A stretch of DNA of 64,000 bases, from assembly GCA_000092065.1 (NCBI GenBank), contig CP000588.1; one strand, given 5' to 3'. The notes below the pieces were generated by a model, which did no database searches, was not told the origin of the DNA, and saw nothing but the letters and a program-made list of their open reading frames with translations. The position numbers and the translations under genes were made by a program. This DNA comes from Ostreococcus lucimarinus. Taxonomy: Eukaryota. This document shows, in pieces, positions 1 through 64,000 of the stretch. How positions within the stretch are numbered: the first letter of the stretch is position 1; each line of letters begins with the position of its first letter.

Positions 1-1182
1 TGCGACTGTCTCACCGGCGTGCAAGAAACGCTCTCGACGTACGGCGTGCAGCACGATCGATTCGACTTCGAGTCCGAACTCGGCTGGGAGGGCTCGAATG
101 CGAAAGTATTGGAGATCATGCAAAATAGCGACTATTACGTGCCGCAGACGCAGAGCAACGAAAAGGGCGTGCCGCAAGGCGCGTACCTCGACATGGCTGG
201 CTTCATCACGGATATGGGTTTCAAGGTTGGTAAGGGGGGGTACCAAAAGGAGTACCCGCCTCTCTACGTCCTCCGTCCCGACGGATCGACGCTTTACACC
301 TACCGTGACATCGTGTACTCGTTCAAGAAGGCTTCGATGAGCGATTTGATTTTGAACATTATTTGCAGCGAGCAAGATTTGGCGCAGCAAAAAGTGTCGT
401 TGGCCATGGCGATGATGAACCCGGCAATGGAGGGTCGCCAATACCACTTATCATACGACCTCGTAAAGCTCACCACGGGGAAGATGAGTGGTCGCCGCGG
501 TCGCTACTTGTTGGCCGATGACTTGTACGAAGACCTCAAGACGGTCATTCGTGAAAAGATGGACAAGAAGTACAAAGAGAAGGGCGAGGTCATCTCCGCG
601 GAGATGTTCGACACGGTGACGCACGAAGTATCTACGGCAGCGATGAAATACGCGCTTTTATCAGTGAGTTGCATGACGCAAATTAACTTTGACATCGCAA
701 AGATTACCGATTTCGAAGACGCTTCGGCGCCGTTCATCCTGTACAACTCCACCCGCCTCACCTCTGTCATTCGCAAGTTTGACGAACGTTCCGCCGCCGG
801 TGTGTTGGAAAAGCTCTGCCCTCTCGATGAAGTAGACTTCACCAAGCTTGACGACGATCGCGAATGGGCCTTGCTCTTAGACTTTGTCCTGCCCTTCGCC
901 AGTATGATCACCGACGCGGCGATGCCGACGTTACCCAAGCCCCCGGCTTTACCCTCGTACGGCATGCACAGGGTGTGCGATTTCCTCAACATGTTCGTTC
1001 GCGCCCTCTCGGGTTACTACGGCCCCGCGGGCGTTCGCATGATGCCCGTTCAAAGCCAACTCGACGCCGGCTGGAACGAGACACCCTCGATGCACGCTCG
1101 CATCCACGCGTGCAAGTGCTTCAAGCAGGTCATCGACAACGGTTTGCGTTTGCTCATGATCGAGCCACTCGAGCGCATGTGA
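1..1182 (+). CDS. Arginyl-tRNA synthetase, C-terminal about 390 aa. The reading frame is open to the window edge, so the gene is truncated at its 5' end.
   Basis: Translation contains a class-I ArgRS core (LYTYRDIVY), the ArgRS-type KMSGRRG variant of the KMSKS motif, and a DALR anticodon-binding domain. It ends with the typical ...ERM C-terminus. The ORF 19..1182 is in frame back to nucleotide 1. Confidence 0.8.
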   Translation, partial: CDCLTGVQETLSTYGVQHDRFDFESELGWEGSNAKVLEIMQNSDYYVPQTQSNEKGVPQGAYLDMAGFITDMGFKVGKGGYQKEYPPLYVLRPDGSTLYTYRDIVYSFKKASMSDLILNIICSEQDLAQQKVSLAMAMMNPAMEGRQYHLSYDLVKLTTGKMSGRRGRYLLADDLYEDLKTVIREKMDKKYKEKGEVISAEMFDTVTHEVSTAAMKYALLSVSCMTQINFDIAKITDFEDASAPFILYNSTRLTSVIRKFDERSAAGVLEKLCPLDEVDFTKLDDDREWALLLDFVLPFASMITDAAMPTLPKPPALPSYGMHRVCDFLNMFVRALSGYYGPAGVRMMPVQSQLDAGWNETPSMHARIHACKCFKQVIDNGLRLLMIEPLERM

Positions 1183-1365
1183 TTCCATCGCACCTACTCA
1201 TTCGTTGTCATTCAATCAATCACAATCGATCATTCGCCGCCCGCGTTCGCCGCTTCGATTTCCTCTGCTTAAACGGTAGACGCTAGGGTTGACGATGTAA
1301 TTTGACCCTCCGCATGACGTCCCGCGCGTCGTCGTCGTTCGCACCGCCTCTAAGCGACGCGCAAG

Positions 1366-2460
1366 ATGCAGATTTTCGTGAAGACTCGTGCGTGACGAAG
1401 CGAAGCGAACGAACGATGCGATCGCGAACCGCGCGTCCGCGTCGCGCGCGCGTCGTCGCGAACGACGCGGAGAGACGCGACGCGATCGACGAAAGCCCTA
1501 AAGTCGCGGTGGACGACGAAACGGCGACGAGACGGTCGATGCGACGCGCTTACGGCGTGTCGTGGACGCGAAAACGATTGTGGATAATGTTTTTTGCCGT
1601 TCTCGCGCTATCGTGGAGATGGAGAGGGTGGTGGCGCGGGCGGGGGTTTGGGAGACGTGGTCATGCGATCGGGGGCGCGGCGCGGCGCGCGAGGACGAAG
1701 ACGAGAGACTGACGGTGGATGATGATGTTCGCGAACGCAGTGACGGGTAAGACCATCACCTTGGAGGTGGAGTCCTCGGACACCATCGACAACGTGAAGG
1801 CGAAGATTCAAGACAAGGAGGGTATCCCGCCGGATCAGCAGCGTTTGATCTTTGCGGGGAAGCAGCTCGAAGACGGTCGCACGCTGGCGGATTACAACAT
1901 CCAAAAGGAGTCTACGCTCCACTTGGTGTTGCGCTTGCGTGGTGGTATCATCGAGCCGTCCCTCGTTGTGTTGGCGAAGAAGACGAACGCGGACCGGGCC
2001 GTGTGCCGCAAGTACGTATATTCGAGCGACGGGGTTTTGATTTTTTCTCGGCGCTCGCCCGCTCGAAGGGGCGGCGACCTCACTCTTGCGCGCGCGCTGT
2101 CCGTTGGATTCGTCTAGCGATGTGTGCGCGTCGAGCAAGCTGCCCGAGATTTATTTCACTCCATTCACTTTGCCGGCGACGAGACTTTAACTCGTACTCG
2201 GTCATTCGCGTGTGAGACATTTGACTTTGAGCTCGTACTGACCTTTTTGTTTCTTTCTCAAACCAGGTGCTACGCCCGCCTTCCGCCGCGTGCGACGAAC
2301 TGCCGCAAGAAGAAGTGCGGTCACACCAACCAATTGCGTCTTAAGGTACGTTGTTTTGGACTTGGGAAACTCCTCGCGCGAACGCGACGGCGCCGCCGAT
2401 GAAAGGAGACTGACAATTTTCTCGCCCGATTTTTCCGCTGCTCAGAAAAAGTTGAAGTAA
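1366..2460 (+). CDS. RPL40: Ubiquitin-ribosomal protein eL40 fusion gene with four exons: 1366..1387, 1741..2011, 2267..2345 and 2446..2460.
   Basis: Exon 1 is ATGCAGATTTTCGTGAAGACTC (MQIFVKT) followed by a GTGCGT donor, and is not on the ORF track. Exon 2 starts after the CAG at 1740 and continues ...[11 protein letters not shown]...LRLRGG, then eL40 (IIEPSL...CRK). An intron with a GTACGT donor starts at 2012. Exon 3 is [26 protein letters not shown], followed by a GTACGT donor at 2346. Exon 4 is KKLK then a stop. Each intron has an ACTGAC branch point about 30 nt before the AG. Confidence 0.85.
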
Positions 2461-2587
2461 CCGTGTTGTCGAGCGAGGCGGATAGAACGCGTACACACAC
2501 ACACATTCTAGTTAGCAAGGAGATGGGGTTGTCGTTGTAATGTGACAGGGATATCCTTCATAAAATGATGCAGTCGCTAACGGAGCT

Positions 2588-3832
2588 CTACTTGACGCGA
2601 ATAGTCGCTGCGAGCATGATGTGATCACTCGGCTCTGTCGCCGCCGGGAACGGACCCTTGACTTGGTCACGATGGGGCAAATCGAGCACATCCACAACCT
2701 CGACGTCGTCGGTAACGAAGATGTAATCGAGCGTATCGATGAAAGGGTCGTCGTCCTTGATGCGCGCGTGGTTCGTAAAGTTTGGTTCCTCACCATTGAC
2801 GCGCACGTACGCGCTCTCCATCTTCTTTTGCGGCTTCACATTGAATGGCTCTCCCGTGTATCCGGCGGGCATGATCGGATACCCCTCGTGCGACTCGTCG
2901 AGATCGCCCGTAGTGATCAACGTGTGCCCGGCGTCGCCCGGCTTCAAGTTGAAGTCGCCCATCAACACCGTCGGCAATCCCTCTGACTGATTCAGCGCGT
3001 ATTGCGCCGCGATGCCAGCGTGGATCACCATCACTCGACGATCAGCCGCCGTGCGAAACATGCAAGGCATGTGATACGTCGATACCCCGAACTGCACGTT
3101 CGTCTTTTTGCACTTGAGCGTGGCGTACAGAATCGAGTTGAACCGCCCTCTCGCCGTCTGCCATTCATCGCTCGGCGGTCTGTAATCCCTCAACTTCCGC
3201 CACAAATTCACCGGTGTTTGCACCAACAAATTATAAACCGGCGTCAGCGGTCCGAGATTCACCTCCTCCTTCTTCGCCCTCGGAAACTTTGCCGTATCGC
3301 TCAGCCTCGCGATGTCGCTCTTCACCACCTCGTACGCGTCCGTCGGCACCGCCAATCCAACCCCCATGTAATTATTAAACGGTTTCCCGTACAGCGACAC
3401 GATGAACGCGTATCCCCTCTTCGCAAAGTACGCGTGCAGCGGTCCCGCCCACGTCATGCTCACCTCTTGCAATCCCACGACGGCGCGTCGCTCGACTTCG
3501 GGTTCCAACTTTTCAATCACCCTTCGCAGTCGCGTCTCCGCCCTCAGGTCGTTCGCGTCGCAGTGCGTGAAGTACGTCGGCTCCGCGAGGTGCGAGCTCA
3601 GGACGTTATACGTCACCACGCGCGCGTCGCGCGCGCCGTCCTCGCTCGCTCGCGTCGTCGTCGTCGTCATCCTTCCCTTTGTCGCCGTCGCGCGTCCGCG
3701 CGCCGCGCCCTCGACGCGCGCGCGCGCGCGCGACGGCGCCGCGCCGACCGCGCGTGCGCTCGATCGCGCGTCGATCGCGAGCGCGCGCGATCTCGCGACG
3801 ACGCGCGCGAGGCCGACGGTCGACGCGCGCAT
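2588..3832 (-). CDS. Endonuclease/exonuclease/phosphatase (EEP) family protein with an R/A-rich N-terminal presequence. The true start may be an internal Met near 3670.
   Basis: Translation VVTYNVL...GLQEV...MGDFN...SDH carries EEP catalytic signature residues. It is a single exon. The N-terminal 55 aa are low-complexity R/A/S and look like a transit peptide. Confidence 0.55.
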   Translation of the reverse strand: MRASTVGLARVVARSRALAIDARSSARAVGAAPSRARARVEGAARGRATATKGRMTTTTTRASEDGARDARVVTYNVLSSHLAEPTYFTHCDANDLRAETRLRRVIEKLEPEVERRAVVGLQEVSMTWAGPLHAYFAKRGYAFIVSLYGKPFNNYMGVGLAVPTDAYEVVKSDIARLSDTAKFPRAKKEEVNLGPLTPVYNLLVQTPVNLWRKLRDYRPPSDEWQTARGRFNSILYATLKCKKTNVQFGVSTYHMPCMFRTAADRRVMVIHAGIAAQYALNQSEGLPTVLMGDFNLKPGDAGHTLITTGDLDESHEGYPIMPAGYTGEPFNVKPQKKMESAYVRVNGEEPNFTNHARIKDDDPFIDTLDYIFVTDDVEVVDVLDLPHRDQVKGPFPAATEPSDHIMLAATIRVK

Positions 3833-3879
3833 GCGCGCACTGACGACAGAGCGCGACGCGCGCGCGAACTCGCGTCGAC

Positions 3880-5874
3880 ATGGCGCGGGCGACGACGGCG
3901 CGCGCGCGCGGACGAACGCGCGCGAACGCGACGCGGCGGCGAGGCGCGCGCTGGATCGCGATCGCGGCGACGATGGCGGCGACGGCGACGCGCGGGGCGA
4001 TGATGGCGCTGGCGAGCGATTACCAAGCGAGCGACGCGGCGCTGGTGATGCCGTTCGAACGCGCGGGAGAGCGCGCGATGAAAAGAAAGGTGAGCCTCGA
4101 GGAGACGGAACACGCGCGGACGACGGCGGTGGGAGATAAGGTGCGAGGACCGGAGCGGAGCGCGCGGGCGCTGGGGGTGTTGGCGTCGCTCGCGCGGAGA
4201 CACGAGCGGGCGGCGGCGAACGCGGCGAGCGAGGAAGAGCGCGAGGCGTGCCTGGAACAATTAGAGATAGTGCGGCTCGCGATGGAGTCCGCGCGCGCGA
4301 GGGCGCCGCGAGGGATGGAGGAGAGTGGACGGGCGTTCGCGGCGTTGGGCGCGGCGGCGACGGCGGAGGAGGACGTTTGGGAAGGCTCGGGCGGATTGAT
4401 GGACTCGATTCCGCTTCACGGGGGCGTCGTTCCGGGGACTGCGGGCACGCGTCGTTTTGGGCCTTTGACGACGAAATCGTCGAACGATGACGCTGATGCG
4501 GTGAAGAGATTTTTAGCCACGCGGCGAACGGGCGCCGCGGCGCCCGCGGAGCGGCGTCCGGCGGCGAGAGAACGTCTCGCGCCAGCCGCGCCGTGGTTCA
4601 AGCGAAAGCAGCCGGACGTTTACTGGGACGTTGATTTAGAAAAGATTCAAGGCGCGCGGGAATCGATGGACGCCAAGCGATCGGACGCGGATGATTTCGA
4701 CTTTGAAATCACGGACATGCCGATCAAGGCACGCAAAACCGCGGCGCTCGGCTCCAGTGGCGAAGACGAAAGCGACGTCGAAATCGTTCGATCGACAACG
4801 ATAAGCGACGAACCATCCAACGCGACGGTCGGTATCGACGAGCTCTTTTCTCAACAGGTTGACACGTGGACGAAGCGAGCGATGAAGGGCTTCCAAGAAG
4901 CGAACAAAAAGGCGCGTCAAACGATCGCCACCATCTCTAGGCAAGCGGTGCGCGCTGAGGAGGAGTTACTGATGAAACGAATCGATGTCCGCATGTACGT
5001 TGATTTCGCCGATCCATACTCGCTCGAACTCATGCTCGGGTCGTACCAAAGGCTCGCGTCGATGCCGCTAGGACCGGTCGACTGGAACATCGTGCCCTTC
5101 GTCAACGTAGGCCAGGAAAGGAACAAGTCCGCCAACTGCTTATACAGTGGACACGCTCGGCACTTGAGTTGTACGACAAACGCTATCGCCGCATGCGCGG
5201 TTGAGAACATCGGAACTTTGAGTGGTGGCATGCGAGCGTTTACGTCATGTTACGGAATGCAGCTTCTCAAGCTTGAATCACAAGACGCGTTCAAGTACGG
5301 TCGTCACGAGGAAGCGCTTAGCAAGATCGATGAACGATGCTGTCGAGCTGTCGCTGATGCGGTTGAGCACGAAGAATCGTCCGAATCCGAATCCGACAAA
5401 GAGACGGACAAAAATACGCTGCAACGGTTGGGAATGTCGAGCGCAAACTCACAGATTTGCGCCGCTCAAAAGAAGTGCGCGTTCCACGGCGCCGGGTACG
5501 ATTTGTTGAAAAGCAACGAAGCTGAACTTGGATCAATTCATCCTCGGCATAAATGGCTTCCTTGGGTCACGATCGACGGTGAAGTCGCGTGTCGCAGGAA
5601 GTGCAACTTGCAAGCGACGGTGCGTCGACGAATTTGCAACCTGCGGACTTCGCTTCCGGAAGGATGCCCAAAATTTCCGTGGGCGGAGGCGTGGTACGAC
5701 GAGCCAGAGATTTCTTTCGGAGGTCTCATCGTTACGTGCGCGGCGGTCATGCTTGCGAGTGTATCTCTATTCGTCCTCATGCGCGAAGCCGGGATGAATC
5801 CGCTCGGTCTTTACAAGGACAACGCGAATGAGGGAGCAATCGAAGCGGAGCGAGTCGGGCTACTGCCTAAGTGA
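3880..5874 (+). CDS. Protein with a C-terminal GILT-like (gamma-interferon-inducible thiol reductase family) domain and a C-terminal transmembrane anchor. The long R/A-rich N-terminal region leaves the true start uncertain.
   Basis: GILT family hallmarks are present: IDVRMYVDF..., NIVPFVN, ...HKWLPWVTIDG. The canonical CxxC is replaced by FADPYS. A C-terminal hydrophobic segment (LIVTCAAVMLASVSLFVLM) is present. The first 350 aa are low complexity and could partly be 5' UTR. Confidence 0.4.
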   Translation: MARATTARARGRTRANATRRRGARWIAIAATMAATATRGAMMALASDYQASDAALVMPFERAGERAMKRKVSLEETEHARTTAVGDKVRGPERSARALGVLASLARRHERAAANAASEEEREACLEQLEIVRLAMESARARAPRGMEESGRAFAALGAAATAEEDVWEGSGGLMDSIPLHGGVVPGTAGTRRFGPLTTKSSNDDADAVKRFLATRRTGAAAPAERRPAARERLAPAAPWFKRKQPDVYWDVDLEKIQGARESMDAKRSDADDFDFEITDMPIKARKTAALGSSGEDESDVEIVRSTTISDEPSNATVGIDELFSQQVDTWTKRAMKGFQEANKKARQTIATISRQAVRAEEELLMKRIDVRMYVDFADPYSLELMLGSYQRLASMPLGPVDWNIVPFVNVGQERNKSANCLYSGHARHLSCTTNAIAACAVENIGTLSGGMRAFTSCYGMQLLKLESQDAFKYGRHEEALSKIDERCCRAVADAVEHEESSESESDKETDKNTLQRLGMSSANSQICAAQKKCAFHGAGYDLLKSNEAELGSIHPRHKWLPWVTIDGEVACRRKCNLQATVRRRICNLRTSLPEGCPKFPWAEAWYDEPEISFGGLIVTCAAVMLASVSLFVLMREAGMNPLGLYKDNANEGAIEAERVGLLPK

Positions 5875-5962
5875 GAAATCATATAGCCATCAATTTTTTA
5901 ATGTAACATGTACTTCAGCGGCAAAGGCAAACGCGCAGATTACAGTCAGCGCGACGACGACG

Positions 5963-6940
5963 TCAGAAAATCACGCCGCCCGCGGCTTCGAAGGCGTCTT
6001 TCGAATCTATCGGGATTAAGTCACCCACGGTCAAAAGCTCGAACGATGGCGCGGGCGCGGCTAGAATTGCGCTCCATTCATCCTTTGAAAAGTCCCGGCG
6101 AGAAAACGTGGTCTCCGTAAACTCGCCGTCGGCGTCCACTATATCCTCTACTGGTCCTCTAGATACCGTGATCCAGTGTCTATCTTCATTCACGGCATCA
6201 TCAACGATCGGTGGGAACGCTTGCATGTGAAAAGACCAATCGTTTCTTGACTTCCCATCCACCGACACGCTCGCCGTTGACCTCGCCGCGTCGATGTCAA
6301 ACTCGCACCGCCTCAAATCCATCCCGAGTCCCACCCCGATCGCCTTCACGTGCGCCTCCTTCAGGCTCCAGTGCTTTCTAAACAACTCCTCTCCCGCGCG
6401 TTCTCCGTCCCTCGCCGCTACACCCGCGATCGACGCCCGCTCGCGATCCGTCAGGACCGACGAAAACGTCTCCAACAACTTTCCCACGTCTCGCTCCGCG
6501 CCCCCCCCTCCCGTCACTCGTCGCACCTGTCCCGGCGCCGCCACGTCCACTCCCACCACCGCGTGCGTTTCACTCGCCAGCACGACGTAATCACCCTCGT
6601 GCGAGACGTTATAATTAAAATTCGGCGCCCCCGCGACGCTCGCGCGCGCCCCGTGAAACGGCTTCGACCCTTTGGTTCTCCGCACGTCCAGCGCCTCCAC
6701 GCGCGCGTCTCGCCACCGCGCGTCCTCCGCGCTCGCACACGCGCGTTTAATCGCCGCGCGTTGCATCAATCGCGACAGCAACGCGCGCTTACGGTCTTCA
6801 AAGCGATGAAATCGCGTCACTTCTTCGCGTTCGTGCGTCGGGAGGATCGTCAAGACGAAGGCGAACTCGTCGACGCCGGGGCGCCACGTCGTGGAGTTGA
6901 CGATCCAGCGCAGGCGCAGGTGATCGGCGGTGTCGAGCAT
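5963..6940 (-). CDS. 4'-phosphopantetheinyl transferase, Sfp/AASDHPPT type.
   Basis: Motifs FNYNVSHEGDYVVLA and WSLKEAHVKAIGVG are present. The start is taken at MLDTADH, whose ATG lies at 6938-6940 on the minus strand. The ORF track extends further upstream to 7144, probably into the UTR. Confidence 0.7.
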   Translation of the reverse strand: MLDTADHLRLRWIVNSTTWRPGVDEFAFVLTILPTHEREEVTRFHRFEDRKRALLSRLMQRAAIKRACASAEDARWRDARVEALDVRRTKGSKPFHGARASVAGAPNFNYNVSHEGDYVVLASETHAVVGVDVAAPGQVRRVTGGGGAERDVGKLLETFSSVLTDRERASIAGVAARDGERAGEELFRKHWSLKEAHVKAIGVGLGMDLRRCEFDIDAARSTASVSVDGKSRNDWSFHMQAFPPIVDDAVNEDRHWITVSRGPVEDIVDADGEFTETTFSRRDFSKDEWSAILAAPAPSFELLTVGDLIPIDSKDAFEAAGGVIF

Positions 6941-7140
6941 GGCGCCCGAAGGCGCGGGAAGCGCGACGGGGCGCGATGTGCGGCGCGCGCGCGTCGATGT
7001 CGAGTGCGAGCGTTTTCTGGCGGTTACACATCCGTCGACGAGGCGACGCGACGAACGCGGAGGAGAGGTACGAATACATATGAATACATCGCGCGCGACG
7101 CGTTGAACCGAGTTGGATTTACGAATCGAATCTCGCCGTA

Positions 7141-8454
7141 TCAAATCTCGCCGTTCAGGATGCCCTCGCGAACGCGACGCATCTTATCGCCCATGTGATA
7201 CAGGTTGTGCTCGCTCGCCAAGGACCAAGCGAGCGGTTCGTTGGCGCGATCGAGGTGATGAAGATAGCCCAAGGTGTGCTTGGTGCAGAGCGTGCACTCG
7301 CACTCTTCGCACGCGGGTTCGGTGCTGGTTCGGAATTCGGCGCGACGGAAGTTTATGCGTCCGCGAGAGCGCGTGAATAGCGTGCCGTGTCTCGCCACTT
7401 GAGTCGGGTAGCAACTGTCGAACGTGTCGACGCCGTTCGCCACCGCGTGCTCGATGTTTTCCATGTCAGCGATCCCCAGGAGGTGATTCGGCAAGTGTTT
7501 CGGAAGGAGAGGCATCAAAAACTCGAGCAAAGCGCCGAGTTCGGCGGCGTCGCGGCCGAGAGAACCGCCAATCGCGAGCCCGTCGAACGGCAGGGCGCTC
7601 AGGTACTCGACCGACATCCGTCGTAGCTCGCGATCCACGCCTCCGTGCACGACGCCGTACATCGCCTGTTGACGCACGTCCTTCAAGTGCGTCTCCAAAC
7701 TCCTCGTCATCCATCGATGCGACCGATGCACGCTCTCCTCCAACGTCTCGCGATCGATGTCGTACGGCGGCAACTCGTCGAGCGGAATGATGATGTCCGC
7801 CCCGATTTGTTTCTGACTCAACACGCTCGACTCCGGCGTGAGCGTCATCTTCGTCCCGTCCCTGTACGACCGAAACGTCGCCCCCTCTTCGCTCACGTCG
7901 ATCAATAAATTCTCCCGTCGATGCTTCGTCGCCTTTCTGCTCTTCAACTCCTTCGTCTTCCCCTTCGCGTTCGCCGAGCGGTCCGGCGTCCCGAGCGAAA
8001 ACACCTGAAACCCACCGCTGTCCGTGATCACCGGCCCTCGGCGTCCCATGAACGCGTGTATCCCTCCCATCGCCTCCACCGTCGCCGCGCCCGGCTGCAG
8101 CATCAGGTGATACGTGTTCGCGAACATCAAATCGATCCCGGCGCGCCGCAGCGCGTCGCCCCGCACCGCCTTCATCGCCGCGTTCGTCCCGACCGCGACG
8201 TACCCCGGCGTCGCGATCGTCCCGCGCGGCGTGTGAATCATCCCCGCCCGCGCGTTCGAGCGCGTCGACGCGCGCAGGACCTCGAACCGGAAGCGCGGCG
8301 ACGCCGGCGACGCCGCCGGCGCCCGCTCGAGACGCGCGTCGGTCGACGCGCTCGAACGCGCCGACGCCGACGCGTCGCGCGCGCGCGCGCATCGCGACGC
8401 GCGCGCGACGCGGTCGAGGACGCCGCGCGCGCGCGCGACGCGCGCGACGCGCAT
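7141..8454 (-). CDS. Queuine tRNA-ribosyltransferase catalytic subunit (tRNA-guanine transglycosylase). The start is ambiguous, with Met codons at 8454, 8511 and 8544.
   Basis: The translation shows FEVLRASTRSNARAG, NTYHLMLQPG, DSGGFQVFSLG and the zinc-site CxCxxC..H (CECTLCTKHTLGYLHHL). The 5' end runs into the 53-bp tandem repeat, which creates alternative in-frame starts. Confidence 0.75.
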   Translation of the reverse strand: MRVARVARARGVLDRVARASRCARARDASASARSSASTDARLERAPAASPASPRFRFEVLRASTRSNARAGMIHTPRGTIATPGYVAVGTNAAMKAVRGDALRRAGIDLMFANTYHLMLQPGAATVEAMGGIHAFMGRRGPVITDSGGFQVFSLGTPDRSANAKGKTKELKSRKATKHRRENLLIDVSEEGATFRSYRDGTKMTLTPESSVLSQKQIGADIIIPLDELPPYDIDRETLEESVHRSHRWMTRSLETHLKDVRQQAMYGVVHGGVDRELRRMSVEYLSALPFDGLAIGGSLGRDAAELGALLEFLMPLLPKHLPNHLLGIADMENIEHAVANGVDTFDSCYPTQVARHGTLFTRSRGRINFRRAEFRTSTEPACEECECTLCTKHTLGYLHHLDRANEPLAWSLASEHNLYHMGDKMRRVREGILNGEI

Positions 8455-8493
8455 CGCGTCGCGATGCGCCGCGCGCGCGACCGTCGCGCGCGC

Positions 8494-8640
8494 GTCCGAC
8501 CGACCGCACATTACACGACTGTTTACCCACACACAGACCGCCATCGCGTCCGACCGACCGCACACACCGCACTGTTTACCCACACACAGACCGCCATCGC
8601 GTCCGACCGACCGCACACACCGCACTGTTTACCCACACAC
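8494..8640. repeat. Tandem repeat with a period of about 53-54 bp and about 2.7 copies (unit gtccgaccgaccgcaca...gtttacccacacacagaccgccatcgc).
   Basis: Direct reading finds unit starts at 8494, 8548 and 8601, and the copies differ only in a short central segment. The repeat sits between the divergent QTRT and RAD51 genes. It explains the duplicated MRCVRSVGRDGGLCVGKQ N-termini of two overlapping minus-strand ORFs. Confidence 0.8.
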
Positions 8641-8699
8641 CGATCCGCGTCCACCCGGTGACGCGCGCCGTCGCGGCGTCACCTCGCGACGCGATCGCG

Positions 8700-8870
8700 A
8701 TGTCGGCGTGCGCCGTCGACGACCGCGCGCTCGCGCGAGACGACGACGTCGCGCGCGACGAACCGATCGCGACGACGACGCCGATCGCCGCGCTCGAGGT
8801 GCGACGACGCGCGACGACGCGCGCGAACGACGACGCGAACGACGACGCGATGCGATTCGAACGAGTCGTT

Positions 8871-8915
<45 letters not shown>

Positions 8916-10110
8916 ACGCGCGACGAGGGACGCGACGGACGACGCGCGACGGCGCGTTCGCGCGGATGACGACTGACGACGAACGAACGGCGACGCCGAA
9001 CGGACTCGGACGACGCAGGAATCTGGGATCGCGGCGTCCGACGTGAGCAAGCTGCGCGACGCGGGCGTGCACACGGTGGAGGGACTCGCGGCGGCGTCGA
9101 GGAAGCACCTGCAATCGATCAAGGGGCTGTCGGAACAGAAGGTGGAGAAGCTGAAGCAAGCGGGTGCGAGCGAGGCGCGAGGCGAGGCGACGCGAGCGAA
9201 CGCGCGAGGACGCGGGGGGGGCGCGACGCGCGAGGGCGACGCGAGAGGTGCCTCGTTTGATGGATTGAAAGCGAGCACCCGAGGAGACTGACGAGAGACG
9301 CGACGACGCGCGAGCGACGCAGCGAACGCGATCGTGCCCGCGGGATTCACGACGGCGAAGATGATCGATCAGCAGCGTCAGGATACGATATATATCACGA
9401 CGGGTTCGGCCAAGGTGGACGAATTGTTGCAGGGGGGGATCGAAAGCGGGAGCGTGACGGAGATTTACGGCGAGTTCAGGACGGGGAAGACGCAGTTGAT
9501 GCACACGCTCGCGGTGACGAGCCAGATGCCGATCGAGCACGGTGGTGGCGAGGGTAAGTGTCTGTACATCGATACCGAAGGCACGTTCCGTCCGCAGCGG
9601 TTGATTCAGATCGCCGAGAGATTCAACATGGATCCCTCGGCGGTGCTGGATAACGTGGCGTACGCCAAGGCGCACAACGTCGAACATCAGAGCGAACTTT
9701 TGCTCGCCGCCGCAGGAATGATGGCGGAGACGCGATTCTCGCTCATGATTATCGACTCCGTCACCAATCTCTACCGCACCGAATACGAAGGTCGCGGTGA
9801 ACTGAGCGCGCGTCAGATGCACCTCGGGAAATTTTTGCGCCAACTCGCCCGTCTCGCGGATGAGTTCGGCGTCGCCGTCATCGTATCGAACCAAGTCGTC
9901 GCTAACCCTGAAGGCGGACCATTCGCGGGAGCGAATGCGCTCAAACCCATCGGCGGGAACATCATGGCGCACGCGAGCACGACGCGATTAGCCCTTCGCA
10001 AGGGGCGCGGAGAGAACAGAGTGATGAAAGTCGTGTGTTCTCCCGTGCTGCCGGAATCGGAGGCGCAATTTTCCATCAGCGAGTTTGGTATCGAAGACGC
10101 CAAGGATTAA
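8700..10110 (+). CDS. RAD51: RAD51 recombinase with three exons: 8700..8798, 9019..9163 and 9323..10110.
   Basis: Exon 1 is MSACAVDD...PIAALE with a GTGCGA donor at 8799. Exon 2 is [23 protein letters not shown]...KLKQA (an HhH N-domain) with a GTGCGA donor at 9164. Exon 3 is [12 protein letters not shown]...GEFRTGKTQ (Walker A)...LADEFGVAV...[15 protein letters not shown]. Both introns have an ACTGAC branch point and a CAG acceptor. The protein is closer to RAD51 than to DMC1 ([16 protein letters not shown]). Confidence 0.85.
8873..8910. repeat. (GACGAC)n trinucleotide microsatellite inside RAD51 intron 1.
   Basis: An uninterrupted gacgacgacgac... run of about 38 nt is seen directly in the sequence. 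Confidence 0.8.
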
Positions 10111-10168
10111 AGCGAGCGAAGACGTTTCCATGTATTTCATAATTTTACAACTTTCGTTCCACTACGTC

Positions 10169-11107
10169 TCAGCGCAGCGTCGTCGAGTACCACGCAACAC
10201 CGCACGCTATGGCGACGCCGCCGCAGATTTGTAAGCCCAGCCTCAGTTTTTCGTAGTCGAACTTTTCGCGCGCCTCTTGACCGTACTGCTCTTCCAACGT
10301 TTTTTCTCGCTTCTTTCGCCCACCGGATGCGCTCGCCTTGGCACCGGTCGACCATTTATCGCTGTACGGAGCGAACGAATCTGGATCGCGCAGCAACGGC
10401 ACCTCCACGCGTTCGTTCGCCGCAATCTCCATTTTCGGCGCTTCAAGAATGAACCGCAACTCCTCCGCCTGCTTCCGAATAGACTTCTCCGGATGTACGC
10501 TCTCCAGGTACTTGTAAATCTCCAACGCCTTATCCCCTTGGCCGTACGCATCCAGCGCGAGCGCCTTGTAAATCTGAATCCGTCCGCCGAGTAGACTCGT
10601 CTCGCTAGTCTCGTCTTCGGCCGCCTTAAACCACTTCACCGCGTCGTCGTACATACCACGACCGTACGCATACACCCCAGAATCATACATTTTCGTCGCG
10701 CTCTCGATCTCGCCTCGCAGCGTTCTCGCGTTTGACTCCAACTTCTCCGCGATTTTCTCCGCGTACTTTCGCTGCGCCTCGGGCGCTTCGGCCAAGCTCG
10801 AGTACCCCAGCGCCTTCGCGACCGTCGTCTCGAAGTCTTCGCCCGCCTCGAACGCTTCTTGAAACCTCTGCGTCGCCTTCAGCACCTTCGCCGCGTCGGC
10901 ACCGGTGGGAATGAGCGCGCGCCGGACCTCCTGCAGCAGCGCTTTCGACGCGTTGTTTGCTGGATTGCTGCTCACGACGACGGGTTTGGAGGCGATTATC
11001 GCGTCGTCCGCGCGCCGTTCGGAGCTCGAGCGCTGCGCGGTGCGCGAGCGTCGCGCGCGTCGCGCGTGCGCGAGGTTAGGGAGGACGGCGCGCGCGAGGG
11101 CGGGCAT
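10169..11107 (-). CDS. TPR-like repeat protein with an N-terminal presequence and a C-terminal transmembrane helix. It is probably organelle-targeted.
   Basis: It is a single 312-aa ORF. A/R/S-rich N-terminal 40 aa precede TPR-like helices (YAYGRGMYDDAVKWFKAA, ALEIYKYLESV) and a C-terminal hydrophobic stretch (LQICGGVAIACGVAWY). Confidence 0.5.
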   Translation of the reverse strand: MPALARAVLPNLAHARRARRSRTAQRSSSERRADDAIIASKPVVVSSNPANNASKALLQEVRRALIPTGADAAKVLKATQRFQEAFEAGEDFETTVAKALGYSSLAEAPEAQRKYAEKIAEKLESNARTLRGEIESATKMYDSGVYAYGRGMYDDAVKWFKAAEDETSETSLLGGRIQIYKALALDAYGQGDKALEIYKYLESVHPEKSIRKQAEELRFILEAPKMEIAANERVEVPLLRDPDSFAPYSDKWSTGAKASASGGRKKREKTLEEQYGQEAREKFDYEKLRLGLQICGGVAIACGVAWYSTTLR

Positions 11108-11199
11108 GAGTCGCGCGATGCAGTGACGTCGAAGTCGGTAAATATTTCAAGCTCTGATTTTACAACGGCGTCGCGACGACGCGCGCGCGCGAATCCGGG

Positions 11200-12753
11200 C
11201 TACGATTTATCGCCGGGAAGAGCGATCGATTTAGGCTTGCGCTGACGAACTTTTTTCGACTTTGGAACCGTCGCCGGGACGCTGTTCGCCGGGCGCTTGG
11301 CGCCTGCGGCGGCGCCGGCGGAGACGACGCTACCGCTCGACGTCATCCGACGGACGACGACGCTGACGGATCGATCGGTGGAATCGAGCGGTAAGGCGCG
11401 AGACTTCTGCGCGCGACCGATTGCATCTTTCGTTACCGCACCGTCGAGACGTTCGAACGCGTCGTTGGCGCGTTTGGTGTCGGTAAACGTGACGAGGCAG
11501 GAGGTGGTTTTTTTGCCGCCGAGAGCCGCGGAGTCCGTCGTCGTCGCATCGAGAAAGCTTCCCTGCACGCTCTCGATGTGCGCTCGATCGGTTTCTTCGA
11601 ACACCATCTTCAACGCCTCCGCGCTCGTCCCACGCGGAATGCGATGGATAAAAAGCTTGCACAGGTCCTCGGCGTCCACTTTGTGCGGCGGCGCGTCCAC
11701 CTCAAAGATGGGTTTCGCCTCGCGAACCGCCCATAACACTAAGTCTAATGCCGCTTTGGCGTCCTCGACGGAATCGTGATAGCCCGCCTCAGTTTGTCTC
11801 ATCTTTCGTTTGAGCAAAGTTTCGCACAAAATCGCCAAGCTCGGCGTCGACCGAGGGAGATTCTTGTAACGAAACAACATTCCAGTGTCGATGACGGGTT
11901 GATGGTCAATCTTTAAAGACTTCAAATCATGCATCAACGAATGACCCACGAGCACAGTTCCCGGTTTACACAACTCCACGAGTCTATCCTGCACGTCGCT
12001 CAACGTCGTCGGCGCCGCGAGGACGTTCTCCGCCTTCAACCCAGTAATCTCCGTTCTCATGTCGACGATGTTCCCCGGCGGCTTCACGAGCGTCTTCAAC
12101 AAAATATTTCCCTCATCATCCACCACGGACACCCCGACGAGCGCTCGCGTGTCGTCATCCGTCTCACACATCTCACAATCCACCCCCAACAACCTCGGCT
12201 TCATCTCTTTCTCCACGCACCAACGCACGGGTCGATACTTTGTCCGTCGCCACGGCGGTTCGTGCGACGGCAACCGATAATACGCCTCCGCGAACCCCTC
12301 ATGCTTTCGCGTTCGTCGCACCAGCGCCCACGCTCGATCACCCTTCGCATCGACGACCTCGTCGTCGCCCCACTCGTCCCACTCCGCGCGTTTCTTCCGC
12401 CATTGATCGTGTTTCGTCAGCGCCGTCACGCGCGCCGTCCCGAGCGCCGTCCCGAGCGTCTCCACAAACTTTCTCAGCGTCTCCGCCGTGTGCCGGCTCG
12501 GATCGCCTCGTTGGTTCTCCGGTCGCTTCACGTTCGCCTTGAGCCACGCCTTGAAGTCGCACCCCGGGTGTTCGCTCGGCGCGGCGGTGAATCGACGCTG
12601 CGCATCCTTGACCACGCGCACGAGCGCGGCGAATTCCTGTTCGAGACGTGACCGCGTCAGTCCACAGCGCGCCTCGCGACGACGCGCGCCATCTTCCACG
12701 CGCGACGAACGACGCGACGCGCGCGCGCGCCGCACCTCGGCGCTCGTCGGCAT
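11200..12753 (-). CDS. DEDDh 3'-5' RNA exonuclease of the REXO1/small-RNA-degrading-nuclease type.
   Basis: The exonuclease motifs LLGVDCEM (Exo I), GHSLMHDLKSL (Exo II) and YHDSVEDAKAALDL (Exo III) are present, with a C-terminal RRM-like region. Only 92 bp separate its stop from the start of the downstream gene. Confidence 0.65.
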   Translation of the reverse strand: MPTSAEVRRARASRRSSRVEDGARRREARCGLTRSRLEQEFAALVRVVKDAQRRFTAAPSEHPGCDFKAWLKANVKRPENQRGDPSRHTAETLRKFVETLGTALGTARVTALTKHDQWRKKRAEWDEWGDDEVVDAKGDRAWALVRRTRKHEGFAEAYYRLPSHEPPWRRTKYRPVRWCVEKEMKPRLLGVDCEMCETDDDTRALVGVSVVDDEGNILLKTLVKPPGNIVDMRTEITGLKAENVLAAPTTLSDVQDRLVELCKPGTVLVGHSLMHDLKSLKIDHQPVIDTGMLFRYKNLPRSTPSLAILCETLLKRKMRQTEAGYHDSVEDAKAALDLVLWAVREAKPIFEVDAPPHKVDAEDLCKLFIHRIPRGTSAEALKMVFEETDRAHIESVQGSFLDATTTDSAALGGKKTTSCLVTFTDTKRANDAFERLDGAVTKDAIGRAQKSRALPLDSTDRSVSVVVRRMTSSGSVVSAGAAAGAKRPANSVPATVPKSKKVRQRKPKSIALPGDKS

Positions 12754-13037
12754 CGCCTCGCGAAGTGCGGCGCGCGAGGCGGCGGCCGCGCCGACGCCCC
12801 GACTCGACCGACGCGTTCGCTACCACAACCTTCGATTATAATACAACGCATCGAGCGATGACGCTCTTTAGAATTCAACGCACCGTCCGTTCGCGCGTCG
12901 TCGCGTCGCCCTCGCGCGTCGCTCGACCTCGCGTCGTCCTCGCGCGCGTCGCTCGCTCGACCTCGCGTCCCTCTCGCCCCGCGTCCCTCTCGTCCCGCGC
13001 GCGTCGCGCGTCGCCGCGCGCTCGCCGACGCGCGCGC

Positions 13038-13337
13038 TCACTTACTCCCCGCGCGCTTCCCCTCGCCCTTCTTCGGCGGCCCTTTCCCTCGTCGCTTCAA
13101 TCGCTCGAGTTTCACCTTGCGTCGCGTCTCGTCCGGCGCCGTGAACAGCGGATCGAGCGCCGCCATGGTCTTCGGGTAGTACGCCGCGAGCCGTTCGCCG
13201 ATCAGCGGCGCGCGCAGGATTTTTCTCCCGCTCGGTCGACCGTCGCCGAGGTGCGCGCCGAAGACGCGCGCGGCGACGCGCGCGATCTCGGTCGCGGTCT
13301 TCGCGACGCCCGGCATCGCGGCGTCGTCTGACGACAC
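13038..13337 (-). CDS. Mitochondrial ribosomal protein mS33 (MRPS33-like).
   Basis: The C-terminus ...KLERLKRRGKGPPKKGEGKRAGSK and N-terminus ARVFGAHLG match the MRPS33 family pattern (LRLKKLRGKGKPRKGEGKR). The protein is 99 aa. An alternative start at the second Met would be 13316. Confidence 0.55.
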   Translation of the reverse strand: MSSDDAAMPGVAKTATEIARVAARVFGAHLGDGRPSGRKILRAPLIGERLAAYYPKTMAALDPLFTAPDETRRKVKLERLKRRGKGPPKKGEGKRAGSK

Positions 13338-13371
13338 ACGACGGCGACGCGAACGACGAACCGCGACGACG

Positions 13372-13820
13372 ATGAGCGACGACGAGGACGTGAAGAAGGA
13401 GGTGAAGGAGGATCACATCAACATCAAAGTTCGGGACATGGTAAGACGGCGCGAAGACGGCGCGAGGGCGGCGAAGACGCGCGCGGGATGGATGGATGGA
13501 TTTTAAACGTCATCGCGTCGACGTCGAGGGAACGACGCGCGAGGCGCGCGCGAGAGGCGAGCGAGGCGAGAGAGGACTGACGATCGAACGCGCGGCGCGG
13601 CGATGGGCAGGATAACAACGAGGTGCACTTCAAGGTGCGACCGTCGACGAAGTTTTCAAAGGTGTTCGACGCGTACTGCCAACGCAAGGCGTTGCAGCCG
13701 AACGCGGTTCGATTTTTGATGGACGGTGAGCGGTTGCGGCCGGATCAAACGCCGGAGGAGATGGACATGGAGGATGGCGATTGCATCGATGCGATGATGG
13801 AGCAGGTGGGCGGGGGCTGA
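13372..13820 (+). CDS. SUMO: SUMO (small ubiquitin-like modifier) with two exons: about 13372..13440 and about 13610..13820.
   Basis: Exon 1 is MSDDEDVKKEVKEDHINIKVRDM, followed by a GTAAGA donor, and is not on the ORF track. The intron has an ACTGAC branch point and a GGGCAG acceptor. Exon 2 is DNNEVHFKVRPSTKFSKVFDAYCQRKALQ...MDMEDGDCIDAMMEQVGGG then a stop, giving a di-Gly C-terminus. Borders are within 1-2 nt. Confidence 0.8.
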
Positions 13821-13943
13821 GCGGGGAACGCGGGGACGACGCGGACGCGGACGAGACGCGATTTAGGATCAAACGCCATAATGTGATAACGATGCGCATC
13901 GACTCTTGATTTCATTCTGCTACGTCTATTACTGGTGCTTCGC

Positions 13944-16460
13944 TCACTGGTACTCCGCTTGCGCGCGTTGCATCTTGCCTTGTCGACTTCTGAACACGTC
14001 TTTGACTGGTGGCTTGCTCGACGCCGAGGCGCGAGAAGCCGTCAACGCGGGATCGTCGATGAGTTCGATGGCTTTTCGCTTCTCGCCGCCTTGGTAACCC
14101 ATTTCGTCGAGATATCCCTCGATGGCCGCCTCGCTCAGATCGGTGCTCTTCAACGCGTCTAAGACGGCATCGACGCGAGGCGGAGGGAACTTTGCGAAGG
14201 CAACAGGTCCTGGAAGGCTGGTGAAGAACTTGCCGAGCGCGCCGGGAAGCTTTTTCTTCTCGATCGGCGGAGGAGGAGGAGGTTTCGCGGAACGCGTCGG
14301 TGCGCCCGTGGGCGCGGCGGGTGGTGGCACGGCGGCCATGGCCGCCACTCGCGCGAGTCGTTCTTGGCGCAGCGTTGCGAAGGAAATGCTCGAAGCTTCG
14401 ATTCTTCGCATGGGCACGACGGCGCCAAGCGACGCGAAGTAATCGCAGTATTCTTCGCTCGCGGGTCGAATGTCCATGCACGTGTGTCTCCCTAACAACG
14501 AGTTCAAGAGATTCGTTTTAATGACCGTCGCCCCGCACGCGGCATTACGCCGTGCCTCCGCATCTAAAATCGTATCCACTGTGCCATGCGAACGCTCAAA
14601 ATCGACAAACATATCCCAAATCTTCATCGACGGCGATTCACTCAGGGAACGTTCAAACAAAACTCGGGCATTGGCAACATCGTTCACGCCAATCAAGAAC
14701 TCGGCATAACGCTCGACGTAGTCTGGCGACGTCAAAAATTTCTTAAGCCCGAGCTCAAAGATGTTTCTCGCCGGTTTATCGCTCTTATCGTACTGCCATT
14801 CAATCATCGCGGAGTTTGCGTAAATTTCCCACGTCGCCCCGGGCGCCTTACGGGCTCGCATGAAAGCTTTTCGACTCGAATCTTGATCTCCAACACGACG
14901 CGACGCGCGAACGTATTCGCAGTACGTTAGAATTATATCCGAGGGCATCATTATCTCCTCACCTCGCTCGATGGCTTCGTCAGCGCTCTCTTCATAGGCG
15001 TCAAGCACGGACTCGTAGATGGCTCTACACGCGTCGGCGTCGCCGCGAGTCTCTTCGATATCCGCCGACGCAAAAGTGATAAGCGTGCAATACGGTAACG
15101 CCTCCCGCGCTCGCTGTAAAACTTCCACCGCCTCGTCTGAACGATTCTCGCTCTCGTGCCAGTGCGCGTACTCTAGCCAAAACTCAGGTGTCTCACCGAG
15201 AGACAGACCTGCTAATTCGTAGGCGTGCTTCACGCGCGCATAGAGTTGTGGGGACGGTTCATTCGGCGTTGCACCTTCAAGCTTTTGCACGTTTGACTTC
15301 TCAAAATCGATAATCTCTGCCCATTGAGCTGCGCACGCCGTGGGTGATGCCGCAAGAAGCGCGTATCGTCCACTCTTGCAGGCCTTCGCCCCGTGCGCTG
15401 GCGAGCCGCAAAATTTACATTCGTGCGCGCGCGCACAACCTCTACACCCAGCGGCATTGAACGCGGGACAAATAATCGAAGTCAACCCATCCGCACCGCG
15501 CTGCACTGGATCAACACACACCGCGCCCACGACGACGTCGGCGAGCACCTTCTTCCTCTTACCGAGCGCCGTGCGTGTGAGCAACAACTTTGGCGCTATT
15601 TCCTGCAACAACGCCCTCGCGAGCGCCTTGTTCTTCTCAAGCTCAAACGCTTCGTAAACCTTGTAAACTGCATCTAATTTGTGCATCGGCACTGAAATCG
15701 CCTTCTGGTACGTCCTGCGAACGATCATATCTCTCGCACTCGGCGCTTGCTCCACAGCGACGTCGGTGACAATCAGCGTCGCCTCGGTGCTGCGCAAGAA
15801 CTGACAATAGTCCATCCAAAGATCACCAGCGTCCGCGTCCTCGCCGACGACGTCCACGGAGTACTCGTACACCGATTTCATTGTGTTCACCCCCTCTTCT
15901 GTCGTCACATCGTTCGTGCTCGCCATGTACGACGCGTATCTTCGCCAGAGCAACGCGCTCGGGCACGGTATCAAGCACTTCCCGAAAATGGCGCGGATCG
16001 CTTCGTCGTCCGGCGTCCCCGCATCGTTCTTCGAAAGCTCCGCGTCGACGTACCAGCACCACGCCAACGATGATCGAGGGAACTGTTCGGTGATGGCGTC
16101 GAACAGCGGTCGAGCGCTCGGAATCGTCGTCGCCAACGCCAGTCTCGCGCACCGTTCCCACCCGGCGGCGTCTGACGGATTCTCTCTTAAATGCGTCAGC
16201 AAATCATCGTGATCGCCGCTCCCGTCGGTTTCGACCGCATCCACGTCCGCATCTTCTAACTTTGCGTCGTCGGCGTCCGTCGCGACGACGCGTTCGGGCG
16301 CATCGCCGGCGTCCGGGGGCGAAGAATCTTCGTTTGACGCTTGATTGAGTAATCTTCCCACGAGATCGGCTTTCGTGCCGCTATCGTCGAGCCCAGCGTC
16401 GGCGCAGCGCTTCTTGAGATCGACAGCCTTCAATCGCATGAGCGATTTCTCGGTGCTCAT
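13944..16460 (-). CDS. Cleavage stimulation factor subunit 3 (CstF-77/Suf, HAT-repeat protein) with an N-terminal SAP motif.
   Basis: HAT repeats run throughout (WCWYVDAEL, LWMDYCQFL, FWLEYAHWH, YVERYAEFLIGVNDVANARVLFERSL, KIWDMFVDFERSHG). The N-terminal stretch LKAVDLKKRCADAGLDDSGTKADLVGRLL is SAP-like. There is a Cys-rich insertion, CRGCARAHECKFCGSPAHGAKAC. Confidence 0.7.
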   Translation of the reverse strand: MSTEKSLMRLKAVDLKKRCADAGLDDSGTKADLVGRLLNQASNEDSSPPDAGDAPERVVATDADDAKLEDADVDAVETDGSGDHDDLLTHLRENPSDAAGWERCARLALATTIPSARPLFDAITEQFPRSSLAWCWYVDAELSKNDAGTPDDEAIRAIFGKCLIPCPSALLWRRYASYMASTNDVTTEEGVNTMKSVYEYSVDVVGEDADAGDLWMDYCQFLRSTEATLIVTDVAVEQAPSARDMIVRRTYQKAISVPMHKLDAVYKVYEAFELEKNKALARALLQEIAPKLLLTRTALGKRKKVLADVVVGAVCVDPVQRGADGLTSIICPAFNAAGCRGCARAHECKFCGSPAHGAKACKSGRYALLAASPTACAAQWAEIIDFEKSNVQKLEGATPNEPSPQLYARVKHAYELAGLSLGETPEFWLEYAHWHESENRSDEAVEVLQRAREALPYCTLITFASADIEETRGDADACRAIYESVLDAYEESADEAIERGEEIMMPSDIILTYCEYVRASRRVGDQDSSRKAFMRARKAPGATWEIYANSAMIEWQYDKSDKPARNIFELGLKKFLTSPDYVERYAEFLIGVNDVANARVLFERSLSESPSMKIWDMFVDFERSHGTVDTILDAEARRNAACGATVIKTNLLNSLLGRHTCMDIRPASEEYCDYFASLGAVVPMRRIEASSISFATLRQERLARVAAMAAVPPPAAPTGAPTRSAKPPPPPPIEKKKLPGALGKFFTSLPGPVAFAKFPPPRVDAVLDALKSTDLSEAAIEGYLDEMGYQGGEKRKAIELIDDPALTASRASASSKPPVKDVFRSRQGKMQRAQAEYQ

Positions 16461-16580
16461 GACGCTCGCGATGGACTCACGCGGTCGATGACGCGCTCGA
16501 GAGTGAGGCGGCGGCGGGACGAGAGGCGACGACGGCTCGGCTCGCGGCGGCTGCGACGCATATGATATGATGTTTCGAAT

Positions 16581-18665
16581 CTAAGATTTATTCGCCGCGC
16601 GCGCGCGAATCCAGGCGCGAATGTTTGGTAAGTTTGACTTTTCTCCGCGCTCGAGGGTTGCTCGATTGGGCACGCGCGCCAAGGGCGCGCAGGTCGGTCG
16701 GCCGTGCGCGCAGGCGAACGGCATTTGGGTCAGACGCAAAGCGCGAACAATCGCTTCGCACTCGTCGCGATTCAAGGTGTCTCCGAACATGATGGCGCCT
16801 CTGCACGCTTTACTCGCGAGTAATCTGTGAAGCGGTCTCGGAGCCTGCTTCGTCGACGTCGACGTCGTTTGTAGCTGAAACAAATACTGTCGAAGTGCGT
16901 CGCCACCCAACGACGTGCCGCGAATCGTCGGGACTCGAGTGAGGTAGACGACCGTCTCATTGTTGTCGTCGTTGTCGTTCCGCCAATCCCAGCCCCAGCG
17001 ACGCACGAGTGCGGCGTTTGAATTCAAAGTATTGAACTCTTCCACGCTCACCGGCGTCGCCCAGAGCACGGAGGATTGAGTTTCTTGCGTCGGTACGTGC
17101 ACGTCGTCGCTGAGCACGCGTGCCCAAAGCTCTTCGAGTGATATCCTCTCGTCAGCTGCGTGTTGATCGAATGCAACTATGATATCGTCGTCCAGAACCG
17201 TCAAGATAAACTTCTTTCCCACCTGGTCGATGACTCGAACTCTCTCTTCTCCGTCGCTCATTGAAAGCAGGCATTCTCGCGAAAGCTCCGGTGGGGGACG
17301 AAGCGCAGAACTCGCGGCTGTCTTTTCGATTGAAAGAATCGGGACCTCAGAATCAAAGACCGGGTTCGACCATGTCTTCAAGGCCGCCGCCGCGTTTGAC
17401 GGCGAACGAGGTGGCTCGGTGTCTCGCGACAGACGTCGCAGCATTGATTTCGCAAATGGTCCTTCTCCGTCGTTCGGGCAGCACTCGCATCGTCCCCGTT
17501 CACTCATCTTGCGCCGATTTCTCGGTGGATCAACAACTGAATTCATATTTGGTGGTGGGTCGTCGTTTGGGGAATCGTCGCGAATCGGCCATGCGTGCTC
17601 GTTCACGCACGCTTTGCGAAGAACAGAAAGAACCGTGTTCCAATTTTCAAACTCAATCAACGTCGTCTTCGGATCAAACGTCACTTCGAATGCGTCTTCC
17701 GGGCACTCGATCGATATCAGATATGCTGGAAATCCTTTCCCTATGTTTCTTGCGCCGTGGCCTAAAAAGGCATCGGCCTCGATGCGAATCATCTCTCGAT
17801 GCAGCGCGTTTGATTTGCCGCGGATGAAGTCTCCGTTGACGTACACGTACTGCAACTCAGCCGACCCAAGCCGACGATCGGGCGCGCTGACATATCCACG
17901 AACGCGCAAGTCATCGGAATCGTACTCCACCGGACGTAAATATCTCACGACGTCGTCACCGAACGCTCGACCCAACCCATCCAGTACGCTCGATCGGTTC
18001 CCTTCCACGCGCTCGACGACGGCATCGTCCACGCGAAGCGTTATGCCCAGATTAGGCCTCAAAAGGCACGCGTGGAACACGATAGACCGCATCTCCATCA
18101 CGAACTCAGTCTTTCTTTCACTCAATCGCTTCATCGCGACGCTGTTGTTCCAAAACACGCCCTCCAACCTCACGGTCGTCGCGTCCTCGTCAAACGCGCG
18201 CAGACTCGTCTCCAATCGCGCGCCCCCGTCCCCGTTCCCGTCTTCATCCCACGCGTGCGTCAACTCCATCGCCGGCTCGCTCGACCCTCGCGCTCTGGAT
18301 ATTATTTTCAACACTCTCACCGCTCCCGCGATCGCGACCAGCGCCCTTCCGCTCCGGTTTCGTCCCCCGCGCGTCGCGCCGCCGATTCCGGAAGCAGAAC
18401 CGGCACTTTCTTCTCGGCCTTCTCGGAGCGCGAGACACAGCTCGCGCGCGTCCTCGCGCGTCATCCCGTCGCCGTCGTCCGCGACGACGACGCGCACGTT
18501 CGCCTTCGCGCCCTCGCATCGTCCCATCGCGACGTCGACGCGGATCGAGCGCGCGCGCGCGTCGACGGCGTTCGCGACGAGCGCGGCGATCAGCGTCGGG
18601 ACGTGCCCACCGGCGCGGTTCGCGCCGATCGCCGCGGCGTCGCGCGCGGCGAGCGGACGGAGCAT
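16581..18665 (-). CDS. MutL homolog (MLH3/PMS-type mismatch-repair endonuclease subunit). The start is taken at MLRPLAARD.
   Basis: The N-terminal GHKL region is present (HVPTLIAALVANAVDARARSIRVDV...VVVADDGDGMT). The C-terminal domain carries the endonuclease motif DQHAADERISLEEL and the terminal FACAHGRPT (CPHGRP-like). The ORF track extends to 19745 through R/A-rich sequence that I treat as UTR. Confidence 0.65.
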   Translation of the reverse strand: MLRPLAARDAAAIGANRAGGHVPTLIAALVANAVDARARSIRVDVAMGRCEGAKANVRVVVADDGDGMTREDARELCLALREGREESAGSASGIGGATRGGRNRSGRALVAIAGAVRVLKIISRARGSSEPAMELTHAWDEDGNGDGGARLETSLRAFDEDATTVRLEGVFWNNSVAMKRLSERKTEFVMEMRSIVFHACLLRPNLGITLRVDDAVVERVEGNRSSVLDGLGRAFGDDVVRYLRPVEYDSDDLRVRGYVSAPDRRLGSAELQYVYVNGDFIRGKSNALHREMIRIEADAFLGHGARNIGKGFPAYLISIECPEDAFEVTFDPKTTLIEFENWNTVLSVLRKACVNEHAWPIRDDSPNDDPPPNMNSVVDPPRNRRKMSERGRCECCPNDGEGPFAKSMLRRLSRDTEPPRSPSNAAAALKTWSNPVFDSEVPILSIEKTAASSALRPPPELSRECLLSMSDGEERVRVIDQVGKKFILTVLDDDIIVAFDQHAADERISLEELWARVLSDDVHVPTQETQSSVLWATPVSVEEFNTLNSNAALVRRWGWDWRNDNDDNNETVVYLTRVPTIRGTSLGGDALRQYLFQLQTTSTSTKQAPRPLHRLLASKACRGAIMFGDTLNRDECEAIVRALRLTQMPFACAHGRPTCAPLARVPNRATLERGEKSNLPNIRAWIRARAANKS

Positions 18666-18885
18666 GCGTCGCGGACGCGCGCGTCGACGCGATCGCGCGC
18701 GCGCGTCGTCGTCGGGACGTCGACGCGCGAACGAATGAATCGACGCGAATCGAATCGATGCGACGAAACGACGACGAGTGCGGCGGCAGGGCGCGACGCG
18801 CGCGCGTCCGACGAGAGCCGACGCGCGCGAGTCGACGGCGCGCTCGACGAGGCCGCGCGCGGGCGAGACGACGCGCGCGCGCGCG

Positions 18886-20079
18886 ATGGCGTCGCTGCGC
18901 GCGAAGCTGCGCGCGCTCGAGTCGTTTGAAAATGACGCGACGACGTCCGAGGCGACGACGACGGCGACGACGACGGCCAAGGCGCGACGCGAACGGAGTG
19001 GATCGCCGCGGACGCCCGCGAGCGGGACGTGGAACGCGTCGACGCGGGTGACGGGGAGTCGAGCGCCGAACGACAGCGCGAGAGCGACGGCGGGACGGCG
19101 GTGGCGAGACGCGGCGCGGCGGACGCGGGACGCGACGGCGGAGAGAGATGAGGGAGACGGAGGGCGCGAGGGAGGAATGCGGTCGGTGGTGTCGCGCGCG
19201 CGCGCGATGCGGGGATTCGCGGACGTGGTGGAGGCGGCGGCGGCGGGTCGAGAGGCGAGGCGAGGCGTAACCGTTTCGCCGGAGGACGCGGCCAAAGCGG
19301 AAGCGACGACGACGACGGCGACGACGACGACGGCGGCGAAACGAACGCCGCGGGAGATCATACTGCAGCGAAGTCTCGCCATGCGGCGCGGACGTCTCGA
19401 TGGGGACGTCGAATCGACGAAAGCGCGGGCGGCGACGGAGGAGGTCTTCAAGCTCAAGAAACGCGAGACGAATGACGTGGAGGAGGAAGTATTGAAAATA
19501 TTGCGCGATGTGGTGGAAGAGACCAGAGATGAACGCGCTCGTAGTAGTAGAAGTAGTGGGAACGAAGGGACGGCGATGATGACGGCGACAGCGGCGGCGG
19601 GCGGAGCGACGATTGCGCCGGCGCCGACGCCGACGCCGAACGAGAGTGAGAGAGCAAAGAACAAGTCGAGCATCGGGATCGCGGTAGTCATCATCTCTGC
19701 GCTGATCGGCGTTTTGTGCGGATGCACACTGACACTCGCGCCCACCTCGGGCGTCGCCGACGCGGTCGTATCACCTCCAGCGGTAACGCCCAGCGCGACG
19801 TTTGATCTCGCCGGAGCGGATCTCGACGCGTCCTTGATGGCTCAGTTAGACCGTGCTAGATTGGTTCACGACGCCTTGACTGACGAATCTCACCGTAAGC
19901 GGATTCGAGTCGCTGCGAAGCGCGCATCTCTGGCGCGTCGTGCCGCCGCTGAGCGCATTGCCGCGAGCGTCGGCGGCGAAGCCGATCCAGCTGGCGAGCA
20001 AATCCAACTCGCCGAATCGACGTGTCGAGCCGTGCGCGCCTTCTCCGAGCTTCACCGCGCGATAGACGACGTGGGTTAA
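18886..20079 (+). CDS. Hypothetical coiled-coil protein with one predicted transmembrane segment.
   Basis: The ATG-initiated ORF begins MASLRAKLRALESFEND. It has a hydrophobic stretch IGIAVVIISALIGVLCGCTLTLA and non-repetitive composition downstream. It is divergent from the MutL gene. It is a weak call because long ORFs arise easily at this GC content. Confidence 0.3.
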   Translation: MASLRAKLRALESFENDATTSEATTTATTTAKARRERSGSPRTPASGTWNASTRVTGSRAPNDSARATAGRRWRDAARRTRDATAERDEGDGGREGGMRSVVSRARAMRGFADVVEAAAAGREARRGVTVSPEDAAKAEATTTTATTTTAAKRTPREIILQRSLAMRRGRLDGDVESTKARAATEEVFKLKKRETNDVEEEVLKILRDVVEETRDERARSSRSSGNEGTAMMTATAAAGGATIAPAPTPTPNESERAKNKSSIGIAVVIISALIGVLCGCTLTLAPTSGVADAVVSPPAVTPSATFDLAGADLDASLMAQLDRARLVHDALTDESHRKRIRVAAKRASLARRAAAERIAASVGGEADPAGEQIQLAESTCRAVRAFSELHRAIDDVG

Positions 20080-20200
20080 CTTATGACGTTCACTCTGAAC
20101 GTCGCATGACGGCGTACCCTAGCCCACACCGAGTTGTGATAAAAATTTCATGGTCGCTCTCGACGTCGTTGTCGCGCGCGCGACGTGGGAACTTCAAACC

Positions 20201-21241
20201 ATGCCTCGCGCCACGAAACGTAAGCGCACCGCGCCACGCGCGAAACCCACGAAACCCGCGAAAGAGGACAACATCGACGCGTCCGCGCGCAAGCGTCGTC
20301 GCACGACGAAGAAGCCACCGCGCGCAGACGAAAACCGGGGTTCTTACTTGCCGAACGATGTATGGAGCATCATCTTGGACAAACTCGTGCACCAGGCGTT
20401 TGGCCCGATCAAGCGCACGGTTTTCGAGGGTCCCGCGGACGTCCCCGTGGCGCGTGAAGTCGATCGAAGCGCGACTGTGTTTAAAGCTCGAGCCAAGGCG
20501 CTGCTCGCGCTTCGATGCGTGAATAAACAGTTGCGCGCGCTTCTCGGAAGCGACTTTGGCGAGACGCTGTACGCGACGTGCAACGAGAGAGCGCGACATT
20601 ACACGGATGTGCTCGATAGCCGCGATCTTCGCCCTGCGAGTATGCTTGAGCGACATATGTGTTATTTCGCGCACACGACTGGATGCCAGAAGTGCGACAA
20701 GCACCGGACCATGCGAAAGCCAAATTTTACATTTGGCGTTCGCATGTGCAAGGAATGCTTACGGAAACGCACGGTCATCGATCGCGAGTTAGAAAATGAG
20801 TATTCGCTCTGGGCTTACTTGAACGAAATCTTCGCACGATTACCGCACGATGTCGTCAAGGGATGGTCTGCGTACTACAAGGAAGAGTACTACATGAAAA
20901 GGCTCTGGCGCGCGAGCGTGGCGAATCTCGTCGACGAGCTCCGTCGTCCAAAGGCCGCGCCCGCCGCGCATGAAACCGCCCGCGCGAAGGCCAAGTCCGC
21001 CAAGACGCGCGCGCGCGCGCTCACGGACGACCAAAAGCGCGCCGAGCGTAAGGCGACGATCGACGCAATCTTGGCTCCGCTCGCGAAGCCCGGCGTCGAT
21101 TTCGCGCGCAGCGCGCTCTACCGCGCGCAAATCGCCGTCCCGCGGCTCCTCGCCTCCGTCGACGCCTTCGCCTGGCGCCACGCCCCGCACATTCTCGACG
21201 AGCTCGCGAGCGACGCCTCGCCGTCCGACGCCGACGCGTGA
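20201..21241 (+). CDS. Hypothetical protein with an F-box-like N-terminal motif and a Cys-rich region.
   Basis: It begins MPRATKRKR (a basic, NLS-like start). LPNDVWSIILDKL is F-box-like. CYFAHTTGCQKCDKH...CKEC is a zinc-binding-like segment. Confidence 0.4.
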   Translation: MPRATKRKRTAPRAKPTKPAKEDNIDASARKRRRTTKKPPRADENRGSYLPNDVWSIILDKLVHQAFGPIKRTVFEGPADVPVAREVDRSATVFKARAKALLALRCVNKQLRALLGSDFGETLYATCNERARHYTDVLDSRDLRPASMLERHMCYFAHTTGCQKCDKHRTMRKPNFTFGVRMCKECLRKRTVIDRELENEYSLWAYLNEIFARLPHDVVKGWSAYYKEEYYMKRLWRASVANLVDELRRPKAAPAAHETARAKAKSAKTRARALTDDQKRAERKATIDAILAPLAKPGVDFARSALYRAQIAVPRLLASVDAFAWRHAPHILDELASDASPSDADA

Positions 21242-21280
21242 GTCTCACGCGCGACGTCTCTTCCGACCGACGACTCTTCT

Positions 21281-21304
21281 GACGACCGACCGACCGACCG
21301 ACCG
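21281..21304. repeat. (CGAC)n tetranucleotide microsatellite in the 3' flank of the F-box-like gene.
   Basis: cgaccgaccgaccgaccgaccgag is read directly from the sequence. Confidence 0.7.
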
Positions 21305-21738
21305 AGATCGCCGCCACGTCAGCGTGCCCACGCCGGGATCTTTATCTCGCCGCGCGCGGCACTTTTTCCCATATATCCGCGCGACGAATCTGTTTTACGA
21401 CGAAAAGTGAACACAAAAATCGCGACCCCGGACGCTTTTTCAGACACCCGGATTAAACCGGAAAAACCCGCGCCGGAGACCCCGCACTGCATCTCGCGCG
21501 TGCGTCGCGTGCGAACATCCCGACTCGCGCGGTGCGGTGCTGCCGGACGAAACATATTGTCCACGCGCGCGCGCGCGCTTTTGAAGCGCTGACGATCGCG
21601 CGTCGACGCGAATTCGCTGAGAATTCGAACGCACATCCGCGCGGGACGAACGTGCACTTTTCGCGCGAGTTTTTCGTCGCGCGGCGGGTGTGGCGACCGC
21701 GCGCGGACGGTGCGCGCGGGTGAATCGGACGCGGGAAT

Positions 21739-22955
21739 ATGACTTCGCCGATTCTCGTGCCGGGCGCGCACGGAGGAGAGTCCGCGAACGCGATGGACGG
21801 CGCGACGTCGCCGCCGCAACTCGGCGCGCCGCGAGAGGTTTGCCGCGATTTTTTAAAGGTGGGTCGTCTTGAGTCGTGACTCGTCGTTTTCGCGAAAAGA
21901 CCCTTTCGAGCTCGAGCGAGAAAACGGTCGATCTGGCGATCGATCGACGCGAATCGAGCGATGTGGTCGTGAAGATACTGACGATGGTGTGCGCGCTTCG
22001 CTTCGCGACGCAGGGAGCGTGTTTCCGGGAGAATTGTCGATACGCGCACGACGCGGCGGAGGGCGCGGCGGTGCCGACGCAGACGACGCAACCGGTTTGC
22101 AGAGACTATCAAAACGGTCGATGCTTCCGAGCTTCGTGCAGGTTTTATCACGGTTCCAACGCTGAGCAAGTAGCGGTGCAGCTTGGCGCGGGTAATCGAA
22201 TGTTCCCTGGATCCATCAACGGCGCGCAAGGGATGTACGGCGCCGCCACTGGCGACTTGTTGCACAACAAGAATCCGCAGTTGCACATGATGAACAGGAC
22301 GATGAATCTTCCCATGAACATGGTGGGCAACCCCGATCCCGCGGCTTTGCTTGGCGCCGACGCGAGTACTGCGGCTTTACTCGGAGGCAATTTGAGCTTG
22401 GAACAAGCGCTGTTTTTGCAAACGGCGATGGCAAACGGGACGGCGTACGATAATAACGCCGCGCTCACCGCCGTGGCCATGGCAAACGAGATTCTCCGAA
22501 GAAACGCCGCTGGACAGCAAGCACCGAACGGTAATTACGATATGAGCTCGATGTACGCGCAGCAAATGGCGACGGTGGTTGCGCAGCAGCAAGCGGCACT
22601 CGCACAGCAAATGGCTGCGGCGAATGGTCAATTGACAAACGGCGGCTTCGCCCCTCTCAACAACGGAGAGAAATTGTCGAAAGATGCCGGTGTTGGCGGT
22701 GCGTACCAACAAGCAGTTGCAGCAGCGAGCGCAGCGATGAACAATCCATCTGCCCCCGGTGAGCAATTTTCTTGGACTGGGATCGAATACGCCACAAACG
22801 GAGTCCACCAACAAAATCAATTTAAGCCAGTCGACTCCATCGCCGCGCTTCCGGATTCATTAGTCGACAATGATCTCTTTGGATTTGTCAACTCGGAAAT
22901 GTCAAACGCAGCCGCCGCGTTTGTTCCTGGATCTGCTTTGGGGAACCTCCAATGA
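21739..22955 (+). CDS. Tandem CCCH zinc-finger protein with two exons: 21739..21858 and 22014..22955.
   Basis: Exon 1 is MTSPILVPGAHGG...REVCRDFLK, followed by a GTGGGT donor. The intron has an ACTGAC branch point and an ACGCAG acceptor. Exon 2 is GACFRENCRYAH, completing a C-x7-C-x5-C-x3-H finger across the intron. A second finger (CRDYQNGRCFRASCRFYH) follows, then a Q/A/N-rich low-complexity tail. Confidence 0.7.
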
Positions 22956-23402
22956 CACAGCTCGCAGCTGCCGCGCGCTGTTGGATTTATTTTTCTCCGT
23001 GGTCGAGGCACTAACGTTTTGTTTGTGCGTGCACTTTTTGAGAGCCTCGATGACCTTGATACGATGAATTTTTGTGTATATTTAAGAGAAACCGGACTGG
23101 TACTGATACACGGCACTGGATTACATCCATTGTCCGAGTCAGTACGTCGTCCCATGGTTCGCTCGAACCGCCCGCTTCGCTGGCCCGTCGCTCAGCTCAT
23201 TTCCCTTAAAGATTAGTTTCATAGCCCCACTATCACGCGTAGCTCGTTAGTGGTGTCAATACAATTTTGTACAGTTTTGCTCCAAAACGCGGCGCGCGAT
23301 CGATGCATAAAGGCGACGTGTTGAATAAATGTGTTTGGTTATTTCCGAATTGTGGCTAATCTATCGCGCAGAAAGTTGATTCAAGCAAACAAACCTTCCT
23401 CT

Positions 23403-24212
23403 TTAAGCAGACAAGGCGGCGACTTCATCGCGCGCTTGCGGCACATCCACTTGCACGGACGGGCCCATGCTAGACGCAATGTACATGGAGCGCCAGTAGA
23501 CACCCTTAGCACCGACCGGACGGTTCGCGTCAATCGCGCCGACGACGGAGAGAAGGTTCTCCTTCAAGTCGGCGGCGCTGAAGCTGAGCTTACCAAACGG
23601 AACGTGCACGATACCTTGCTTATCCGCGCGGAACTCAACCTTACCCCCCTTGAACTCATTGACAGTCGTCGTGACGTCAGTAGTCACCGTACCCGCCTTT
23701 GGGTTCGGCATGAGACCCTTCGGGCCGAGCTGACGACCGAGCTTGGCCACCTTCGGCATCATATCCGGAGTGGCGACGAGCAAGTCAAAATCCATCATAC
23801 CGCCCGCAATCTCGTCAACCAAGTCATCATCACCCGCAAAGTCGGCACCCGCCGCTTTCGCCGCGGCGATGTTGTCGCCCGCGCACAAAACAGCGACGCG
23901 AACGTTCTTGCCCGTGCCCTTCGGCAACGCCACAGTCGCGCGCAACTGCTGGTCGTTGTACTTCGGGTCGATGTTCAATCGAATGTGCAGCTCGGCCGAT
24001 TCGTCAAACTTGGCCGTGGCCGAGCTCTTCATGAGTTCAATCGCCGCGCTCGCGCCCTGCGTCTCCAGGCGCGGCGGCACGGACTTTTGCGCGGCGCGGA
24101 ATCGCTTAGACTGCTTGGCCTCCTTGGAGCTCAAGCCATCCTTGCGAACCGCGCGCGTCGGCGCCGCCGCCTCTTGTTCGAGCTCAGAAAAGTCCAAACC
24201 CGCGGCGCGCAC
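23403..24212 (-). CDS. Bacterial-type (organellar) 50S ribosomal protein L1. Only the main exon is listed here, and a short upstream exon is likely.
   Basis: The family is supported by [40 protein letters not shown] and [21 protein letters not shown]. The ORF begins immediately after an in-frame stop and has no ATG. Upstream on the minus strand there is an AGACTGAC branch point, a T-rich tract and a TAG acceptor. Together these imply a 5' exon near 24450-24483 (MATARGRGGG... candidate). Confidence 0.7.
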
Positions 24213-24866
24213 GACTATTCGTTCGAAAAAAGCAAAACATGCCGTTTAAGGTCAGTCTCTCATCGTCATCACTCGACGCGCGCCCCTCGATCCCCCCCCC
24301 CTCCGCGCTCGCCCCGTCGCGCGCGTCTGGGTTTTCACCCAGTCCAGGTTTAGGGTCTCCACCGACCCATCGTCGCCCGTCCCACCCCTCGCGCGCGCTC
24401 GCGCGCCCTCCCCGCCCCCTCGCGCGCGCGCCGTTCGCGCCGTAAAATTCACCACCACCACCCCTCCCTCGCGCCGTCGCCATCGCGTCGACGCATCGCG
24501 CGTCGCGCCCCTCGTCGTCGCCCCGTCGTCGCGTCGCGTCGCGGTCGCACCTCGCGTCCTCGTCGTCGTCCTCTTCGTCGCCGTCCCTCGCGCGGTCGTC
24601 GCGAGGGCGGAGTACTGCGTCGTGAGCGCGAACATCGTGCGTCGCGATCGGCGATCGGCGCGGTCGGCGCGTCGTCGAGTGCGGCGTCGGCGCCGTCGCG
24701 CGCGCGCGGAATCGATAACGTGGCGGCCCGTCGAGGGGGACTCGCGCTCGAGTCGGGACCCGTCGTCGAGCCCCAGCCACGTGCGCACAATCCAGGATGG
24801 GGTTTTGTTATTTCGCGACGCCCGCGACGCCGCGCGGCGACCGCGCGCGCGACCGCGACGCGCGCG

Positions 24867-25989
24867 ATGCGCGCCGCGTCGAGGACCGCGCTCGACGCGC
24901 GCGCGCTCGCGACGCGCGCGGCGACGGGACGAGGACGACGACGCGACGCGACGGCGACGGCGAGCGTCGAAAAGATTCCGAGAGGAGGTGCGACGCGCGA
25001 AGACGCGCGCGCGACGCGATGCGAACGCGAGACGCGATGCGAGCGCGGGAAAAAAGGGGACTGACGATGCGACGCGCGCGCGCGAATCGCGCGCAGCGGG
25101 AGCGACGGGAGAGCGGACGCTCGCGGTGTGCCTGGGGAAGTTTGACGCGATGCACCGGGGACACCTCGCGCTCGCCGAGCGGGCGGCGACGAGGGGCGAC
25201 GTCGTCGTGGTGTCGTTTTCGGGGATGGCGGAGACGTTGGGGTGGGAAACGCGGTTGCCGATCACGGCGCCGAGCGATCGATCGCGCGTGTTGGCGATGT
25301 GGAGCGGGACGACGGGCGCGGCGGTGAGCGAGCACGCGTTGGCGTTCGGCGACGTGCGAGAGCTGTCGCCGGAGGCGTTCGTGGAGATGTTGGCGCGAAT
25401 GGGCGTCGGTGCGGTGGTGACTGGGAAAAATTATAGGTTTGGTTACAAAGCGGCGGGAGACGTCGAGGCTTTGAAGAGGTTTGGCGAGGCGAACGGGCTG
25501 ACGGTGGACGTCGTGGATTTGGTGCCGGCGCGGCGACCCTCGTCGGCGGGCCTAGGTGACCAAGTGAGCAGTTCGCGCATCAGAAGCGCGCTGAGCGCCG
25601 GTGATATCGACGAAGTGAACGAAATGTTAGGCCGTGAGCACAGAGTGGTGTGCGATATGACGGGAGAGCGCGCGGCGAACGCGCTTCGAGCCGCCGTCGA
25701 TCGCAACTTGGACGAGATTAACCTCTCGCTCGAATCCGCGGAAAATCAGCCCCCGAGCGACGGCGCGTACTCCGCGCGCGTGTACGTCGATCCAGTTTCT
25801 ACTGACACCGCCGTGTCCCCGCGAACGGTCTCCGTGAAGGTATCTTACGGCCGACTCTCCATCGACCGCGCCGACGTTCCCGAAATCGTGAGCGCCCGCG
25901 AGCGCGTCGCCATCGATTTCATTGCCCGCGAGAGTAAAGTCCACGCTTTCAGCGTCTCCGGTCGCTGGAACCCTAACGATCGAACCTAG
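24867..25989 (+). CDS. FAD synthetase (FMN adenylyltransferase, plant RibF-like) with two exons: 24867..24987 and 25097..25989.
   Basis: Exon 1 is MRAASRTALDARALATRAATGRGRRRDATATASVEKIPRG, a transit-peptide-like segment, followed by a GTGCGA donor. The intron has a GGGACTGAC branch point and a GCGCAG acceptor. Exon 2 is AGATGERTLAVCLGKFDAMHRGHLALAE..., the nucleotidyltransferase HxGH-type motif, followed by a RibF-like C-terminal region. The ORF track frame 24622..25989 has no ATG upstream of the domain. Confidence 0.6.
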
Positions 25990-26127
25990 CGGCCCAGCGT
26001 GCGGTTCTTTGAGATTTTAATCCTCGCGCTCGCTCACAATTTGTTCATTCATTCTTTTTTATTCAACATCGTAACGAAACGCCCTTTCGTGTCCCGTCCC
26101 GCACTTTGACACCCGCGGCGCGCCGCC

Positions 26128-28899
26128 ATGACCGCCACCGAAGGTGACGCGGAAGACAATAAAGTCTTCGTCGCCGTGCGCGTGCGTCCGCTGAACGCGA
26201 GCGAGCGCAACGCGAGCGCCAGCGCATGGAACGTCGTGTCGACGAACGCGATTGCGCCGCAGGTGCGTCGAAAGAAAAGAAACGAATCTAACGTCGTGAA
26301 CCGCTGCTTCCGCCGACGTTGCGCCGATGACGCTCGCGCACTCGTATGATGGGTCTCGAGCGTGAGCTACGGCGACGCGCGAGCGCGAAGGCGCGCGATG
26401 AAGACGCGCGATGATGAACGCGCGCTCGGGGGAACCAATCAGAATCTGACAAAGGCGCGCGCGGATGATTTTTACGCACGGCAGGATGGCGCGTCGACGA
26501 CGTACGCGTTCGATCGCGTGTTTGATGAAACGAGCGATAATAGAGCGGTGTACGAGGCGACGACGTCGAAGATAGTGCAGAACGTAATCGGGGGATTTAA
26601 CGGAACGGTGTTCGCGTACGGGCAGACGTCCAGCGGGAAGACGCACACGATGCACGGGACGAAGGAGGAGTTAGGGGTGATACCGCTCGCAGTGCGCGAT
26701 GTGTTTGATGCGGTACGAAGACACGGGAGCGATCGAGAGTTTTTGATTCGAGTGAGTTATTTGGAGATTTACAACGAGAAGATGATGGACTTGTTCGACG
26801 GCGCCGGAGAAGATGAAGAGACGTCAAAGTTGTCAATTCGTGAGGATAAAGAGCGAGGGACGTACGTGATGGGTCTGCGAGAAGAGGTCGTGACGACACC
26901 ATCGCAAGTGCTAGCGCTTCTAGAGCTCGGGACGACGCGCAGGCACGTCGGGGCGACGAATATGAACGCGCACTCGTCTCGTTCGCACACGATTTTCCGA
27001 ATGATCGTCGAGTCAAGGGCGATCAGTGGGGGGATGCAGGGCGGTGCCGACGACGGCGCTGCGGTTTTAGTGTCCACTTTAAACTTGGTCGATCTCGCCG
27101 GGTCCGAGCGCATGTCAAAAACGGGTGCCGAAGGGCAGCGTGCCAAGGAGGGCGCGCACATCAACAAGAGTTTGATGACGCTCGGAGTCGTCATCAACAA
27201 ACTTTCCGAAGGCGTCGAGTCCAAGGGAGGTCATATTCCCTATCGTGATTCAAAGTTGACTCGTATTTTACAGCCTGCGCTTGGTGGGAACTCCAAGACC
27301 GCCATCGTGTGCGCGATGACCCCGGCGGCGTCGCACTGCGAAGAGACGCACTCGACGCTGAAATTCGCCCAGCGCGCCAAACGCGTCGTCAACAAGGCGA
27401 CTAAGAACGAGGTCGCCGCGAATGGTGCCACGAATGCGATGCTGAAACGTCAACAGAAGGAAATAGCCGCGCTTAAAGCGCGTTTGGAAGAGGAAGGGTG
27501 CGCCAAAGTGGACGACAAAGCCATCGAGGCTTTGCGAAGGCGTCTAGCCGAAGCCGACCGTGAGAAGAATCTCATGGCGCTCGCCCTGGAGGACGGGGAA
27601 GAGAAGGCCAAGGAGCGCGAGGCGAAGATTTCCGAGCTCGAGGCAAAAGTAAAGGAGCTCAACGACGCGTTGAACGAAGCAAAGGCGCGAGACGAAGAAG
27701 AAGACCCACACACGGTTGAGGTGCGTTTGAATTCAAAACGCCTTTCGCCGGAACAGCAGTCACTCTCCGCGATGACGCCTGACACCCTTCAAGCCGTGCG
27801 GGCGTTCGAAGCGAAGATTGCGGCACTTGAAAAGGATCGCGATGAGCTAAAGTCCAAGGCGAGCGATCTCGAGCGCTCAGAGAAGCGTCGAGAGGAGCTC
27901 GAGCGTCAACGCCTGGATGCAGTGCGGGACATCGCCTCACTCAAGGAGGAAATCGCCGAAATAACCGCCGCGATGGTGGATAGCGATGGCACGAACGGCG
28001 CCGGGGATGTTCAAATACTTCTTGCACAAGCTAAACGCGCTCGTGCGCGCGCGGAAGACGAGCTTTCGAGTATCAAGGCGGAGTTTTTCGAGGAAAAGTC
28101 CCGGCGCGCCGTCGCCGAGGCGGAGGCCAAGCGTCTCGACGACAAACTTACGTCTTTACTCGAATCACAAAAGGACGGTGGGAATGCAGCGCACAGCAGT
28201 GATGTTGATTCCAAATCGTTGGCTCATTTGGCCCTGCGCAAGCAAGTCGTCAAGCAAAACGAAACCATCTCTTTGCTTGAGGCGCGCGTCAAGGAATCCG
28301 ACCAAATGCTTGACGAAGCCATCAAGGTGTACGAGGAGGAGGTGGCGAAGAACAAGCGGCTGATCGAGGCAGGTGTTGCGACGCAAGGTGATGAAATTCT
28401 AGCCGATCTTAACGCTGATGTCGATACGGACGCCGCCCTCGAAGCTTTAGAGGCGGAGCGACGCGCGAACGATGACTTGACCAAGCGGTGCGCAACGCTG
28501 GAGAAGAAATATTCCGTCGCCAAGGCTGCATTTGCCAAGCTCTCGAGTGAAAAGACAAAGGAAAATGACAACGCCAGCGATAAACTCAAGCGCGAAAACA
28601 AGGAGCTAAAGCGTCAAATGCACAAGCTCACTGAAGTCTACGCCCGACTGCGCGAGAAGTTTGCCGCGGGTGGTGACGCATTCGACAAAGTCAAGGACGC
28701 GACCGAGCTGAAGTACGATCTCCAGGCGCTCGAAAGAAAGCGGCAGATCGAGAAACAAGCACTCTTAGCGAAGATCAAGGAGTTCGAGGACATCGCCGCG
28801 TCGAACGGCCACGTATCTGAGCAAGGATCAGCGAAAAGGGTGAAGCGCGACTCGGGCGTCCCGCTCGCCGACGGCGCGAATCGACACCGAGTCGAGTGA
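26128..28899 (+). CDS. Kinesin-like motor protein, kinesin-7/CENP-E-like, with an N-terminal motor and a long coiled-coil tail. Two exons: 26128..26262 and 26485..28899.
   Basis: Exon 1 is MTATEGDAEDNKVFVAVRVRPLN...NAIAPQ, followed by a GTGCGT donor. The intron has a TCTGAC branch point and a GGCAG acceptor. Exon 2 is DGASTTYAFDRVFDE...GQTSSGKTHTM (P-loop)...NMNAHSSRSHTIFRM (switch I)...LVDLAGSE (switch II)...HIPYRDSKLTRILQ. About 500 aa of heptad-rich coiled coil follow. Confidence 0.8.
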
Positions 28900-29071
28900 A
28901 GCGCGATAGAAATTGATGATTAATTTGTAATGACTACGAGCGATGATTATTTGATTGGTATCTTGCTGAAACTTCGAGTTCGCGCGCGGCTAGATGGACT
29001 GATGACAAAAATCGAGGTCGAACTACTCACCGCCGGTTTAGTCGTCCGGTGTACATCTTTCGCAAAGAGGT

Positions 29072-29088
29072 GGTGTTAAATGAACACC
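29072..29088 (-). promoter_or_regulatory. Predicted 3' UTR hairpin of the H2A mRNA (GGUGUU-CAUUU-AACACC), a candidate histone 3'-end stem-loop.
   Basis: It is a perfect 6-bp inverted repeat with a 5-nt loop, about 100 nt downstream of the H2A stop on the minus strand. It is nearly identical to the hairpin downstream of H2B. Confidence 0.45.
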
Positions 29089-29185
29089 ATGTTTTTTTGT
29101 GAAACACGGCGAGAGCCCGATAATCGTGCCGGGCTTTTTTCGCTATGATCTATTTTTGAAAGCCTAAAGTAACGATTTAAACCGT

Positions 29186-29551
29186 TTACTTCTTGGACTT
29201 CTTCGGCAACAAGACCGAGTGGATGTTCGGGAGAACACCACCGGCCGCGATCGTGACGGTGCCGAGGAGCTTGGAAAGCTCTTCGTCGTTGCGGATCGCG
29301 AGTTGGATGTGGCGCGGCACGATGCGCGACTTCTTGTTGTCGCGGGACGCGTTGCCGGCGAGTTCAAGCACTTCCGCGGCCAAGTATTCGAGCACGGCGG
29401 CCAAGTAGACCGGCGCACCGGCACCGACGCGCGTGGCGTACTTGCCAGCCTTCAAGTAGCGGGCAACACGGCCAACCGGGAATTGCAAGCCCGCCTTGGC
29501 GGATCGGCTCGTCGCCTTCTTGCCAGTCTTTCCTTTACCTCGTCCGGACAT
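29186..29551 (-). CDS. H2A: Histone H2A.
   Basis: The translation [68 protein letters not shown]...[13 protein letters not shown]...LLPKK covers the full length of the H2A family. It is intronless. Confidence 0.95.
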
Positions 29552-29919
29552 CGTGAGTTGTTTGTATTCGCGTGATGGAATGACGCCGGGGCAGACGCCA
29601 ACCGTCGCGACGACGAAAATTTCGCGAAAATCGACTCATCGCCTCACGCGATGTCGCCGTCGCGAGCCAATCAAAACGCGAGTGTACCCGGGGTACATTT
29701 CTAAAACGACCGATCATGATTCAAAATCGTGCGCGCAATTTCTTCATTTACACGTAATCTCGCGATTTGATTGGCTAAAAACGCGAGAGTCACTCCATTT
29801 GACGAGTCATGACCCCTAGATTGTGCACGAAAAATGCGTGAGTCGATTTCGCGAAATCGGCGCTCGTGCGCGCGCGACGACGGCGGCCGGCGTCATTCCA
29901 CGACACGAATACATTCAAA
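29552..29919. promoter_or_regulatory. Shared bidirectional H2A/H2B promoter with mirror-symmetric elements.
   Basis: aaaatttcgcgaaaatcgactca at 29617..29640 and its reverse complement tgagtcgatttcgcgaaatcgg at 29838..29860 are TTTCGCGAAA palindromes resembling E2F sites. A CCAAT box (gagccaatcaaaacgcgag) lies at 29664..29682 and an inverted CCAAT (gatttgattggctaaaaacgcgag) at 29765..29788. The symmetry centre of the TTTCGCGAAA palindrome pair (about 29740) falls at the midpoint between the two ATGs (29735). Confidence 0.5.
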
Positions 29920-30258
29920 ATGGCCAAGAAGCCCGCGCAAAAGAAGCCCTCGGGCGCCAAGAAGGTTGGACGCAAGTCCAAGTCCGAAACCTACAAGATC
30001 TACATCTACAAGGTCTTGAAGCAAGTGCACCCGGACACCGGTATCTCCTCCAAGGCGATGTCCATCATGAACTCGTTCATCAACGACATCTTCGAGAAGA
30101 TCGCCACGGAAGCCGCCAAGCTCGCGCGATACAACAAGAAGCCGACGGTCACGTCCCGCGAAATCCAAACCGCGGTCCGATTGATCTTGCCGGGTGAACT
30201 CGCCAAGCACGCCGTCTCCGAAGGCACCAAGGCCGTCACCAAGTTCACCTCCGCGTAA
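29920..30258 (+). CDS. H2B: Histone H2B.
   Basis: [112 protein letters not shown]. The start is taken at the internal ATG at 29920 rather than the upstream GTG. Confidence 0.95.
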
Positions 30259-30350
30259 GCGTTTTGAACTGGGACGTCTGTCACACTTAGAAATCAAAAA
30301 AAACCAAAATCATAGACCGCTTCTCGACCGAGAGTCTGTCTTTAAACATT

Positions 30351-30366
30351 TGGTGTTCATTAACAC
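30351..30366 (+). promoter_or_regulatory. Predicted 3' UTR hairpin of the H2B mRNA (GGUGUU-CAUU-AACACC), a candidate histone 3'-end stem-loop.
   Basis: It is a perfect 6-bp stem with a 4-nt loop about 95 nt after the H2B stop. It has the same stem sequence as the hairpin downstream of H2A. Confidence 0.45.
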
Positions 30367-30514
30367 CACCTCTGAGCGAAAGATCCGTGCCTACATAAAA
30401 CTAAACCGCTTCACCGCGCCAAAGTAAACAATTTGGCGACGCGTTTGAATTCAAAATATCCGCCCCGAGTCGCGCGCACTGCCCTATGTAAGTGTTACAT
30501 GTCTTCTACGTTGT

Positions 30515-33058
30515 CTAACGTCGCGCCACGCGATCGATTTCCTCCCCTGCGCGCGCGCAAAAGTCTACGAACCCGTCGTAGGCGCCCGGGGCGAACTCGC
30601 TCTCGAGTTCTTCCACCAAGCGCGCGTCCACAGGGGATGGGTCGTCCGCGCCTCCCAAGCGCACGTGCGTCACGCGAGGCAAAAACGTGCCCTCGAACGA
30701 TTGCTCGCGGATACGACGAATCTCGCGATCGAGCGCCGAGCCATGAGCGGGCGGACACGACGCAACGGCTTCGGGGCCGATGTAAGCGACGACAACTTCG
30801 TCGTCGCCTCGAATGAGGAGGACGCCGTTGGCTGCTTCCACCTCCTGCCGGCGAAGAGGCATGCGGCCTTTCGAGAATAATGATGACGACCCGTTGGTAC
30901 CGTCGATTGCATTTTCCTCACCTTCATTGCATTCCTCGAATGCGCGTAATTCTGGATACGCGTACGTTGCGGAGTCGTCGGCGTCGAACCGAAGCAAACG
31001 CGAGCGCGCTGCAACGCGAGCGTCCGGGTGCGAACCCATCGGATGGAGAATTTTCGAGCGCAGCAACCCGTAGACGAGTCTTGGAACGACATCGGTGACG
31101 AATTCAAATGTATTTGACGTCTTTCGCGCAGCGCTGGAGAACGCGATGAACCAATCCACGAGCGCTCGGCGTGCCTCGGTGGAGCCTTCTTCATCCGCCG
31201 TCATTAACGCTTGCCGAGCGAGCACACACATCACCGCGTTCGCGTCTACGTGCTTGTAGACGTCTCGCGCACTTCTTGCGATGTTTGCTCTGCATGAGTG
31301 TATGCGTCGGCGTCGACGACGATGCACGACAACCTCACCGGTGGCTCGATCGACGTCGCGTGTGATGCACGTATACTCGAATGCGAGTTGTATTTTGGGG
31401 TAACCACCGTTCAGGTCTTCCTCTAACCCCGCGCTCGTGGCGTAGTCGAAGTCGAACGCAAAAGTATCTTTTGTCGCACACGAAGCGATGTGATAAAGCC
31501 CAGGATAAGCTTTGTCCGCGTGTAACGATCCGTAAGCGTTGGCAATTTCCAAATCCGCCGTCGAACGGATGCGCAAAGTAGCGTTGATTGCCTTCTCGTT
31601 TCGAAGCAATCGATAGATATCACCGACTATTGGGATGTTTTGTGCATTTGGGTAGAGCAAGAAGGTACCCCCACTGCGCTCTGCGAGCGGCGCCAGAGTG
31701 GTCAAATCGTTGAAATCATCGCTCGTCACGACGACATCGACCTCCACACCTCGTATCAGGCATCGCTCACCGACACTTTCGTAGTGGTCGTGTGCGGGTA
31801 TCATCAAAGAGTCGGCCTCGCGAGAGGCGAATTCAAAATCCTCCATTGTCGGTCGAGCGTTTTCATGCAATAAAACGTCGGCGACAGACTTAGAGAGTCG
31901 ACCGACGTCGCAACTCCCGACACCTCGGCTCGGACCACCGCGAAGAAACGCTAACACTCGCGCACTCGAAATGAATCCATCGTCTACCGCTTGCTCGATA
32001 AAGGATAGTACTTCATCAAGTACCGGACCAAATATCCTTCCTTCGCTGCGCCCATCCGTTGTGGACATATCTCCGACGATACGATCGTCGATGGCGTCCG
32101 ATATGACGTCTTTCCACCCGGGCGTCGGCGTCAACAAAGACGTCAAAACGTCGCCAATCGAAGATACCACGTCTTGTACGCGTCGAATGAAACCGTGCTT
32201 CCTTGGATTGGCGTGTGAATCAAAATATTTCAAGCGCACGCCATCCACATCTTGGACATCTTTCGCGCCGACGTCGCTAAAATCAATCGCCTCGAGCGTG
32301 TCGCCGCGAAACGTAAATACGCCAAACCGTGCATCCTCGCCATCCAACGCCTCCATCGCGCTTCCGAGCGCCAACTTTACTAGTTCACAATATTCTTCCC
32401 CGGCTCCATTTAAATCCACGATCGCCACGATCGCGCGCGCGTTCCTCCGCGACGTACCCGCGGTCGAGGCGTCGTTTCGCACCGCTCGACGACGCCAGTC
32501 GTTCGCCTCCAGCGTCTCCGAAGCCTCCTCGGTCTCGACCTCGCTCTTACCGTCCGAAATAGTCTCGACCGCGACATCAAACTCGTACGTTTCCCCCGAT
32601 ATCTCCGGCAGCGCCTGAATCGCCGCTAACCCTTTGGAATACCTCGATCCTTTCGCCGCGTCTCGCCACAACGTGTACGTCCCGCACGCGCAGCACCGAA
32701 ACCCATTCGCATTCACTCGACAGTGCGCGCTGACGTATCCGTAACAGCTCGAGCACCTCGCGATGCGTTCGGGCGACTTCAGGCGCGCGATTCTTCGACA
32801 CACGGCGCGGCGATCGAGCGGGTTGACGACGATTCCCAACGGGATGTGCAACTCGCGCTTGAGCTCGGCGTCGCGAGGGAGCGCGGTGGTGGTCCAACGC
32901 ACCACCGCCGGCGTCGCGCGCTTGGACGAAGAGCGCGGTTTATCATCCATGACCGCCGGCGATGCGTTTTCGTCGGCAAACGGGCGCATGACGCGCGGAT
33001 GAGGGCGTTGACTCTTGTGGATTAGAGCGCGCGCATCGAGGCGAGGAGTGGGGCGCAT
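30515..33058 (-). CDS. Divergent Sec23/Sec24-family (COPII coat-like) protein.
   Basis: An N-terminal zinc finger CSSCYGYVSAHCRVNANGFRCCACGTYTLW resembles the Sec23/24 Zn-finger. A trunk/vWA-like region follows (AIVAIVDLNGAGEEYCELVKLAL...ARFGVFTFRGDTL), then helical and gelsolin-like C-terminal regions. The similarity is by pattern only, and it is far more divergent than canonical Sec23. Confidence 0.45.
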   Translation of the reverse strand: MRPTPRLDARALIHKSQRPHPRVMRPFADENASPAVMDDKPRSSSKRATPAVVRWTTTALPRDAELKRELHIPLGIVVNPLDRRAVCRRIARLKSPERIARCSSCYGYVSAHCRVNANGFRCCACGTYTLWRDAAKGSRYSKGLAAIQALPEISGETYEFDVAVETISDGKSEVETEEASETLEANDWRRRAVRNDASTAGTSRRNARAIVAIVDLNGAGEEYCELVKLALGSAMEALDGEDARFGVFTFRGDTLEAIDFSDVGAKDVQDVDGVRLKYFDSHANPRKHGFIRRVQDVVSSIGDVLTSLLTPTPGWKDVISDAIDDRIVGDMSTTDGRSEGRIFGPVLDEVLSFIEQAVDDGFISSARVLAFLRGGPSRGVGSCDVGRLSKSVADVLLHENARPTMEDFEFASREADSLMIPAHDHYESVGERCLIRGVEVDVVVTSDDFNDLTTLAPLAERSGGTFLLYPNAQNIPIVGDIYRLLRNEKAINATLRIRSTADLEIANAYGSLHADKAYPGLYHIASCATKDTFAFDFDYATSAGLEEDLNGGYPKIQLAFEYTCITRDVDRATGEVVVHRRRRRRIHSCRANIARSARDVYKHVDANAVMCVLARQALMTADEEGSTEARRALVDWFIAFSSAARKTSNTFEFVTDVVPRLVYGLLRSKILHPMGSHPDARVAARSRLLRFDADDSATYAYPELRAFEECNEGEENAIDGTNGSSSLFSKGRMPLRRQEVEAANGVLLIRGDDEVVVAYIGPEAVASCPPAHGSALDREIRRIREQSFEGTFLPRVTHVRLGGADDPSPVDARLVEELESEFAPGAYDGFVDFCARAGEEIDRVARR

Positions 33059-33090
33059 GCTAATTTTCTAATCTGGGTGCTACAAGTTGA

Positions 33091-34434
33091 TCATCGACCT
33101 CGAGAAGGTGCCTCGCGAATTTTCCAATTCACCCCGGCGGCGATTTTCGATTCGAAGAACGCCTCGAGACGATTGGCCGCTTTGAAATACGGAGTGTCGC
33201 GTGAGTTGTATATGCGACAGTTGTTGAACATCAAACGGAAGTCGGCGCAAAACATCTCCAAAGAGACGTAGTAATTCCCCGCCGAGACGCGTTCTTGGAT
33301 GAGTTCCATATCGACGGGATCCTTGACGACGTCGTAGTAGTCTGTGACTTCGAGCGGGTTCACGGGTGCGGCAAACGGCCACGCATCGGAGTGCGCCTGA
33401 ATCACGTTTACGATGGCTCTCATGAATTTATGCAAGTTTGCCTTCGTGGGTATGCCATCGCCGCATCCTGGGTGGACTAAACGGTACTTTGGTAGTCCTG
33501 GGTCCTCCCACTTCGCCTCTTTCAAGCCTTTGATGTGTTTGACGTCGATGGGGATATACTTGCCCTCGGCGCTCGGCTTGAAGTGGTCCTTCAATCCCGG
33601 GTAGACTTTGTGCGCCGTGCTCATCTCTCGTACCTTGGCCTCCACCGCCTTGCGCTGTTCTCGGATCTGATTCACAAAGTCCACGTAGGAGACGTGCCCA
33701 TCTAATTGACACTCCATAATCGTCCCACCGTCGTACTCTTTGATGTACCCGTACCACTTTTCGCGCTCCATCATGATTTCCTTTGTGAATCCTTGCTTTT
33801 GAAAGTACCCCACCGCATTGTTATCCGCGAACGTGATCAGGTGCGTCATATTTTCCTTTTCCTTAGCGTACTCCTTGATGTGATTCATCAACCGCGTACC
33901 GTATCCCTTCACCTGTTCATTTGCGCTCACCGCGCAAAAAGCAATCTCACCCATGCGTTGCTTCGGAAACGGCCTGTACGTGATCCCCCCGATGACGTTC
34001 CCATTCTTCATGCACAGCATCGAGTAATGTCTGGAGTCAAAAACCAACCGCACGATGTACTCCTTGGGCATATTCGGCAGCTGTTTGCTAAAAATGTTCT
34101 TCAGCGCCACGAGCAAGCGCGAATTCGCCTCGCTCCCGTCGTTTTTAATCACCTCCCACTTCAGCTCCCCATCACGCTCTTGCTTACGCAGGTGCGATTC
34201 TCGCGTGGCGTACGCCCCTCTCGACGGCGACACCGGCGACGTCGCCCCCGTCGCGCCCGCAGTCGCGCCCGTCGTCGTCGTTTGTTTATTCGGCGTTCCG
34301 TCCGCCGCCCCCGCGCCGTCCCTCGACCCGTTCGCGCCGCTCTCATCCGCGCGCGCGTGCTTCACGCCGCGCGCGCTTCCCGAGACATCATCCTGATCGC
34401 TCGCGTCCTCACGCGCGCGCGTGCCGCGCTGCAT
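33091..34434 (-). CDS. GCN5: Histone acetyltransferase GCN5 (GNAT acetyltransferase plus C-terminal bromodomain).
   Basis: The GNAT motifs are IVRLVFDSRHYSMLCMKNGNVIGGITYRPF, EIAFCAVSANEQVKGYGTRLMNHIKEYAK and ITFADNNAVGYFQKQGF. The bromodomain is WPFAAPVNPLEVTDYYDVVKDPVDMELI...YNSRDTPYFKAANRLEAFF. Its stop lies only 32 bp from the start codon of the Sec23/24-like gene. Confidence 0.85.
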   Translation of the reverse strand: MQRGTRAREDASDQDDVSGSARGVKHARADESGANGSRDGAGAADGTPNKQTTTTGATAGATGATSPVSPSRGAYATRESHLRKQERDGELKWEVIKNDGSEANSRLLVALKNIFSKQLPNMPKEYIVRLVFDSRHYSMLCMKNGNVIGGITYRPFPKQRMGEIAFCAVSANEQVKGYGTRLMNHIKEYAKEKENMTHLITFADNNAVGYFQKQGFTKEIMMEREKWYGYIKEYDGGTIMECQLDGHVSYVDFVNQIREQRKAVEAKVREMSTAHKVYPGLKDHFKPSAEGKYIPIDVKHIKGLKEAKWEDPGLPKYRLVHPGCGDGIPTKANLHKFMRAIVNVIQAHSDAWPFAAPVNPLEVTDYYDVVKDPVDMELIQERVSAGNYYVSLEMFCADFRLMFNNCRIYNSRDTPYFKAANRLEAFFESKIAAGVNWKIREAPSRGR

Positions 34435-34877
34435 CGCGCTCGCCGATCGCCGTTCCGCGCGATGTCCCGACGAGCTAATTCAACGCGCTCGCACGCCACC
34501 CGCGAGCGCGTCCGCGCGATCTCCTGCGCGCCGTGCGCTCGAAAAGATTTCTTCCGATCGCTCGAGCGCGCGGGCGCGTTCGACGCGCGCGGGCGCGGGC
34601 GTGTGCGGCCGCCGATCGTCGCGCACTCGCGCACCGTCGATCGAGGCGTTTTAAACGAGCGCCCGCGCGCGCGGACCGCAGAGCGCGACGCGACGGCGCG
34701 ACAGACGCGACGGTGCGGTCGTCGGGTGGAAGAAAACGCGCTCGATCGAACGGACGTCGAACGGGCGCGGGAGAGCCCGCGTGCGCGGCGTGGGGGTGGT
34801 TTGAAAGCGACGGGTGCGGGACGGTCGATCTGCAATCGCGCGCTTAAAGTCTCGCGCGAGCGCGTTCGTGACGGACG

Positions 34878-37800
34878 ATGACGAACGATGAGGATTCCTT
34901 ACGTCGGGCGTCGCACTCGAGCGCGAGTTCGTGGCGGGCGTTGGTGCGTAAAGTGGCCGAACGCGCGCCGGATGGGGACGAAAGCGAAGACGCGCGCACG
35001 GCGACGCTAAGTGACCGGTTGTTGGCGACGCGAGAGGAGACGATTCTGATGGAGGAACACCCTGAATTGAAGCGTCAGAAAAAGCTAGAGGAGACAAACG
35101 ACGCGAGCAAGGTATGGGCGCTGGCACCGGGACAGAGCACGGTGAACGCGACGGCGGCACCTTTTTTAAAGTGGTGCGAGGAACATTTTAGAAACGTGAA
35201 TCGGCGAGATATAGAGGCTTTGGCGCCCATGGACGTGCATTTGATGGAAAGGGATGGCGACTACCTCGTTCCTGGTCTAGGAAGGCATTACATACACGGA
35301 TGGGACGAAGAGGATAAGGAAGAAGAGAAAAAGTTGATGGAGCGCAAACGCTTGGCGGTGCTCAACCGATCAGAGACGCCGTTGAAGAAGAAAAAGACGC
35401 CGAAGAAGACGCCAAAACCGAGATTGGACCCTACAAAGTATCAAATCACTCGTGTGTCGCCACTCGAACGCCCGGATGAAATTGCTGAGTGCTGCGGTGT
35501 TTGTTTCGATGGAGACTCATACGACGACAATCAAATTTTGTTTTGCGACAAGTGCGACATCGCTGTGCACCAGCTTTGCTACGGAATTCGAAAGATTCCT
35601 CAAGGTGATTGGATTTGCCGCTCGTGTAGCAGCCGCGGGGCCGCGAAAACGTGCTTCTTGTGCACCGAAAGAGGAGGTGCGCTCAAACCGACGGTGGACG
35701 GTCGTTGGGCGCATCTTTTTTGCGCGCAGTGGATTCCAGAGCTCTTCATTCAAAACGTCGACTCGATGGAGCCGATTAATGCGGCGCATCTGCTCCCTGA
35801 CCGAACGAACTTGACGTGTGTCATTTGTAGAGAGCATGGGGCTGGTGCTTGCATTCAGTGCGCTTACGGTAATTGTTCGGTACCATTTCATCCAATGTGC
35901 GCTCTGAAAGCCGGCGTTCGCATGGAGGTTCGATCGATGGAAAAATCGCAAGACTGTGATTACTTGTGCTATTGCGATAGGCACGTCAAGGAAATGGAGA
36001 GAAAGGCACAGAGAATAGCGAACGGGGAGAGTTCGACGGCGACGACGCCCGCAAAGACACCTGCGAAGGTTGAAGAGGCGTCCAAGGAGGACACGCCGCC
36101 ACCAACACCAAAAATAGAGGAAGATACCGCGCCAGCGTCGGCTCAAAAAGAGTCGGGAGCGTCACCCATTATTGGACGCGATCAAGCGACAACCATCGAC
36201 CATCCTATGAAGGAGTTGAATGCCAATGAGATTCGAAAACTCGTGCTGAACTTGTTCGACATGTCAGATTTCACCGCCGCGGACGTTGACGGTGTGAAAG
36301 AGGACGATTTCATGTCGTGGCTGAAAGAAGACACCGTCGTGACGCGCGAAAAAGATGACTCGCTGGGGACTCCCGTCAAGATCAAGGTTTCGATCAATCC
36401 GTGCGAAGTTGCGGCTCGCGAATGGCTGGTGCGCAGAGCGAAGATAGAGGTTTTGGCGCCGGTGAATCTTGATTGCGAAACAAAGCAAAACATCAGTGAT
36501 AGCGCCATGGATACGGCGACGGACTCGCCCGATGGGAAAGACGAGATCAACGAGGACACATTTTTGTATCCTCCGAGCGTTCCATATCCCATAGAAACGC
36601 TCGCTGACTACACAAAATTGATTCTTGATACCGTGAAAGTGCCGGCACTGCCGCAGACCGTGGAAGACATCATCCCCGAGCAAACCGGTTCGAACGGCGT
36701 TCCAACGAGCATGCGACCGCCCAAGTGTCAAGTTTGCCTCATTCGTAAACAAGGTGTTTGTGGCACGTCATCAGCACCGCCGAGATGTCATAGAAGGAGA
36801 GAAAATATGGAGAAGCTGCGCGCGGCGCAAATGGCTGAGCTGCAAGCGCAACTTGGTCCGGGCCAGTCTCTTCCCGATCCCGTGGAGGTTGTCAAGAAAG
36901 AGATCGCTCGCATTTCAACTCATACAGAGCTGCTCAAACTTGCACCCGATGATGAAGTCGTTGCTGAAATATTTCGAGCGCAGACTGTACTGGCGAGGAC
37001 GTCTTACATCAACCGAGAGCTCATCCAAAAACTCTTGACCAAGGTGGAGGAGGCATTGCCAGGAGAGGAGAAGATTCGAGAGGAGCAACAAAAGGCGCTC
37101 GAAGAGACAGCGCAATACGAAGAACGCTGGCGCGGAGGGCGATGGCGTATGGAACGCCTTCGAGCGGAAGGCAAAGAAGACGAAGCGCAATTTGATGGAG
37201 GCGAGCTCGCGGGCGCCGACATGTGCGACCCGCTCGTCGAGTCTGGCGCTATGGAGGACGCGCTCTGCTGCGTTTGCGCCGGAGGTGAGAGCGAATACCC
37301 GAACGAAATCGTATTCTGCGAAAGATGCGAGATGTGCGTTCATCAGCAGTGCTATGGTGTCACAAATATTCCCGAAGGTGAGTGGTTATGCTGGCCTTGC
37401 CATGAAACTGAACGCCTGGAGCGCGAAAACGGTTTACCGGGCACTCGTCCGCCTCGATACATGCGGGAAGCTGGCGATGGAGCCATGTATGACCCTCGTG
37501 TGCAATGTTTGCTTTGTCCAGTGAAGCGCGGCGCTTTAAGAACCGTGATCGATCCTCGTTTGCAAACTCCAAAGACTGGGGATACCGCCCCGGCGTCACC
37601 GCCACCTGTGCGCTCGCCGACATCCACGAAGACGGTGCCGGAGGGCAAAGCTAACGCGACAACAGATGACGATGCAGCCGCAAATCCTGAGCCGAGCGAT
37701 CCTATCACTCCGTTGACAAAGACACCAACTCGTGGACGTAACCGTTGGTGTCACGTCGTGTGCGCGCATTGGCAGCAGGGTATGGAAACTGATTTGTACC

Positions 37801-38501
37801 TCGATGGACCCGCGGCAGTGAGTGGCTTGGAAGACGTGCGCACGCAGTTCAAGAATGCCAGGTGCTCGGCTTGTCGACTCGACGACGGTGCGTGCATTCC
37901 TTGCTGCGCGACGGGATGTCACGTGGTCTTCCACCCGTTGTGCGCGCGTCGATGCGGCTGGCACATGCTTCCTTTACAATCTCCAGAGCCGCTCGCGTTT
38001 TGCGCTCGTCACAGCATCGACGAGCGCCGAAATCCGGGATCAACGATGCGATCGAGGTACAGCGCCAACACTAGCGGTGCTCGATTCGGTCAACGTGTCT
38101 CGAGCAAGAAGAAACGTACACCGACCGCAGACGAGATGGAAATGCTCCAACGTGCGCGTGTGGGCTTGGAAACCTTACGCCTGTTGTGCGATCGCGTCGT
38201 CAAGCGCGAAAAGCTCAAGCGATTGGAACTCGAGCAACATCACAAGCTTTGGGTCGCGCAAATTCTCGGTCAAGCCAGCGGCCCGGTCTACGGCATCAAC
38301 GACGACACCCAGGCCCACATCAAAATCCCTGACATCGCGAAGGATCGAAAATTAATCTTCCTCACCGCCGAAGAGGTCGAGAGGCTTCGAGACGACGTCG
38401 AATTCCGTCTCCCCGACGGCGTTCTCCTCGTCCCCGCCGAACCTCTCCGCTCTCCGTTTCGCGACGACGACGACGACGACGACGACGCGAACAAAAATTA
38501 G
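34878..38501 (+). CDS. PHD-finger protein with two PZP modules (PHD, zinc knuckle, extended PHD) of the BRPF/JADE/AF10 kind, and a poly-Asp C-terminus.
   Basis: Module 1 is CCGVCFDGDSYDDNQILFCDKCDIAVHQLCYG...WICRSC, then CFLCTERGGALKPT...WAHLFCAQW, then CVICREHGAGACIQCAYGNCSVPFHPMCA. Module 2 is CCVCAGGESEYPNEIVFCERCEMCVHQQCYG...WLCWPC, then CLLCPVKRGALR...WCHVVCAHW, then CSACRLDDGACIPCCATGCHVVFHPLCA. It is a single 1207-aa ORF. Confidence 0.7.
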   Translation: MTNDEDSLRRASHSSASSWRALVRKVAERAPDGDESEDARTATLSDRLLATREETILMEEHPELKRQKKLEETNDASKVWALAPGQSTVNATAAPFLKWCEEHFRNVNRRDIEALAPMDVHLMERDGDYLVPGLGRHYIHGWDEEDKEEEKKLMERKRLAVLNRSETPLKKKKTPKKTPKPRLDPTKYQITRVSPLERPDEIAECCGVCFDGDSYDDNQILFCDKCDIAVHQLCYGIRKIPQGDWICRSCSSRGAAKTCFLCTERGGALKPTVDGRWAHLFCAQWIPELFIQNVDSMEPINAAHLLPDRTNLTCVICREHGAGACIQCAYGNCSVPFHPMCALKAGVRMEVRSMEKSQDCDYLCYCDRHVKEMERKAQRIANGESSTATTPAKTPAKVEEASKEDTPPPTPKIEEDTAPASAQKESGASPIIGRDQATTIDHPMKELNANEIRKLVLNLFDMSDFTAADVDGVKEDDFMSWLKEDTVVTREKDDSLGTPVKIKVSINPCEVAAREWLVRRAKIEVLAPVNLDCETKQNISDSAMDTATDSPDGKDEINEDTFLYPPSVPYPIETLADYTKLILDTVKVPALPQTVEDIIPEQTGSNGVPTSMRPPKCQVCLIRKQGVCGTSSAPPRCHRRRENMEKLRAAQMAELQAQLGPGQSLPDPVEVVKKEIARISTHTELLKLAPDDEVVAEIFRAQTVLARTSYINRELIQKLLTKVEEALPGEEKIREEQQKALEETAQYEERWRGGRWRMERLRAEGKEDEAQFDGGELAGADMCDPLVESGAMEDALCCVCAGGESEYPNEIVFCERCEMCVHQQCYGVTNIPEGEWLCWPCHETERLERENGLPGTRPPRYMREAGDGAMYDPRVQCLLCPVKRGALRTVIDPRLQTPKTGDTAPASPPPVRSPTSTKTVPEGKANATTDDDAAANPEPSDPITPLTKTPTRGRNRWCHVVCAHWQQGMETDLYLDGPAAVSGLEDVRTQFKNARCSACRLDDGACIPCCATGCHVVFHPLCARRCGWHMLPLQSPEPLAFCARHSIDERRNPGSTMRSRYSANTSGARFGQRVSSKKKRTPTADEMEMLQRARVGLETLRLLCDRVVKREKLKRLELEQHHKLWVAQILGQASGPVYGINDDTQAHIKIPDIAKDRKLIFLTAEEVERLRDDVEFRLPDGVLLVPAEPLRSPFRDDDDDDDDANKN

Positions 38502-38734
38502 CGTTCCACCGCGAGGTGGCACACCAACCATTTCATAGCAATTGTTGTTAGAAAGAAAGCCGGAACAAAGCGACTCGTCGCCGCGCCTCGCCATTTCGTC
38601 TCCGCACCGACGCGATCGACCGATCTATCGAACGACCGATCGCGCGACCGCACACGTCGTCGACGACCTCGCGCGCGCCCGCGAGCCGACGCGACGCGAC
38701 GCGCGTCCTCGACATCGCGCGCGCTCGAGCCTAA

Positions 38735-39889
38735 ATGGGGTGCAAACACTCGAAACACGCCGCGTCGCCGACGCCCGACGGCGACGGCGACGGCGATGCG
38801 CACGAATTCTTTGACGCCCAGGACACGTTGCTCGCGATGCCGAGCTTCATGCGCGCCAAGAGCCTGACTCGATTGAAGAGCGCGAACGATGAGAAGCTCG
38901 CGCGCGGAGGATCGCTCGCGCGATGGAAGAGCGCGTTGGGACCGGTGGAGACGCAGACGACTGGGGACATGGCGAAGTGCGTCGTGCCGGTGTTCGAGGC
39001 GGGGATGGAGACGCTGGCGGACGAGGCTGGAGACGCGTCGTGGAGCGAAAATCTTAGCGGGGAGGGATTTAAACTTCGAGGGAAGACGTACAAGCAGGAT
39101 AAGAAGAAGACGCCGAGCGGTGAACCGTTTTATAACGTAAAGGGGGTGTTGTCGTTTAAGAGCGACGAAAAGGTGGGCGATTGGATTAAAAACTTGTTCG
39201 CGGATGATCTAGGGAAGAAGATCAAGGGCCAAGTGCCGTCGGTGATCATCGTGAATATCATGGTTCCGGACTATAAACCGACGGGGGGGATGTTCGCGAA
39301 GAAGGAAAACGATGGTCCGGGTCACAACGTCGTGCTTTTGTGTAAAATCAGCGACTTCGCGCGGAAAACGTTGGAAGAGACAGAAGATTGGGAAACGCTG
39401 CCGGCTGATTTTAAATTGTTGATTAGATACGTCAAGGGCGATGGAACCGGAAATGTGGACACGCACCCACACGAACTGGCTGTTCGTCAGCAAACGAAGA
39501 TGGTCGTCATGGTTGTCGCAGGAAACGCAGCTTTACCGTGGATTGTTCGACAAGCGGTGAACCACGGTAACGGTAAACCTTTCATGGTGAACCGAACTTC
39601 TTCTTACATCGAGCGATCCGGCGCTTTGGAAATCAACGTCGACGCTCACAACTTCAGTAACGTTGCGCTGAACGGCTTGAGGACCGTGCACACGTCGCTC
39701 GGTAAACTGATCCTCGACGTCGGTGCGACGGTTCAAGGGGAGACCGAATATGAGCTCCCCGAGAGATTGTTGTTTTCGTGCAGGATAAACTACGCCAAGA
39801 TAGAACGCATCGTAGCGCACGTCGATATGCTCGAGGCTTACCCGAAAGACCGCGCCTGGTTGAACGATATCCGCAAAAGACTCGAGTAG
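38735..39889 (+). CDS. DUF1336 (EDR2 C-terminal-like) domain protein with an N-terminal myristoylation motif.
   Basis: It starts MGCKHSK, an MGxxxS N-myristoylation consensus. FKLRGKTYKQDKKKTPSGEP and downstream conserved blocks match the plant and algal DUF1336 family. Confidence 0.55.
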   Translation: MGCKHSKHAASPTPDGDGDGDAHEFFDAQDTLLAMPSFMRAKSLTRLKSANDEKLARGGSLARWKSALGPVETQTTGDMAKCVVPVFEAGMETLADEAGDASWSENLSGEGFKLRGKTYKQDKKKTPSGEPFYNVKGVLSFKSDEKVGDWIKNLFADDLGKKIKGQVPSVIIVNIMVPDYKPTGGMFAKKENDGPGHNVVLLCKISDFARKTLEETEDWETLPADFKLLIRYVKGDGTGNVDTHPHELAVRQQTKMVVMVVAGNAALPWIVRQAVNHGNGKPFMVNRTSSYIERSGALEINVDAHNFSNVALNGLRTVHTSLGKLILDVGATVQGETEYELPERLLFSCRINYAKIERIVAHVDMLEAYPKDRAWLNDIRKRLE

Positions 39890-39942
39890 TGCGTGTAAGT
39901 TTATTTCGTCGTAAATAAATCTGACAATTCGCTACTGTTTGT

Positions 39943-41754
39943 TCAAGCTCCAAAATCGCCCATGGTAGACATGGGTCTGCGGTTCCACGCGTCACCACCT
40001 GCGCCTTCGCCCTCGAGATCGACGTCTCGTTCGAGACGTTGCGGACGCTCGCCACGTTCAATGGCATCCAAGCCCGCTCGCAAGTAATCGCTCTTTTGTT
40101 GTGCATCTTCCAAATAGTCCCATTCGAAAATGGGAATCGGGAACACGGCGAAACCTTCACCTTCGAGCTGCCGCTGTTTCAAGCGAGTTTGTCCGAGCGC
40201 TAATTTACGATCGTTACGCGCAAAGTGCGACGGACCGTCGACTTCAATTACTACTCCAGTAGGCTTTGCGTCCGGGAGTAGTAAATCGCATCTGTACCCA
40301 CTCACGAGAGCCTCTTCCTCGTGCTTTTCACCCATGTACGACAAAATAGCTCCAACATCGCGCTGGAACCACGACACAACGGGTGGCCGGTTCTGCGTGT
40401 TCCACGCTGTATCGGCAGCAGCACCAAGTTCAGTGGGCAAGGGGTCGAAGCCGGCGCGAACGGCGGTGATGGCCGCTTGATGTAACTGGTTGAGCTGACG
40501 CCCCTTCCATGGACCAAAGACGTTAGTGTTGTGATGTTCATCCATTGATGCCGCAGTATTTTCTTTTTCGTGGACCATTTGCGCGTCGTGCTCCCCTCGT
40601 GTAATAATTTCCGCCCAGAGCGTGCGAAAGAATAGACTATCGAGCGCGTCTTCCATGACACAGAAGGACCATGCAAGCGAGGCCAGAATTGTTGCGTTGA
40701 AGCGATGAACCTGAGCTTCTGCGGCTTGTTGCGGTGTCAAATCTTTGTTTCTCGCGGGCGCTCGGGCGACCCAGACATCGATGCCATCGAGAAACCCAGC
40801 GTGCGAGTGTCCAAGGTGCGCGAACGCCCAAGCCACAGTCGTGATTTGGTACGCTTGGAAGCCCTTGAAGCCTGTCATGGCGGCGTGAACGTCGAGTTCG
40901 TGGAAGAAGCGCTCAGATGAATGCCGAGAAATGGCGAGCGACCAGGAAATATCGGCGATCTCATCCGGAGACAGTTTCTTCATCAACTCCGACGCACGAT
41001 TGGCCAATACTTCGAGCTCGGCGCTGTTCGCCCGCTCACCGGCAATGACACCGAGCGCCCAGCAGCACTTGGCGACTTCTTCCGCGGGAAGCGTATCGCT
41101 CTTTGCGCGCGCGGCGGCGACGCACGTTCCAATCATGTGCGCTACTCGCGGATCTCGTCGCAACCCGGCGAGCTCCTCTCGGTCGCACCTACTGTGCTGC
41201 GCCTTCTGAGCGATGAGCTTCAGCATCGATGCCGCCATTTCCGGTGAAATACGTCTCAAACCAGCGTTCTCAAAAATGTGCACCGCATCGTGCGGATACG
41301 TTGCCGTGCGCGCTTGCGCCTTGACGGCTTTCCACTCCTCCTTGGTCATGGAAAACTGCGTCGCGTCTTGCCTCGGATCCATCTCCCACGCCGTGCCGCG
41401 GAGAAGCTCCTCTACGCTAGGTTCCGGCTTAATATAATTTCCCTCTTCGTCCATTTCGTATCCACGAATCGCCGCCGTGCGCGCGCGGTCTTCATCCCTC
41501 CCAGCGCGCGTGTACCTTCGAGCCGTCTGGTTCGCCCCGGGCTGTGCGCCGCGTTCTTTCCGAAATTCAGCCGCCCGCTTGTTCGCCGTCGCACGAGCCT
41601 TTTCCATCCAGTCATTGTAATCTGGATCATCTCCACCCGCGCGCGTTCTCGTCCCCGCGCGTCGCGCTGACCCCTCTCGAGCCCCTCCGGTTCGCTTGAC
41701 CCCGCGGTCCGTCCTCGTCGCCCCTCCCGCTCCGAGCACCCCTCGCGCGATCAT
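39943..41754 (-). CDS. RAP-domain protein, a putative organellar RNA-binding protein.
   Basis: The C-terminal stretch GYRCDLLLPDAKPTGVVIEVDGPSHFARNDRKLALGQTRLKQRQLEGEGFAVFPIPIFEWD is a RAP domain. The upstream helical region resembles FAST-kinase/OPR repeats. An R/G-rich N-terminal segment is present. Confidence 0.6.
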   Translation of the reverse strand: MIARGVLGAGGATRTDRGVKRTGGAREGSARRAGTRTRAGGDDPDYNDWMEKARATANKRAAEFRKERGAQPGANQTARRYTRAGRDEDRARTAAIRGYEMDEEGNYIKPEPSVEELLRGTAWEMDPRQDATQFSMTKEEWKAVKAQARTATYPHDAVHIFENAGLRRISPEMAASMLKLIAQKAQHSRCDREELAGLRRDPRVAHMIGTCVAAARAKSDTLPAEEVAKCCWALGVIAGERANSAELEVLANRASELMKKLSPDEIADISWSLAISRHSSERFFHELDVHAAMTGFKGFQAYQITTVAWAFAHLGHSHAGFLDGIDVWVARAPARNKDLTPQQAAEAQVHRFNATILASLAWSFCVMEDALDSLFFRTLWAEIITRGEHDAQMVHEKENTAASMDEHHNTNVFGPWKGRQLNQLHQAAITAVRAGFDPLPTELGAAADTAWNTQNRPPVVSWFQRDVGAILSYMGEKHEEEALVSGYRCDLLLPDAKPTGVVIEVDGPSHFARNDRKLALGQTRLKQRQLEGEGFAVFPIPIFEWDYLEDAQQKSDYLRAGLDAIERGERPQRLERDVDLEGEGAGGDAWNRRPMSTMGDFGA

Positions 41755-42202
41755 CTCACTTCTTCGCCTTCCCCAGCGTCGCGTTCGTCAAGAAATCAAA
41801 CTTTCTCTTAAACTTCGCCGCCTGTCCCGTGGCCGGTCCTTTGATCACCTTGCCCGTGTACGCCGGGTGGTTGTTCGCGTCGAGCGTCAAAAACAGGTAG
41901 TCCCCGAGTTGTTTCACCGTCGTCGGCACGCGGCGCGTCGACCCGTTCGTCGCCACGACCGTGAGTCTGTGCAGCAGCGGGTGAATTCCTTTGCGAGGCT
42001 GCGTTCGAGGAGCGCGCGGCGCGTTCGCGCGGCGTCAGTCGTCGAGTTTTCAATCAAACCCCAGATTTCGAGTCAAGTTTTCGATCGCCCGCGGGCGCGA
42101 TGCGCGCGCGCTCGAGCGCCGCGCGACGCGCGCGAGGACTCGACGCGCGCGCCGTTCGCGGCGGCGCGATCGAGCGCGAGAACGAGGCGAGCGTCACGCA
42201 CC

Positions 42203-43720
42203 ATGCACGCGCTCAGGAATGGCGACGCGCGGCCGCACACGATGCCGCACGCGGCAGCCGCGCGCGCGCGCGCGCCGGCGCGGTGCGGGCGGCGCGGACC
42301 TGGAGCGGTGCGTCGAGCGCGGGCGCGGGCGAGCGCGGGCGCGGCGTCGACGAGCGTCGTCGAGGGCGTCGTCACGCGCGTGGCGCGCATGGGGAAACGC
42401 TTGACGTTCGTGGACGTGCGCGCGCGCGAACAGCTGCGCACGCGAGACGGCGAGGAGACGTCGACGGTGTTCGTCAAGTGCGCGGCGCAGGTGCCGCCGG
42501 TGATCCGACCGGGCGCGGTGGTGGAGTTTGAATACGAGTGGGAGACGCGACGGGCGAAGAGCGGGACGCGGAGCGGCGCGTACGTGTCGACGACAGAAAT
42601 GCGCGTGGTGGAGCTCGCGCCGGTGACGAGCGTGGCGAATGCGACGAGTGAAATGTTGGAAAAGTTTGCGGGAGTAGGGTTGATCGATACGACGGCGCGA
42701 AGGAGTAAAGGATTTGGGATTTGCAAGGTGCTTCTCGGCGGCGACGTCTGTTCAGATCCAAACTGCGATAAACGGCATGACGTGAACGAAGAAGAGTTGA
42801 GCCAGGCGCGAGAAAGTCGGAAAAGAGCGCGAGAGCGATCTAAGATGGCGATCGAGCGAGAAAGATCGGATAATGACCCGCACGGAGATGCGAATAAGGA
42901 GGCAAAGTGCGTCAGCGATCGGTTATTCGCCGAATGGTGCGTCGAGACGTTCAAGCTGAAGGAACGACGGGAAGTGGTCGTCGCTGATATTGCAGGTGGT
43001 GCAGGGGCGTTATCGTTCGAATTCCATGTGAACCACGGCGTAGGGGTCGTGCTCATAGAGCCGCGATGTGTCGCTTTGACACCTCGGCAACGCGCTACGG
43101 CGAAGAATTTGCGTCGACGCGGAGCGCGAAATGACGCCAATCCAGACGTCGCAGATGCGTGGCTTCGATCAGAAATCTGGGTCAAATGCGCAGATGAGCA
43201 AAACGAGAAGCGGATGCATGAACACGTGCAGCGACTTGTGGCGTACACGGAAATTGCGAGCAGCAAAGACATTAATGTGAGCGCTAGCGCTCCCCCGACC
43301 GACGTCGTAACTTTGCACGAGGCACCATTCGACGAGTTCCCCACAGAACTTCCCCGCACGGTCGTAAAGTCACCTTTTGGAGCTGAAATTGCGCCTTTCA
43401 CGCACATACGCTCGGAGTTTTGGACGACAGATTCTTCTGTTGGAGCGCGCTTGCGCGAGATGCGTCCTTCGCTCCTCGTCGGCATGCACTCTGACCAGGC
43501 CACGGAAGCAATCATCGACGCCGCGCTCGAGCTCGATGTCCCATTCGCTGTCGTACCATGTTGCACGTTTCCGGAGCTGTTTCCTCACCGACGCACCGCG
43601 CTGGGTGGTCCGGTGGCGTCTTACGCCGACTTCATCGAATACCTGCGCGGCAAACATCCATCCATCCGTTCGACGTTCCTACCGTTCAAAGGCAGGAACC
43701 AGGTGTTGTACAAAACTTAG
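42203..43720 (+). CDS. Hypothetical protein with an N-terminal OB-fold-like segment, a CCCH-like zinc knuckle and a C-terminal Rossmann (Methyltransf_32/METTL25-like) domain.
   Basis: The start is taken at MHALRNG (ATG at 42203) because the ORF-track start at 41696 overlaps the convergent RAP gene. The OB-like segment is VEGVVTRVARMGKRLTFVDVRAR. CKVLLGGDVCSDPNCDKRHD is C-x8-C-x5-C-x3-H. VVVADIAGGAGALSFEF and LLVGMHSDQATEAIIDAALELDVPFAVVPCC resemble SAM-MTase motif I and the GLHACGDL block. Confidence 0.4.
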   Translation: MHALRNGDARPHTMPHAAAARARAPARCGRRGPGAVRRARARASAGAASTSVVEGVVTRVARMGKRLTFVDVRAREQLRTRDGEETSTVFVKCAAQVPPVIRPGAVVEFEYEWETRRAKSGTRSGAYVSTTEMRVVELAPVTSVANATSEMLEKFAGVGLIDTTARRSKGFGICKVLLGGDVCSDPNCDKRHDVNEEELSQARESRKRARERSKMAIERERSDNDPHGDANKEAKCVSDRLFAEWCVETFKLKERREVVVADIAGGAGALSFEFHVNHGVGVVLIEPRCVALTPRQRATAKNLRRRGARNDANPDVADAWLRSEIWVKCADEQNEKRMHEHVQRLVAYTEIASSKDINVSASAPPTDVVTLHEAPFDEFPTELPRTVVKSPFGAEIAPFTHIRSEFWTTDSSVGARLREMRPSLLVGMHSDQATEAIIDAALELDVPFAVVPCCTFPELFPHRRTALGGPVASYADFIEYLRGKHPSIRSTFLPFKGRNQVLYKT

Positions 43721-43816
43721 ATTATCGATAGCCATTAGGTTATTAGTACACTATAGCGATAGCTGTTACGCTCAGCGACTCCACCCGAGAGCTCGCCGCC
43801 GTCTCGTCTTCATAGC

Positions 43817-44248
43817 GTGGCTCGTCGCGCCATGTCCTCCCCGAGCGTCAAAGTCGAGGACGACGACGCGGGCGCTTCCATCGAAGACGAACAAAGCTTC
43901 TCGCTCGCCGACGCCCTCTCGCGCGCGAACTCTGAGGCCGAAGCGGCGTCGTCGAGCGGCGATGGTGACGGTCCGAAGGATCCCATGGCAAAAGTTAAAG
44001 CCGCACTCGCGTGCCCGTGCGTGGCTGATCTCCGTCAATCTTCGTGTGGAACGAGTTTTGATGAGGCGTTGACGTGCTTTATGCTGGCGAAAGACGAGGA
44101 GAAGGGGAAGAAGTGCGTGGAGGAGTTTGTGTCGCTACACGCGTGCATGGTGAAGAACGCAAACGAGTTTCAGGAGTTTGCAAACGAGTTGTTGGAGCAC
44201 CAAGACGTGCGTGGACCTGCAAAAGCGACGACCAACGCGGGGAAGTGA
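43817..44248 (+). CDS. MIA40: MIA40/CHCHD4-like mitochondrial intermembrane-space oxidoreductase.
   Basis: A CPC redox motif (ALACPCVAD) is followed by twin CX9C: CGTSFDEALTC and CVEEFVSLHAC. The N-terminus is acidic and unstructured. The protein is 143 aa. Confidence 0.6.
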   Translation: MARRAMSSPSVKVEDDDAGASIEDEQSFSLADALSRANSEAEAASSSGDGDGPKDPMAKVKAALACPCVADLRQSSCGTSFDEALTCFMLAKDEEKGKKCVEEFVSLHACMVKNANEFQEFANELLEHQDVRGPAKATTNAGK

Positions 44249-44347
44249 TAGATTATTACTTAGAATGATAATACCATCGCATTAGAATCATAGATCATCG
44301 TTTCGAAGAATAGATGTCGCGTTTACCAGAGGAAACATTGCCGTCGA

Positions 44348-46180
44348 CTAGAGCGCCGCAGCCTTTGCGCGCCAGGCGTTGAAGGCGTCGGAACCCGATG
44401 TGACGGCTTCGCACACAGCAGCCAAATAAATATCAGCCACAGATGCGGTCCTACCGACGAGGTAGCCAGAAGTCGACGCCACGAGAGCCTTTTCCACCTT
44501 AGCGGCTGCGGCTTCTGCACCCGCGCTAGTTGATTCAAGCAACGCTTCGACGCGCGCTTGTTCCGCGACGCCAGCCGGATACAAACCCGCACCGACGCGG
44601 TTGGTCTTGACGAGGTGACGAATGATGGAAATAGGCGACGCCAACACGAGGTTGCCTTGGACGAACACCGGCGTGGCGTTGTCAGTCTCCGTCTTGATTT
44701 CCTCCGGACACATCGCGGCAGATTCAACCTTCACCACGGCACCGCATCGCTTCAAGATTTGTTGAATAGCCTTCGAAGCCGCGCACGGACCGGCGTTGAC
44801 GTATGCCGTCGCTTCGACGCCAGCCGCGGTGGCGGCATCGTTGGACGCAAACAAGTCCGCCGGCGGCGGAGAGACATCCACGAGACGACCCTTCTTGTCG
44901 AGCGTGCGAACGAACGGGATGAACTCGATGCCGTTCATCCACGGTCGCAACGCCGGCGGCACGACGAGACCTTCGGGGGTTTGCCAGTTTTCAATCAAGC
45001 AGCACAAAGTGCGCTCAGTCGCGGTGAGCGTCGAGTTGAGCAAGTGCACGTACGCCTTCTTGTTCTCCGGACCCTTCTTTGGTGCGCCTTCGCGTATTTC
45101 CAGTCGCCGAGATTGGTAATCGGTGCAGTTTGAGCACGAAACCAACTCGCGGAAGGTGCGAGACGACGGAAACCACGCTTCGAGATCATACTTTTTCGCC
45201 GCGGCGTCGTTCAACTCCCCGCTCACAATGTTCACGACTTGGTACGGAATGTTCAACGACTGGTAGAACGCCTCCGAGTTTCCTATGAGACGTTCCATTT
45301 CGTCCCAACTCGCGTTGCCTTCGCCCGAGACGGCGACGAACTGCTCAACCTTTTCGAATTGATGAACGCGGAAAATACCGAGTGTGTCGCGACCGTGAGA
45401 ACCAACCTCCTTACGGAAGCACGTCGAGTATCCGGCGAACCGAATCGGTAATTGGTTCGTATTCAACCAACGCTTACGCAAGTACGAACAGCACGTTTGC
45501 TCGCTCGTGGCGATCAGGTACTTGTCGTCGCCCTCACCCGTCACTTTGTAGAGTTGCTCATCAAAATCTGCGAGTTGCGCGCACTCCGCCATACGGTCCT
45601 TTCGCATGAAGAATGGCGTCGCCAGCGGCGTGTGCCCTCTGCTCGCCAAGAATGCGAGCGCATAGTTGATCACAGCCTGATTCAAGAGCGCCCCTGCGCC
45701 CTTGAGATAGTACCCTCGCCCGCCCGCGACTTCGGTCCCTTGCTCTACGTCGGCAATATCCAACATAGAAATCAAATCCACGTGATTCGGAAGCTTTTCT
45801 TCCATGCGTTTCTCCCCCCACGTGCGCACGATGACGTTATTTTCTTCATCGTTCGATACCGGCACGCTGTCGTGCACGATGTTCCCAATCTTCAACAACG
45901 CCGTCGTCGTCTTCTCCTCCAGCTCCTTTTCCTTCTCCGCCGCCGCCTTTTTCCTCTCGTCAATCTCCTTCACCTTGGCCATCAACGGCGCCGCCTCATC
46001 CTTCTTCCCAGCCTTCATCAACATCGCCACTTCCTTATTCGCCTTATTAAATTCCCCTCCGACTTCATCCAGCGCGTGTCTCGCCTCGCGCCACGCGAGA
46101 TCGAGCGCCAAGACGTCGTCCACGTCCTCCACGCGTCCGAACCTCCGCCGTTCGCTCTCTCGCACCGCCTCCTGCGTCAT
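44348..46180 (-). CDS. Seryl-tRNA synthetase (class II) with a C-terminal extension of about 170 aa that looks like a GST domain.
   Basis: SerRS N-terminal coiled coil and core are present (GRGYYLKGAGALLNQAVINYAL, motif 2 FRKEVGSHGRDTLGIFRVHQFEKVEQF, motif 3 GELNDAAAKKYDLEAWFPSS...). The extra C-terminal block PVFVQGNLVLASPISIIRHL...LYPAGVAEQARVEALLE... resembles a GST thioredoxin-like fold plus a GST-C helical region. Confidence 0.85.
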   Translation of the reverse strand: MTQEAVRESERRRFGRVEDVDDVLALDLAWREARHALDEVGGEFNKANKEVAMLMKAGKKDEAAPLMAKVKEIDERKKAAAEKEKELEEKTTTALLKIGNIVHDSVPVSNDEENNVIVRTWGEKRMEEKLPNHVDLISMLDIADVEQGTEVAGGRGYYLKGAGALLNQAVINYALAFLASRGHTPLATPFFMRKDRMAECAQLADFDEQLYKVTGEGDDKYLIATSEQTCCSYLRKRWLNTNQLPIRFAGYSTCFRKEVGSHGRDTLGIFRVHQFEKVEQFVAVSGEGNASWDEMERLIGNSEAFYQSLNIPYQVVNIVSGELNDAAAKKYDLEAWFPSSRTFRELVSCSNCTDYQSRRLEIREGAPKKGPENKKAYVHLLNSTLTATERTLCCLIENWQTPEGLVVPPALRPWMNGIEFIPFVRTLDKKGRLVDVSPPPADLFASNDAATAAGVEATAYVNAGPCAASKAIQQILKRCGAVVKVESAAMCPEEIKTETDNATPVFVQGNLVLASPISIIRHLVKTNRVGAGLYPAGVAEQARVEALLESTSAGAEAAAAKVEKALVASTSGYLVGRTASVADIYLAAVCEAVTSGSDAFNAWRAKAAAL

Positions 46181-46613
46181 CGTCGCGCGTCGCGCGCGTC
46201 GTCGTCAGTCACCGTTCGCGCGCGCGCGTCATCGCCCATCCGCGCCACCGTGCGCGCGCTTCGCGTCCAACTTTGCGCGCGCGCCGTCACCCATCGCTCG
46301 ATCGCGTCGTCGTCGACGTCCTCCGGCGTCCTCCGCGACGCGCGCGCGCGACGCGCGCATCGCGCGCACCGGGTCGCCGCCCTTGTCCGGCCTGAGCATG
46401 TTGACGTCCAACATCGCGCGTCGTCGCGCGCGCGTTCGCGTGTGCCGCGTCGAGGTTTTCTTTTTTTCGCGCGCGAGAGAAACGATCGCGTTCTCGACTC
46501 CTCGCGCGTCGCGCGTCGCGCGTCGCGCGCGCGAGGGGCGCGCGCGCGATTCAGTGCGTTTAATCCCACGCGCGTGGCGTCGTTACAACCGTCTAAGTCG
46601 CGCGCGTCGACGC

Positions 46614-46769
46614 TCACACCGCGAGAAGTTCGCCAAAGTTTCGCATGAAGACGACGCTCGCGACGAACATCGCGGCGGAGCGGAGCAAGATGGCGTTAGC
46701 CTCGCGAACCGCGGGGTTGGTCGCGTTGAGCTCGCGCTTGATGAAATCGACGACGTCGGAGACGGCCAT
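46614..46769 (-). CDS. Candidate small ORF of 51 aa with one predicted C-terminal transmembrane helix.
   Basis: MAVSDVVDFIKRELNATNPAVREANAILLRSAAMFVASVVFMRNFGELLAV has non-repetitive composition, unlike the surrounding spurious ORFs. It has no recognisable family. It lies upstream of SerRS on the same strand. Confidence 0.2.
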   Translation of the reverse strand: MAVSDVVDFIKRELNATNPAVREANAILLRSAAMFVASVVFMRNFGELLAV

Positions 46770-46822
46770 CGCGACGTGCGCGGCGCGGCGATGTGCGGCG
46801 GTGCTCGTCATTGGCGGACGCG

Positions 46823-47296
46823 ATGATGGCGCGGGAAGCGTCCGCAAGCGTCTCGGACGACGACGCGCGCGCGGGAAGACGCGCGAACGCGTCGACGTCG
46901 AGCGAGAGCGAGAGCGAGAGCGAGACGTCGCCGAGAGCGCGCGCGGTGGTGGACGATGGGTGCTTGGATTCCGATGATTTCGAGACGAGCCTGAAAGCGC
47001 TCGAACCGCGCCGACGCAACATCGACGCGACGATACGAGCGCAAGAGCGCGCGTGCGTCGATATCACGCTCGCCGTGGACGCCATGCGGGCGTTCTTGAC
47101 GAACGCGCGCGATGATGAAGAGTCGAGCGAAGGCGCGGAGGAGCGGCGAGACGCGCTCGAGGCGGCGGCGCTGACGAAGAGGATCGTCGCGATCGCGATG
47201 GAAACGAGAGCGATCGTGAATAGGGTGAGGCAAAAGTTGATTGAGGCTGGGTTCGTGGACGTCGAGGCGTTGACGCCTTACGATCCAGAGGCGTAG
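46823..47296 (+). CDS. Hypothetical acidic protein of 157 aa.
   Basis: It is an ATG-initiated ORF with balanced composition (MMAREASAS...FETSLKALEPRRRNIDATIRAQERACVDITLAVDAMRAFL...IVNRVRQKLIEAGFVDVEALTPYDPEA). It ends about 90 bp before the Brr2 start. No family was recognised. Confidence 0.3.
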   Translation: MMAREASASVSDDDARAGRRANASTSSESESESETSPRARAVVDDGCLDSDDFETSLKALEPRRRNIDATIRAQERACVDITLAVDAMRAFLTNARDDEESSEGAEERRDALEAAALTKRIVAIAMETRAIVNRVRQKLIEAGFVDVEALTPYDPEA

Positions 47297-47383
47297 GGAT
47301 TAGAATTAGTTGTAACGACGGACGTCGGCGCGCGCGCTTTAGCGCGGTGATTATCGAACGGCGCGTTAAACGGCGACGCGGCG

Positions 47384-50300
47384 ATGGCGACGACTCACGC
47401 GGTCGCACCTCGATTAACGACGTTCCTGCGCGCCGCGCGCGGGTTGGACGACGTCGTGGATGTCGACGCCGAGCGCGCGAGACGGAACGAAACGCTGCGT
47501 ACAACGACGAGGCGCGACGCGACGACGGACGACACGCCGAGCGTGCGGCTGGCGCGACGCGTGCTGCGATGCGAGGACGGTCGCGAGGCGAAGGATGTCG
47601 TCAAGACGTGTCGAGCGTTCGTGAGCGTGGTCGTGCGCATGCTCGGGAGCGACACGATGACGGAGACGGAGTCGGGGGACGCGGCGGCGAGCGCGTGGGA
47701 CGCGGCGAGCGGATTCGTGGAAGTCATCGCGAACGAACGACGAGCTGTGGAATCCGAGCGAGGGTACGTCGCGGATCACGAGACCGCGAGAAAGATTTTT
47801 GAAGTGCGCGAGCGGGAGGTGCGGAAGGACATGATGGAGGCGCTGCGAGGCGCGCTCGGGCCGGTGGAAGCAAACGCGCCTACGGTTCGCGAATTCGAGA
47901 GTCTCGTCGAGGATCTTTTGCGCATGCGGGGCGAATTCGATGAGTTTCACACGCTGCAAAGTACGCTCGATGCAGAGCCGACAACGTCTGGGAGGATCTT
48001 TGGACAGAACATTAAATTCAAGCGCGCCGGAGACGCGCAACCGAGCGATCGAATTCGAGATTTGAAACGCGCGATGAAAACGAATTTGAGCGAGGCGAGC
48101 GAAGCGGAGCGCCTGCGAATCGAATCGGAGAGAATGGCGCACCCCGATGAGCGTATGAGTGGGTTCGGTGAGCCAGAGCACGTAGAGAGCGATGCGACGA
48201 CCCAGCTCACGTGGTTGAAGAGACAGTGCGAAGGTTTTGTTGCAAACAGCGCGCACGCGCTCGATCAGACGTGGGAAGCCGTCGCGGGTACGGTGGGGCG
48301 GGCAATTATGAATGCGTCGAGCTCGGATGACGAGTGCGCCGCTGAACTTTACGAATATCTGGGTGACTACGGGTTCGAGCTCATCGCGGGAGTGGTTGAA
48401 CGCCGCACGGTGCTCACGAGCGCCATCAAAAACCGGGCGCAGTTACTTCGAGATGCGCTAAACGCTCAAAGTGGCGCCGATAGAGCTGGACCATCTATCA
48501 CTCGTGTTGTTACGATTACGAGCACCTTGGATAAACAACTTGAAAAGGCTCGGAGAAAAGAAGAACGCAAAGCTAATCGCAAGCTTGCCTCTGGATCGGG
48601 CGCCAGCATTATGGAATGGCTTCAAGCCGTGGGTGTAGGTTTCGACGCTTTATGTGAAGGTGATTGGGAAAACCAGCAAGCACCTTCGTCATCAAGTAAT
48701 CCAGACGATATTCTTGCCGGTTTGCGAGGTCTTGGACGAGGTATGGATGGTGGGCGCAAAGCGTTGCCGCCAGGGACCACGCGCATCGTTCATCCAGAAG
48801 GGTACGAAGAGATCTCTGTACCGGCGCGAGAGCCAGATCCCGTGGCCGCTGGTGAGCGTTCTGTAGCGATTGAAGAGCTCGATGAGTGGGCGCAGCCCGC
48901 GTTTCAAGGCATCAGAATGCTCAATAGGATCCAAAGCAAGATTTTCCCGCAGGCGTACCACACCAACGAAAACTTACTCGTGTGCGCGCCGACGGGAGCC
49001 GGGAAGACGAACATCGCCATGCTAACCGTCTTACACGAAATCGGTCTTCACATAGATGAGAACGGCGACTACCTTCCAGAGGATTTCAAGATTGTCTACG
49101 TGGCACCCATGAAAGCGCTCGCGGCTGAAGTTACGGATGCATTTAGCAGAAGACTTGCACCTCTTGACATAGTCGTTGCCGAGCTCACGGGCGATACGCA
49201 AATGAGTAAACGCGAGCTCGAGGAGACACAAATGATCGTGACGACACCCGAGAAATGGGATGTCATCACACGAAAAGGCGGAGAAGTTTCTGTGGCGAGT
49301 ACTTTACGTTTACTCATCATTGATGAGGTGCACTTGTTGAATGACGAGCGGGGGCCGGTGATTGAAACGCTCGTCGCCCGTACTCTTCGTCAAGTCGAAC
49401 AAACTCAGAGTATGATACGGATTGTCGGTCTTTCTGCGACGCTGCCGAATCCCGTAGATGTGGCTCGATTCTTAGGCGTCAACAATGACGCCGGTTTGTT
49501 CGTTTTTGATCAGTCGTACCGGCCGATCCCATTGACGCAAAAGTTTATCGGGGTCACAGAGAAAAACTCGATGAAACGGCAAACACTCATGGCGCAGATT
49601 GCGTACAACAAAGCGTGTGAAGCGTTGAGAAATGGCAAACAAGCCATGGTCTTTGTACATAGCCGGAAGGATACAGTCAAGACGGCGAAGCAACTCGCTG
49701 AGTTTGCCGCTGCGCAGGATGGTATGGAACTCTTCTCCAACAACCAACACGAGCGCAAGGCTGAGTTCGCGCAACAAGTGTCACGAAGTCGGAATAACGA
49801 GTTGAAAGATCTGTTTCTCAAAGGACTAGGCTGTCACAACGCAGGTATGCTTAGAGCGGACCGTTCATTGACGGAAAAACTTTTCGCCGCCGGACTCATT
49901 AAAGTTCTAGTGTGTACGGCAACATTGGCGTGGGGTGTGAACTTGCCCGCGCACATCGTCGTCATCAAAGGCACGCAGCTTTACGACCCTCAACGCGGTG
50001 GCTTCAGGAATCTCGGTGTTTTAGATGTGCAACAAATTTTCGGTCGTGCAGGGCGACCAGGTTTTGACACTTCGGGCGAGGGTGTCATCGTCACCGAGCA
50101 CAAAAATTTGGCGCATTACGTGTCCATGCTCACGCATTCGACACCGATTGAATCACAATTTGTGAGCAACTTGGCTGATAATTTGAACGCCGAAGTGACT
50201 CTCGGTACAGTTACGAACGTGCGCGAAGGCGCGCAGTGGTTGGGATACTCTTACCTACACACGCGTATGGAGAAGAACCCACTCGCCTATGGTCTGACGT

Positions 50301-53300
50301 GGGACGACATTCGTCTTGATCCAGGCTTACTAGACCACCGCAGAAAACTCATCAAAGAAGCTGCAAGGGTTTTAGATCGTGCGAAAATGATTCGATTCGA
50401 CGAGCGGAGTGGACAGCTTTATCAAACCGAAGCTGGCCGTACGGCGAGTCACTTTTACATACGAGTCAATTCTATGGAAGTTTTCGATGGTTTGATGCAC
50501 AGACACATGACGCTGCCGGACATCTTTCACATGATTTCCCATTCGAGCGAGTTCGAAAACATAGTTCCCAGAGAAGATGAAATTCCTGAGTTGGAGACAT
50601 TGCGACGCAACCGCCGCGTGGTGCCGATTGACATCAAAGCCTCGCTCACAGACAAAGTAGGCAAAGTCAATTTACTCTTGCAAGTCTACATCTCTCGTGC
50701 GAGCATGCAATCTTTTTCTCTTATTGCCGATAGCATGTACATTTCGCAGAATGCGAGCAGAATTTGTCGCGCACTGTTTGAGTTATGCTTACGACGTGGC
50801 TGGCCGTCGCTCGCGGAACAATTGCTCACGGTGAGTAAATCGTGTGATTTGAGAATATGGCCGCATCAACACGAGCTTCGACAATTTGAAAAGTCGCTCA
50901 AGCCCGAAGTTTTGTTTAAGCTCGAAGAGAAGAAAGCCACTTTGGATCGTTTATGGGATATGAGTGCGAGTGAGATTGGCAGTATGTTGCGACTGAACAC
51001 TCAAATTGGTGGACAAGTCAAGTCGTGCATGCGCGCGATGCCGCATTTGAACATGACGGCTGTCGTGCAGCCCATCACGCGCTCCGTGTTACGAGTCTCT
51101 GTGACACTTACTCCTGAATTCGAATGGAGAGATGCAGTGCATGGTGCTCTTCAACGATGGCTGATCTGGGTCGAAGATCCGGTAAACGAGCACATATATC
51201 ACTCGGAAACTTTCAACTTGAGTAAAAAACAAAGCCGCGACGGGGCGCAATACTTGGCATTCACCATTCCCATTTTTGAGCCAGTGCCGCCGCAATATTT
51301 CTTGCGTGCCATGTCGGAAACCTGGCTCGGATGTGAATCTTTCGTCGAACTAAACTTCCAGCACCTCATCTTACCTGAAGAACATCCACCGCACACAGAA
51401 TTACTCGATCTTGATCCTCTCCCGCGATCAGCTTTGAACAATCCAGTGTATGAGTCGATGTACGAGGGGAAGTTTACGCACTTCAATGCCATTCAAACGC
51501 AAGCGTTTCACACGCTCTATCATACCGATACGAACGTTCTCCTTGGTGCGCCGACAGGCTCCGGTAAGACGATTTCGGCCGAGCTATCGATGATGAAAGT
51601 TTTCCGTGATTCTCCTGGTTCAAAAGTCGTCTACATTGCACCGCTCAAGGCTTTGGTTCGAGAACGCATCAAGGACTGGAGAAAGAATTTGTGCCCGACG
51701 CTCGGCTTGCGCATGGTCGAGCTCACAGGTGATTACACGCCAGATCTTCGAGCGCTTCTTCAGGCCGATATCATCGTTAGTACTCCGGAAAAGTGGGATG
51801 GCATCAGTCGTAACTGGCAAAGTCGCGCGTACGTCACCAAGGTTGCGCTCGTCGTTATTGATGAGATTCACTTGTTGGCGAGCGACAGAGGTCCTATTTT
51901 GGAAGTCATCGTGTCTCGTATGCGATACATCTCTGCGCGAACGGGTTCAAATGTTCGTATCGTTGGTTTGTCAACAGCGTTGGCGAACGCGCGTGATCTC
52001 GGAGATTGGCTCGGCATTGACAAGGAAGGTTTGTTCAACTTTCGACCGTCGGTGCGCCCGGTACCGCTCGAATGTCATATTCAAGGCTTTCCGGGTAAAT
52101 TTTACTGCCCGCGCATGATGACGATGAATAAGCCAACGTACGCGGCTATTCGCACGCATAGTCCTGAAAAGCCGACGCTTGTTTTCGTGTCGAGTCGACG
52201 ACAAACGCGCCTGACAGCGTTGGATTTGATCGCGTACGCTGCCGCGGACGAGCGCCCGGATGGCTTCGTGCACATGAGCGACGACGAGTTAACGATGCAC
52301 TTGAGTAAAGTCAAAGATCCAGCGTTGAAGCACACCTTACAATTTGGCATTGGTCTACACCACGCCGGTTTAACGCCAGAAGACCGAGAGTTATGCGAAG
52401 AGCTTTTCGCACAATGCAAGATACAAGTGTTGGTGACGACGTCAACGCTCGCGTGGGGCGTCAACTTGCCTGCGCACTTGGTCGTAATCAAGGGCACTGA
52501 ATATTTTGACGGCAAAACGAAGCGTTACCAAGACTTTCCCATTACAGATGTTCTTCAAATGATGGGTCGAGCGGGGCGACCGCAGTTCGATAAGTCTGGG
52601 TGCTGCGTCATTCTAGTACACGAGCCTAAAAAGACGTTTTACAAGAAATTTCTCTACGAGCCTTTTCCAGTTGAATCGAGCTTGGCAGAAAACTTATGCG
52701 ACCATTTCAACGCCGAAATCGTGAGTGGCACAATAAAGACTAAGCAGGACGCAGTCGATTACTTGACGTGGACTTACTTTTTCCGTCGCTTGCTCAAAAA
52801 TCCCACTTACTACAACTTGGATACCATTCAAACAGATAACTTGAATGAATACCTCAGCGATTTGGTCGAGAACGCTTTGGAGTTATTGGAGGACGCTCGT
52901 TGCATTGCAATCGATGAAGAAGACGATGGGTTGGAGCCTTTGATGTTAGGACGTGTCGCATCGTATTACTACCTACAGTACCCGTCCGTCGCACTTTTCG
53001 CGTCGAATATCAAGGCGAATAGTTCACTTGAATCATTGCTGGAAACGTTGTGCGGTGTGGCAGAATACGATGAACTACCCGTTCGTCACAACGAAGACAA
53101 GCTCAACACGGAGTTGGCAGAAGTTGTGGCTGATGCCGGTGGTTTCCAAGTCGACATTCGTCTGGCTGAGGACCCGCACGTGAAGACATCTTTGCTTTTC
53201 CAATGCCACTTCTTGCGGCTACCGCTACCTCTGAGTGATTATTACACGGACACAAAGAGCGTCCTCGATCAGGCGATTCGTATTTTACAAGCGATGATTG

Positions 53301-54046
53301 ACGTCACTTCCGATGCTGGTTGGCTACACACCGCACTGAGCACGATGAATTTGATGCAGATGATTATGCAGGGTAGAATGATTACCGATTCTTCGTTGTT
53401 GACGCTTCCGCACATCGAACGCAGACACTTGAGAAACCTTGAGAAACACGGCTTGTCTATTTTACCTCAGTTGATGGATCTATGCTCTTCCAACAAGCAA
53501 CAGGCGCGTCGAGTTCTCTCAGAATGTGGTATCAACGGTCGTAAAATTGATCAAGTCGTCGATTTATGTCTGAGACTTCCGGTGATTGACGCCAAGGCGA
53601 CGACGGAGACGACCAAAGGCATCAATGGTGAGAAGACGGTACACGTAAAGCTTCGACGTATCGGCAAGAAATGCGGTTCGAAGGCACCGACGTCGTATAC
53701 ACCGCGCTTTCCGAAAATAAAAGAAGAAGGTTGGTGGATAGTCGTTGGAGACACCGCGAATGATGAACTGTTGGCGCTGAGACGAATATCGTTTGGTGAT
53801 GCTGCTAACGTCAAGCTGAAATGTCCATCCGGCTCGTCTTCACGCGCACGCCCCGATTTGGTGGTGTTTTTGATGTCTGACTCATACATCGGACTTGATC
53901 AAGAAGTCAAGATTGACTCAAACACGATGGTTGATGAAGATTCGAGCGATGAATTTGCTGAAGACGACGATACATTTTGGGCTTTGCCCCCTGACTCGAC
54001 TGAGCCTTTCTGGCTAGGTGAAGGTGAAAACACGCTACTAACGTGA
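47384..54046 (+). CDS. BRR2: U5 snRNP 200-kDa helicase Brr2 (SNRNP200), with two Ski2-like helicase and Sec63 cassettes.
   Basis: Cassette 1 has LLVCAPTGAGKTNIAML, DEVHLLNDERGPVIE, SATLPN and QIFGRAGRPGFD. Cassette 2 has VLLGAPTGSGKTISAEL, DEIHLLASDRGPILE and QMMGRAGRPQFD. Sec63 domains follow each cassette. It is a single uninterrupted 2220-aa ORF. Confidence 0.9.
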   Translation: MATTHAVAPRLTTFLRAARGLDDVVDVDAERARRNETLRTTTRRDATTDDTPSVRLARRVLRCEDGREAKDVVKTCRAFVSVVVRMLGSDTMTETESGDAAASAWDAASGFVEVIANERRAVESERGYVADHETARKIFEVREREVRKDMMEALRGALGPVEANAPTVREFESLVEDLLRMRGEFDEFHTLQSTLDAEPTTSGRIFGQNIKFKRAGDAQPSDRIRDLKRAMKTNLSEASEAERLRIESERMAHPDERMSGFGEPEHVESDATTQLTWLKRQCEGFVANSAHALDQTWEAVAGTVGRAIMNASSSDDECAAELYEYLGDYGFELIAGVVERRTVLTSAIKNRAQLLRDALNAQSGADRAGPSITRVVTITSTLDKQLEKARRKEERKANRKLASGSGASIMEWLQAVGVGFDALCEGDWENQQAPSSSSNPDDILAGLRGLGRGMDGGRKALPPGTTRIVHPEGYEEISVPAREPDPVAAGERSVAIEELDEWAQPAFQGIRMLNRIQSKIFPQAYHTNENLLVCAPTGAGKTNIAMLTVLHEIGLHIDENGDYLPEDFKIVYVAPMKALAAEVTDAFSRRLAPLDIVVAELTGDTQMSKRELEETQMIVTTPEKWDVITRKGGEVSVASTLRLLIIDEVHLLNDERGPVIETLVARTLRQVEQTQSMIRIVGLSATLPNPVDVARFLGVNNDAGLFVFDQSYRPIPLTQKFIGVTEKNSMKRQTLMAQIAYNKACEALRNGKQAMVFVHSRKDTVKTAKQLAEFAAAQDGMELFSNNQHERKAEFAQQVSRSRNNELKDLFLKGLGCHNAGMLRADRSLTEKLFAAGLIKVLVCTATLAWGVNLPAHIVVIKGTQLYDPQRGGFRNLGVLDVQQIFGRAGRPGFDTSGEGVIVTEHKNLAHYVSMLTHSTPIESQFVSNLADNLNAEVTLGTVTNVREGAQWLGYSYLHTRMEKNPLAYGLTWDDIRLDPGLLDHRRKLIKEAARVLDRAKMIRFDERSGQLYQTEAGRTASHFYIRVNSMEVFDGLMHRHMTLPDIFHMISHSSEFENIVPREDEIPELETLRRNRRVVPIDIKASLTDKVGKVNLLLQVYISRASMQSFSLIADSMYISQNASRICRALFELCLRRGWPSLAEQLLTVSKSCDLRIWPHQHELRQFEKSLKPEVLFKLEEKKATLDRLWDMSASEIGSMLRLNTQIGGQVKSCMRAMPHLNMTAVVQPITRSVLRVSVTLTPEFEWRDAVHGALQRWLIWVEDPVNEHIYHSETFNLSKKQSRDGAQYLAFTIPIFEPVPPQYFLRAMSETWLGCESFVELNFQHLILPEEHPPHTELLDLDPLPRSALNNPVYESMYEGKFTHFNAIQTQAFHTLYHTDTNVLLGAPTGSGKTISAELSMMKVFRDSPGSKVVYIAPLKALVRERIKDWRKNLCPTLGLRMVELTGDYTPDLRALLQADIIVSTPEKWDGISRNWQSRAYVTKVALVVIDEIHLLASDRGPILEVIVSRMRYISARTGSNVRIVGLSTALANARDLGDWLGIDKEGLFNFRPSVRPVPLECHIQGFPGKFYCPRMMTMNKPTYAAIRTHSPEKPTLVFVSSRRQTRLTALDLIAYAAADERPDGFVHMSDDELTMHLSKVKDPALKHTLQFGIGLHHAGLTPEDRELCEELFAQCKIQVLVTTSTLAWGVNLPAHLVVIKGTEYFDGKTKRYQDFPITDVLQMMGRAGRPQFDKSGCCVILVHEPKKTFYKKFLYEPFPVESSLAENLCDHFNAEIVSGTIKTKQDAVDYLTWTYFFRRLLKNPTYYNLDTIQTDNLNEYLSDLVENALELLEDARCIAIDEEDDGLEPLMLGRVASYYYLQYPSVALFASNIKANSSLESLLETLCGVAEYDELPVRHNEDKLNTELAEVVADAGGFQVDIRLAEDPHVKTSLLFQCHFLRLPLPLSDYYTDTKSVLDQAIRILQAMIDVTSDAGWLHTALSTMNLMQMIMQGRMITDSSLLTLPHIERRHLRNLEKHGLSILPQLMDLCSSNKQQARRVLSECGINGRKIDQVVDLCLRLPVIDAKATTETTKGINGEKTVHVKLRRIGKKCGSKAPTSYTPRFPKIKEEGWWIVVGDTANDELLALRRISFGDAANVKLKCPSGSSSRARPDLVVFLMSDSYIGLDQEVKIDSNTMVDEDSSDEFAEDDDTFWALPPDSTEPFWLGEGENTLLT

Positions 54047-54093
54047 ACGCGAAGCGGCTTAGCATTAGAAACCTGTTATTACTCACTTTTAGT

Positions 54094-55740
54094 CTAGTAA
54101 TAGTCCACCAAATCGTGGGCGTCGACGAGATCGTCATTGTCAAATCCTTCTTCGCTCGTCGGTTGTCTGTACTTGAGCACCAAACCGACCATGTCTTTCA
54201 CAGATTTCGGAAGGTCATTGAACACTTTGATGTTTTTCGCTGTCATGTGAGGATGTCTGTACGCTTCACGAGGCGTTGGTTGGTACCAAGTCGACCCAGT
54301 GTCGATGAAAAGACATGCTTCCAGCATCGGCTCCAATGCATATGTGTCGTTGTCGTCGACGAAGAATCGAACGCCCTGGCGCTCGTCGTCGCTGTGCACA
54401 TTTCGATTGTCTGTACGCACTCCGCGTTTGTACTGCATCTCTTGCTCATCGGGCTTCGGCTTGGCTAGAACGATCATAAGTGCCTTGCATGGATCACCAC
54501 TCTCGCGCTCGGTTGCGTCATCGAGACTCCAAGTGCTCTCTGAGATGTCGATTGCCTGCCACGGCTCGTCGCCCTCGCTCTTTGGCCGCTTTCGCCAAAA
54601 CTCGCGAGCGATATCGAATTCCCCGGCGACCTTGACTTGAATACCTTTGGAGGTGATGTTTACCCCAATGTCATCCGATTCAATCCAGAAAGGTAACTCG
54701 AATTCTATGGTGACTTCGTCGTTTGATTCCTTTATTTCATACACCTGCGTCAAACAACGCGCATAATCAGGGTCACCCTCGAAGACTTTTTTCCACTCTT
54801 CACCAATCTTTGCCTTGCGTATTTCAAACATGACGAATCGTTTGTCTTCCGTTTGCATGACCTCGATCGGGTACCTCGTATCCACGGGATTGGCCAAAAC
54901 TCTGTCGACGACGGCGAGCGAATCCTCGGGTTGAATCAAAATCGAGCCCGCATTGAATTCGAAGTGTAATTCTTTATCGGCGTAACCTGTGGGTATGTTC
55001 ACCGCCACGTACACAGAACGCATCGTTTGTGCCCACATGTAATGCTGCGCCAGACGAATGTCGTACTTTTTCTTGTGACGTCCATCTGGGTGATACAACT
55101 CTGCCGCGACTTCCTTGAACGTGCGCGTCGCTTGCAATTCGTGATCCGTCCTATAATTGGGATCTTCGCGCATCGCTCGTTCGGCATCGTCGATTCGTTT
55201 CTTTTCAAGTTCCTTCTCTCCGAGTTCTTTCGCCATCTTTCCATCCACGCGCTGCACGGGCCAATGCAATCCCACCGCGCCCTTCCAGTGCATCTTTCGT
55301 TCGCAAAAGTCGCAAAACAGCGCCGTGCACACGAAGCACTCGCGCGTGCTCGGTCGTCCACACACCTCACACAGCGTCACCAACTGCGTCGCCGCGCACA
55401 CATTTTCCAACCCCAGCCGTTCTATGTCGTCCAGCAGCGCGTCCTCCCCCCCCGGCGCTCGCGGCGTCACTCCTCTGATGAACCTATACTTGTGCTCCTT
55501 CATCAGCGCGTCGTACGTCGACCGCGCCTTGACATCGCTCAAGCACTCGTACGCCTTTCGAACCGCCGCAAAACTCTCCGCGCTCCCGCCTTTATCCGGA
55601 TGACACTCCCGCGCCCGTTTCGCGAACGCTCGCTTGATCTCCGCCGCGCTCGCCGACGCCTCCACCCCTAGCGCGCGATAATGCGCATCGCCCATCAAGT
55701 CATCCACCGACGCCCACGCGCGCGCGGCGTCCACCACCAT
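54094..55740 (-). CDS. DnaJ (J-domain) protein with two CS (p23/HSP20-like) domains.
   Basis: The J-domain is YRALGVEASASAAEIKRAFAKRARECHPDKGG, containing HPD. A Cys-rich segment (CEVCGRPSTRECFVCTALFCDFCERKMH) follows. Two CS-like beta-sandwich regions are present (YMWAQTMRSVYVAVNIP..., VTIEFELPFWIESDDIGVNITSKGIQVKV). The start is at MVVDAARAW, with the ATG at 55738-55740 on the minus strand. Confidence 0.65.
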   Translation of the reverse strand: MVVDAARAWASVDDLMGDAHYRALGVEASASAAEIKRAFAKRARECHPDKGGSAESFAAVRKAYECLSDVKARSTYDALMKEHKYRFIRGVTPRAPGGEDALLDDIERLGLENVCAATQLVTLCEVCGRPSTRECFVCTALFCDFCERKMHWKGAVGLHWPVQRVDGKMAKELGEKELEKKRIDDAERAMREDPNYRTDHELQATRTFKEVAAELYHPDGRHKKKYDIRLAQHYMWAQTMRSVYVAVNIPTGYADKELHFEFNAGSILIQPEDSLAVVDRVLANPVDTRYPIEVMQTEDKRFVMFEIRKAKIGEEWKKVFEGDPDYARCLTQVYEIKESNDEVTIEFELPFWIESDDIGVNITSKGIQVKVAGEFDIAREFWRKRPKSEGDEPWQAIDISESTWSLDDATERESGDPCKALMIVLAKPKPDEQEMQYKRGVRTDNRNVHSDDERQGVRFFVDDNDTYALEPMLEACLFIDTGSTWYQPTPREAYRHPHMTAKNIKVFNDLPKSVKDMVGLVLKYRQPTSEEGFDNDDLVDAHDLVDYY

Positions 55741-56015
55741 CGCGTCGCGCGCGTCGAATCGGCGCCTCTCCCGTCGAAAAAACCGACGCGTCGGTCCGCG
55801 TCGCGTCGGTCTCTGGCGCGTCGCCGCCCGCGCGGTCGCGCGAAAAGAAAACGAAAACGCACGCGCGATTGACCGTTTTTTTTTCAAAAAACCGTTTCAA
55901 AAATGCGTCAGAGAGTCGTTTGAATGCGCGCGTGCGAATGCGTCGCGCGTCGCGTCGAGTCGAACCGCGCGGACGCGTCGCGCGACCGCACTCGTCGACG
56001 ACGAAGCGTCGAGTC

Positions 56016-56050
<35 letters not shown>

Positions 56051-56051
<1 letters not shown>

Positions 56052-56617
56052 TGCGGTCGCGCGCGCTGCAGAGCCTGGAGAACGCGCGCGCGGTGCTCGA
56101 ACGCACGAACGAGACGTTGGGCAAGGCGGCGCGCGACCGCGGGAAGGAAAACGACGATGCGGCGCGCGAGGACGACGACGCGGGAGGCGCGATCGCGCTC
56201 GAGGTGGGTCTGAACGCGTTGCGCGTGAACGACGACGCGGACGACGCGAGACGCGCGCGGGGAGGCGCGGAAGGAGAGGAAACGTCGAGCGCGAGCGCGG
56301 AGGCGGCGCTTGACGCGTGCGTCGCGGACGTCGTCGATGACTGGTTGGGTGATCTCGATAGCGTCACCGCGGAGGTCGATCGCGTGAGTGGGTTGTCGCT
56401 GCAAACGCTGTACGCGTCTTTACGAGGAGATGAGGCGCTGGAGAAGTTGCGAGTAGACAAGAGCGCGTTGAAGCGTCGGTTGAGGCGATTCGACGTTCGC
56501 ATCTTGCGCACGACTGGGAGAAAGACGACGAGGGATGACAAGAAGCATTTGCGTCCGTTGTACGTGCGATTGGCGAAGATCAAAGACCTGATCGCCATTC
56601 GCGAGGCGGGAGGATAG
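56051..56617 (+). CDS. Hypothetical protein with a FAM13-like C-terminal motif.
   Basis: The C-terminus KSALKRRLRRFDVRILRTTGRKTTRDDKKHLRPLYVRLAKIKDLIA resembles the conserved FAM13 C-terminal block. The N-terminal half is acidic and low complexity. Confidence 0.35.
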
Positions 56618-56674
56618 CGCAAAGTAGAGGGACGATGAAGTAATATATTTTAGCGATAACAAGAGCGTGCGTAA

Positions 56675-57289
56675 TCATTCGTCGTTGCGCATTCCCGGCA
56701 CTCCATTCTCGAGATCCTCCAACCCGAGCGGTATCATCACCGCGTTTGCGCCAGTTGTATCCATTTTTGGCGTCTTGGGATTCTTCGGCAAATTCTCCCG
56801 AACGACGTCGCCAACGTTCCATTCGCTCAACAACTCTGCCACCGCATCCGTCTGTTCGATGTACTCCTCCTCGCTCAACGGGAAGCTCTTTTGGCCCAAA
56901 AACTTCCACATAATCTGTAAATAAATCTGGAGCTTATTGAAACGATCTCTTCGCTGACAAATTCGCGCGTCGTACAGGCGGCCGTAGCGCTTGAGTACCA
57001 TATTCCGCAACTCTTCCCCAGACATATCCCCGCCCCAGTTCAGCCCGTCCCCGGCGCTCGATCGCGACGACTTCCCGTCCATCTGATCCTCTAGCGCGCG
57101 CAAGAACGCGTCGTCGTCGTCGTCGTCCTCGTCGTTGACACGCGTGGCGTCACCGCTCGACGCACCAGCGCGCGCGATGACGACGACGTCAGCGCATCTC
57201 GACGGGCGTCGCGTCGCCCTGGCGCCGCGCCGCGCGCTAGACGTCGTCGACGCCGGCGTAAAACTTCGTGCGCACGTCGTGGAAAGCAT
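56675..57289 (-). CDS. Hypothetical protein with a transit-peptide-like N-terminus.
   Basis: The start is taken at MLSTTCARSFTPASTTSSARRG. The ORF-track start at 57364 would overlap the upstream gene's stop codon in an ATGA arrangement. A conserved-looking C-terminal block is present (GEELRNMVLKRYGRLYDARICQRRDRFNKLQIYLQIMWKFLGQKSFPLSEEEYIEQ). Confidence 0.4.
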   Translation of the reverse strand: MLSTTCARSFTPASTTSSARRGARATRRPSRCADVVVIARAGASSGDATRVNDEDDDDDDAFLRALEDQMDGKSSRSSAGDGLNWGGDMSGEELRNMVLKRYGRLYDARICQRRDRFNKLQIYLQIMWKFLGQKSFPLSEEEYIEQTDAVAELLSEWNVGDVVRENLPKNPKTPKMDTTGANAVMIPLGLEDLENGVPGMRNDE

Positions 57290-57360
57290 CACTGCGTCCG
57301 CTCGCGCGTCGGAGTGTGGCGGGGTGTCGCTAAGATAGATGTTTAACACAAGTGCGGCGT

Positions 57361-59496
57361 TCATCGACTCGGAAGCATCGCGCGGTACGCGAGAACGCCG
57401 GCTAAAGCTAAGCTGAGTCCAAACAATACGTAGCGCTCGATGACTTCGATCAATCGAAGGATTCGCACGGCCATAAAGCCGCGCACGGTGGAGAAGTTAA
57501 GCTTCGGCGTCGGCAGAGCGCTGAAATGCTCGGCGGGTAAGCCGAGCGAACCAAAGCTCAACGATCGGCTAGCCGCGGCGGCGAAGAGCCAGAATTTGGT
57601 CATTACGATCGCAAAAACGCATGGTGTAGCTTCGTACGAGGTCTCCGAGGCTGCTGCACCCGCAGCAAACAGTTCAAGGCTTCGACTCGCGTTGATTGCG
57701 ACGCCGCGACCGAACAAATGCGCCCAACCAAGATTTACCAACGCCTCTGCGTACGGCTTTTCGCCGAATGCGGCGACCGACAAATGCCCTGTGGCGGCAA
57801 TTTCATAAGTCGAGGCGTTTGGGACGAGTTGATCGTAGTGATCTTTCAGATCAAACGTCAAGTCTGGTCGCACTTTGCGCTCCGACAGCAAGCCCGCTAA
57901 ATCCACTCGAGCCTCGGGGGACGCGTAGCAGTAAATAATCTCGCGAAGCATGCGCGCGGCGAGTTCAAACTTGTTCTCACTCGTGTACGCGTCAGTTTTG
58001 CGCAATAACCACGCCACGTTATTCGCGGCGGATTCACTTCCGAGTGACGACACGAGTGCGTATCGAACGAGAGCGCCCCAAGGATTCTGGTGAAGCAAAA
58101 CTTCTTCGATGGCCTCATTTCGATGCTCAGCCCAGTTGAAGCGTTCCTCGATGAAAATGTGAAAGTATCTCGCGGCTTTCGTCACATTCTTTTCCACGAC
58201 TTCGCCGAGAGCGTAAACCATTCCGAGCTCGTAGGGCGCTCGCCAATGTCCGAGTTCGCTCGCCTTTTCCATGATTTCCAAACCGTACGTCGCATTTGCC
58301 TCAACGCCGTGACCGGCGGTGTACATTTGTGCGAGATTGAAATAACCATCGGGATCTTCCAATTTTGATGCTGCTGTGAAATAAAGCATCGCTTCAGTGT
58401 AGTTTTGCTCACTCGCCAAACCGTTGAATGCGAGAACGCCCAAACCGTTGTACGCCGGCGCGATTTGGCCCTTGGATATTGCGCGCAAGAATTCTTCGCG
58501 CGCGGCGGTGTAATTTTTCTCTGTACCCATACCGTTCATGTACATGAATCCCAGGTTGTAGTGTGCTTCAGGCAGTCCCCCACCGCGTCGACGCGCAGCT
58601 TCCACGAAGTGTTCAAACGCGGCTCTCTCGTTCTGTTCGACGCCTCGCCCACCAACGAGCGCTCGGTATCCCAACTGCGCATGCGCCCCATCATCTCCTC
58701 GCGCTGCTGCATCGATTTCCATGGCCACTTGATCTGCTGCTTTCGCCGCGATACTCTCGGAATACCAGCCGGCGTCTCGATCCCGATCGCGCAACCACTC
58801 GGCGCCGCTCGGTGCTTCGAGCTCGTACGTCGTCGGGCCTCTCCCTAAACCAGTCGTCGCCACATCGCGCAACATCGACAACGCTCGCTCCTCGTCTTTT
58901 TCCACGCCATCGAATCCTTTCCATAACCTAAATCCAAGCGCAGTGCGCGCCCAATCGTCCCCCATGAGCGCAGCTCGCTGCAGAGCCGACTGGTACCACG
59001 TCTCGCTTCCAGTCTCCGTCAACCTCTCAAACGCGCCGTAGTCATCCTCACCGCTCGCTGTCTCCCCCACGAACGCGTCCTCGTCGACCAGTCCCACTTT
59101 ACCGAGCGCGCTGAGCGCGTAAAGCGCCTCGCGCGCGGCAATCCATCGATCTCGTTCGTCTGCGCCTTCGATATCATCCTCCGCGAGCGCCTGCTCGACG
59201 GTGCCCGATCCCACAGTCAACGCTTTCTCGCGCAACTCACGCAACGTCGGCGCGTGTCGAGCCTGATTCGCGAGTTTCACGAAAGCATCTTTAACCAACG
59301 GTGCGGTGTGCGTCGGTTGCGCGATGAGTTGCTCGAGCGCGCGCGCGTGGTCGTCTAAAATCGCCGAAGATTCCGAGTGCTGCACTTCGTCATCGTCGCC
59401 GGCACGCGCGCTCGCGACGAGTGCGGCGACGATCACGACGACGTGGTGCCACGGCGTTTTCTTGCGCACGCGCGCGCGCGCGATCGCTCGCCGCAT
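57361..59496 (-). CDS. Sel1-repeat protein, Hrd3/SEL1L-like (ERAD component), with a signal peptide and a C-terminal transmembrane anchor.
   Basis: An N-terminal signal peptide (WHHVVVIVAALVASARA) is present. There are multiple Sel1 repeats (AHYNLGFMYMNGMGTEKNYTAAREEF, YNGLGVLAFNGLASEQNYTEAMLYF, YFNLAQMYTAGHGVEANATYGLEI, YELGMVYALGEVVEKNVTKAARYF). A C-terminal hydrophobic segment (LFGLSLALAGVLAY) is present. Confidence 0.65.
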   Translation of the reverse strand: MRRAIARARVRKKTPWHHVVVIVAALVASARAGDDDEVQHSESSAILDDHARALEQLIAQPTHTAPLVKDAFVKLANQARHAPTLRELREKALTVGSGTVEQALAEDDIEGADERDRWIAAREALYALSALGKVGLVDEDAFVGETASGEDDYGAFERLTETGSETWYQSALQRAALMGDDWARTALGFRLWKGFDGVEKDEERALSMLRDVATTGLGRGPTTYELEAPSGAEWLRDRDRDAGWYSESIAAKAADQVAMEIDAAARGDDGAHAQLGYRALVGGRGVEQNERAAFEHFVEAARRRGGGLPEAHYNLGFMYMNGMGTEKNYTAAREEFLRAISKGQIAPAYNGLGVLAFNGLASEQNYTEAMLYFTAASKLEDPDGYFNLAQMYTAGHGVEANATYGLEIMEKASELGHWRAPYELGMVYALGEVVEKNVTKAARYFHIFIEERFNWAEHRNEAIEEVLLHQNPWGALVRYALVSSLGSESAANNVAWLLRKTDAYTSENKFELAARMLREIIYCYASPEARVDLAGLLSERKVRPDLTFDLKDHYDQLVPNASTYEIAATGHLSVAAFGEKPYAEALVNLGWAHLFGRGVAINASRSLELFAAGAAASETSYEATPCVFAIVMTKFWLFAAAASRSLSFGSLGLPAEHFSALPTPKLNFSTVRGFMAVRILRLIEVIERYVLFGLSLALAGVLAYRAMLPSR

Positions 59497-59691
59497 CGCG
59501 CACGTGTGCGCGTGTCGCTTTGCGGCTCGCCCGTGGATGTTCGCGCGGGATATCGTGGCGTGTCGCTTGAAGCAACTTGCTTTGTTTATTCGTGCAATGT
59601 GCGTAATTACAACGAGCGCGTGGTTGCGGGCTATACCGTTTTGCTTTTGTTTGCTTGCGTTGACGTCGTTCGCGTCTGCGAGACGGCGCGC

Positions 59692-61515
59692 TTATTCTTC
59701 TTCCTCGCGTTTTTCTTCCTCGGCTTCGACATCCGCTTCCGGTTGCTCGATCTCGGGCTCCGCCGTAGCCTCGACTTCGTCTTCCTGCTCTTCAGCTTCT
59801 TCCACTTCTTGGTCGCCTTCTGCCTCCGGAACAGACATCTCGGCGAGCGTCGGGAGTTCGATGGTCATCGGAGATTCGTCCTCTTCCTCTTCGACGTCCA
59901 TCACAGCGGACGAAGCCGCTCGACCAACTGTGGCAACTGCAGGAGTGAAAACCTTTGAAGCATCCGCAAACAACTCCCCGGGAGATTCATAGCTCGTCAG
60001 CTTGTTGTAGAGCGACCAAAAGAGACCTAAGAAACCAATGAAGGCCAAAGTCTTTTCCCATTCGACCGCTGCGTACGCCAATGCGACGAAACCAACCGCG
60101 ACGGCGCCTTTCTGCACCGGAGTCGACGTCTTGTAACCGGACGAGACGGTAGCCCTCACGGTACCCACTCGCGTTTGAACAAACTGCGAGCCCGATCGCG
60201 CCAACTCGGCCGTCTCTTCGCTCGCCTTATCGAGGATGTTCTTGTCATACGACGGGTTACGACGAATTTTTAAGCCAGTCGATCTCCACGCGTCAAAGTT
60301 ACCTTCCACCGTGAAGCACTTGCGTCCACCCATCGCGGTCACAACCTTTGCGAGCGCCGCCGCATCCGGACCCATAAAGTAGATTTGTGCACCACGTTTG
60401 GTGAGCTTCAGCACGCGCTCGCCGGCGATTTGCAACTCAACCTCACGCGGGTTCGCAGTGACTCGTCGAGTGAGAGCGTCCAATTCCTCCACGGGAACCG
60501 CGGCACCCTTGTCGCGCGCACCCTTTCTTAAATCCGGAACCCCGTCCACTTTGCGATCTTCGAACGAGCGAGTATCGATGAGGAATGCTCGTTTGTTCTT
60601 TTCGAGCTCGTCGTTGATAAACGCCGGCCGTCTCGTGCCGGCGTAGCCGCGAGCCTTGTTCACCGCCCCGCCGGCGAGCGTCGGCACGAAGAGCGCAAAG
60701 ACGCCGAGCGCAATGGCGACATCGGTGTCTTCCTTGGCCAAGTCTACAAGCTTGGCAAACTCGTCGGGCAGCACGCCCTTGAAGGCACTAAACGCACCCT
60801 GAATGCTATCGTTCACGCTCGTCGTCACGCCAGACTGAAGCGCGTTTGCCGCGTCCGTCGCGCCCTTGAGCTGCACATCGAGCGAGGCTTTACCCGCGCT
60901 CAGCGCGTCGGTCGCGCCCTTGAGCTGCACATCGAGCGAGGCTTTACCCGCATTCATCGCGCTCGTCGCACCCTTGAGCTGCCCGTCGAGCGAGGCTTTA
61001 CCCGCGTTCATCGCGTTCGTGGCGCCACTGAAATCAATCTCCGGCACCTCAACCTGCGCGTCGAATTTCGGCAGCTCTGGCGTCTTAAACGCCCCCACGT
61101 CCACGCTCGGCGCTTCGAACTTCGGCGCTTCGGGAAGTTTAAATTCACCCATCTTCGCCTTAAAGTCCGGAATCTCAACGTTTTCCATCCCCTCCGGCGC
61201 CTTGAACGCGCTCGCGAAGTCCCCGCTCTTGAGCTTATCCATCCCGCCCGCCACGACGTCCCCGAGGTCCTCCGCCGCGTCCCCCACGACGTCCATCGCG
61301 CGCGTCGCCGCCGCGTTCGTCCCGTCCGCGACGTCCACGACGTCCGCGATCGTCTCGCCCGCGTCGCCCGTCGCCCGCGTTCGCGTCGTCCGCGCGCCGC
61401 GCGCCGTCGTCGTCGCGCGCGCGCGTCCGATCGCGCGTCCGCGGTCCGCGCTCGCGCGTCCACACCGCGTCGCGCGTCCCGTTCGCGCGGTCGCCGCGGA
61501 CGCCATCGCGCGCAT
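59692..61515 (-). CDS. Chloroplast-type membrane protein with a rhodanese-like domain flanked by two transmembrane helices (TROL/CaS-like architecture), internal tandem repeats and an acidic C-terminus.
   Basis: An R/A/T-rich transit-like N-terminus is followed by 19-aa repeats (GATNAMNAGKASLDGQLK, three times). TM1 is VAIALGVFALFVPTLAGGAV. The rhodanese-like region is AFLIDTRSFEDRKVDGVPDLRKG...IYFMGPDAAALAKVVTAMGGRKCFTVEGNFDAWRSTG. TM2 is GAVAVGFVALAYAAVEWEKTLAFIGFLGLFW. An E-rich tail follows. Confidence 0.5.
   Translation of the reverse strand: MRAMASAATARTGRATRCGRASADRGRAIGRARATTTARGARTTRTRATGDAGETIADVVDVADGTNAAATRAMDVVGDAAEDLGDVVAGGMDKLKSGDFASAFKAPEGMENVEIPDFKAKMGEFKLPEAPKFEAPSVDVGAFKTPELPKFDAQVEVPEIDFSGATNAMNAGKASLDGQLKGATSAMNAGKASLDVQLKGATDALSAGKASLDVQLKGATDAANALQSGVTTSVNDSIQGAFSAFKGVLPDEFAKLVDLAKEDTDVAIALGVFALFVPTLAGGAVNKARGYAGTRRPAFINDELEKNKRAFLIDTRSFEDRKVDGVPDLRKGARDKGAAVPVEELDALTRRVTANPREVELQIAGERVLKLTKRGAQIYFMGPDAAALAKVVTAMGGRKCFTVEGNFDAWRSTGLKIRRNPSYDKNILDKASEETAELARSGSQFVQTRVGTVRATVSSGYKTSTPVQKGAVAVGFVALAYAAVEWEKTLAFIGFLGLFWSLYNKLTSYESPGELFADASKVFTPAVATVGRAASSAVMDVEEEEDESPMTIELPTLAEMSVPEAEGDQEVEEAEEQEDEVEATAEPEIEQPEADVEAEEEKREEEE
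60866..61036. repeat. 57-bp tandem coding repeat, three copies, inside the rhodanese-protein gene.
   Basis: The units gcgcccttgagctgcacatcgagcgaggctttacccgc... recur at a 57-nt period. They encode the repeated LKGATxAxxAGKASLDxQ peptide. Confidence 0.8.
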
Positions 61516-62125
61516 TGTCGCCGTCGCCGTCGTCGCGCCCGCGACTCGCGCGCGTTCGTCGCGCGCGCGTGTGCGATCGGTCGACGTCGACCGGCGGACG
61601 GATGGACCGTTCCTAAACCCTAAACCCTACGTAACTATGTAAGGTCCGTGTTAGACGGCACGACCGACGCGCGCGAGACCGCCGACGCACCGCCGACGCA
61701 CCGCGACGCGACGCGAAGGCGCGCGACGGCGCGAGACCGCGGCGCGCGCCGCGCGGCGCGCGCTCGCGAATGCGCGGCGACGGCGCGACGCGCGCGCGCG
61801 CGACGAGACGAAGGGAAAGAAAAAGGGCGAGGCGCGGCGACGCGAACGGCTTTTTGGGACGAACGCGCGCGCGCGCGGCGCTGGGCGTCGCGCTGGGCGT
61901 CGCGCTCGCGACGCGCGCGGAGGGGAAGAGACGCGATGATGCCGAGGCGCGCGCGAGCGGGCTGCGAGGTGCGGAGGATCGACGCGAGGCGAGGCGAGGC
62001 GGACGATGGGCGCGGACGCGGGCGAGGCGACGACGGAGGCGCGAACGCGAGGAGGGACGGATCGAACGCGCGCGCGGTCGAGCGCGGACTGACGATGAGG
62101 TTTCGCGCGCGGTGTAGATGGAACG

Positions 62126-63655
62126 GTGCCGACGTCGGTGTACGTCGACGGACCGACGATGGCGATCGAAGGGACGGCGAACGCGCCGAGCGGAGCGGCG
62201 GTGCGGGGACACGCGAGGTGGGACGCGAGGCGGTTGTTTCATGAAGTCGCGGTGAGCGTGCGAGACGTGAACGGGGGATTGAGCGCGTCGCGGTGCGAGT
62301 TGTTTCACGCGTGGACGGTGCCGGTGTTCAACACGACGACGAATGTGACGACGATTGAGTGGAAGAGCGCGCCGGCGACGACGAGACGCGAGCGAGACGA
62401 AGAGAGCGACGCGAGAGCGACGAAGAGAGCGACGACGGTGGTCATCGTCGGACCGTATGAAAAAGGGTATCTGATCACGCCAAAGTGTCGGGGCGTGGGG
62501 AAAGGAGGGACGATCAAGTACGCGGTGTCGGCGACGAGTTCATTTCAGCCGAAACTCGCGGCGCGTCTCGTGGCGGGCGTCGCATTGTTGCTCGTTGCCC
62601 CGGTCGTGGCGAGTTCAGTGACGTGCTTTTACACAGTTGCCATGACACTGTCGACGTTGGCTTTAGTGCTGATCGTAATACATAGATTTTCGCGAGCGAT
62701 ACCCGGGGGTCGGATGGTGAAGCGCACCACCGCGTTTGCGGCGTTTGCGACGTATCACTTTGTGCCTGACGAACAATGGCAAAACATCATGGATATGTAC
62801 TGGAAAATGTCAACAAAACCGATCATGTTGGTGCTAAATTTGATCAAAAGACGTTACGCCAACGCTAGCTTAGAAAGTATCATCGTTGAAGATCCCTGGG
62901 CGCTGTACAGCGCACTGACCGGTTTCGGATTGCTCGTCCTCGGCGCCGGCGTCGGTCGTTGGCTCGTGCAATCCTTCGTCTTGGACGCCGTCACCGGCGG
63001 TGTCGCGGGATCAGTGCGCTCAACTGTGACGATGGTCATTCGCATCGTCGGTTGTGGTTTGATTCAGTTTAGCTCGCGTGATGTACCGTGCGCGACAGCC
63101 ATGGTCGCGTGCGCCGCGACGTATGGCTTGTACGCGCCCGTCGTGCGCGCTTCCGATCGCATCGTCGATGCTGCCGGTCGTTTAGTGCGCCGCGGAGGCG
63201 CAAGTGCTTTGCACGAAGATCATGAGCATCAACTGAGCGATTCAGACTCGGAAGAGCGCGAAGACCAGCTTTTCTCGCTCGGTCTTCGCCGCCGCTCTCG
63301 GCGCCCGCTTCCTCCGACGCTCGATCCCGATCCTCGAACGCCGCCGAGACGCTTGGACGCGCGCACTTTGCGTTCGCCGACCGTCCAACGTCGTTCGTTC
63401 TTCCCCGGGATGTTTTCATGGAGCAACAAGAGCGCGTCCTCGAACGAATTTGTCACCGAAACCGGCGAGGACGATCGGCGTCCTCCCGTCGGCTCCGCCG
63501 CCGCCGCCTTCGGCCGCTTCCTCTCCGCCGACGAGCACGAGCACGCCGGACGCATTAAAACCGACGACGCGTTAGAACAATTAGCCCGCTCGCCCGAGTT
63601 TGCGACCTGGCTCGCGAAGAACGCCCACAGAGTGCGCGTGACTCGCGAGCTCTAG
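62126..63655 (+). CDS. Hypothetical multi-pass membrane protein with about 5 transmembrane helices. It is possibly a NEMP/TMEM194-like nuclear-envelope protein.
   Basis: Hydrophobic helices are LVAGVALLLVAPVVASS, TVAMTLSTLALVLIVI, IMLVLNLI, ALTGFGLLVLGAGVG and TMVIRIVGCGLIQF. A hydrophilic C-terminal region ends ...FATWLAKNAHRVRVTREL. The family assignment is a guess. Confidence 0.35.
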   Translation: MPTSVYVDGPTMAIEGTANAPSGAAVRGHARWDARRLFHEVAVSVRDVNGGLSASRCELFHAWTVPVFNTTTNVTTIEWKSAPATTRRERDEESDARATKRATTVVIVGPYEKGYLITPKCRGVGKGGTIKYAVSATSSFQPKLAARLVAGVALLLVAPVVASSVTCFYTVAMTLSTLALVLIVIHRFSRAIPGGRMVKRTTAFAAFATYHFVPDEQWQNIMDMYWKMSTKPIMLVLNLIKRRYANASLESIIVEDPWALYSALTGFGLLVLGAGVGRWLVQSFVLDAVTGGVAGSVRSTVTMVIRIVGCGLIQFSSRDVPCATAMVACAATYGLYAPVVRASDRIVDAAGRLVRRGGASALHEDHEHQLSDSDSEEREDQLFSLGLRRRSRRPLPPTLDPDPRTPPRRLDARTLRSPTVQRRSFFPGMFSWSNKSASSNEFVTETGEDDRRPPVGSAAAAFGRFLSADEHEHAGRIKTDDALEQLARSPEFATWLAKNAHRVRVTREL

Positions 63656-64000
63656 ACGCGCCGACTCGCGACTTCAATGAGACGCACACCCCTCAGCGCC
63701 GCGGACCGAAGAGCGAGCGACGCGACGACCGCGACGCACTTCGCGACGCCCGGCCATGGCGAGAGGCGCGAAAGGAACGACCGCGATCGAGGACCGCGCG
63801 CGCGCGCTCGCGCGCGCCTCCATCGCGCGCGCGGACGCGTTATTCGGCGCCGACCGCGCGCTCGATCGTCCCGGCGGCGGTGCGAAAGATGGCGACGCCG
63901 GTGGCGCGCACGCCGCGCGCGTGCGATTAGGGGTGAAGATTGCGGATGAATACGCGTCCGTGCGCGCGTGGTCGCGGGAGAACGAGCGAGGAGGCGGACA

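Follow-up and report, generated by a model that had tools for sequence, protein, structure and literature searches.

The introns in the stretch of Ostreococcus lucimarinus DNA analysed here (64,000 nt, the window) are best explained as ordinary U2-type (major spliceosome) GT-AG introns, canonical for this species and with unusually information-rich splice signals, a reading with a probability of about 95%. The window contains 13 introns in about 37 genes: nine noted in a first-pass annotation of the sequence, and four of the same type added here, in the genes for organellar ribosomal protein L1, bL31, seryl-tRNA synthetase (SerRS) and a NEMP-like protein. The splice-signal pattern is real and was mostly read correctly in that annotation, but it is ordinary and already known: it was published for O. 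lucimarinus in 2008, and work of 2013 extended it to Micromonas.

Introns of the window and their splice signals

The introns are listed with donor, branch box, distance of the putative branch A from the 3′ end (last intron base) and acceptor.

1388..1740 (+), ubiquitin-eL40 intron 1: 353 nt; GTGCGT; GACTGACG at 1707-1714; 28 nt; ACGCAG
2012..2266 (+), ubiquitin-eL40 intron 2: 255 nt; GTACGT; TACTGACC at 2236-2243; 25 nt, T-rich tail; CAG
2346..2445 (+), ubiquitin-eL40 intron 3: 100 nt; GTACGT; GACTGACA; 32 nt; CAG
8799..9018 (+), RAD51 intron 1: 220 nt; GTGCGA; GACTGACG at 8971-8978; 42 nt; ACGCAG
9164..9322 (+), RAD51 intron 2: 159 nt, phase 1; GTGCGA; GACTGACG at 9286-9293; 31 nt; ACGCAG
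13441..13610 (+), SUMO intron: 170 nt; GTAAGA; GACTGACG; 30 nt; CAG
21859..22013 (+), CCCH zinc-finger gene intron: 155 nt; GTGGGT; TACTGACG; 32 nt; ACGCAG
24988..25096 (+), FAD-synthetase (FADS) intron, predicted: 109 nt, phase 1; GTGCGA; GACTGACG; 32 nt; CAG; exon 1 at 24867-24987
26263..26484 (+), kinesin intron: 222 nt; GTGCGT; AATCTGACAA, with TCTGAC at 26445-26450; 35 nt; CAG
24215..24550 (-), organellar ribosomal protein uL1 intron: 336 nt; GTGCGA; GACTGACC; 37 nt; TAG; exon 1 at 24635-24551
41999..42201 (-), plastid bL31 intron: 203 nt, immediately following the ATG start; GTGCGT; GACTGACG; 36 nt; ACGCAG
46172..46369 (-), SerRS intron: 198 nt; GTGCGC; GACTGACG; 33 nt; ACGCAG
61969..62117 (+), NEMP-family gene intron, predicted from frame logic only: 149 nt, phase 1; GTGCGG; GACTGACG; 25 nt; TAG

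All 13 begin with GT and end with AG, and their removal restores an open frame; the acceptor is CAG in 11 and TAG in two, and the acceptor context ACGCAG is common (6/13). They are 100-353 nt long with a GC fraction of 0.53-0.75, in a window of 49-68% GC per 2 kb, i.e., a normal-GC region and not a low-GC outlier. ACTGAC is found in 12 introns and TCTGAC in one; the extended box GACTGACG occurs in eight. Throughout, 25-42 nt separate the branch A from the 3′ end. The donor is GTGCGN in nine introns and GTACGT in two, while those of SUMO (GTAAGA) and the CCCH gene (GTGGGT) deviate. Since two donors and one branch box depart from the pattern, the architecture is a strong consensus rather than uniform, and the GTGCGT(G) or GYGCGY 5′ splice site is likewise a consensus, not a rule. 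U12-type signals (an RTATCCTT donor, or a TCCTTAAC branch 10-15 nt from the 3′ end) were seen in none of the 13. The search for additional introns was driven by the motif, and introns lacking it could escape.

The nine spliceosomal introns claimed in the first-pass annotation are all present at the positions listed, with GT...CAG boundaries, and their removal leaves open frames and intact, conserved proteins. The uniformity ascribed to them was overstated: ACTGAC, said to be in all nine, is in eight (the kinesin intron has AATCTGAC); the donor set GTGCGT/GTGCGA/GTACGT covers seven, with SUMO and the CCCH gene as exceptions; and the form (A/G)(A/G)ACTGAC fits five but not the other four. The distance of 25-40 nt between branch and CAG was nearly right, the measured range being 25-42 nt with RAD51 intron 1 as the outlier at 42, and CAG is the acceptor in every case.

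Evidence for excision

Exact spliced junctions in cDNA-type contigs were found for seven introns: the three of ubiquitin-eL40, those of SUMO and the CCCH gene, RAD51 intron 2 and bL31, all but the last belonging to the nine noted first (6/9). No transcript of this species turned up for FADS, kinesin, L1, SerRS or the NEMP-like gene. The Logan contigs used derive from runs SRR28369057-SRR28369238, SRR8394622 and SRR8394866. For ubiquitin-eL40 intron 1 the junction is exact over 15+15 nt in six ENA contigs (L010-L015), and the same contigs are spliced at introns 2 and 3, while genomic contig L001 is unspliced at intron 2. The SUMO junction occurs in L003-L006, that of the CCCH gene in L007-L009 (contigs 100% identical to the window), and that of RAD51 intron 2 in L016-L020. 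For bL31, SMART cDNA contig L089 reads ...GTGCATG|CCTCGC; it bears the SMART template-switch oligo, showing that the sequencing project was RNA-derived.

The spliced products of RAD51 and bL31 are identical to the O. lucimarinus CCE9901 proteins XP_001419122.1 and XP_001419346.1, respectively, both encoded on a contig of 701,771 bp; looking up an NCBI locus with the exact RAD51 protein gave no record. Pfam domains of kinesin, SerRS and bL31 are whole only once spliced: full coverage of the kinesin motor model (1-327) across the junction requires the spliced product, and spliced SerRS matches the whole Seryl_tRNA_N model (1-108) across its junction. A 5′ exon for L1 had been predicted in the first-pass annotation and is supported, as the uL1 N-terminus (MFALT...VVRAAGLDF) aligns end to end, at 79% identity, with the transcript-derived homologue P0070/L021, a homologous transcript from outside this species. 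An exact look-up of the spliced FADS, kinesin, L1, SerRS and NEMP-like models gave no match in the protein collection. When seven junction-spanning peptides were combined in one chimeric query, most matches were ORFs predicted on unspliced genomic contigs; the search helped only with L1 (P0070) and with indel variants of the FADS intron.

RAD51 introns in related lineages

Intron 2 of RAD51 is conserved in position in about 45 metagenomic loci, and both RAD51 introns sit at identical codon positions in the Ostreococcus-like and the Micromonas-like lineages, indicating that they are old. Among Ostreococcus-like orthologous introns, ACTGAC is present in 31 of 33 distinct sequences (intron 2, 19/19; intron 1, 12/14), the hexamer being kept while length (146-317 nt) and the remaining sequence diverge. 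Just three of the 21 Micromonas-like orthologues carry it, the others having NCTGAC, CTAAC, CTCAC or CTTAC.

Intron 1 contains a (GAC)n microsatellite. Intron 2 holds a conserved GGTGCC...GAGCACCC element at 9247-9280. An RNA hairpin in this intron (GGTGCC/GAGCACC) was considered and is unsupported, given that no compensatory changes were seen in nine lineages and that the pre-mRNA folds no better than shuffled sequences (z = 0.14).

Positional enrichment of ACTGAC

The bare hexamer is not enriched across the window (23 copies observed, 22.5 expected), it also falls in coding sequence, e.g., at 12661(-), 23681(-) and 15800(+), and the introns are low-complexity, GACGCG-rich sequences. The copies might have arisen by chance, or from the composition of GC-rich, GACG-type low-complexity sequence, and have no function. 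Their placement refutes this, leaving it a negligible probability. Intron sequence, 2,629 nt on its sense strand, holds 12 of the 23 copies, and the remaining ~125 kb, counted over both strands, hold the other 11; in the intron part 0.23 would be expected (Poisson P about 4e-17). These 12 lie in 2% of the sequence space, one per intron, each 25-42 nt from its acceptor. With composition-matched shuffles, the chance of ACTGAC in the last ~50 nt was 0.004-0.011 per intron. The extended box GACTGACG occurs ten times in the window (4.2 expected), eight of them at intron branch positions. The motif itself served to find several of the 13 introns, but in the eight defined independently of it (ubiquitin-eL40, three; RAD51, two; SUMO, CCCH and kinesin), ACTGAC is present in seven. 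Conservation of the hexamer in diverged orthologous introns and the published genome-wide statistics also contradict a chance origin.

Introns of uncertain use and the search rule

Some predicted introns, namely those of FADS (24988-25096) and the NEMP-like gene (61969-62117) and possibly RAD51 intron 1, could be inefficiently removed or not be introns at all, with other start codons or intron retention instead. A dedicated search for a junction-spanning FADS transcript found none, nor was a spliced transcript found for the NEMP-like gene, and each of the five cDNA contigs obtained for the species (L016-L020) still contains the 3′ part of RAD51 intron 1. The same signature is also demonstrably unspliced at one site in the window:

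12637..12735 (-), false positive of the search rule: GTGCGG...GGACTGACG...CAG, 99 nt, in-frame, within the RNase T ORF

This stretch is kept in cDNA contigs L003 and L016. However, unspliced FADS has no in-frame ATG upstream of its conserved GKFD motif, the FAD_syn domain begins just past the junction, and environmental variants carry frame-shifting indels in an A-run of the putative intron. RAD51 intron 1 is included in the NCBI model (XP_001419122.1), the peptide junction PIAALE|ESGI is conserved, and the orthologous intron is spliced in transcript L025/P0073. Retention or a non-intronic status of these segments is rather unlikely. The FADS 5′ exon predicted in the first-pass annotation agrees with the requirement for splicing ahead of GKFD, but the start is the ATG at 24867, the first ATG (24797) being out of frame.

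That annotation had also proposed the branch signal as a rule for finding missed exons. The rule located the first exons of bL31, SerRS and L1, each with independent support, but also gave the in-frame false positive in RNase T, and so is not fully specific. Other ACTGAC copies, at 12661(-), 15800, 19728, 19879, 23143(-), 23681(-), 25801, 44686(-), 57996(-), 62914 and 3839, were rejected because they have no suitable acceptor or lie within uninterrupted coding sequence, and a candidate at 39889-39947 is no intron, being located past a stop codon.

The practical use of the signature is in annotating Mamiellophyceae genomes and metagenomic contigs, where GTGCG...GACTGACG...N25-40...YAG detects very short first exons overlooked by ORF-based gene callers. 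Examples from the window are the ATG-only coding exon of bL31, a 15-codon exon of SerRS, and the exons encoding the transit peptides of L1 and FAD synthetase. In the databases, many 'proteins' from environmental sequences are truncated or run on through these introns.

Proposed splicing mechanism

The introns carry a GTGCG-type (GYGCGY) 5′ site and a (G)ACTGAC(G) branch box, whose bulged A would lie 25-42 nt upstream of (ACG)CAG or TAG. Its position and strand, together with analogy, make the A of ACTGAC the probable branch point. Following the established spliceosome model, the box would pair with the invariant GUAGUA of U2 snRNA (A-U, C-G, U-A, G.U, bulged A, C-G), fixing the branch adenosine, and the short, constrained distance to the acceptor would lead to use of the first suitable YAG downstream. 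Near-consensus signals in all introns are a pattern described for intron-poor eukaryotes generally, and an intron-poor genome may similarly account for every intron here keeping them.

At +4 the 5′ site would not match the standard U1 snRNA, kept unchanged in Mamiellales (Roy & Bowser 2022, bioRxiv 10.1101/2022.06.08.495308). A compensating U1 snRNA with a 5′ end pairing to GUGCGU is ruled out by the literature, the Mamiellales U1 having the standard ACUUAC. As a discovery the signature matters little, having already been published and this obvious follow-up having been tested in 2022 with a negative outcome. An Rfam scan of the window gave no U1 or U2 snRNA, nor any other RNA family.

Segments between branch and acceptor are mostly T-poor: in 8 of 13 introns they are below 45% pyrimidine, and in six they contain 0-8% T. 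Micromonas-like orthologous RAD51 introns keep C/T-rich tails. It is conceivable, as a tentative suggestion, that the GACTGACG box and the (A)CGCAG acceptor substitute for the polypyrimidine tract in O. lucimarinus, in which case 3′ splice-site recognition would be largely independent of the U2AF65-polypyrimidine interaction.

Comparison with known systems

Introner elements of the IE-C family in Micromonas RCC299 also carry GACTGACG (PMC3879977), and blastn gives many short matches between the window's introns. Could these be copies of a mobile introner-element family, uniform through recent common descent and not through selection on splice signals? This is very improbable. The matches are 16-117 nt of low-complexity sequence at 69-100% identity in inconsistent positions, with no full-length similarity among the 13 introns; lengths vary from 100 to 353 nt; and both RAD51 introns are old, being shared in position between the two lineages.

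The small BOC1 introns of the low-GC region of O. lucimarinus chromosome 2 occur in the same genomes and are also GT-AG, but are 40-65 nt long, AT-rich and without a detectable branch motif (PMC3491373). The 13 introns described here are different, with 100-353 nt, 53-75% GC and a strong branch motif.

Introns of hemiascomycete yeasts (GTATGT...TACTAAC...YAG) resemble these in their intron-poor setting, near-invariant branch box, constrained distance to the 3′ site and +4 pyrimidine, the last also uncompensated in U1 snRNA (PMC2483917; bioRxiv 10.1101/2022.06.08.495308). They differ in having ACTAAC where ACTGAC (with a G.U wobble to U2) is found here, and GTATGT for GTGCGT; the introns here are also GC-rich.

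Canonical Micromonas introns have the donor AG|GTGCGT and the branch NCTGAC (Verhelst et al. 2013, PMC3879977), similar to those of the window, and both RAD51 intron positions are common to Micromonas-like loci. In Micromonas, however, the hexamer has no fixed first base, and its reported position is 43-52 nt upstream of the acceptor (PMC3879977). Some Micromonas-like RAD51 introns combine CTAAC, CTCAC or CTTAC with C/T-rich tails and a GTGAGT or GTAAGT donor. The view that a rigid branch signal is typical of an intron-poor, compact mamiellophyte genome is upheld by the signatures published for O. lucimarinus and, as GTGCGT/NCTGAC, for Micromonas, with the qualification that the exact hexamer ACTGAC is an Ostreococcus trait, Micromonas-like lineages having mostly other boxes.

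The closest match is with the canonical introns of O. lucimarinus itself. Among confirmed introns outside chromosome 2, Irimia & Roy (2008) found ACTGAC in 87.2%, GACTGACG in 66.5% and the 5′ consensus GTGCGTG (PMC2483917). The species, the intron-poor context and the atypical GTGCGTG-type donor are the same, with ACTGAC here in 12/13 and GACTGACG in 8/13. There is no essential difference, and the window adds the T-poor tails, ACGCAG in 6/13 and TAG in 2/13.

Intron positions and splice signals

Gene models built by direct reading of the window sequence placed all nine introns proposed by the first-pass annotation (9/9) where it had located them.

Exons of the genes carrying the nine introns (window coordinates)
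Ubiquitin-eL40: 1366-1387 / 1741-2011 / 2267-2345 / 2446-2460
RAD51: 8700-8798 / 9019-9163 / 9323-10110
SUMO: 13372-13440 / 13611-13821
CCCH: 21739-21858 / 22014-22955
FAD synthetase (FADS): 24867-24987 / 25097-25989
Kinesin: 26128-26262 / 26485-28899

As claimed, all nine are GT...CAG introns, and their spliced products are clean, conserved proteins. The observation is real but its uniformity was overstated. The ACTGAC branch motif, reported for every intron, occurs in eight, the kinesin intron carrying AATCTGACAA (TCTGAC). The proposed donor set (GTGCGT, GTGCGA and GTACGT) covers seven, with GTAAGA used in SUMO and GTGGGT in CCCH, and both bases preceding ACTGAC are purines in five of the nine but not in the remainder. 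Spacing from the branch A to the intron end was 25-42 nt rather than 25-40 nt, intron 1 (I1) of RAD51 having 42.

Both strands of the window were searched for acceptors preceded by [AT]CTGAC, and coding frames were checked afterwards. This added four introns, bringing the window total to 13.

24550..24215 (-): organellar uL1 intron, GTGCGA...GACTGACC...TAG
42201..41999 (-): plastid bL31 intron, immediately 3′ of the ATG
46369..46172 (-): seryl-tRNA synthetase (SerRS) intron, donor GTGCGC; N-terminal Pfam domain complete over the junction
61969..62117 (+): predicted NEMP-family gene intron, GTGCGG...TAG

The 5′ exon predicted earlier for L1 is supported by the spliced uL1 N-terminus, which aligns over its full length with a transcript-derived homologue (P0070). 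The bL31 intron is confirmed by its spliced product (81 aa), which is XP_001419346.1 of O. lucimarinus CCE9901, and by cDNA contig L089, which reads ATG|CCTCGC.

Splice signals in the 13 introns of the window
Branch: ACTGAC, 12/13; TCTGAC, 1/13; extended motif GACTGACG, 8/13
Donor: GTGCGN, 9/13; GTACGT, 2/13; GTAAGA, 1/13; GTGGGT, 1/13
Acceptor: CAG, 11/13; TAG, 2/13; context ACGCAG, 6/13

ACTGAC is not over-represented across the whole window (23 observed vs 22.5 expected); 12 of the 23 copies lie within 2,629 nt of intron sense strand (0.23 expected, Poisson P ~4e-17) and 11 in the other ~125 kb (both strands). The enrichment has a circular part, since an ACTGAC-type motif led to four of the introns; among introns defined independently of it, seven of eight carry ACTGAC. 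In shuffled introns, the probability of ACTGAC falling within the last ~50 nt was 0.004-0.011. The extended motif GACTGACG occurs 10 times in the window (4.2 expected), eight of these at branch positions.

The rule for finding missed exons (GTGCG-type donor, ACTGAC box, YAG acceptor) has false positives, because one site with the full signature stays in cDNA contigs:

12735..12637 (-): in-frame 99 nt site in the RNase T ORF, GTGCGG...GGACTGACG...CAG

It is kept unspliced in L003 and L016; either the rule has picked out a non-intron here, or the intron is optional.

Segments between branch and acceptor mostly lack a polypyrimidine tract, with pyrimidine below 45% in 8/13 introns and a T content of 0-8% in six. 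Complete introns are also T-poor and purine-skewed (T of 6-9% in six). T-rich tails are found instead in three introns of ribosomal-protein genes, ubiquitin-eL40 I2 and I3 and that of L1. That the T-poor, purine-rich segments of most introns reflect recognition without a polypyrimidine tract is a doubtful, though conceivable, reading.

The window introns belong to the major spliceosome, none being of U12 type. On the established model, the branch box ACUGAC would pair with U2 snRNA GUAGUA, leaving the penultimate A bulged as the presumed branch site and forming one G.U wobble. A GUGCGU donor would match standard U1 less than fully, with a G.U at +3 and a mismatch at +4, and the constrained 25-42 nt spacing may position the acceptor.

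Use of the splice junctions

Exact 30-nt spliced sequences (15+15) were sought in contigs of public assemblies. The first-pass junctions proved to be used exactly for all three ubiquitin-eL40 introns (L010-L015), SUMO (L003-L006), CCCH (L007-L009, each 100% identical to the window) and RAD51 I2 (L016-L020). These contigs are taken as cDNA because L089, from the same sequencing project, opens with the SMART template-switch oligo (TGGTATCAACGCAGAGTACGGGG).

Spliced RAD51 encodes 343 aa and matches XP_001419122.1 of O. lucimarinus CCE9901 exactly. RAD51 I1 is included in the NCBI gene model, interrupts the conserved peptide PIAALE|ESGIAASD, and is missing from a full-length orthologous transcript of a sister lineage (L025/P0073). 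All five RAD51 cDNA contigs recovered from this species (L016-L020) start inside I1, at 8888-8971, and read through its acceptor unspliced, with I2 removed. This may reflect retention of the intron or transcription starting within it; alternatively, the assemblies may have broken at the (GAC)n repeat (8873-8912). The length of this repeat varies among environmental contigs L022-L029. In one O. lucimarinus-like environmental contig (L028, from position 2648), the I2 donor orthologous to window 9164 is GGGGCG instead of GTGCGA; the allele may be donor-dead, or the change may stem from a sequencing error.

Support for the kinesin intron comes from the Pfam motor model (1-327), which is covered in full only by the spliced protein. 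For FADS, the first ATG (24797) does not share the reading frame of the splice, and the model correctly starts at ATG 24867; if the intron is left in, no ATG precedes the conserved GKFD motif in frame. The predicted FADS 5′ exon is favoured by this frame logic and by frame-shifting indel variants in the A-run of the intron, although searches for a transcript spanning the junction found none. Three ORFs from unspliced genomic contigs (P0062, P0065 and P0067) read through this intron, each in a different frame owing to 1-nt indels within or close to the A6 run (25050-25055). Many database 'proteins' of this organism are intron read-throughs or 5′-truncated; other such entries are RAD51 (249 aa), SerRS (610 aa) and kinesin (833-845 aa).

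Neighbouring features

A single base separates the bL31 stop TGA (41758-41756, -) from the first ATG (41754) in a downstream RAP-domain ORF of 603 aa on the same strand. L089 (100% identical to the window) extends from a capped 5′ end through both spliced bL31 and the RAP ORF as a single molecule. The bL31-RAP region (42204-39943, -) is possibly a dicistronic mRNA, as described in green algae (PMC7896298); L089 may also be an assembly merge of overlapping transcripts.

The plant-telomere or telo-box-like CCCTAAA (4 copies in the window, 1.4 expected) occurs in the first introns of two ribosomal-protein genes, ubiquitin-eL40 (1496-1502) and L1 (24349-24355, -). A tandem telo-box-like CCTAAACCCTAAACCCTA lies at 61611-61628, within the divergent promoter that precedes the NEMP-like gene.

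RAD51 introns across lineages

A RAD51 scan of JGI metagenomes gave 67 loci. Those 93-99.6% identical to RAD51 of M. commoda (P0076) were termed Micromonas-like; those 84-100% identical to the window protein, with a GC content of 56-63%, were inferred from these values to be Ostreococcus-like. Both introns occupy equal codon positions in the two groups. Counts are over distinct intron sequences.

Branch motifs of RAD51 introns
Ostreococcus-like I2: ACTGAC 19/19; 150-317 nt, other sequence diverged
Ostreococcus-like I1: ACTGAC 12/14, exceptions ACTAAC and ATTGAC; 146-227 nt
Micromonas-like I1+I2: ACTGAC 3/21, NCTGAC 11/21; others CTAAC, CTCAC, CTTAC

Micromonas-like donors include GTGAGT, GTAAGT and GTACGC. 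Retention of ACTGAC in 19/19 and 12/14 Ostreococcus-like introns, against 3/21 in the Micromonas-like group, argues from sequence comparison for purifying selection on the exact motif in Ostreococcus, which is looser in Micromonas.

Besides splice signals, RAD51 introns across Mamiellales share a short conserved GCACCC element (window 9247-9280 in I2; loci L022-L081). Micromonas-like loci have (C)TTGGCACCCC in I2 and GAGGCACCCC or TTGGCACCCC in I1; Ostreococcus-like loci have an inverted pair, GGGTGCC...GAGCACC(C), the window copy being GGTGCCTCGTTTGATGGATTGAAAGCGAGCACCC. The element is absent from the other 12 window introns. GCACC complements the G|GUGC donor, and the two pair in the minimum-free-energy fold; this pairing showed no compensatory pairs (no covariation) and no extra stability (z = 0.14). 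The element could be a cis-regulatory site of this DNA-repair gene.

Comparison with known introns

GC content per 2 kb of the window is 49-68%, and its ~37 genes in 64 kb give a density typical of the compact O. lucimarinus genome. Logan genomic contigs L001 and L002 match it at 100% identity. Introns of low-GC regions, which are 40-65 nt, AT-rich and without motifs (PMC3491373), are a separate class from the window introns, and none occurs in the window. A repeat-family origin was also rejected, mutual matches among the 13 introns being of low complexity only. Canonical Micromonas introns have AG|GTGCGT and NCTGAC, and IE-C elements there carry GACTGACG (Verhelst et al. 2013, PMC3879977). 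Mamiellales donors are GYGCGY, and the U1 pairing sequence is standard in all five species examined (Roy & Bowser 2022, bioRxiv 10.1101/2022.06.08.495308). The initial reading, of a rigid branch signal in a compact, intron-poor mamiellophyte genome, is correct, and the branch and donor signature has already been described for O. lucimarinus itself. Among its introns that ESTs confirm and that lie outside chromosome 2, 87.2% have ACTGAC and 66.5% have GACTGACG, with a 5′ site consensus of GTGCGTG, fitting a general pattern of intron-poor eukaryotes with strong branch and donor signals (Irimia & Roy 2008, PMC2483917).

Follow-up and report, generated by a model that had tools for sequence, protein, structure and literature searches.

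A hairpin shared by the 3' flanks of the divergent histone H2A and H2B genes of Ostreococcus lucimarinus is very probably a histone mRNA 3' end signal in its green-lineage form

Results

The window, by which we mean the whole 64-kb stretch of Ostreococcus lucimarinus DNA analyzed here (G+C content, 59%), contains two histone genes only, arranged as a divergent pair. The H2A coding sequence occupies positions 29186..29551 on the minus strand and that of H2B positions 29920..30258 on the plus strand, stop codons included. The encoded proteins are identical to O. lucimarinus XP_001419342.1 and XP_001419128.1/XP_001420602.1, respectively, entries that belong to strain CCE9901 in the public protein collection. 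A Sec23/24-family protein encoded near the pair found matches among environmental sequences only in the same collection. The intergenic promoter (29552..29919) is shared, divergent and mirror-symmetric. It harbors mirrored CCAAT boxes at 29667-29675 (+) and 29766-29774 (-) and two palindromic, E2F-site-like TTTCGCGAAA boxes at 29620-29629 and 29847-29856, and a 32-nt inverted repeat adjoins each of the two start codons. The E2F-like TTTCGCGAAA boxes would fit S-phase transcription of the two genes.

Both genes are followed by a hairpin with a 6-bp stem. That of H2A, GGUGUU-CAUUU-AACACC (29072..29088, minus strand; 5-nt loop), lies 97 nt past the stop codon, in agreement with the preliminary description of this DNA, which had reported GGTGTT-CATTT-AACACC at 29088..29072 and about 100 nt from the stop. 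The H2B hairpin, GGUGUU-CAUU-AACACC (plus strand; 4-nt loop), is found 93 nt past the stop codon; its sequence was as earlier described, but its coordinates had to be shifted by one base, from 30351..30366 to 30352..30367. The remainder of the two 3' flanks aligned poorly. Searching the 64 kb for GGTGTT-N4-5-AACACC returned two sites, both of them the hairpins of H2A and H2B, while 100 dinucleotide-preserving shuffles of the window yielded no match at all. Many contigs from marine metagenomes encode the exact H2A protein at this locus, with the hairpin unchanged. Thermodynamic z-scores of the 71-nt hairpin contexts were unremarkable (-1.5 to 0), and the case for the element would rest on conservation rather than on predicted stability.

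The conserved unit is larger than the hairpin and consists of an A/C-rich 5' flank, the 6-bp stem, the trinucleotide ACC, a spacer and, from 11 nt after the stem, GAAAGAU. On the H2A side (minus strand), the hairpin is preceded by the A/C-rich, G-free flank ACAAAAAAACAU (29089..29100) and directly followed by ACC (29069..29071), the putative region of cleavage by analogy with animal ACCCA, and then by a GAAAGAU block (29055..29061) resembling the animal histone downstream element (HDE). On the H2B side (plus strand), ACC and GAAAGAU are found at 30368..30370 and 30378..30384, respectively; in both copies, the AAAGA core of the HDE-like block begins 12 nt after the stem. The 23-nt pattern AACACC-ACCTCT-NN-GCGAAAGAT (in RNA form, AACACC-ACC-UCU-NN-GCGAAAGAU) matched without mismatch after both hairpins and had no third site in the window, even when three mismatches were allowed. 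Altogether, the two 3' flanks have approximately 35 nt in common, beyond which no alignment was obtained. The 9-mer ACUAAACCG occurs twice in the window, once in each flank, at 29034..29042 (-), 13 nt past the HDE-like block of H2A, and at 30400..30408 (+), 16 nt past that of H2B.

Two further features of these flanks were recorded. The pentamer UAAAC was enriched 15-70 nt past the ACC in flanks from Mamiellales (16/64 versus 4.3 expected). Several H2B flanks carried GUCUUUAAAC just 5' of the hairpin [window 30330-30345 (+), loci L221, L248, L254 and others]; this sequence is complementary to the AAAGAU located 3' of the hairpin and could support a longer, enclosing stem in 6 of 64 flanks. Being absent from H3 and H4 flanks, the extended GUCUUUAAAC-AAAGAU pairing was rejected as a general feature.

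A covariance model was built from 16 environmental H3 and H4 flanks, to the exclusion of any H2A, H2B or window sequence, and run on the 64-kb window with filters off. Exactly two significant matches were returned, both on the sense strand, one after H2A (29048..29100, minus strand; 62 bits, E = 4e-13) and the other after H2B (30340..30391, plus strand; 34.2 bits, E = 5.5e-6), and GAAAGAU was in register with the model at both sites. The next best match, at 11869..11928 (+), scored 11.6 bits (E = 3.4).

Scanning public metagenomes for TGGTGTTYATT(N)AACACCACC, a motif tightened after a looser scan of viral contigs with GGTGTT-N4-5-AACACCACC had given mostly chance phage matches among those listed, yielded at least 132 matches on at least 120 contigs. 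Among the 132 matches listed, 105 were sense-strand sites situated 25-180 nt past a core histone gene (H2A, 23; H2B, 34; H3, 17; H4, 31), and seven were found 3' of Lys/Ala-rich H1 linker-histone genes. Another 17 were too near a contig end for a gene to be visible, and the remaining three were of other kinds, one being a chance match inside a bacterial ORF. An H2A.X-type gene, the product of which ends in SQEY, also has the hairpin. Far from being absent from other histone genes, the same block was carried by H3, H4 and H1 genes. Among the matches listed, the hairpin was almost confined to sites 25-180 nt past H2A, H2B, H3, H4 and H1 genes, always on their sense strand.

When unique flanks were considered, GGTGTT-N4-5-AACACC was present after 24/30 H2A, 23/25 H2B, 16/17 H3 and 23/23 H4 genes, a prevalence that is biased upward since the loci were fetched by the hairpin motif itself, and in which partner genes of divergent pairs count as only partly independent samples. 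Eight of the nine genes devoid of the GGTGTT hairpin carried structure-preserving 6-bp variants, the ninth being an H3. These variants were GGUGAU-UAUG-AUCACC-ACC, in which the change is compensatory, and CGYGUU/AACGCG, seen in the second H2A gene of Ostreococcus (6 unique flanks).

Related hairpins were encountered on contigs of other origins. Giant-virus MAG contigs (25-31% G+C) carry GGUGUU-UUUC/UUUG-AACACC-ACC at L017 2962-2980 (-) and 3423-3441 (-), in both cases after small non-histone ORFs, and at L022 1214-1232 (+); these copies, which scored 22-23 bits with the Rfam Histone3 model, may be histone-type 3' ends on viral genes. In addition, 77 loci filed under bacterial or archaeal genome records (L138-L214) encode eukaryotic H4, many of them with animal-type stem-loops, which indicates widespread eukaryotic contamination of MAGs. 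At the corresponding site, H4 genes on eukaryotic contigs that contaminate bacterial MAGs carried hairpins of animal type (GGCYCU-UUUC-AGRGCC and relatives), and one low-G+C eukaryote had GGUGUU-UUUC-AACACC-ACC.

Other histone genes of Ostreococcus were also checked for the hairpin. O. lucimarinus possesses a second H2A/H2B pair (loci L011-L015), the H2B gene of which is followed by an identical stem-loop and ACC and then by ACUACGAUAAAGAAU, an A-rich purine block. The H2A gene of this second pair lacks GGUGUU and has instead CGCGUU-UAUC-AACGCG approximately 30 nt past its stop codon, with neither ACC nor AAAGAU. In O. tauri (GCA_002158475.1, L137), H2B is followed by GGUGUU-CAUUU-AACACC-ACC-AUCCCAAAGAUU, A-rich purine block included, and H2A by CGUGUU-UUUC-AACGCG. 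Aligning five Ostreococcus lineages revealed the second-H2A hairpin to be the sole conserved island of its flank, varying through C-G/U-G exchange and in its loop. This CGYGUU-(UAUC/UUUC/UGUUC)-AACGCG form was observed in several Ostreococcus lineages [L011 6397-6412 (+), L137, L281, L332, L318 and L315], and the second-H2A mRNA may be processed or regulated differently.

A number of side observations were made at these loci. Compared to L341, one Ostreococcus haplotype (L342 2075-3205) has a 1.1-kb insertion that encodes a 213-aa ORF and on either side of which the ~120-nt H2B hairpin region is directly repeated; L341 itself carries a second, degenerate hairpin, GGUGUU-CACUC-AACACC-ACA, 120 nt past the first. 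Metagenome contig L016 joins the left neighbors of the first histone locus to the right neighbors of the second, probably as a result of assembly collapse across near-identical histone pairs. A TPP-riboswitch-like match of below-threshold score (29.6 bits, E = 0.04) was found at L011 9472-9577 (-), upstream of an SSF-family transporter gene and in the vicinity of thiamine genes (thiazole kinase, TenA and ThiD/ThiE).

The stem and the ACC that follows it were also found well outside Ostreococcus. In Chlorella variabilis, H2B is followed by GGUGUU-AUUC-AACACC-ACC and then UGGGAAAGAA, and H2A by GGUGUU-AUUC-AACACC-UCC and then UUGGAAA. The H2A gene of Coccomyxa sp. Obi has GGUGUU-AUUUU-AACGCC-ACC, with one wobble change, that of Monoraphidium neglectum the compensated variant GGUGGC-UCUC-GCCACC-ACC, and that of the moss Sphagnum magellanicum the same stem as Ostreococcus in GGUGUU-UUCA-AACACC-ACC. 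With the exception of Chlorella H2A (UCC), all of these genes have ACC after the stem. The metagenomic hairpins fell into two loop groups. In one, with a UAUU loop, the H2A and H2B proteins of those members that have a G+C content of 0.56-0.62 share 90%-identity clusters with the Chlorellales Chlorella, Micractinium, Parachlorella and Picochlorum. The other, with a CAUU loop, comprised Ostreococcus (including clade D strain RCC789) and Mamiellales of higher G+C content, the latter probably Micromonas. In view of its presence in Trebouxiophyceae and in Sphagnum, the element is not specific to Ostreococcus; judging from these sequences, GGUGUU/AACACC followed by ACC represents a green-lineage form of the histone stem-loop rather than an Ostreococcus invention, and the only Mamiellales-specific parts are the CAUU(N) loop and the AAAGAU block. 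Within Mamiellales, the hairpin is located 50-175 nt past the stop codon, its stem is 6 bp long in all copies and its loops are CATTT (29), CATTC (22) and CATT (10).

Thirty histone hairpins, animal-type ones included, were next to each other in a single alignment. All 180 cells of this alignment pair, compared to 34-66% in slid controls, full pairing being expected by construction since the sequences were hand-picked as hairpins; what can be learned from it lies in which positions never vary and in the multiple pair types. The G2-C15 pair is invariant in 30/30 hairpins, both window copies included, as is stem U6, which pairs with A11 in 29/30. Conservation is at least 90% both at U3 of the loop and at the A that follows the stem. 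Four of the six stem pairs (1, 3, 4 and 5) show compensatory changes, and the covariation score was 0.58 versus 0.18 in shuffles.

The block downstream of the hairpin was analyzed by counting motifs in unique flanks against shuffled expectations. Among 61 flanks of the CAU-loop group (Mamiellales), AAAGA occurred in 53 (4.7 expected), with a modal start at position 12 and 41 of the 53 starting at positions 10-13, and AAGAU in 45 (2.4 expected), with a modal start at position 13. Among 35 flanks of the UAU-loop group, which includes Trebouxiophyceae, UGGAA was found in 23 (0.7 expected), with a modal start at position 15. Each motif was at or below chance in the opposite loop group, and both groups shared an A/C-rich 5' flank that is nearly free of G over approximately 10 nt. 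Both copies in the window start AAAGA at position 12, the Mamiellales mode.

UGUAA-type motifs serve as the algal poly(A) signal (PMC13130582). Within 100 nt past the stop codon, UGUAA was present after 8 of the 29 long ORFs of the window; between the stop codon and the hairpin, it was found in none of 53 histone flanks from Mamiellales (0/53 versus 8/29, Fisher p = 1.2e-4). Short contigs considered as a source of transcript ends were discarded, being metagenomic or stopping too near the stop codon to be of use.

At its gathering threshold (34 bits), the Rfam Histone3 model did not match the window; nor, at E <= 10, did it match the 1.7-kb region that surrounds H2A and H2B. When applied to 81 nt alone, it aligned in register with the H2B hairpin and scored 11.7 bits, far short of the 34-bit threshold, and returned no match for that of H2A; UUUC-loop forms scored 22-23 bits. 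We attribute this failure to the deviations of the 5' flank, of stem pair 4 and of the first loop base (C), and to the 5-nt loop. A word-indexed search for SLBP with the human RNA-binding domain retrieved 84 short vertebrate fragments only and says nothing on Ostreococcus, as such a search appears to need many shared 5-mers and similar length. SLBP (Pfam PF15247) was not found by phmmer in the six-frame ORFs of 2.4 Mb of collected DNA. A search for a U7-like gene (anti-HDE sequence, Sm-like site and 3' hairpin) by regular expression and folding revealed nothing convincing, be it in the window itself or in a further 1.08 Mb of DNA from green algae, a crude and weak test given that the Ostreococcus genome is ~13 Mb in size.

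Discussion

The hairpins that follow H2A and H2B in the window are very probably the form taken in the green lineage by the 3' end signal of replication-dependent histone mRNAs. What was directly observed is how the element is built in sequence, that it is confined to histone genes and to one strand, and that it is conserved and covaries. The preliminary description had suggested a lineage-specific element bound by SLBP. [quoted passage not shown] Specificity to the Ostreococcus lineage, in contrast, had to be abandoned, the same stem being found in Trebouxiophyceae and Sphagnum.

From animals, Chlamydomonas and Volvox we infer that SLBP would bind, where cleavage would occur and that poly(A) would be missing, along the following lines. 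In nascent H2A and H2B transcripts, a 6-bp stem would form and close a loop of 4-5 nt. SLBP would bind this hairpin by recognizing its flanks and the second pair of its stem, G-C. Another factor, whether a U7-like guide RNP or a protein, would recognize GAAAGAU at its fixed downstream distance, and an endonuclease would cut in or just past the ACC that follows the stem. The product would be an mRNA ending in the stem-loop, devoid of a poly(A) tail and with a level tied to S phase. The depletion of UGUAA in histone flanks is compatible with a poly(A)-independent 3' end, albeit no proof of it, and the replication histone transcripts of Chlamydomonas are non-polyadenylated (PMC8226298). The core histone mRNAs of Ostreococcus probably lack poly(A). 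If so, histone transcripts would be under-counted in poly(A)-selected transcriptomes and metatranscriptomes.

Three other explanations of the hairpins deserve consideration. They might be cis elements governing the stability or translation of ordinary polyadenylated mRNAs, or the genes might use two kinds of mRNA end, stem-loop and poly(A), as has been suggested for the histone genes of Physarum. Related algae do have histone proteins in the MMETSP transcriptome collection, which is poly(A)-selected, and UGUAA was found 47-79 nt past the hairpin in 5 of 53 Mamiellales flanks. In Physarum, histone mRNAs display a stem-loop and a poly(A) signal together (PMC8600027). Weighed against the depletion of UGUAA in histone flanks, an ACC and a downstream block set at a fixed distance in the manner of a cleavage signal, and the fact that those green algae that have been measured make histone mRNAs without poly(A) (PMC13130582, PMC8226298), we consider this explanation unlikely.

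Since GGTGTT and AACACC, the arms of the stem, make the DNA perfectly palindromic, and a single copy is compatible with a role at the DNA level, the element might alternatively act as the binding site of a dimeric protein, a terminator or a pause site rather than as an RNA hairpin. Yet, its flanks are asymmetric and always oriented with the gene, being A/C-rich before the hairpin and carrying ACC and a purine block after it, and the covariance model matched the sense strand only. Moreover, G-U wobble variants exist (CGUGUU/AACGCG and GGUGUU/AACGCC) and compensatory variants retain RNA pairing despite an altered DNA sequence, making this explanation very improbable. More improbable still, to the point where we give it almost no weight, is that the likeness of the two flanks is a functionless by-product of recent duplication or gene conversion, or a small repeat. 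Ostreococcus histone pairs are admittedly alike enough for contig L016 to join neighbors of both loci, but the two flanks share ~35 nt only, amid surroundings that do not align, and the block recurs after H3, H4 and H1 genes and has been kept across green-algal classes and in a moss.

Of the parts of this signal, the lineage-specific HDE-like block is the likeliest to be new. A purine-rich block after the hairpins hints, at the sequence level, at a cleavage machinery similar to that of animals. We know of no U7 snRNA, Lsm10 or Lsm11 in green algae. The origin of these components has been placed in animals (PMC12117405, PMC5054213), and Lsm10/11 candidates, but no U7, have been reported from Physarum (PMC8600027). 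A two-part, animal-like cleavage signal whose downstream half is read in green algae by a fast-evolving U7-like guide RNP is a tentative and rather doubtful proposal. Under this proposal, a small RNA particular to each lineage would pair through its 5' end with the block, which is AAAGAUU in Mamiellales and UGGAA(A) in Trebouxiophyceae; if true, this would make U7-type processing older than animals. The anti-HDE sequences AAUCUUU and UUUCCA offer a direct handle for finding such a guide RNA, and a lineage-specific block at a fixed distance renders the existence of U7-type machinery outside animals directly testable. On the practical side, the 20-nt hairpin motif is a nearly specific marker by which the histone genes of green algae can be recognized in metagenomes.

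Compared to the animal stem-loop (RF00032, Histone3; the SLBP/HBP site), the Ostreococcus element shares its location in the 3' untranslated region of core and linker histone genes, a 6-bp stem with two G-C pairs at the base and U-A at the top, a U as the third loop base, the ACC after the stem and an A/C-rich 5' flank without G. It departs from the animal consensus in its loop, in one stem pair and in its 5' flank. Unlike animal GGYYYU/ARRRCC, its stem GGUGUU/AACACC has a purine at position 4 (G-C rather than Y-R); unlike the animal UYUN loop, its loop is CAUU or CAUUN, often of 5 nt, with C rather than U at position 1; and its A-run is set back 2-4 nt from the stem, the adjacent 5' bases being AU in H2A and UU in H2B. 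The distance of 50-175 nt between the stop codon and the hairpin in Mamiellales also counts as a difference. The HDE of animals has the core GAAAGAG, compared to GAAAGAU in Ostreococcus, and the two blocks have in common that they are purine-rich, nearly fixed in distance 3' of the stem and different in sequence from one lineage to another. In the complex of SLBP with its RNA, G7 (stem position 2) is the only base contacted specifically, via Arg181, and the minimal site includes a pair of adenines before the stem and a single adenine after it (PMC10388802); of this site, the Ostreococcus hairpins retain G2 and the 3' adenine, which is part of ACC.

Two features bring the element close to its counterpart in Caenorhabditis elegans, where the loop (CUUU) also begins with C and where a lineage-specific block, AAUCC, also occupies the position of the HDE (PMC1924863). 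No U7 has been identified in C. elegans, and yet its histone mRNAs end 3-6 nt past the hairpin (PMC1924863). The two systems differ in that AAUAAA is found just past AAUCC in the nematode (PMC1924863), whereas Ostreococcus flanks have no algal UGUAA nearby.

Closer relatives provide the remaining term of comparison. Both SLBP genes and stem-loop-bearing histone mRNAs devoid of poly(A) have been described from green algae and from moss and fern (PMC13130582), and histone mRNAs of Volvox and Chlamydomonas without poly(A) and with a 3' palindrome were described by Muller et al. (1990) and Fabry et al. (1995), as cited in PMC5054213 and PMC13130582. The Ostreococcus element resembles these 3' palindromes in having a green-algal host, the likeness being one of description, and differs from them in belonging to another class, the Mamiellophyceae. 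Divergent H2A-H2B and H3-H4 pairs with a 3' palindrome and no poly(A) signal are reportedly mentioned in the 1995 abstract. To our knowledge, the AAAGAU downstream block is not part of the descriptions of the Chlamydomonas and Volvox palindromes. Within the known histone stem-loop signal, the element described here is new or at most sparsely documented.

Follow-up and report, generated by a model that had tools for sequence, protein, structure and literature searches.

The histone H2A and H2B genes of Ostreococcus lucimarinus diverge from a 368-bp spacer in which the same short motifs appear twice, in mirrored order. This raises the question of whether the spacer is one symmetric regulatory module that serves both genes, or two promoters placed back to back. 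The original prediction, made from the letters of the sequence, favoured a single symmetric module, with paired E2F-like palindromes and paired CCAAT boxes driving co-expression of both genes in S phase. Ostreococcus is well suited to reading a complete promoter, because its intergenic regions are tiny, its transcription factors are few (fewer than 200; PMC2850359), many sibling lineages have been sequenced and O. tauri is transformable. We analysed the spacer within a 64-kb stretch of contig CP000588.1 (the window) and compared it with related loci of other lineages.

Results

A divergent H2A/H2B pair

The H2A gene (29186-29551, minus strand, 121 amino acids) and the H2B gene (29920-30258, plus strand, 112 amino acids) are separated by the spacer at 29552-29919. 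Both are in the list of open reading frames, and their identities were established by tblastn (100% for H2A), by the Pfam families assigned to the gene calls (PF00125 and PF16211, both for H2A) and by exact matches to O. lucimarinus CCE9901 entries (XP_001419342 for H2A; XP_001419128 and XP_001420602 for H2B). Their head-to-head orientation and short common spacer make them a divergent histone pair, and the related pairs all show the same arrangement. Exact-protein look-ups and one metagenome scan together gave 167 loci. Numerous marine metagenomes contain the locus type of the window, kinesin-H2A-H2B-Sec24-like, and the spacer there shows 2-6 differences. By tblastn, the 64-kb window holds no further histone genes. 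Among its other proteins, a CCCH zinc-finger protein (21984-22955) is an exact match to an O. lucimarinus CCE9901 entry, the Sec24-like neighbour is not identical to the NCBI copy, and the gene-call look-up returned no record for a protein of 1207 amino acids and little for one of 838 amino acids. From the protein matches, the window belongs to O. lucimarinus or to a strain very near to it.

Mirror symmetry of the spacer

Each side of the spacer carries, in mirrored order, the CCAAT motif AGCCAATCAAA, a composite of TGAGTCGA and TTTCGCGAAA, a gap of 37 nt and the leader GCGTCATTCCA. When the H2A half was reverse-complemented and aligned with the H2B half, the score was 102.5, against 43.3±7.0 in 1,000 dinucleotide shuffles (z=8.5; none of the 1,000 scored as high), whereas the same two halves in direct orientation gave z=1.5. 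The mirrored motif set had been predicted, and the symmetry proved to reach further than was claimed. Indeed, three collinear blocks, each read towards its own ATG, are common to both halves: TTTGATTGGCT; GCG(A)TGAGTCGAT(T)TTCGCGAAAT; and CCGGCGTCATTCCA..AC.CGAATACA. Between these blocks the H2A-side and H2B-side sequences are unrelated.

The mirrored order of elements for both genes is also evident from three inverted repeats obtained by repeat search. I1 (29558-29589 / 29887-29918; 32 nt, 84%) lies directly upstream of both ATGs, I3 (23 nt, 87%) has the mirrored arms AGCCAATCAAAACGCGAG... and ...CTCGCGATTTGATTGGCT, and I17 is the perfect inverted repeat AAATCGACTCA / TGAGTCGATTT. Two others, I2 and I4, have arms that are 1.25 kb apart and lie 3′ of both stop codons. 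The symmetry centre computed from the palindromes and leaders is 29738 and the midpoint of the two ATGs is 29735.5, in keeping with the predicted coincidence of the two (about 29740 and 29735). The centre of the CCAAT pair, 29720.5, is offset by 17 nt because the GAGTC box region sits on the H2B side only; the H2B side has an extra 36 nt, which contain GAGTCACTCCATTTGACGAGTCATGAC. The distance from the palindrome to CATTCC is 37, 37, 36, 37 and 37 nt in five promoters (of the window, a paralog and a sister lineage), and this gap is constant even though the stretch that it spans on the H2A side is not related to the one on the H2B side.

CCAAT boxes, GAGTC box and leaders

The CCAAT box of the H2A side, AGCCAATCAAA (29665-29675, plus strand), lies at −116 from the H2A ATG and that of the H2B side (29766-29776, minus strand; TTTGATTGGCT on the plus strand) at −150 from the H2B ATG. 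Both are part of I3, with pentamers at 29667-29671 (plus strand) and 29770-29774 (as ATTGG). The CCAAT flank consensus of NF-Y is RRCCAATSR, and AGCCAATCA, which occurs twice in the window, both times in this spacer, agrees with it on both sides. The H2A-side box is conserved in orthologs from three other Ostreococcus lineages (L013, L022, L027), and the H2B-side box in the orthologs and in a paralog. In a survey of 52 distinct Mamiellales histone promoter clusters, each scored for at least one copy of a motif and set against a background per 200 nt, CCAAT was present in 36 (background 0.24). The CCAAT boxes are thus conserved across related lineages, which speaks in favour of the original reading. 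Each box had also been noted as followed by the same sequence, and on the plus strand AAAACGCGAG does stand 3′ of each, at 29673-29682 and at 29778-29787. The two copies form a direct and not a mirrored repeat; the mirrored partner of CCAATCAAAACGCGAG (29667-29682), within I3, is CTCGCGATTTGATTGG (29759-29774).

Next to the H2A-side box is a palindrome, TGTACCCGGGGTACA (29683-29697), which is unique in the window and is represented by TGTACCCCGGGTACA or a close variant in the three orthologs. The GAGTC box region of the H2B side, GAGTCACTCCATTTGACGAGTCATGAC (29787-29813, plus strand), is conserved in the paralog L003 and reads GAGTCCCGACTC in the sister lineage; its pattern, GAGTC-NN-GAC(TC), was found in 9 of the 52 clusters (GAGTCnnGAC; background 0.017). 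Closest to the genes are the two arms of I1. The H2A leader block (29558-29589, minus strand; CCGGCGTCATTCCATCACGCGAATACAAACAA on the gene strand) is conserved in the sister lineage and other species, and its TCATTCC fits an initiator-like pattern, which points to a putative transcription start region. The H2B leader block, CCGGCGTCATTCCACGACACGAATACATTCAA (29887-29918, plus strand), is conserved across species and would likewise hold the putative transcription start site and 5′ untranslated region.

The palindromes and their flanks

The H2A-side palindrome TTTCGCGAAA occupies 29620-29629, −78 to −69 from the H2A ATG, and is unchanged in the sister lineage, where its flanks have diverged. It is joined by a flank at 29630-29650 (minus strand), which belongs to I17 and is invariant as a block in the sister lineage; the flank reads TGAGTCGAT on the gene strand (29630-29638) and, on the plus strand, ATCGACTCA followed by CGCCTCACGCG (29640-29650). 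TGAGTC and CCTCACGCG recur in other Mamiellales histone promoters, TGAGTC in 19 of the 52 clusters (background 0.067). The H2B-side composite (29839-29859, plus strand) consists of TGAGTCGA (29839-29846) and then TTTCGCGAAA (29847-29856; −73 to −64 from the H2B ATG). It is invariant in the sister lineage and present in the paralog L003, and it includes a perfect 16-bp palindrome, CGATTTCGCGAAATCG, at 29844-29859. As predicted, the two palindromes with their flanks are reverse complements; the composites, TTTCGCGAAAATCGACTCA and TTTCGCGAAATCGACTCA, differ by a 1-nt indel (one extra A/T).

TTTCGCGAAA is rare: the window holds three copies against 0.53 expected, a number reached in 1 of 100 shuffles. 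The palindromes are, therefore, not merely a motif that occurs at similar density in random intergenic DNA, the alternative that had been raised against them. Among the 52 promoter clusters, TTTCGCGAAA was found in three, all of the O. lucimarinus clade (background 0.007), and 15 of the 20 sites in 789 kb of Mamiellales histone-gene surroundings lie in H2A/H2B spacers of that clade. The flank TGAGTCGA(T), 8-9 nt long, accompanies every histone copy.

The third copy in the window, at 21888, follows a TGAGTCGTGACTC palindrome. The annotated ATG of the CCCH zinc-finger gene comes 96 nt after it, and we considered this copy as a promoter element of that gene. However, the gene structure derived from orthologs of two other lineages places it in intron 1: exon 1 is 21793-21858 (ATG at 21793, ending in AAG, ...EVCRDFLK), the intron is 21859-22013 (GT..AG), and the annotated start at 21984 falls within it. 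A GAGTCGTGACTCGT box just 3′ of the 5′ splice site is kept in the orthologs, and the position of the palindrome reads TTTTCGTGGCAAG. By comparison with these orthologs, the 21888 site is thus intronic, unconserved and again lineage-specific.

Old and young parts of the promoter

The palindromes had been expected to be conserved in related spacers, and their absence from orthologous histone spacers had been named beforehand as an outcome that would refute the prediction. We compared the orthologous Sec24-type spacers of three other Ostreococcus lineages (L013, L027, L022; 452-455 bp) and the paralogous spacers of four more (L011, L024, L021 and O. tauri L020), and found no TTTCGCGAAA, CGCGAAA or TTTSSCGC in any of the seven. 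Alignment of the orthologs shows what is kept instead: GAGCCAATCA, the TGTACCCNGGGTACA palindrome, TTTGATTGGCT, GTCATGA and the leader GCGTCATTCC..AACACGAATACA. In the orthologs of other species the position of the palindrome is taken by GCGCGTTTTCGCC. Besides O. lucimarinus, both palindromes were found only in the sister lineage (L063/L104/L107), which is not the conservation expected of an E2F-DP site. On this comparison, the palindromes are a clade-specific addition of O. lucimarinus and one close sister lineage; the CCAAT box, the GAGTC-type box and the leader are old conserved parts of the promoter, and the TGAGTCGA-TTTCGCGAAA composite is young.

In the sister lineage, the H2A and H2B coding sequences each differ from those of the window by 2 nt, and the spacer is identical at 323 of 368 positions. 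All 45 changed columns lie outside the two palindrome blocks (29617-29651 and 29836-29867). By our own arithmetic, zero changes in these 67 nt has P of about 2×10−4 under a uniform rate; this is a weak test, and the footprint is of limited power, because the two spacers are only about 12% diverged. The composite appears to be constrained in both sequence and spacing.

O. lucimarinus has a second H2A/H2B pair (L003, L005, L010), with a spacer of 512 bp, flanked by genes for a hydroxyethylthiazole kinase (PF02110, HK) and an AMP-binding enzyme. Its H2B side has ATTGGCT, the GAGTC box, TGAGTCGATTTCGCGAAA at −74, the leader CATTCCACGAC and the 3′ stem-loop described below, whereas its H2A side is without the composite, the leader and the stem-loop, and has two canonical GCGCGAAA sites, at −29 and −94. 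The two H2B genes differ by 2 of 339 nt, against 17-28 nt for the H2B orthologs in other species, which indicates recent gene conversion of H2B; the H2A paralogs differ by 31 of 366 nt. The L003 H2B copy is, therefore, not independent evidence. The H2B paralog promoters have diverged, with indels, except in the motif blocks.

The halves of the spacer are thus separable, since L003 retains an intact H2B half beside an H2A half that is without the counterpart elements, and the H2B half would accordingly function as a unit in the absence of its mirror image. The proposal of a single symmetric cis-module is supported in that the elements are mirrored at matching distances from the two ATGs, and is not supported in that the paralog keeps an H2B half without an H2A half. 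This one natural "deletion" argues for independence of the halves. At the level of sequence, the comparisons demonstrate the anatomy of the spacer, its spacing, its pattern of conservation and the separability of its halves.

Are the palindromes E2F sites?

The palindromes had been called E2F-like on the strength of TTTSSCGC. This E2F-DP consensus has no match in the spacer (29552-29919). TTTCGCGA agrees with it at 7 of 8 positions on either strand and fails at the last. TTTSSCGC occurs in the window at chance level (37 found, 33.9 expected), and its non-coding matches adjoin genes for DnaJ/CS, seryl-tRNA synthetase and FAD synthetase, which are not S-phase genes. It is not enriched in histone promoters either (3 of 52 clusters; background 0.080). 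The related CGCGAAA is depleted in the window (36 found against 57 expected, 11 of the 36 non-coding) and is weakly over-represented among the histone promoter clusters (9 of 52; background 0.091). The cluster counts thus single out the CCAAT and GAGTC boxes, not E2F sites, as the family-wide histone elements.

Known E2F sites, for example TTTCGCGCGAAA, the SELEX site TTTGGCGCCAAA and the DHFR site TTTCGCGCCAAA, have a GC core of 6 bp. The palindromic ones among them (DHFR and SELEX) share with TTTCGCGAAA the succession of T-run, GC core and A-run, near the start of a TATA-less, S-phase-type promoter. In TTTCGCGAAA, however, the core is CGCG, 4 bp and not 6 bp, and both TTTSSCGC half-sites are therefore broken at the last position. 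Three other classes of site were considered and rejected: a heat-shock element (TTCnnGAA) would have only two correctly spaced units, the CAMTA CGCG box (VCGCGB) fails at the T that precedes CGCG, and the CDE/CHR motif (TTYGAA) is absent. Judging from its palindromic form, TTTCGCGAAA may be bound by a dimeric factor. Of the factors that can be named, E2F-DP is the best candidate, but a candidate only, because known E2F sites have a GC core that is longer by 2 bp, and we would put it forward as a tentative and somewhat doubtful assignment.

Several observations make a role for E2F worth considering. The Rb-E2F pathway is present in Ostreococcus, and the cyclin B promoter of O. tauri has been proposed to contain an E2F motif (PMC2873908). 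E2F activates a human H2A gene (Oswald 1996, as cited in PMC1794435). Canonical GCGCGAAA occurs at −77, near the position of the palindrome, in the H2B promoter of a third lineage (L014/L017), at −146 beside a GAGTC box in the H3 promoter of L110, which may be the O. lucimarinus H3 locus, and twice upstream of the L003 H2A gene. Together with the general E2F-site shape of the palindrome and the weak excess of CGCGAAA in histone promoters, these findings speak for the original idea that the palindromes are E2F-DP sites that combine with the two CCAAT boxes into a single symmetric module, active in both directions, which turns both genes on together in S phase. We nevertheless regard this idea as unlikely: the half-sites are off consensus and the core is short, TTTSSCGC is at chance level in the window and next to unrelated genes, the palindromes are missing from all orthologous spacers except those of the closest lineage, the L003 H2B half exists without its H2A half, and the third TTTCGCGAAA of the window lies in an intron where it is not conserved. 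It is more improbable still that the palindromes are functionless parts of a short promoter segment that gene conversion or an inverted duplication spread from one histone promoter to another in an O. lucimarinus ancestor, and that has persisted since; gene conversion is indeed active at the H2B paralogs, the motif is limited to one clade and the same 8-9-nt flank travels with every histone copy, but the H2A and H2B sides resemble each other only in short blocks of about 24 nt, separated by unrelated sequence and with the 37-nt gap kept, both blocks are invariant in the sister lineage where adjacent sequence has changed, and the H2B paralog promoters have diverged except in the motif blocks.

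The histone 3′ stem-loop

Both genes are followed by a stem-loop element in the region of I2 and I4. The H2A element (29055-29096, minus strand), about 100 nt past the stop codon, reads GGTGTT-CATTT-AACACC, ACC, then GAAAGAT, and the H2B element (30344-30384, plus strand), about 95 nt past the stop codon, reads GGTGTT-CATT-AACACC, ACC, then GAAAGAT. Across the loci, all four core histone genes are followed by a predicted hairpin that has a 6-bp stem and a short loop and runs into ACC(A), with compensatory changes in the stem. A search of 2.5 kb with the Rfam histone stem-loop model RF00032 gave no match at E≤10; when 76 nt were searched the model aligned in register on the H2B element, with 11.7 bits, below its gathering score of 34. 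In O. lucimarinus, the 3′ stem-loop and the palindrome composite are found at exactly the same three genes.

The element is a family-wide, non-canonical histone 3′ stem-loop. GGTGTT-CATT(Y)-AACACC with ACC, followed 4-12 nt later by (G/A)AAAGAT, lies 63-180 nt past core histone stop codons in 113 of 128 instances (H2A 30, H2B 38, H3 17 and H4 28 in the scanned contigs). The stem comes in three variants: GGTGTT/AACACC, GGAAAG/CTTTCC and GAAGAT/ATCTTC. Bathycoccus-like loci have GGAAAG-TATT-CTTTCC-ACCA and GAAGAT-TCTT-ATCTTC-ACCA, with compensatory stems. The H3 genes of O. lucimarinus are ABO96363 and ABO98797. The H3 protein is identical across species, and its look-up returned Bathycoccus-like loci (GC 0.45) and an Ostreococcus-like one, L159 (GC 0.56). 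The scan of viral contigs for the stem-loop found nothing. Green algae are known to have both SLBP and histone stem-loops (PMC13130582); neither Ostreococcus nor Micromonas is named in that paper.

Discussion

We conclude that the spacer probably consists of two back-to-back copies of the lineage's replication-dependent histone promoter, not of one indivisible symmetric module. As we picture it, each gene would use the same kit. Reading towards the ATG, this would begin with an NF-Y-type CCAAT box (AGCCAATCA), probably bound by NF-Y, continue with the TGAGTC-type half-site TGAGTCGA joined to TTTCGCGAAA at about −75, and lead over the fixed 37-nt gap to the initiator-like leader GCGTCATTCCA, about 27 nt before the ATG. 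The composite occupies the position held by GCGCGTTTTCGCC in sibling species. Past the stop codon of each gene, the histone-type stem-loop would serve mRNA end formation, and the histone mRNAs would end just after AACACCACC(A). The mirror image would arise because each of the two divergent genes needs the same elements, equally far from its start. Both genes may, however, use parts of the central region, such as either CCAAT box. We infer the function of the promoter blocks from their conservation; the position of the transcription start sites, the identity of the factors and the S-phase timing are inferred as well, and co-expression of H2A and H2B in S phase is plausible from general histone biology.

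The composite could be a newly evolved, clade-specific S-phase element that took the place of an ancestral TTTTCGCC-type element in three histone promoters, with the distance to the start site exactly preserved. It would be bound by E2F-DP, on a core that at 4 bp is unusually short, or by a different factor that is dimeric. We offer this as speculation that we would sooner expect to fail than to hold. If true, it would be a datable case of cis-regulatory turnover within one genus, and in a genus with the transformable O. tauri. In the literature searched, we came upon no earlier account of TTTCGCGAAA as an element of algae.

The architecture itself has close counterparts. Many histone promoters are bidirectional; those of one species resemble each other more than those of one histone family do, and their motifs turn over heavily and fast (PMC1794435). 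The bidirectional H2A-H2B promoters of animals (human, chicken), with their CCAAT, Oct-1 and E2F elements, are likewise head-to-head, with a spacer of a few hundred base pairs and duplicated or mirrored elements, CCAAT boxes among them; CCAAT and E2F are known human histone elements, and E2F has been implicated at H2A (PMC1794435, citing Oswald et al. 1996). In contrast to these, the Ostreococcus spacer has no TATA box or octamer, its putative E2F-like site is off consensus, and it carries two elements specific to this group of algae, the GAGTC-NN-GAC(TC) box and the GCGTCATTCCA leader. In yeast, HTA1-HTB1 (Spt10 UAS, NEG element, SBF input) is also a divergent H2A/H2B pair with a central regulatory region, and sites of the CGCGAAA type serve there as targets of a G1/S factor; PMC3429914 gives attttcgcgaaaat as a motif of a group of yeast genes linked to SWI4, SWI6 and MBP1. 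However, SBF/MBF and Spt10 are fungal factors, Spt10 being confined to Ascomycota (PMC1794435), and yeast histone genes have no CCAAT box (PMC1794435, Table 1). They are also not known to have a 3′ stem-loop.

Chlamydomonas and Volvox, like Ostreococcus, have divergent core histone pairs with short spacers and 3′ palindromes. Green-algal divergent histone pairs reportedly have animal-like 3′ stem-loops instead of poly(A) signals, as Fabry et al. 1995 and Mueller et al. 1990 are said to have described. The latter is among the works cited in PMC13130582. The promoter motifs of Chlamydomonas and Volvox differ from those found here, and the Mamiellales stem is GGUGUU/AACACC, with mostly a 5-nt loop, and scores below the RF00032 threshold.

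The H2A/H2B spacer is thus a compact, fully parsed example of a histone promoter, in which conserved parts, namely the CCAAT box, the GAGTC box, the leader and the 3′ stem-loop, are combined with one young part at a fixed position. In architecture it follows the design already known from bidirectional histone promoters, with a turnover of motifs that is specific to the lineage, and it is not a new type of regulatory system; it shows, within one genus, the turnover of histone motifs that has been described across kingdoms (PMC1794435).

Sequence conservation between the histone pairs

The two O. lucimarinus H2B paralogues, one in the window (29920-30258) and one in the second pair, next to the hydroxyethylthiazole kinase gene (PF02110; L003, 3001-3339), differ at only 2 of 339 nt. 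Because the H2A paralogues differ at 31 of 366 nt and the H2B orthologues of other species at 17-28 nt, this near identity points to a recent gene conversion that would have affected only the H2B gene together with a portion of the H2B promoter. In a separate observation, the NCBI protein MAK94764.1 (P0137), assigned to a metagenome-assembled genome of a 'Euryarchaeota archaeon', is an Ostreococcus H2B sequence, and its source looks like a mis-binned eukaryotic contig.

Promoter elements

A 15-bp palindrome, TGTACCCGGGGTACA, adjoins the H2A-side CCAAT box (29683-29697). It occurs once within the window, and three other lineages of Ostreococcus retain it with variation at its central base. We also noted an H3 promoter at a related locus (L110, 714-859), possibly of the O. 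lucimarinus clade, in which ATGCGCGAAACGCGGAAATCGCGCAT adjoins CATTTGACGAGTCGTGAAC. This promoter carries CGATGAGAAATCGCC in place of the CGATGAGTCGATTTCGCGAAAAATCGCC of the H2B paralogue, reading as if the palindrome core were absent.

The GAGTCGTGACTCGT box of histone H3 promoters (L050) is also found in the CCCH zinc-finger gene XP_001419125, directly 3′ of the 5′ splice site, and is kept there in two orthologues (L163 and L165). The true start of this gene is probably 21793. In the revised model (21793-22013) a 66-nt exon 1 is followed by a 155-nt intron (21859-22013), and the annotated ATG, at 21984, lies inside that intron.

A histone 3′ stem-loop

Histone genes across the family share a 3′ element composed of a GGTGTT-CATT(Y)-AACACC stem-loop, then ACC, then a purine-rich AAAGAT. 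In the window it lies at 29055-29096 (minus strand) and 30344-30384 (plus strand), with further instances in loci L032-L151. On Ostreococcus/Micromonas-like contigs the element is positioned 63-180 nt past the stop codons of H2A, H2B, H3 and H4, and Bathycoccus-like loci have the compensatory stems GGAAAG/CTTTCC and GAAGAT/ATCTTC. A second conserved tract of the H2B 3′ UTR, AAAAAAAACCAAAA (30296-30312), is located 5′ of the stem-loop, ~40-60 nt past the stop codon, in several lineages (H2B 3′ UTRs of L003, L013, L020, L014 and L019).

The H2A of the PF02110-flanked pair (L003, 2123-2488; equivalents in L011, L024, L021 and L020) is without the stem-loop, the initiator-like GCGTCATTCCA leader and the promoter palindrome composite in all of these lineages. 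The O. lucimarinus gene has two canonical GCGCGAAA in place of this set. The PF02110-flanked H2A may be a differently regulated copy, possibly polyadenylated.

Against the Rfam histone 3′ stem-loop model (RF00032), the stem-loop scored 11.7 bits, under the threshold of 34, and would therefore be overlooked by searches built on that model.

What the first reader, a model, noticed from the sequence alone, without database searches (positions are those of the whole stretch)
30351..30366. H2B 3' UTR hairpin GGTGTTCATTAACACC, partner of the H2A hairpin
This is the second copy of the element described under the H2A hairpin finding. It lies about 95 nt after the H2B stop codon. Independent occurrence in the same orientation relative to each transcript argues for function rather than chance.
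Basis: seen in the sequence. Interest (0 to 1): 0.5.

Follow-up and report, generated by a model that had tools for sequence, protein, structure and literature searches.

The report
Ostreococcus histone mRNA 3' stem-loop
The hairpin after the H2B gene is real and is this green picoalga's version of the well-known histone mRNA 3' stem-loop, which marks histone messages for their own 3'-end processing; it is an expected element with an unusual loop.

Summary
The hairpin GGTGTT-CATT-AACACC exists at 30352-30367 (+), one base off the reported position. It starts at nt 94 of the H2B 3' UTR. Its H2A partner (29072-29088, -) has one extra loop U. Both share UGGUGUUCAUU(U)AACACCACCUCUnnGCGAAAGAU. The window matches Ostreococcus lucimarinus. 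In related metagenome contigs the same hairpin lies 63-179 nt after H2A, H2B, H3 and H4 coding regions (114 of 128 pattern hits; 3 non-histone), and also after H2A.X. The 5' flank is A-rich, ACC follows the stem, and AAAGA(U) starts 10-13 nt after the stem in 55 of 99 unique contexts. More distant relatives carry GGUGUU-UUUC-AACACC, GGUUUU-UCUC-AAAACC and GGUUGU-UCUC-ACAACC. Those give sub-threshold Rfam Histone3 hits and show compensatory stem changes. I read the element as the histone 3' stem-loop with a histone-downstream-element-like motif. It is a lineage variant: the loop is CAUU or CAUUY, mostly 5 nt, and Rfam RF00032 misses it. SLBP, U7 snRNA and the actual mRNA 3' ends could not be tested. 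A second, sequence-variable hairpin upstream of the stem-loop was also found. Interest is low to moderate.

The parts
29920..30258 (+). Histone H2B coding sequence (112 aa), intronless
   Evidence: Translation. Exact match to O. lucimarinus H2B XP_001419128/XP_001420602. Pfam PF00125 on the called gene.
30314..30341 (+). Upstream GC-rich hairpin in the H2B 3' UTR, 10 nt before the stem-loop. It is sequence-variable between genes and its function is unknown.
   Evidence: MFE and centroid agree; -8.4 kcal/mol; z = -2.75 against dinucleotide shuffles. A comparable hairpin is present in most related histone UTRs.
30340..30351 (+). A-rich 5' flank. U30351 can pair with A30368 to give a 7th base pair.
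   Evidence: Position profile over 99 unique contexts: A is 47-74% at -11 to -4 and U is 79% at -1. The 7th pair has probability 0.76.
30352..30367 (+). Histone 3' stem-loop: 6-bp stem GGUGUU/AACACC with 4-nt loop CAUU (the finding)
   Evidence: A covariance model built only from H3/H4 elements of relatives scores 30340-30393 at 37.5 bits, E about 4e-9.
30368..30371 (+). ACC(U) 3' flank. This is the inferred cleavage region, by analogy with cleavage a few nt after the stem in animals.
   Evidence: ACC is 96-100% conserved after the stem, but the contexts were retrieved partly by a pattern ending in ACC and were filtered on AC. The cleavage site itself is inferred, not shown.
30378..30384 (+). 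HDE-like motif GAAAGAU, at +11 to +17 after the stem
   Evidence: Shared with H2A. AAAGA lies within 35 nt downstream of the stem in 72 of 99 unique contexts (starting at +10 to +13 in 55 of them). It lies in the 35 nt upstream in 7 of 99 and at +26 to +60 in 0 of 99.
29186..29551 (-). Histone H2A coding sequence (121 aa), divergently paired with H2B
   Evidence: Translation. Exact match to O. lucimarinus XP_001419342.
29105..29147 (-). Upstream GC-rich hairpin in the H2A 3' UTR
   Evidence: -16.6 kcal/mol; z = -2.84; MFE equals centroid.
29072..29088 (-). H2A stem-loop GGUGUU-CAUUU-AACACC (5-nt loop), the partner element
   Evidence: The covariance model scores it at 58 bits, E about 1e-15.
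29055..29061 (-). H2A HDE-like GAAAGAU
29552..29919 (.). Shared divergent H2A/H2B promoter. It is mirror-symmetric, with TTTCGCGAAA (E2F-like, my reading) and CCAAT-containing arm pairs.
   Evidence: Inverted repeats I1, I2, I7 and I8.

Best explanation
The hairpin is the histone mRNA 3' stem-loop of a Mamiellophyceae green alga; the window matches Ostreococcus lucimarinus. It is transcribed as part of the H2B pre-mRNA and folds into a 6-bp (or 7-bp) stem with a CAUU loop. It is probably bound by a stem-loop binding protein (SLBP). Together with the conserved AAAGAU motif about 11 nt further on (an HDE-like element, probably read by a U7-like snRNP or an equivalent factor), it would direct cleavage a few nt after the stem. 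That would give a histone mRNA ending in the stem-loop rather than a poly(A) tail and would couple its processing, translation and decay to S phase. Shown here: the sequence, its fold, its histone-specific and strand-specific placement, its conservation, the fixed-distance downstream motif, and continuity with hairpins in relatives that the Rfam Histone3 model detects. Inferred from what is known about the family: SLBP binding, cleavage position, absence of poly(A), and U7 involvement.
For: (1) Both window copies sit 94-98 nt into the 3' UTRs of a divergent H2A/H2B pair, in sense orientation, and share a 34-35 nt block. (2) Other Ostreococcus-type genomes keep GGUGUU-CAUU(U)-AACACC-ACC exactly, while the rest of the UTR has diverged. 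(3) A metagenome scan for the exact hairpin gave 128 occurrences. 114 of them lie 63-179 nt downstream of H2B (38), H2A (30), H4 (28) or H3 (18). 11 are too near a locus edge to judge, and only 3 are non-histone. Prokaryote genomes gave 5 hits against about 8.7 expected by chance, none next to histone genes. (4) Flank anatomy matches the family: A-rich 5' flank and AAAGA within 35 nt downstream in 72/99 contexts, against 7/99 upstream and 0/99 further downstream. ACC after the stem also fits, but the retrieval and filter partly enforced it. (5) More distant relatives have GGUGUU-UUUC-AACACC-ACCC, GGUUUU-UCUC-AAAACC-ACC and GGUUGU-UCUC-ACAACC-ACC at the same place. Rfam RF00032 Histone3 is the top hit for these at 17-26 bits, E 0.0015-2.4. 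(6) Across 15 variants, 5 of 6 stem pairs show changes on both sides, two variants have U-G wobbles (RNA-level pairing), and the G2-C15 pair never varies. (7) A covariance model built only from H3/H4 elements finds exactly the two window hairpins (58 and 37.5 bits) and nothing else above 11 bits in 64 kb. (8) The hairpin forms with probability 0.96-0.99 in the whole UTR. (9) Neighbouring non-histone genes have the algal UGUAA signal 16-31 nt after their stops. H2A has none, and H2B has one only 229 nt after its stop. (10) Poly(A)-less, stem-loop-ended histone mRNAs and SLBP are documented in green algae (PMC13130582). The general mechanism is described in PMC1635294 and PMC8600027.
Against: Rfam Histone3 gives no hit on any Ostreococcus-type CAUU(U/C) hairpin, even at E<=10. 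The loop starts with C, not U, and most family copies have 5-nt loops rather than the canonical 4. Within the Ostreococcus-type sequences the stem is invariant, so the covariation comes from more distant and paralogous hairpins that I selected because they form hairpins; that is an ascertainment bias. No SLBP gene, U7 snRNA or Lsm10/11 could be examined. Poly(A)-selected RNA-seq of O. tauri still detects induction of all core histone genes (PMC5790953), so at least some transcripts may be polyadenylated. The hairpin's folding energy is not exceptional. In a 55-nt excerpt of the H2A UTR, an alternative pairing of the 5' arm with the AAAGAUGUACACC region is the MFE structure.
Confidence: 0.8

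Rival explanations
1. It is an RNA hairpin acting on histone mRNA stability, localisation or translation, or assisting ordinary cleavage and polyadenylation, through a lineage-specific protein. There would be no SLBP/U7-type cleavage, and the histone mRNAs would be polyadenylated further downstream.
For: The loop is non-canonical and Rfam Histone3 gives no hit. Histone transcripts are seen in poly(A)-selected O. tauri libraries. A TGTAA lies 120 nt beyond the H2B hairpin. An additional upstream hairpin, which the canonical system lacks to my knowledge, suggests extra lineage-specific machinery.
Against: The anatomy (GG base, A-rich 5' flank, ACC, purine-rich motif at a fixed distance) and the continuity with Histone3-scoring hairpins in relatives point to homology with the SLBP site. 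H2A has no TGTAA in its whole 290-nt downstream spacer. In animals and slime moulds a stem-loop and a poly(A) signal coexist on the same genes (PMC8600027), so polyadenylated forms do not exclude stem-loop processing.
Confidence: 0.12
2. It is a DNA-level palindrome: a binding site for a dimeric DNA-binding protein, or a transcription termination or replication-related signal 3' of histone genes. It would not be an RNA structure.
For: The stem sequence is invariant across Ostreococcus-type genomes, as a protein-recognised DNA site would be. The element is nearly palindromic.
Against: The element is strand-asymmetric and always in mRNA sense: asymmetric loop CAUUY, A-rich flank on the 5' side only, AAAGAU on the 3' side only. 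Relatives change both stem arms in a compensatory way, and some have U-G pairs, which would be C-A mismatches on the other strand. Loop length varies from 4 to 5 nt, and is 10 nt in one case, without loss of the stem.
Confidence: 0.05
3. The similarity has no function. It would be a relic of duplication or gene conversion between histone gene copies, or chance.
For: Histone genes are prone to gene conversion. The two H2B loci of O. lucimarinus encode identical proteins.
Against: The element is shared by non-homologous UTRs of four different histone classes whose flanks are unrelated. Chance expectation in the window is 0.00. UTRs diverge between species around a fixed core.
Confidence: 0.02

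Closest known systems
Metazoan replication-dependent histone mRNA 3' stem-loop plus histone downstream element (Rfam RF00032 Histone3; SLBP and U7 snRNP)
   Same: It lies in the 3' UTR of core histone genes. It has a 6-bp stem and a 4-nt loop in this copy, GG at the stem base with an invariant second G-C pair, U-A at the top of the stem, an A-rich 5' flank and ACC immediately 3'. A purine-rich AAAGA-type motif follows at a fixed short distance. It is also present on H2A.X.
   Different: The stem sequence is GGUGUU rather than GGCUCU. The loop is CAUU, or CAUUU/CAUUC (5 nt) in most copies, rather than a U-first tetraloop of the UUUC type. It does not score with RF00032 at E<=10. The AAAGAU motif starts about 12 nt after the stem, closer than I recall for mammalian HDEs. 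A further GC-rich hairpin precedes the stem-loop. No U7 or SLBP has been shown here.
Histone gene 3' palindromes of Chlamydomonas and Volvox, with SLBP retained in green algae, moss and fern (cited and extended in PMC13130582)
   Same: Same green lineage, same position after histone genes, and the same proposed stem-loop/SLBP route to poly(A)-less histone mRNA.
   Different: In that study the canonical motif was found with RF00032 in 33 of 51 poly(A)-less histone genes across the surveyed species. The Ostreococcus form escapes that model. I found no paper in the searchable library that describes the Mamiellophyceae element.
Protist histone stem-loops (Physarum, PMC8600027; the survey of Davila Lopez & Samuelsson 2008, which I could not read)
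   Same: A stem-loop plus a purine-rich downstream motif on canonical and variant histone genes outside animals. No U7 snRNA has been identified. A stem-loop and a poly(A) signal can coexist.
   Different: Physarum loops are described as U-rich tetraloops. Here the loop begins with CA and is usually 5 nt.
Bacterial-type intrinsic terminator hairpin
   Same: A short hairpin downstream of a coding region.
   Different: There is no GC-rich stem followed by a U run. The organism is a eukaryote and the element is histone-specific. This comparison was rejected.

Membership tests
[quoted passage not shown] | Lies in the 3' UTR of core histone genes, in sense orientation, a short distance after the stop codon | tested here: met
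   It starts 94 nt (H2B) and 98 nt (H2A) into the UTR in the window. 114 of 128 metagenome occurrences lie 63-179 nt after a histone CDS.
[quoted passage not shown] | Six-base-pair stem closed by a four-nucleotide loop | tested here: met
   This copy is GGUGUU-CAUU-AACACC. Across the family the feature is only partly met. In 99 unique contexts the loops were CAUUU (42), CAUUC (32) and CAUU (13); one H3 has a 10-nt loop.
[quoted passage not shown] | G-C pairs at the stem base, with the second G invariant (an SLBP contact, from my own knowledge of the human complex) | tested here: met
   G2-C15 is invariant in 15 of 15 variants. G1-C16 is flipped to C-G only in the paralogous H2A class.
[quoted passage not shown] | U-rich loop with U at loop positions 1 and 3 | tested here: not met
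   The loop is C-A-U-U(-Y). U is at position 3, but C is at position 1. As I recall, C at loop position 1 also occurs in nematodes; I did not verify this here.
[quoted passage not shown] | A-rich 5' flank and ACC(C)A 3' flank | tested here: met
   A is 47-74% at -11 to -4. ACC is 96-100% at +1 to +3, although the search pattern and the AC filter partly enforced that.
[quoted passage not shown] | Purine-rich histone downstream element at a fixed distance 3' of the stem | tested here: met
   GAAAGAU lies at +11 to +17 in both window copies. AAAGA is enriched within 35 nt downstream: 72/99 against 7/99 and 0/99 in the control regions. That it acts as an HDE is inferred.
[quoted passage not shown] | Scores with the Rfam Histone3 covariance model (gathering score 34 bits) | tested here: not met
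   There is no hit in the window at the gathering score or at E<=10, and none on other Ostreococcus-type loci. Relatives with UUUC or UCUC loops reach 17-26 bits, which is also below gathering.
[quoted passage not shown] | Shared by all core histone classes of the organism or lineage | tested here: met
   It is found after H2A, H2B, H3, H4 and H2A.X. H1 was not examined.
[quoted passage not shown] | Stem maintained by compensatory substitutions | tested here: inconclusive
   5 of 6 pairs have both-side changes, and 0 of 500 shuffles reach the observed score. However, the variants were chosen because they form hairpins, and the stem is invariant within Ostreococcus-type sequences.
[quoted passage not shown] | Genome encodes SLBP (Pfam PF15247 RNA-binding domain) | not testable with these tools
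   SLBP is not in the window or in 1.17 Mb of fetched loci. A word-based search with the human RBD returned only short vertebrate fragments.
[quoted passage not shown] | U7 snRNA complementary to the HDE, with Lsm10/Lsm11 | not testable with these tools
   Pattern scans of the held sequence gave nothing credible. One look-alike in L072 sits in an H3 upstream region and does not match that contig's own downstream motifs.
[quoted passage not shown] | Mature mRNA ends a few nt after the stem and lacks poly(A) | not testable with these tools
   No transcript data are available. Indirect evidence: there is no UGUAA after H2A and only a distant one after H2B, yet histone reads occur in poly(A)-selected O. 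tauri RNA-seq.

The most novel reading that the evidence does not exclude
Mamiellophyceae may run a three-part histone 3'-end signal that differs from the animal one. Part one is a sequence-variable GC-rich upstream hairpin. Part two is a stem-loop whose loop is CAUUY (5 nt), implying a co-evolved SLBP. Part three is a strictly spaced AAAGAU motif, which would be a true HDE read by a still undiscovered U7-like guide RNA containing AUCUUU. That would place U7-type, RNA-guided histone pre-mRNA cleavage in the green lineage, whereas the literature I could read treats U7 as known only from animals (PMC5054213).
Probability: 0.3. Interest if true: 0.6.

Novelty: new member of a known kind. Interest (0 to 1): 0.3.

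Why it matters
Histone stem-loops, SLBP and poly(A)-less histone mRNAs are established in animals, several protists and green algae. Finding the element in Ostreococcus is therefore expected and mainly improves annotation. Standard models (Rfam RF00032) miss it, so histone 3' ends in Mamiellophyceae genomes and metatranscriptomes are probably unannotated, and poly(A)-selected transcriptomes of these abundant marine algae may under-count histone mRNAs. Two details have some further value. First, the 5-nt, C-first loop is a natural test of SLBP recognition rules. Second, the tightly spaced AAAGAU motif in a tiny, transformable alga gives a concrete handle on whether U7-like guided cleavage exists outside animals.

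Tried and rejected
(1) Rfam on the window, at the gathering score and at E<=10 around the locus, gave no Histone3 hit; the listed snoRNA and sRNA matches are noise.
(2) SLBP search. tblastn with the human RBD, and with a fly RBD written from memory, against the window and all loci found nothing. A weak 15-aa match at 21678-21722 has no Pfam support. The search for homologous proteins with the human RBD returned only 50-132 aa vertebrate-type fragments. I did not repeat it, because a relative at about 40% identity is unlikely to share enough exact 5-mers with the query.
(3) U7 search by pattern (AUCUUU + Sm-like site + hairpin) in 0.38 and then 1.17 Mb of held sequence gave nothing credible. 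The L072 look-alike was rejected.
(4) The prokaryote genome scan gave 5 hits, consistent with chance (about 8.7 expected) and with no histone genes nearby. The viral contig scan gave 0 hits.
(5) Naming the relatives by exact protein look-ups gave no taxon names, apart from a hint that L031 may be a haptophyte (its H2A clusters with an Emiliania H2A).
(6) Davila Lopez & Samuelsson 2008, Marzluff et al. 2008 and Tan et al. 2013 are not held in the library. I therefore cannot say whether the Ostreococcus element was already listed there.
(7) The terminator, DNA-palindrome and gene-conversion readings were rejected on strand asymmetry, histone specificity and compensatory changes.

Full report
OBSERVATION. 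The sequence GGTGTTCATTAACACC is present once in the window, at 30352-30367 on the + strand. This is one base to the right of the reported coordinates. The H2B coding sequence is 29920-30258, so the hairpin begins at nt 94 of the 3' UTR. H2A (29186-29551, minus strand) is transcribed divergently from a shared 368-bp promoter. It carries GGTGTTCATTTAACACC at 29072-29088 (minus strand), starting at nt 98 of its UTR. That copy has the same stem and one extra loop U. GGTGTT-N3-6-AACACC occurs twice in 64 kb against 0.00 expected. The two UTRs are otherwise poorly alignable but share UGGUGUUCAUU(U)AACACCACCUCUnnGCGAAAGAU.

FOLDING. In the whole 202-nt H2B UTR the hairpin appears in both the MFE and the centroid structure. 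Pair probabilities are 0.96-0.99 for the five lower pairs. The hairpin is not thermodynamically special: it is -5.1 kcal/mol in isolation, and the local z-score is -0.67. In a 55-nt excerpt of the H2A UTR, an alternative pairing of the 5' arm with the downstream AAAGAUGUACACC is the MFE. In the full H2A UTR the stem-loop still dominates, at 0.97-0.98.

ORGANISM AND CONTEXT. The H2A, H2B and neighbouring Sec23-like proteins are identical to Ostreococcus lucimarinus CCE9901 entries or cluster with them. The same kinesin-H2A-H2B-Sec23 arrangement recurs on many marine metagenome contigs. The window is compact and about 59% G+C. It contains no H3, H4 or SLBP gene.

COMPARATIVE EVIDENCE. A second H2A-H2B locus of the same species (L003, L005, L010) has the identical H2B hairpin followed by ACC-ACUACGAUAAAGAAU. 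Other Ostreococcus-type genomes were reached through one- or few-residue H2B/H2A variants. They keep GGUGUU-CAUUU-AACACC-ACC exactly, while the remaining UTR has diverged. The H2A.X gene carries it too.

Of these, 38 follow H2B, 30 follow H2A, 28 follow H4 and 18 follow H3, at 63-179 nt from the end of the coding-region match. Eleven are too near a locus edge to judge. Three are in unrelated, non-histone contexts with no downstream motif. The same pattern gave 5 hits in 596 Gb of prokaryote genomes, against about 8.7 expected by chance, with no histone genes nearby. It gave none in viral contigs.

A covariance model built only from the H3/H4 elements finds just two significant matches in the window: the H2A element (58 bits, E about 1e-15) and the H2B element (37.5 bits, E about 4e-9). 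The next best match scores 11 bits.

ANATOMY OF THE CONSERVED UNIT. I compared 99 unique contexts.
- The 5' flank is A-rich, and position -1 is U in 79%, which extends the stem to 7 bp.
- ACC follows the stem. This is partly enforced by the search pattern and by my AC filter.
- AAAGA lies within 35 nt downstream of the stem in 72 of 99 contexts. It starts at +12 in 32 of them and at +10 to +13 in 55, usually as AAAGAU followed by G/U and U.
- AAAGA occurs in the 35 nt upstream in 7 of 99 contexts and at +26 to +60 in 0 of 99.
- Loops are CAUUU (42; mostly H2A/H2B), CAUUC (32; mostly H3/H4) and CAUU (13; including this H2B).
The 4-nt loop of the finding is therefore the minority form.

LINK TO THE KNOWN FAMILY. 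The unit is a 6-bp stem with GG at its base, an A-rich 5' flank, ACC 3' of the stem, and a purine-rich element a fixed distance downstream of core histone genes. That is the description of the histone mRNA 3' stem-loop and histone downstream element (PMC1635294, PMC8600027).

Rfam's Histone3 model (RF00032) does not report the Ostreococcus-type hairpins, even at E<=10. It is, however, the best hit for hairpins at the same position in more distant planktonic relatives whose H2B is in the same 90% cluster. These are GGUGUU-UUUC-AACACC-ACCC (25.9 bits, E 0.0015; a second copy at 19.9 bits), GGUUUU-UCUC-AAAACC-ACC (20.6 bits) and GGUUGU-UCUC-ACAACC-ACC (17.3 bits). All are below the 34-bit gathering score. 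The first has the very stem of the Ostreococcus element with a canonical UUUC loop.

I aligned fifteen distinct variants. They show changes on both sides at 5 of 6 stem pairs, two U-G wobbles and an invariant second G-C pair. This count is biased, because I selected sequences that form hairpins, and the stem does not vary within the Ostreococcus-type set.

MECHANISM. The best-supported reading has four steps.
- The hairpin forms in the pre-mRNA.
- It is bound by an SLBP.
- AAAGAU serves as the downstream anchor, for a U7-like snRNP or another factor.
- Cleavage a few nt after ACC yields a stem-loop-terminated, poly(A)-less, replication-coupled histone mRNA.
Only the cis-elements are shown here.

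Indirect support comes from three observations. The green-algal UGUAA signal lies within 100 nt of the stop in 8 of 24 long ORFs of the window, against a background of 4.5% of 100-nt windows, and 16-31 nt after the stops of both neighbouring genes. It is absent from the 290-nt spacer after H2A and occurs only 229 nt after the H2B stop. The shared promoter is mirror-symmetric and carries TTTCGCGAAA motifs, which I read as E2F-like. Green algae are documented to have poly(A)-less histone mRNAs and SLBP (PMC13130582).

Against an exclusively poly(A)-less route, poly(A)-selected RNA-seq of O. tauri still reported induction of all core histone genes (PMC5790953). Dual stem-loop and poly(A) genes are known elsewhere (PMC8600027).

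WHAT COULD NOT BE TESTED. I could not test for SLBP, Lsm10/11 or U7 in the Ostreococcus genome, or examine real mRNA 3' ends. I could not read Davila Lopez & Samuelsson 2008, the survey most likely to have listed Ostreococcus. Full-text searches found no paper describing the element in Mamiellophyceae.

RIVALS. A DNA-level palindrome is unlikely. The element is strand-asymmetric, always in mRNA sense, tolerates 4-, 5- and even 10-nt loops, and shows compensatory and wobble changes. A non-functional relic of gene conversion is excluded, because the element is present in unrelated UTRs of four histone classes. The serious rival is an RNA element that works without SLBP/U7-type cleavage. The non-canonical loop, the poly(A)+ signal in O. 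tauri and the extra upstream hairpin keep it alive at roughly 10-15%.

EXTRA FINDING. Most of these UTRs contain a second hairpin 7-18 nt upstream of the stem-loop, set within an A-rich stretch. In the window these are at 30314-30341 (z = -2.75) and 29105-29147 (z = -2.84). Across 82 unique contexts the upstream 56 nt have a mean z of -2.4, against +0.25 for a downstream control. These were mononucleotide shuffles, so the effect may be inflated by patchy composition. A subset of H3/H4 UTRs shares GRCG-C-GGYGY...RCRCU-CGUC, with two compensatory pairs. I know of no counterpart in the animal system, and its role is unexplained.

VERDICT. The element is the histone 3' stem-loop with an HDE-like motif, in a lineage-specific form. 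It is a new member of a known kind, with variant traits: a C-first and mostly 5-nt loop, invisibility to RF00032, and an extra upstream hairpin. Interest is low to moderate. The most novel reading still open is a green-lineage U7-like system.

Noticed in passing
window 30314-30341 (+) and 29105-29147 (-); loci L071-L190: A second, sequence-variable GC-rich hairpin sits 7-18 nt upstream of the histone stem-loop in most related histone 3' UTRs. The upstream 56 nt have mean z -2.4, against +0.25 for a downstream control. A subset of H3/H4 UTRs shares GRCG-C-GGYGY...RCRCU-CGUC with compensatory pairs. Its function is unknown, and I know of no counterpart in animal histone mRNAs.
   Followed up: partly
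L003 about 2070-2095 (-); L021/L024/L029; L036/L037; L042/L049; L127: The H2A of the second H2A-H2B locus (next to SSF and HK genes) lacks the GG-type stem-loop. Instead it has a 6-bp hairpin with a C-G base 24-68 nt after the stop: CGCGUU-UAUC-AACGCG, CGUGUC-UGUA-GACACG, CGUGUU-UUUC-AACGCG or CGUGUU-UGUUC-AACGCG. These covary between species. It may be a diverged stem-loop class.
   Followed up: partly
L058-L065, about 64 nt after the stop at 2893: An H2A.X-type gene (C-terminal SQEY) carries the same stem-loop, followed by ACCAACGAAAGGAUU. This echoes animal H2A.X, which as I recall has both stem-loop and poly(A) forms.
   Followed up: no
L112, H3 3' UTR: One H3 gene has the normal stem around a 10-nt loop (GGTGTT-CAAAATCTTA-AACACC-ACC), followed by AAAAAGAU.
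   Followed up: no
window 29552-29919: The divergent H2A/H2B promoter is mirror-symmetric. It has paired arms at 29558-29589/29887-29918, CCAAT-containing arms at 29665-29687/29754-29776, and TTTCGCGAAA (E2F-like, my reading) at 29619-29629/29847-29857.
   Followed up: partly
window 30487-30499: TGTAA occurs on both strands (TGTAAGTGTTACA) between H2B and the convergent Sec23-like gene. This could be a shared bidirectional poly(A) signal and a possible back-up site for H2B read-through.
   Followed up: no
L072 272-340 (+): AAAUCUUUCAG-AAUUUUUGG followed by a very stable GC hairpin (-23.5 kcal/mol) resembles a U7 snRNA layout. However, it lies about 35 nt upstream of an H3 start codon and is not complementary to that contig's own downstream motifs, so it is probably coincidental.
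   Followed up: partly
L086, L125, L135, L147, L151 (G+C 0.68-0.74): Very GC-rich relatives carry the same GGUGUU-CAUUC-AACACC-ACC after histone genes but have no AAAGAU downstream. The downstream motif is therefore not universal among carriers of this stem-loop.
   Followed up: no
protein clusters: GenBank MAG proteins MAK94763.1 and MAK94764.1, labelled 'Euryarchaeota archaeon', are Ostreococcus-type H2A and H2B. This indicates eukaryotic contamination of an archaeal bin.
   Followed up: no
L030 H2A 3' UTR; L056 about 231 nt after H2B: One contig has GGTTTTCATTTAACACC, a G4-to-U change that breaks a stem pair; it may be a polymorphism or an assembly error. Another has a second stem-loop-like GGTGTT-CACTC-AACACC-ACA further downstream of H2B.
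   Followed up: no
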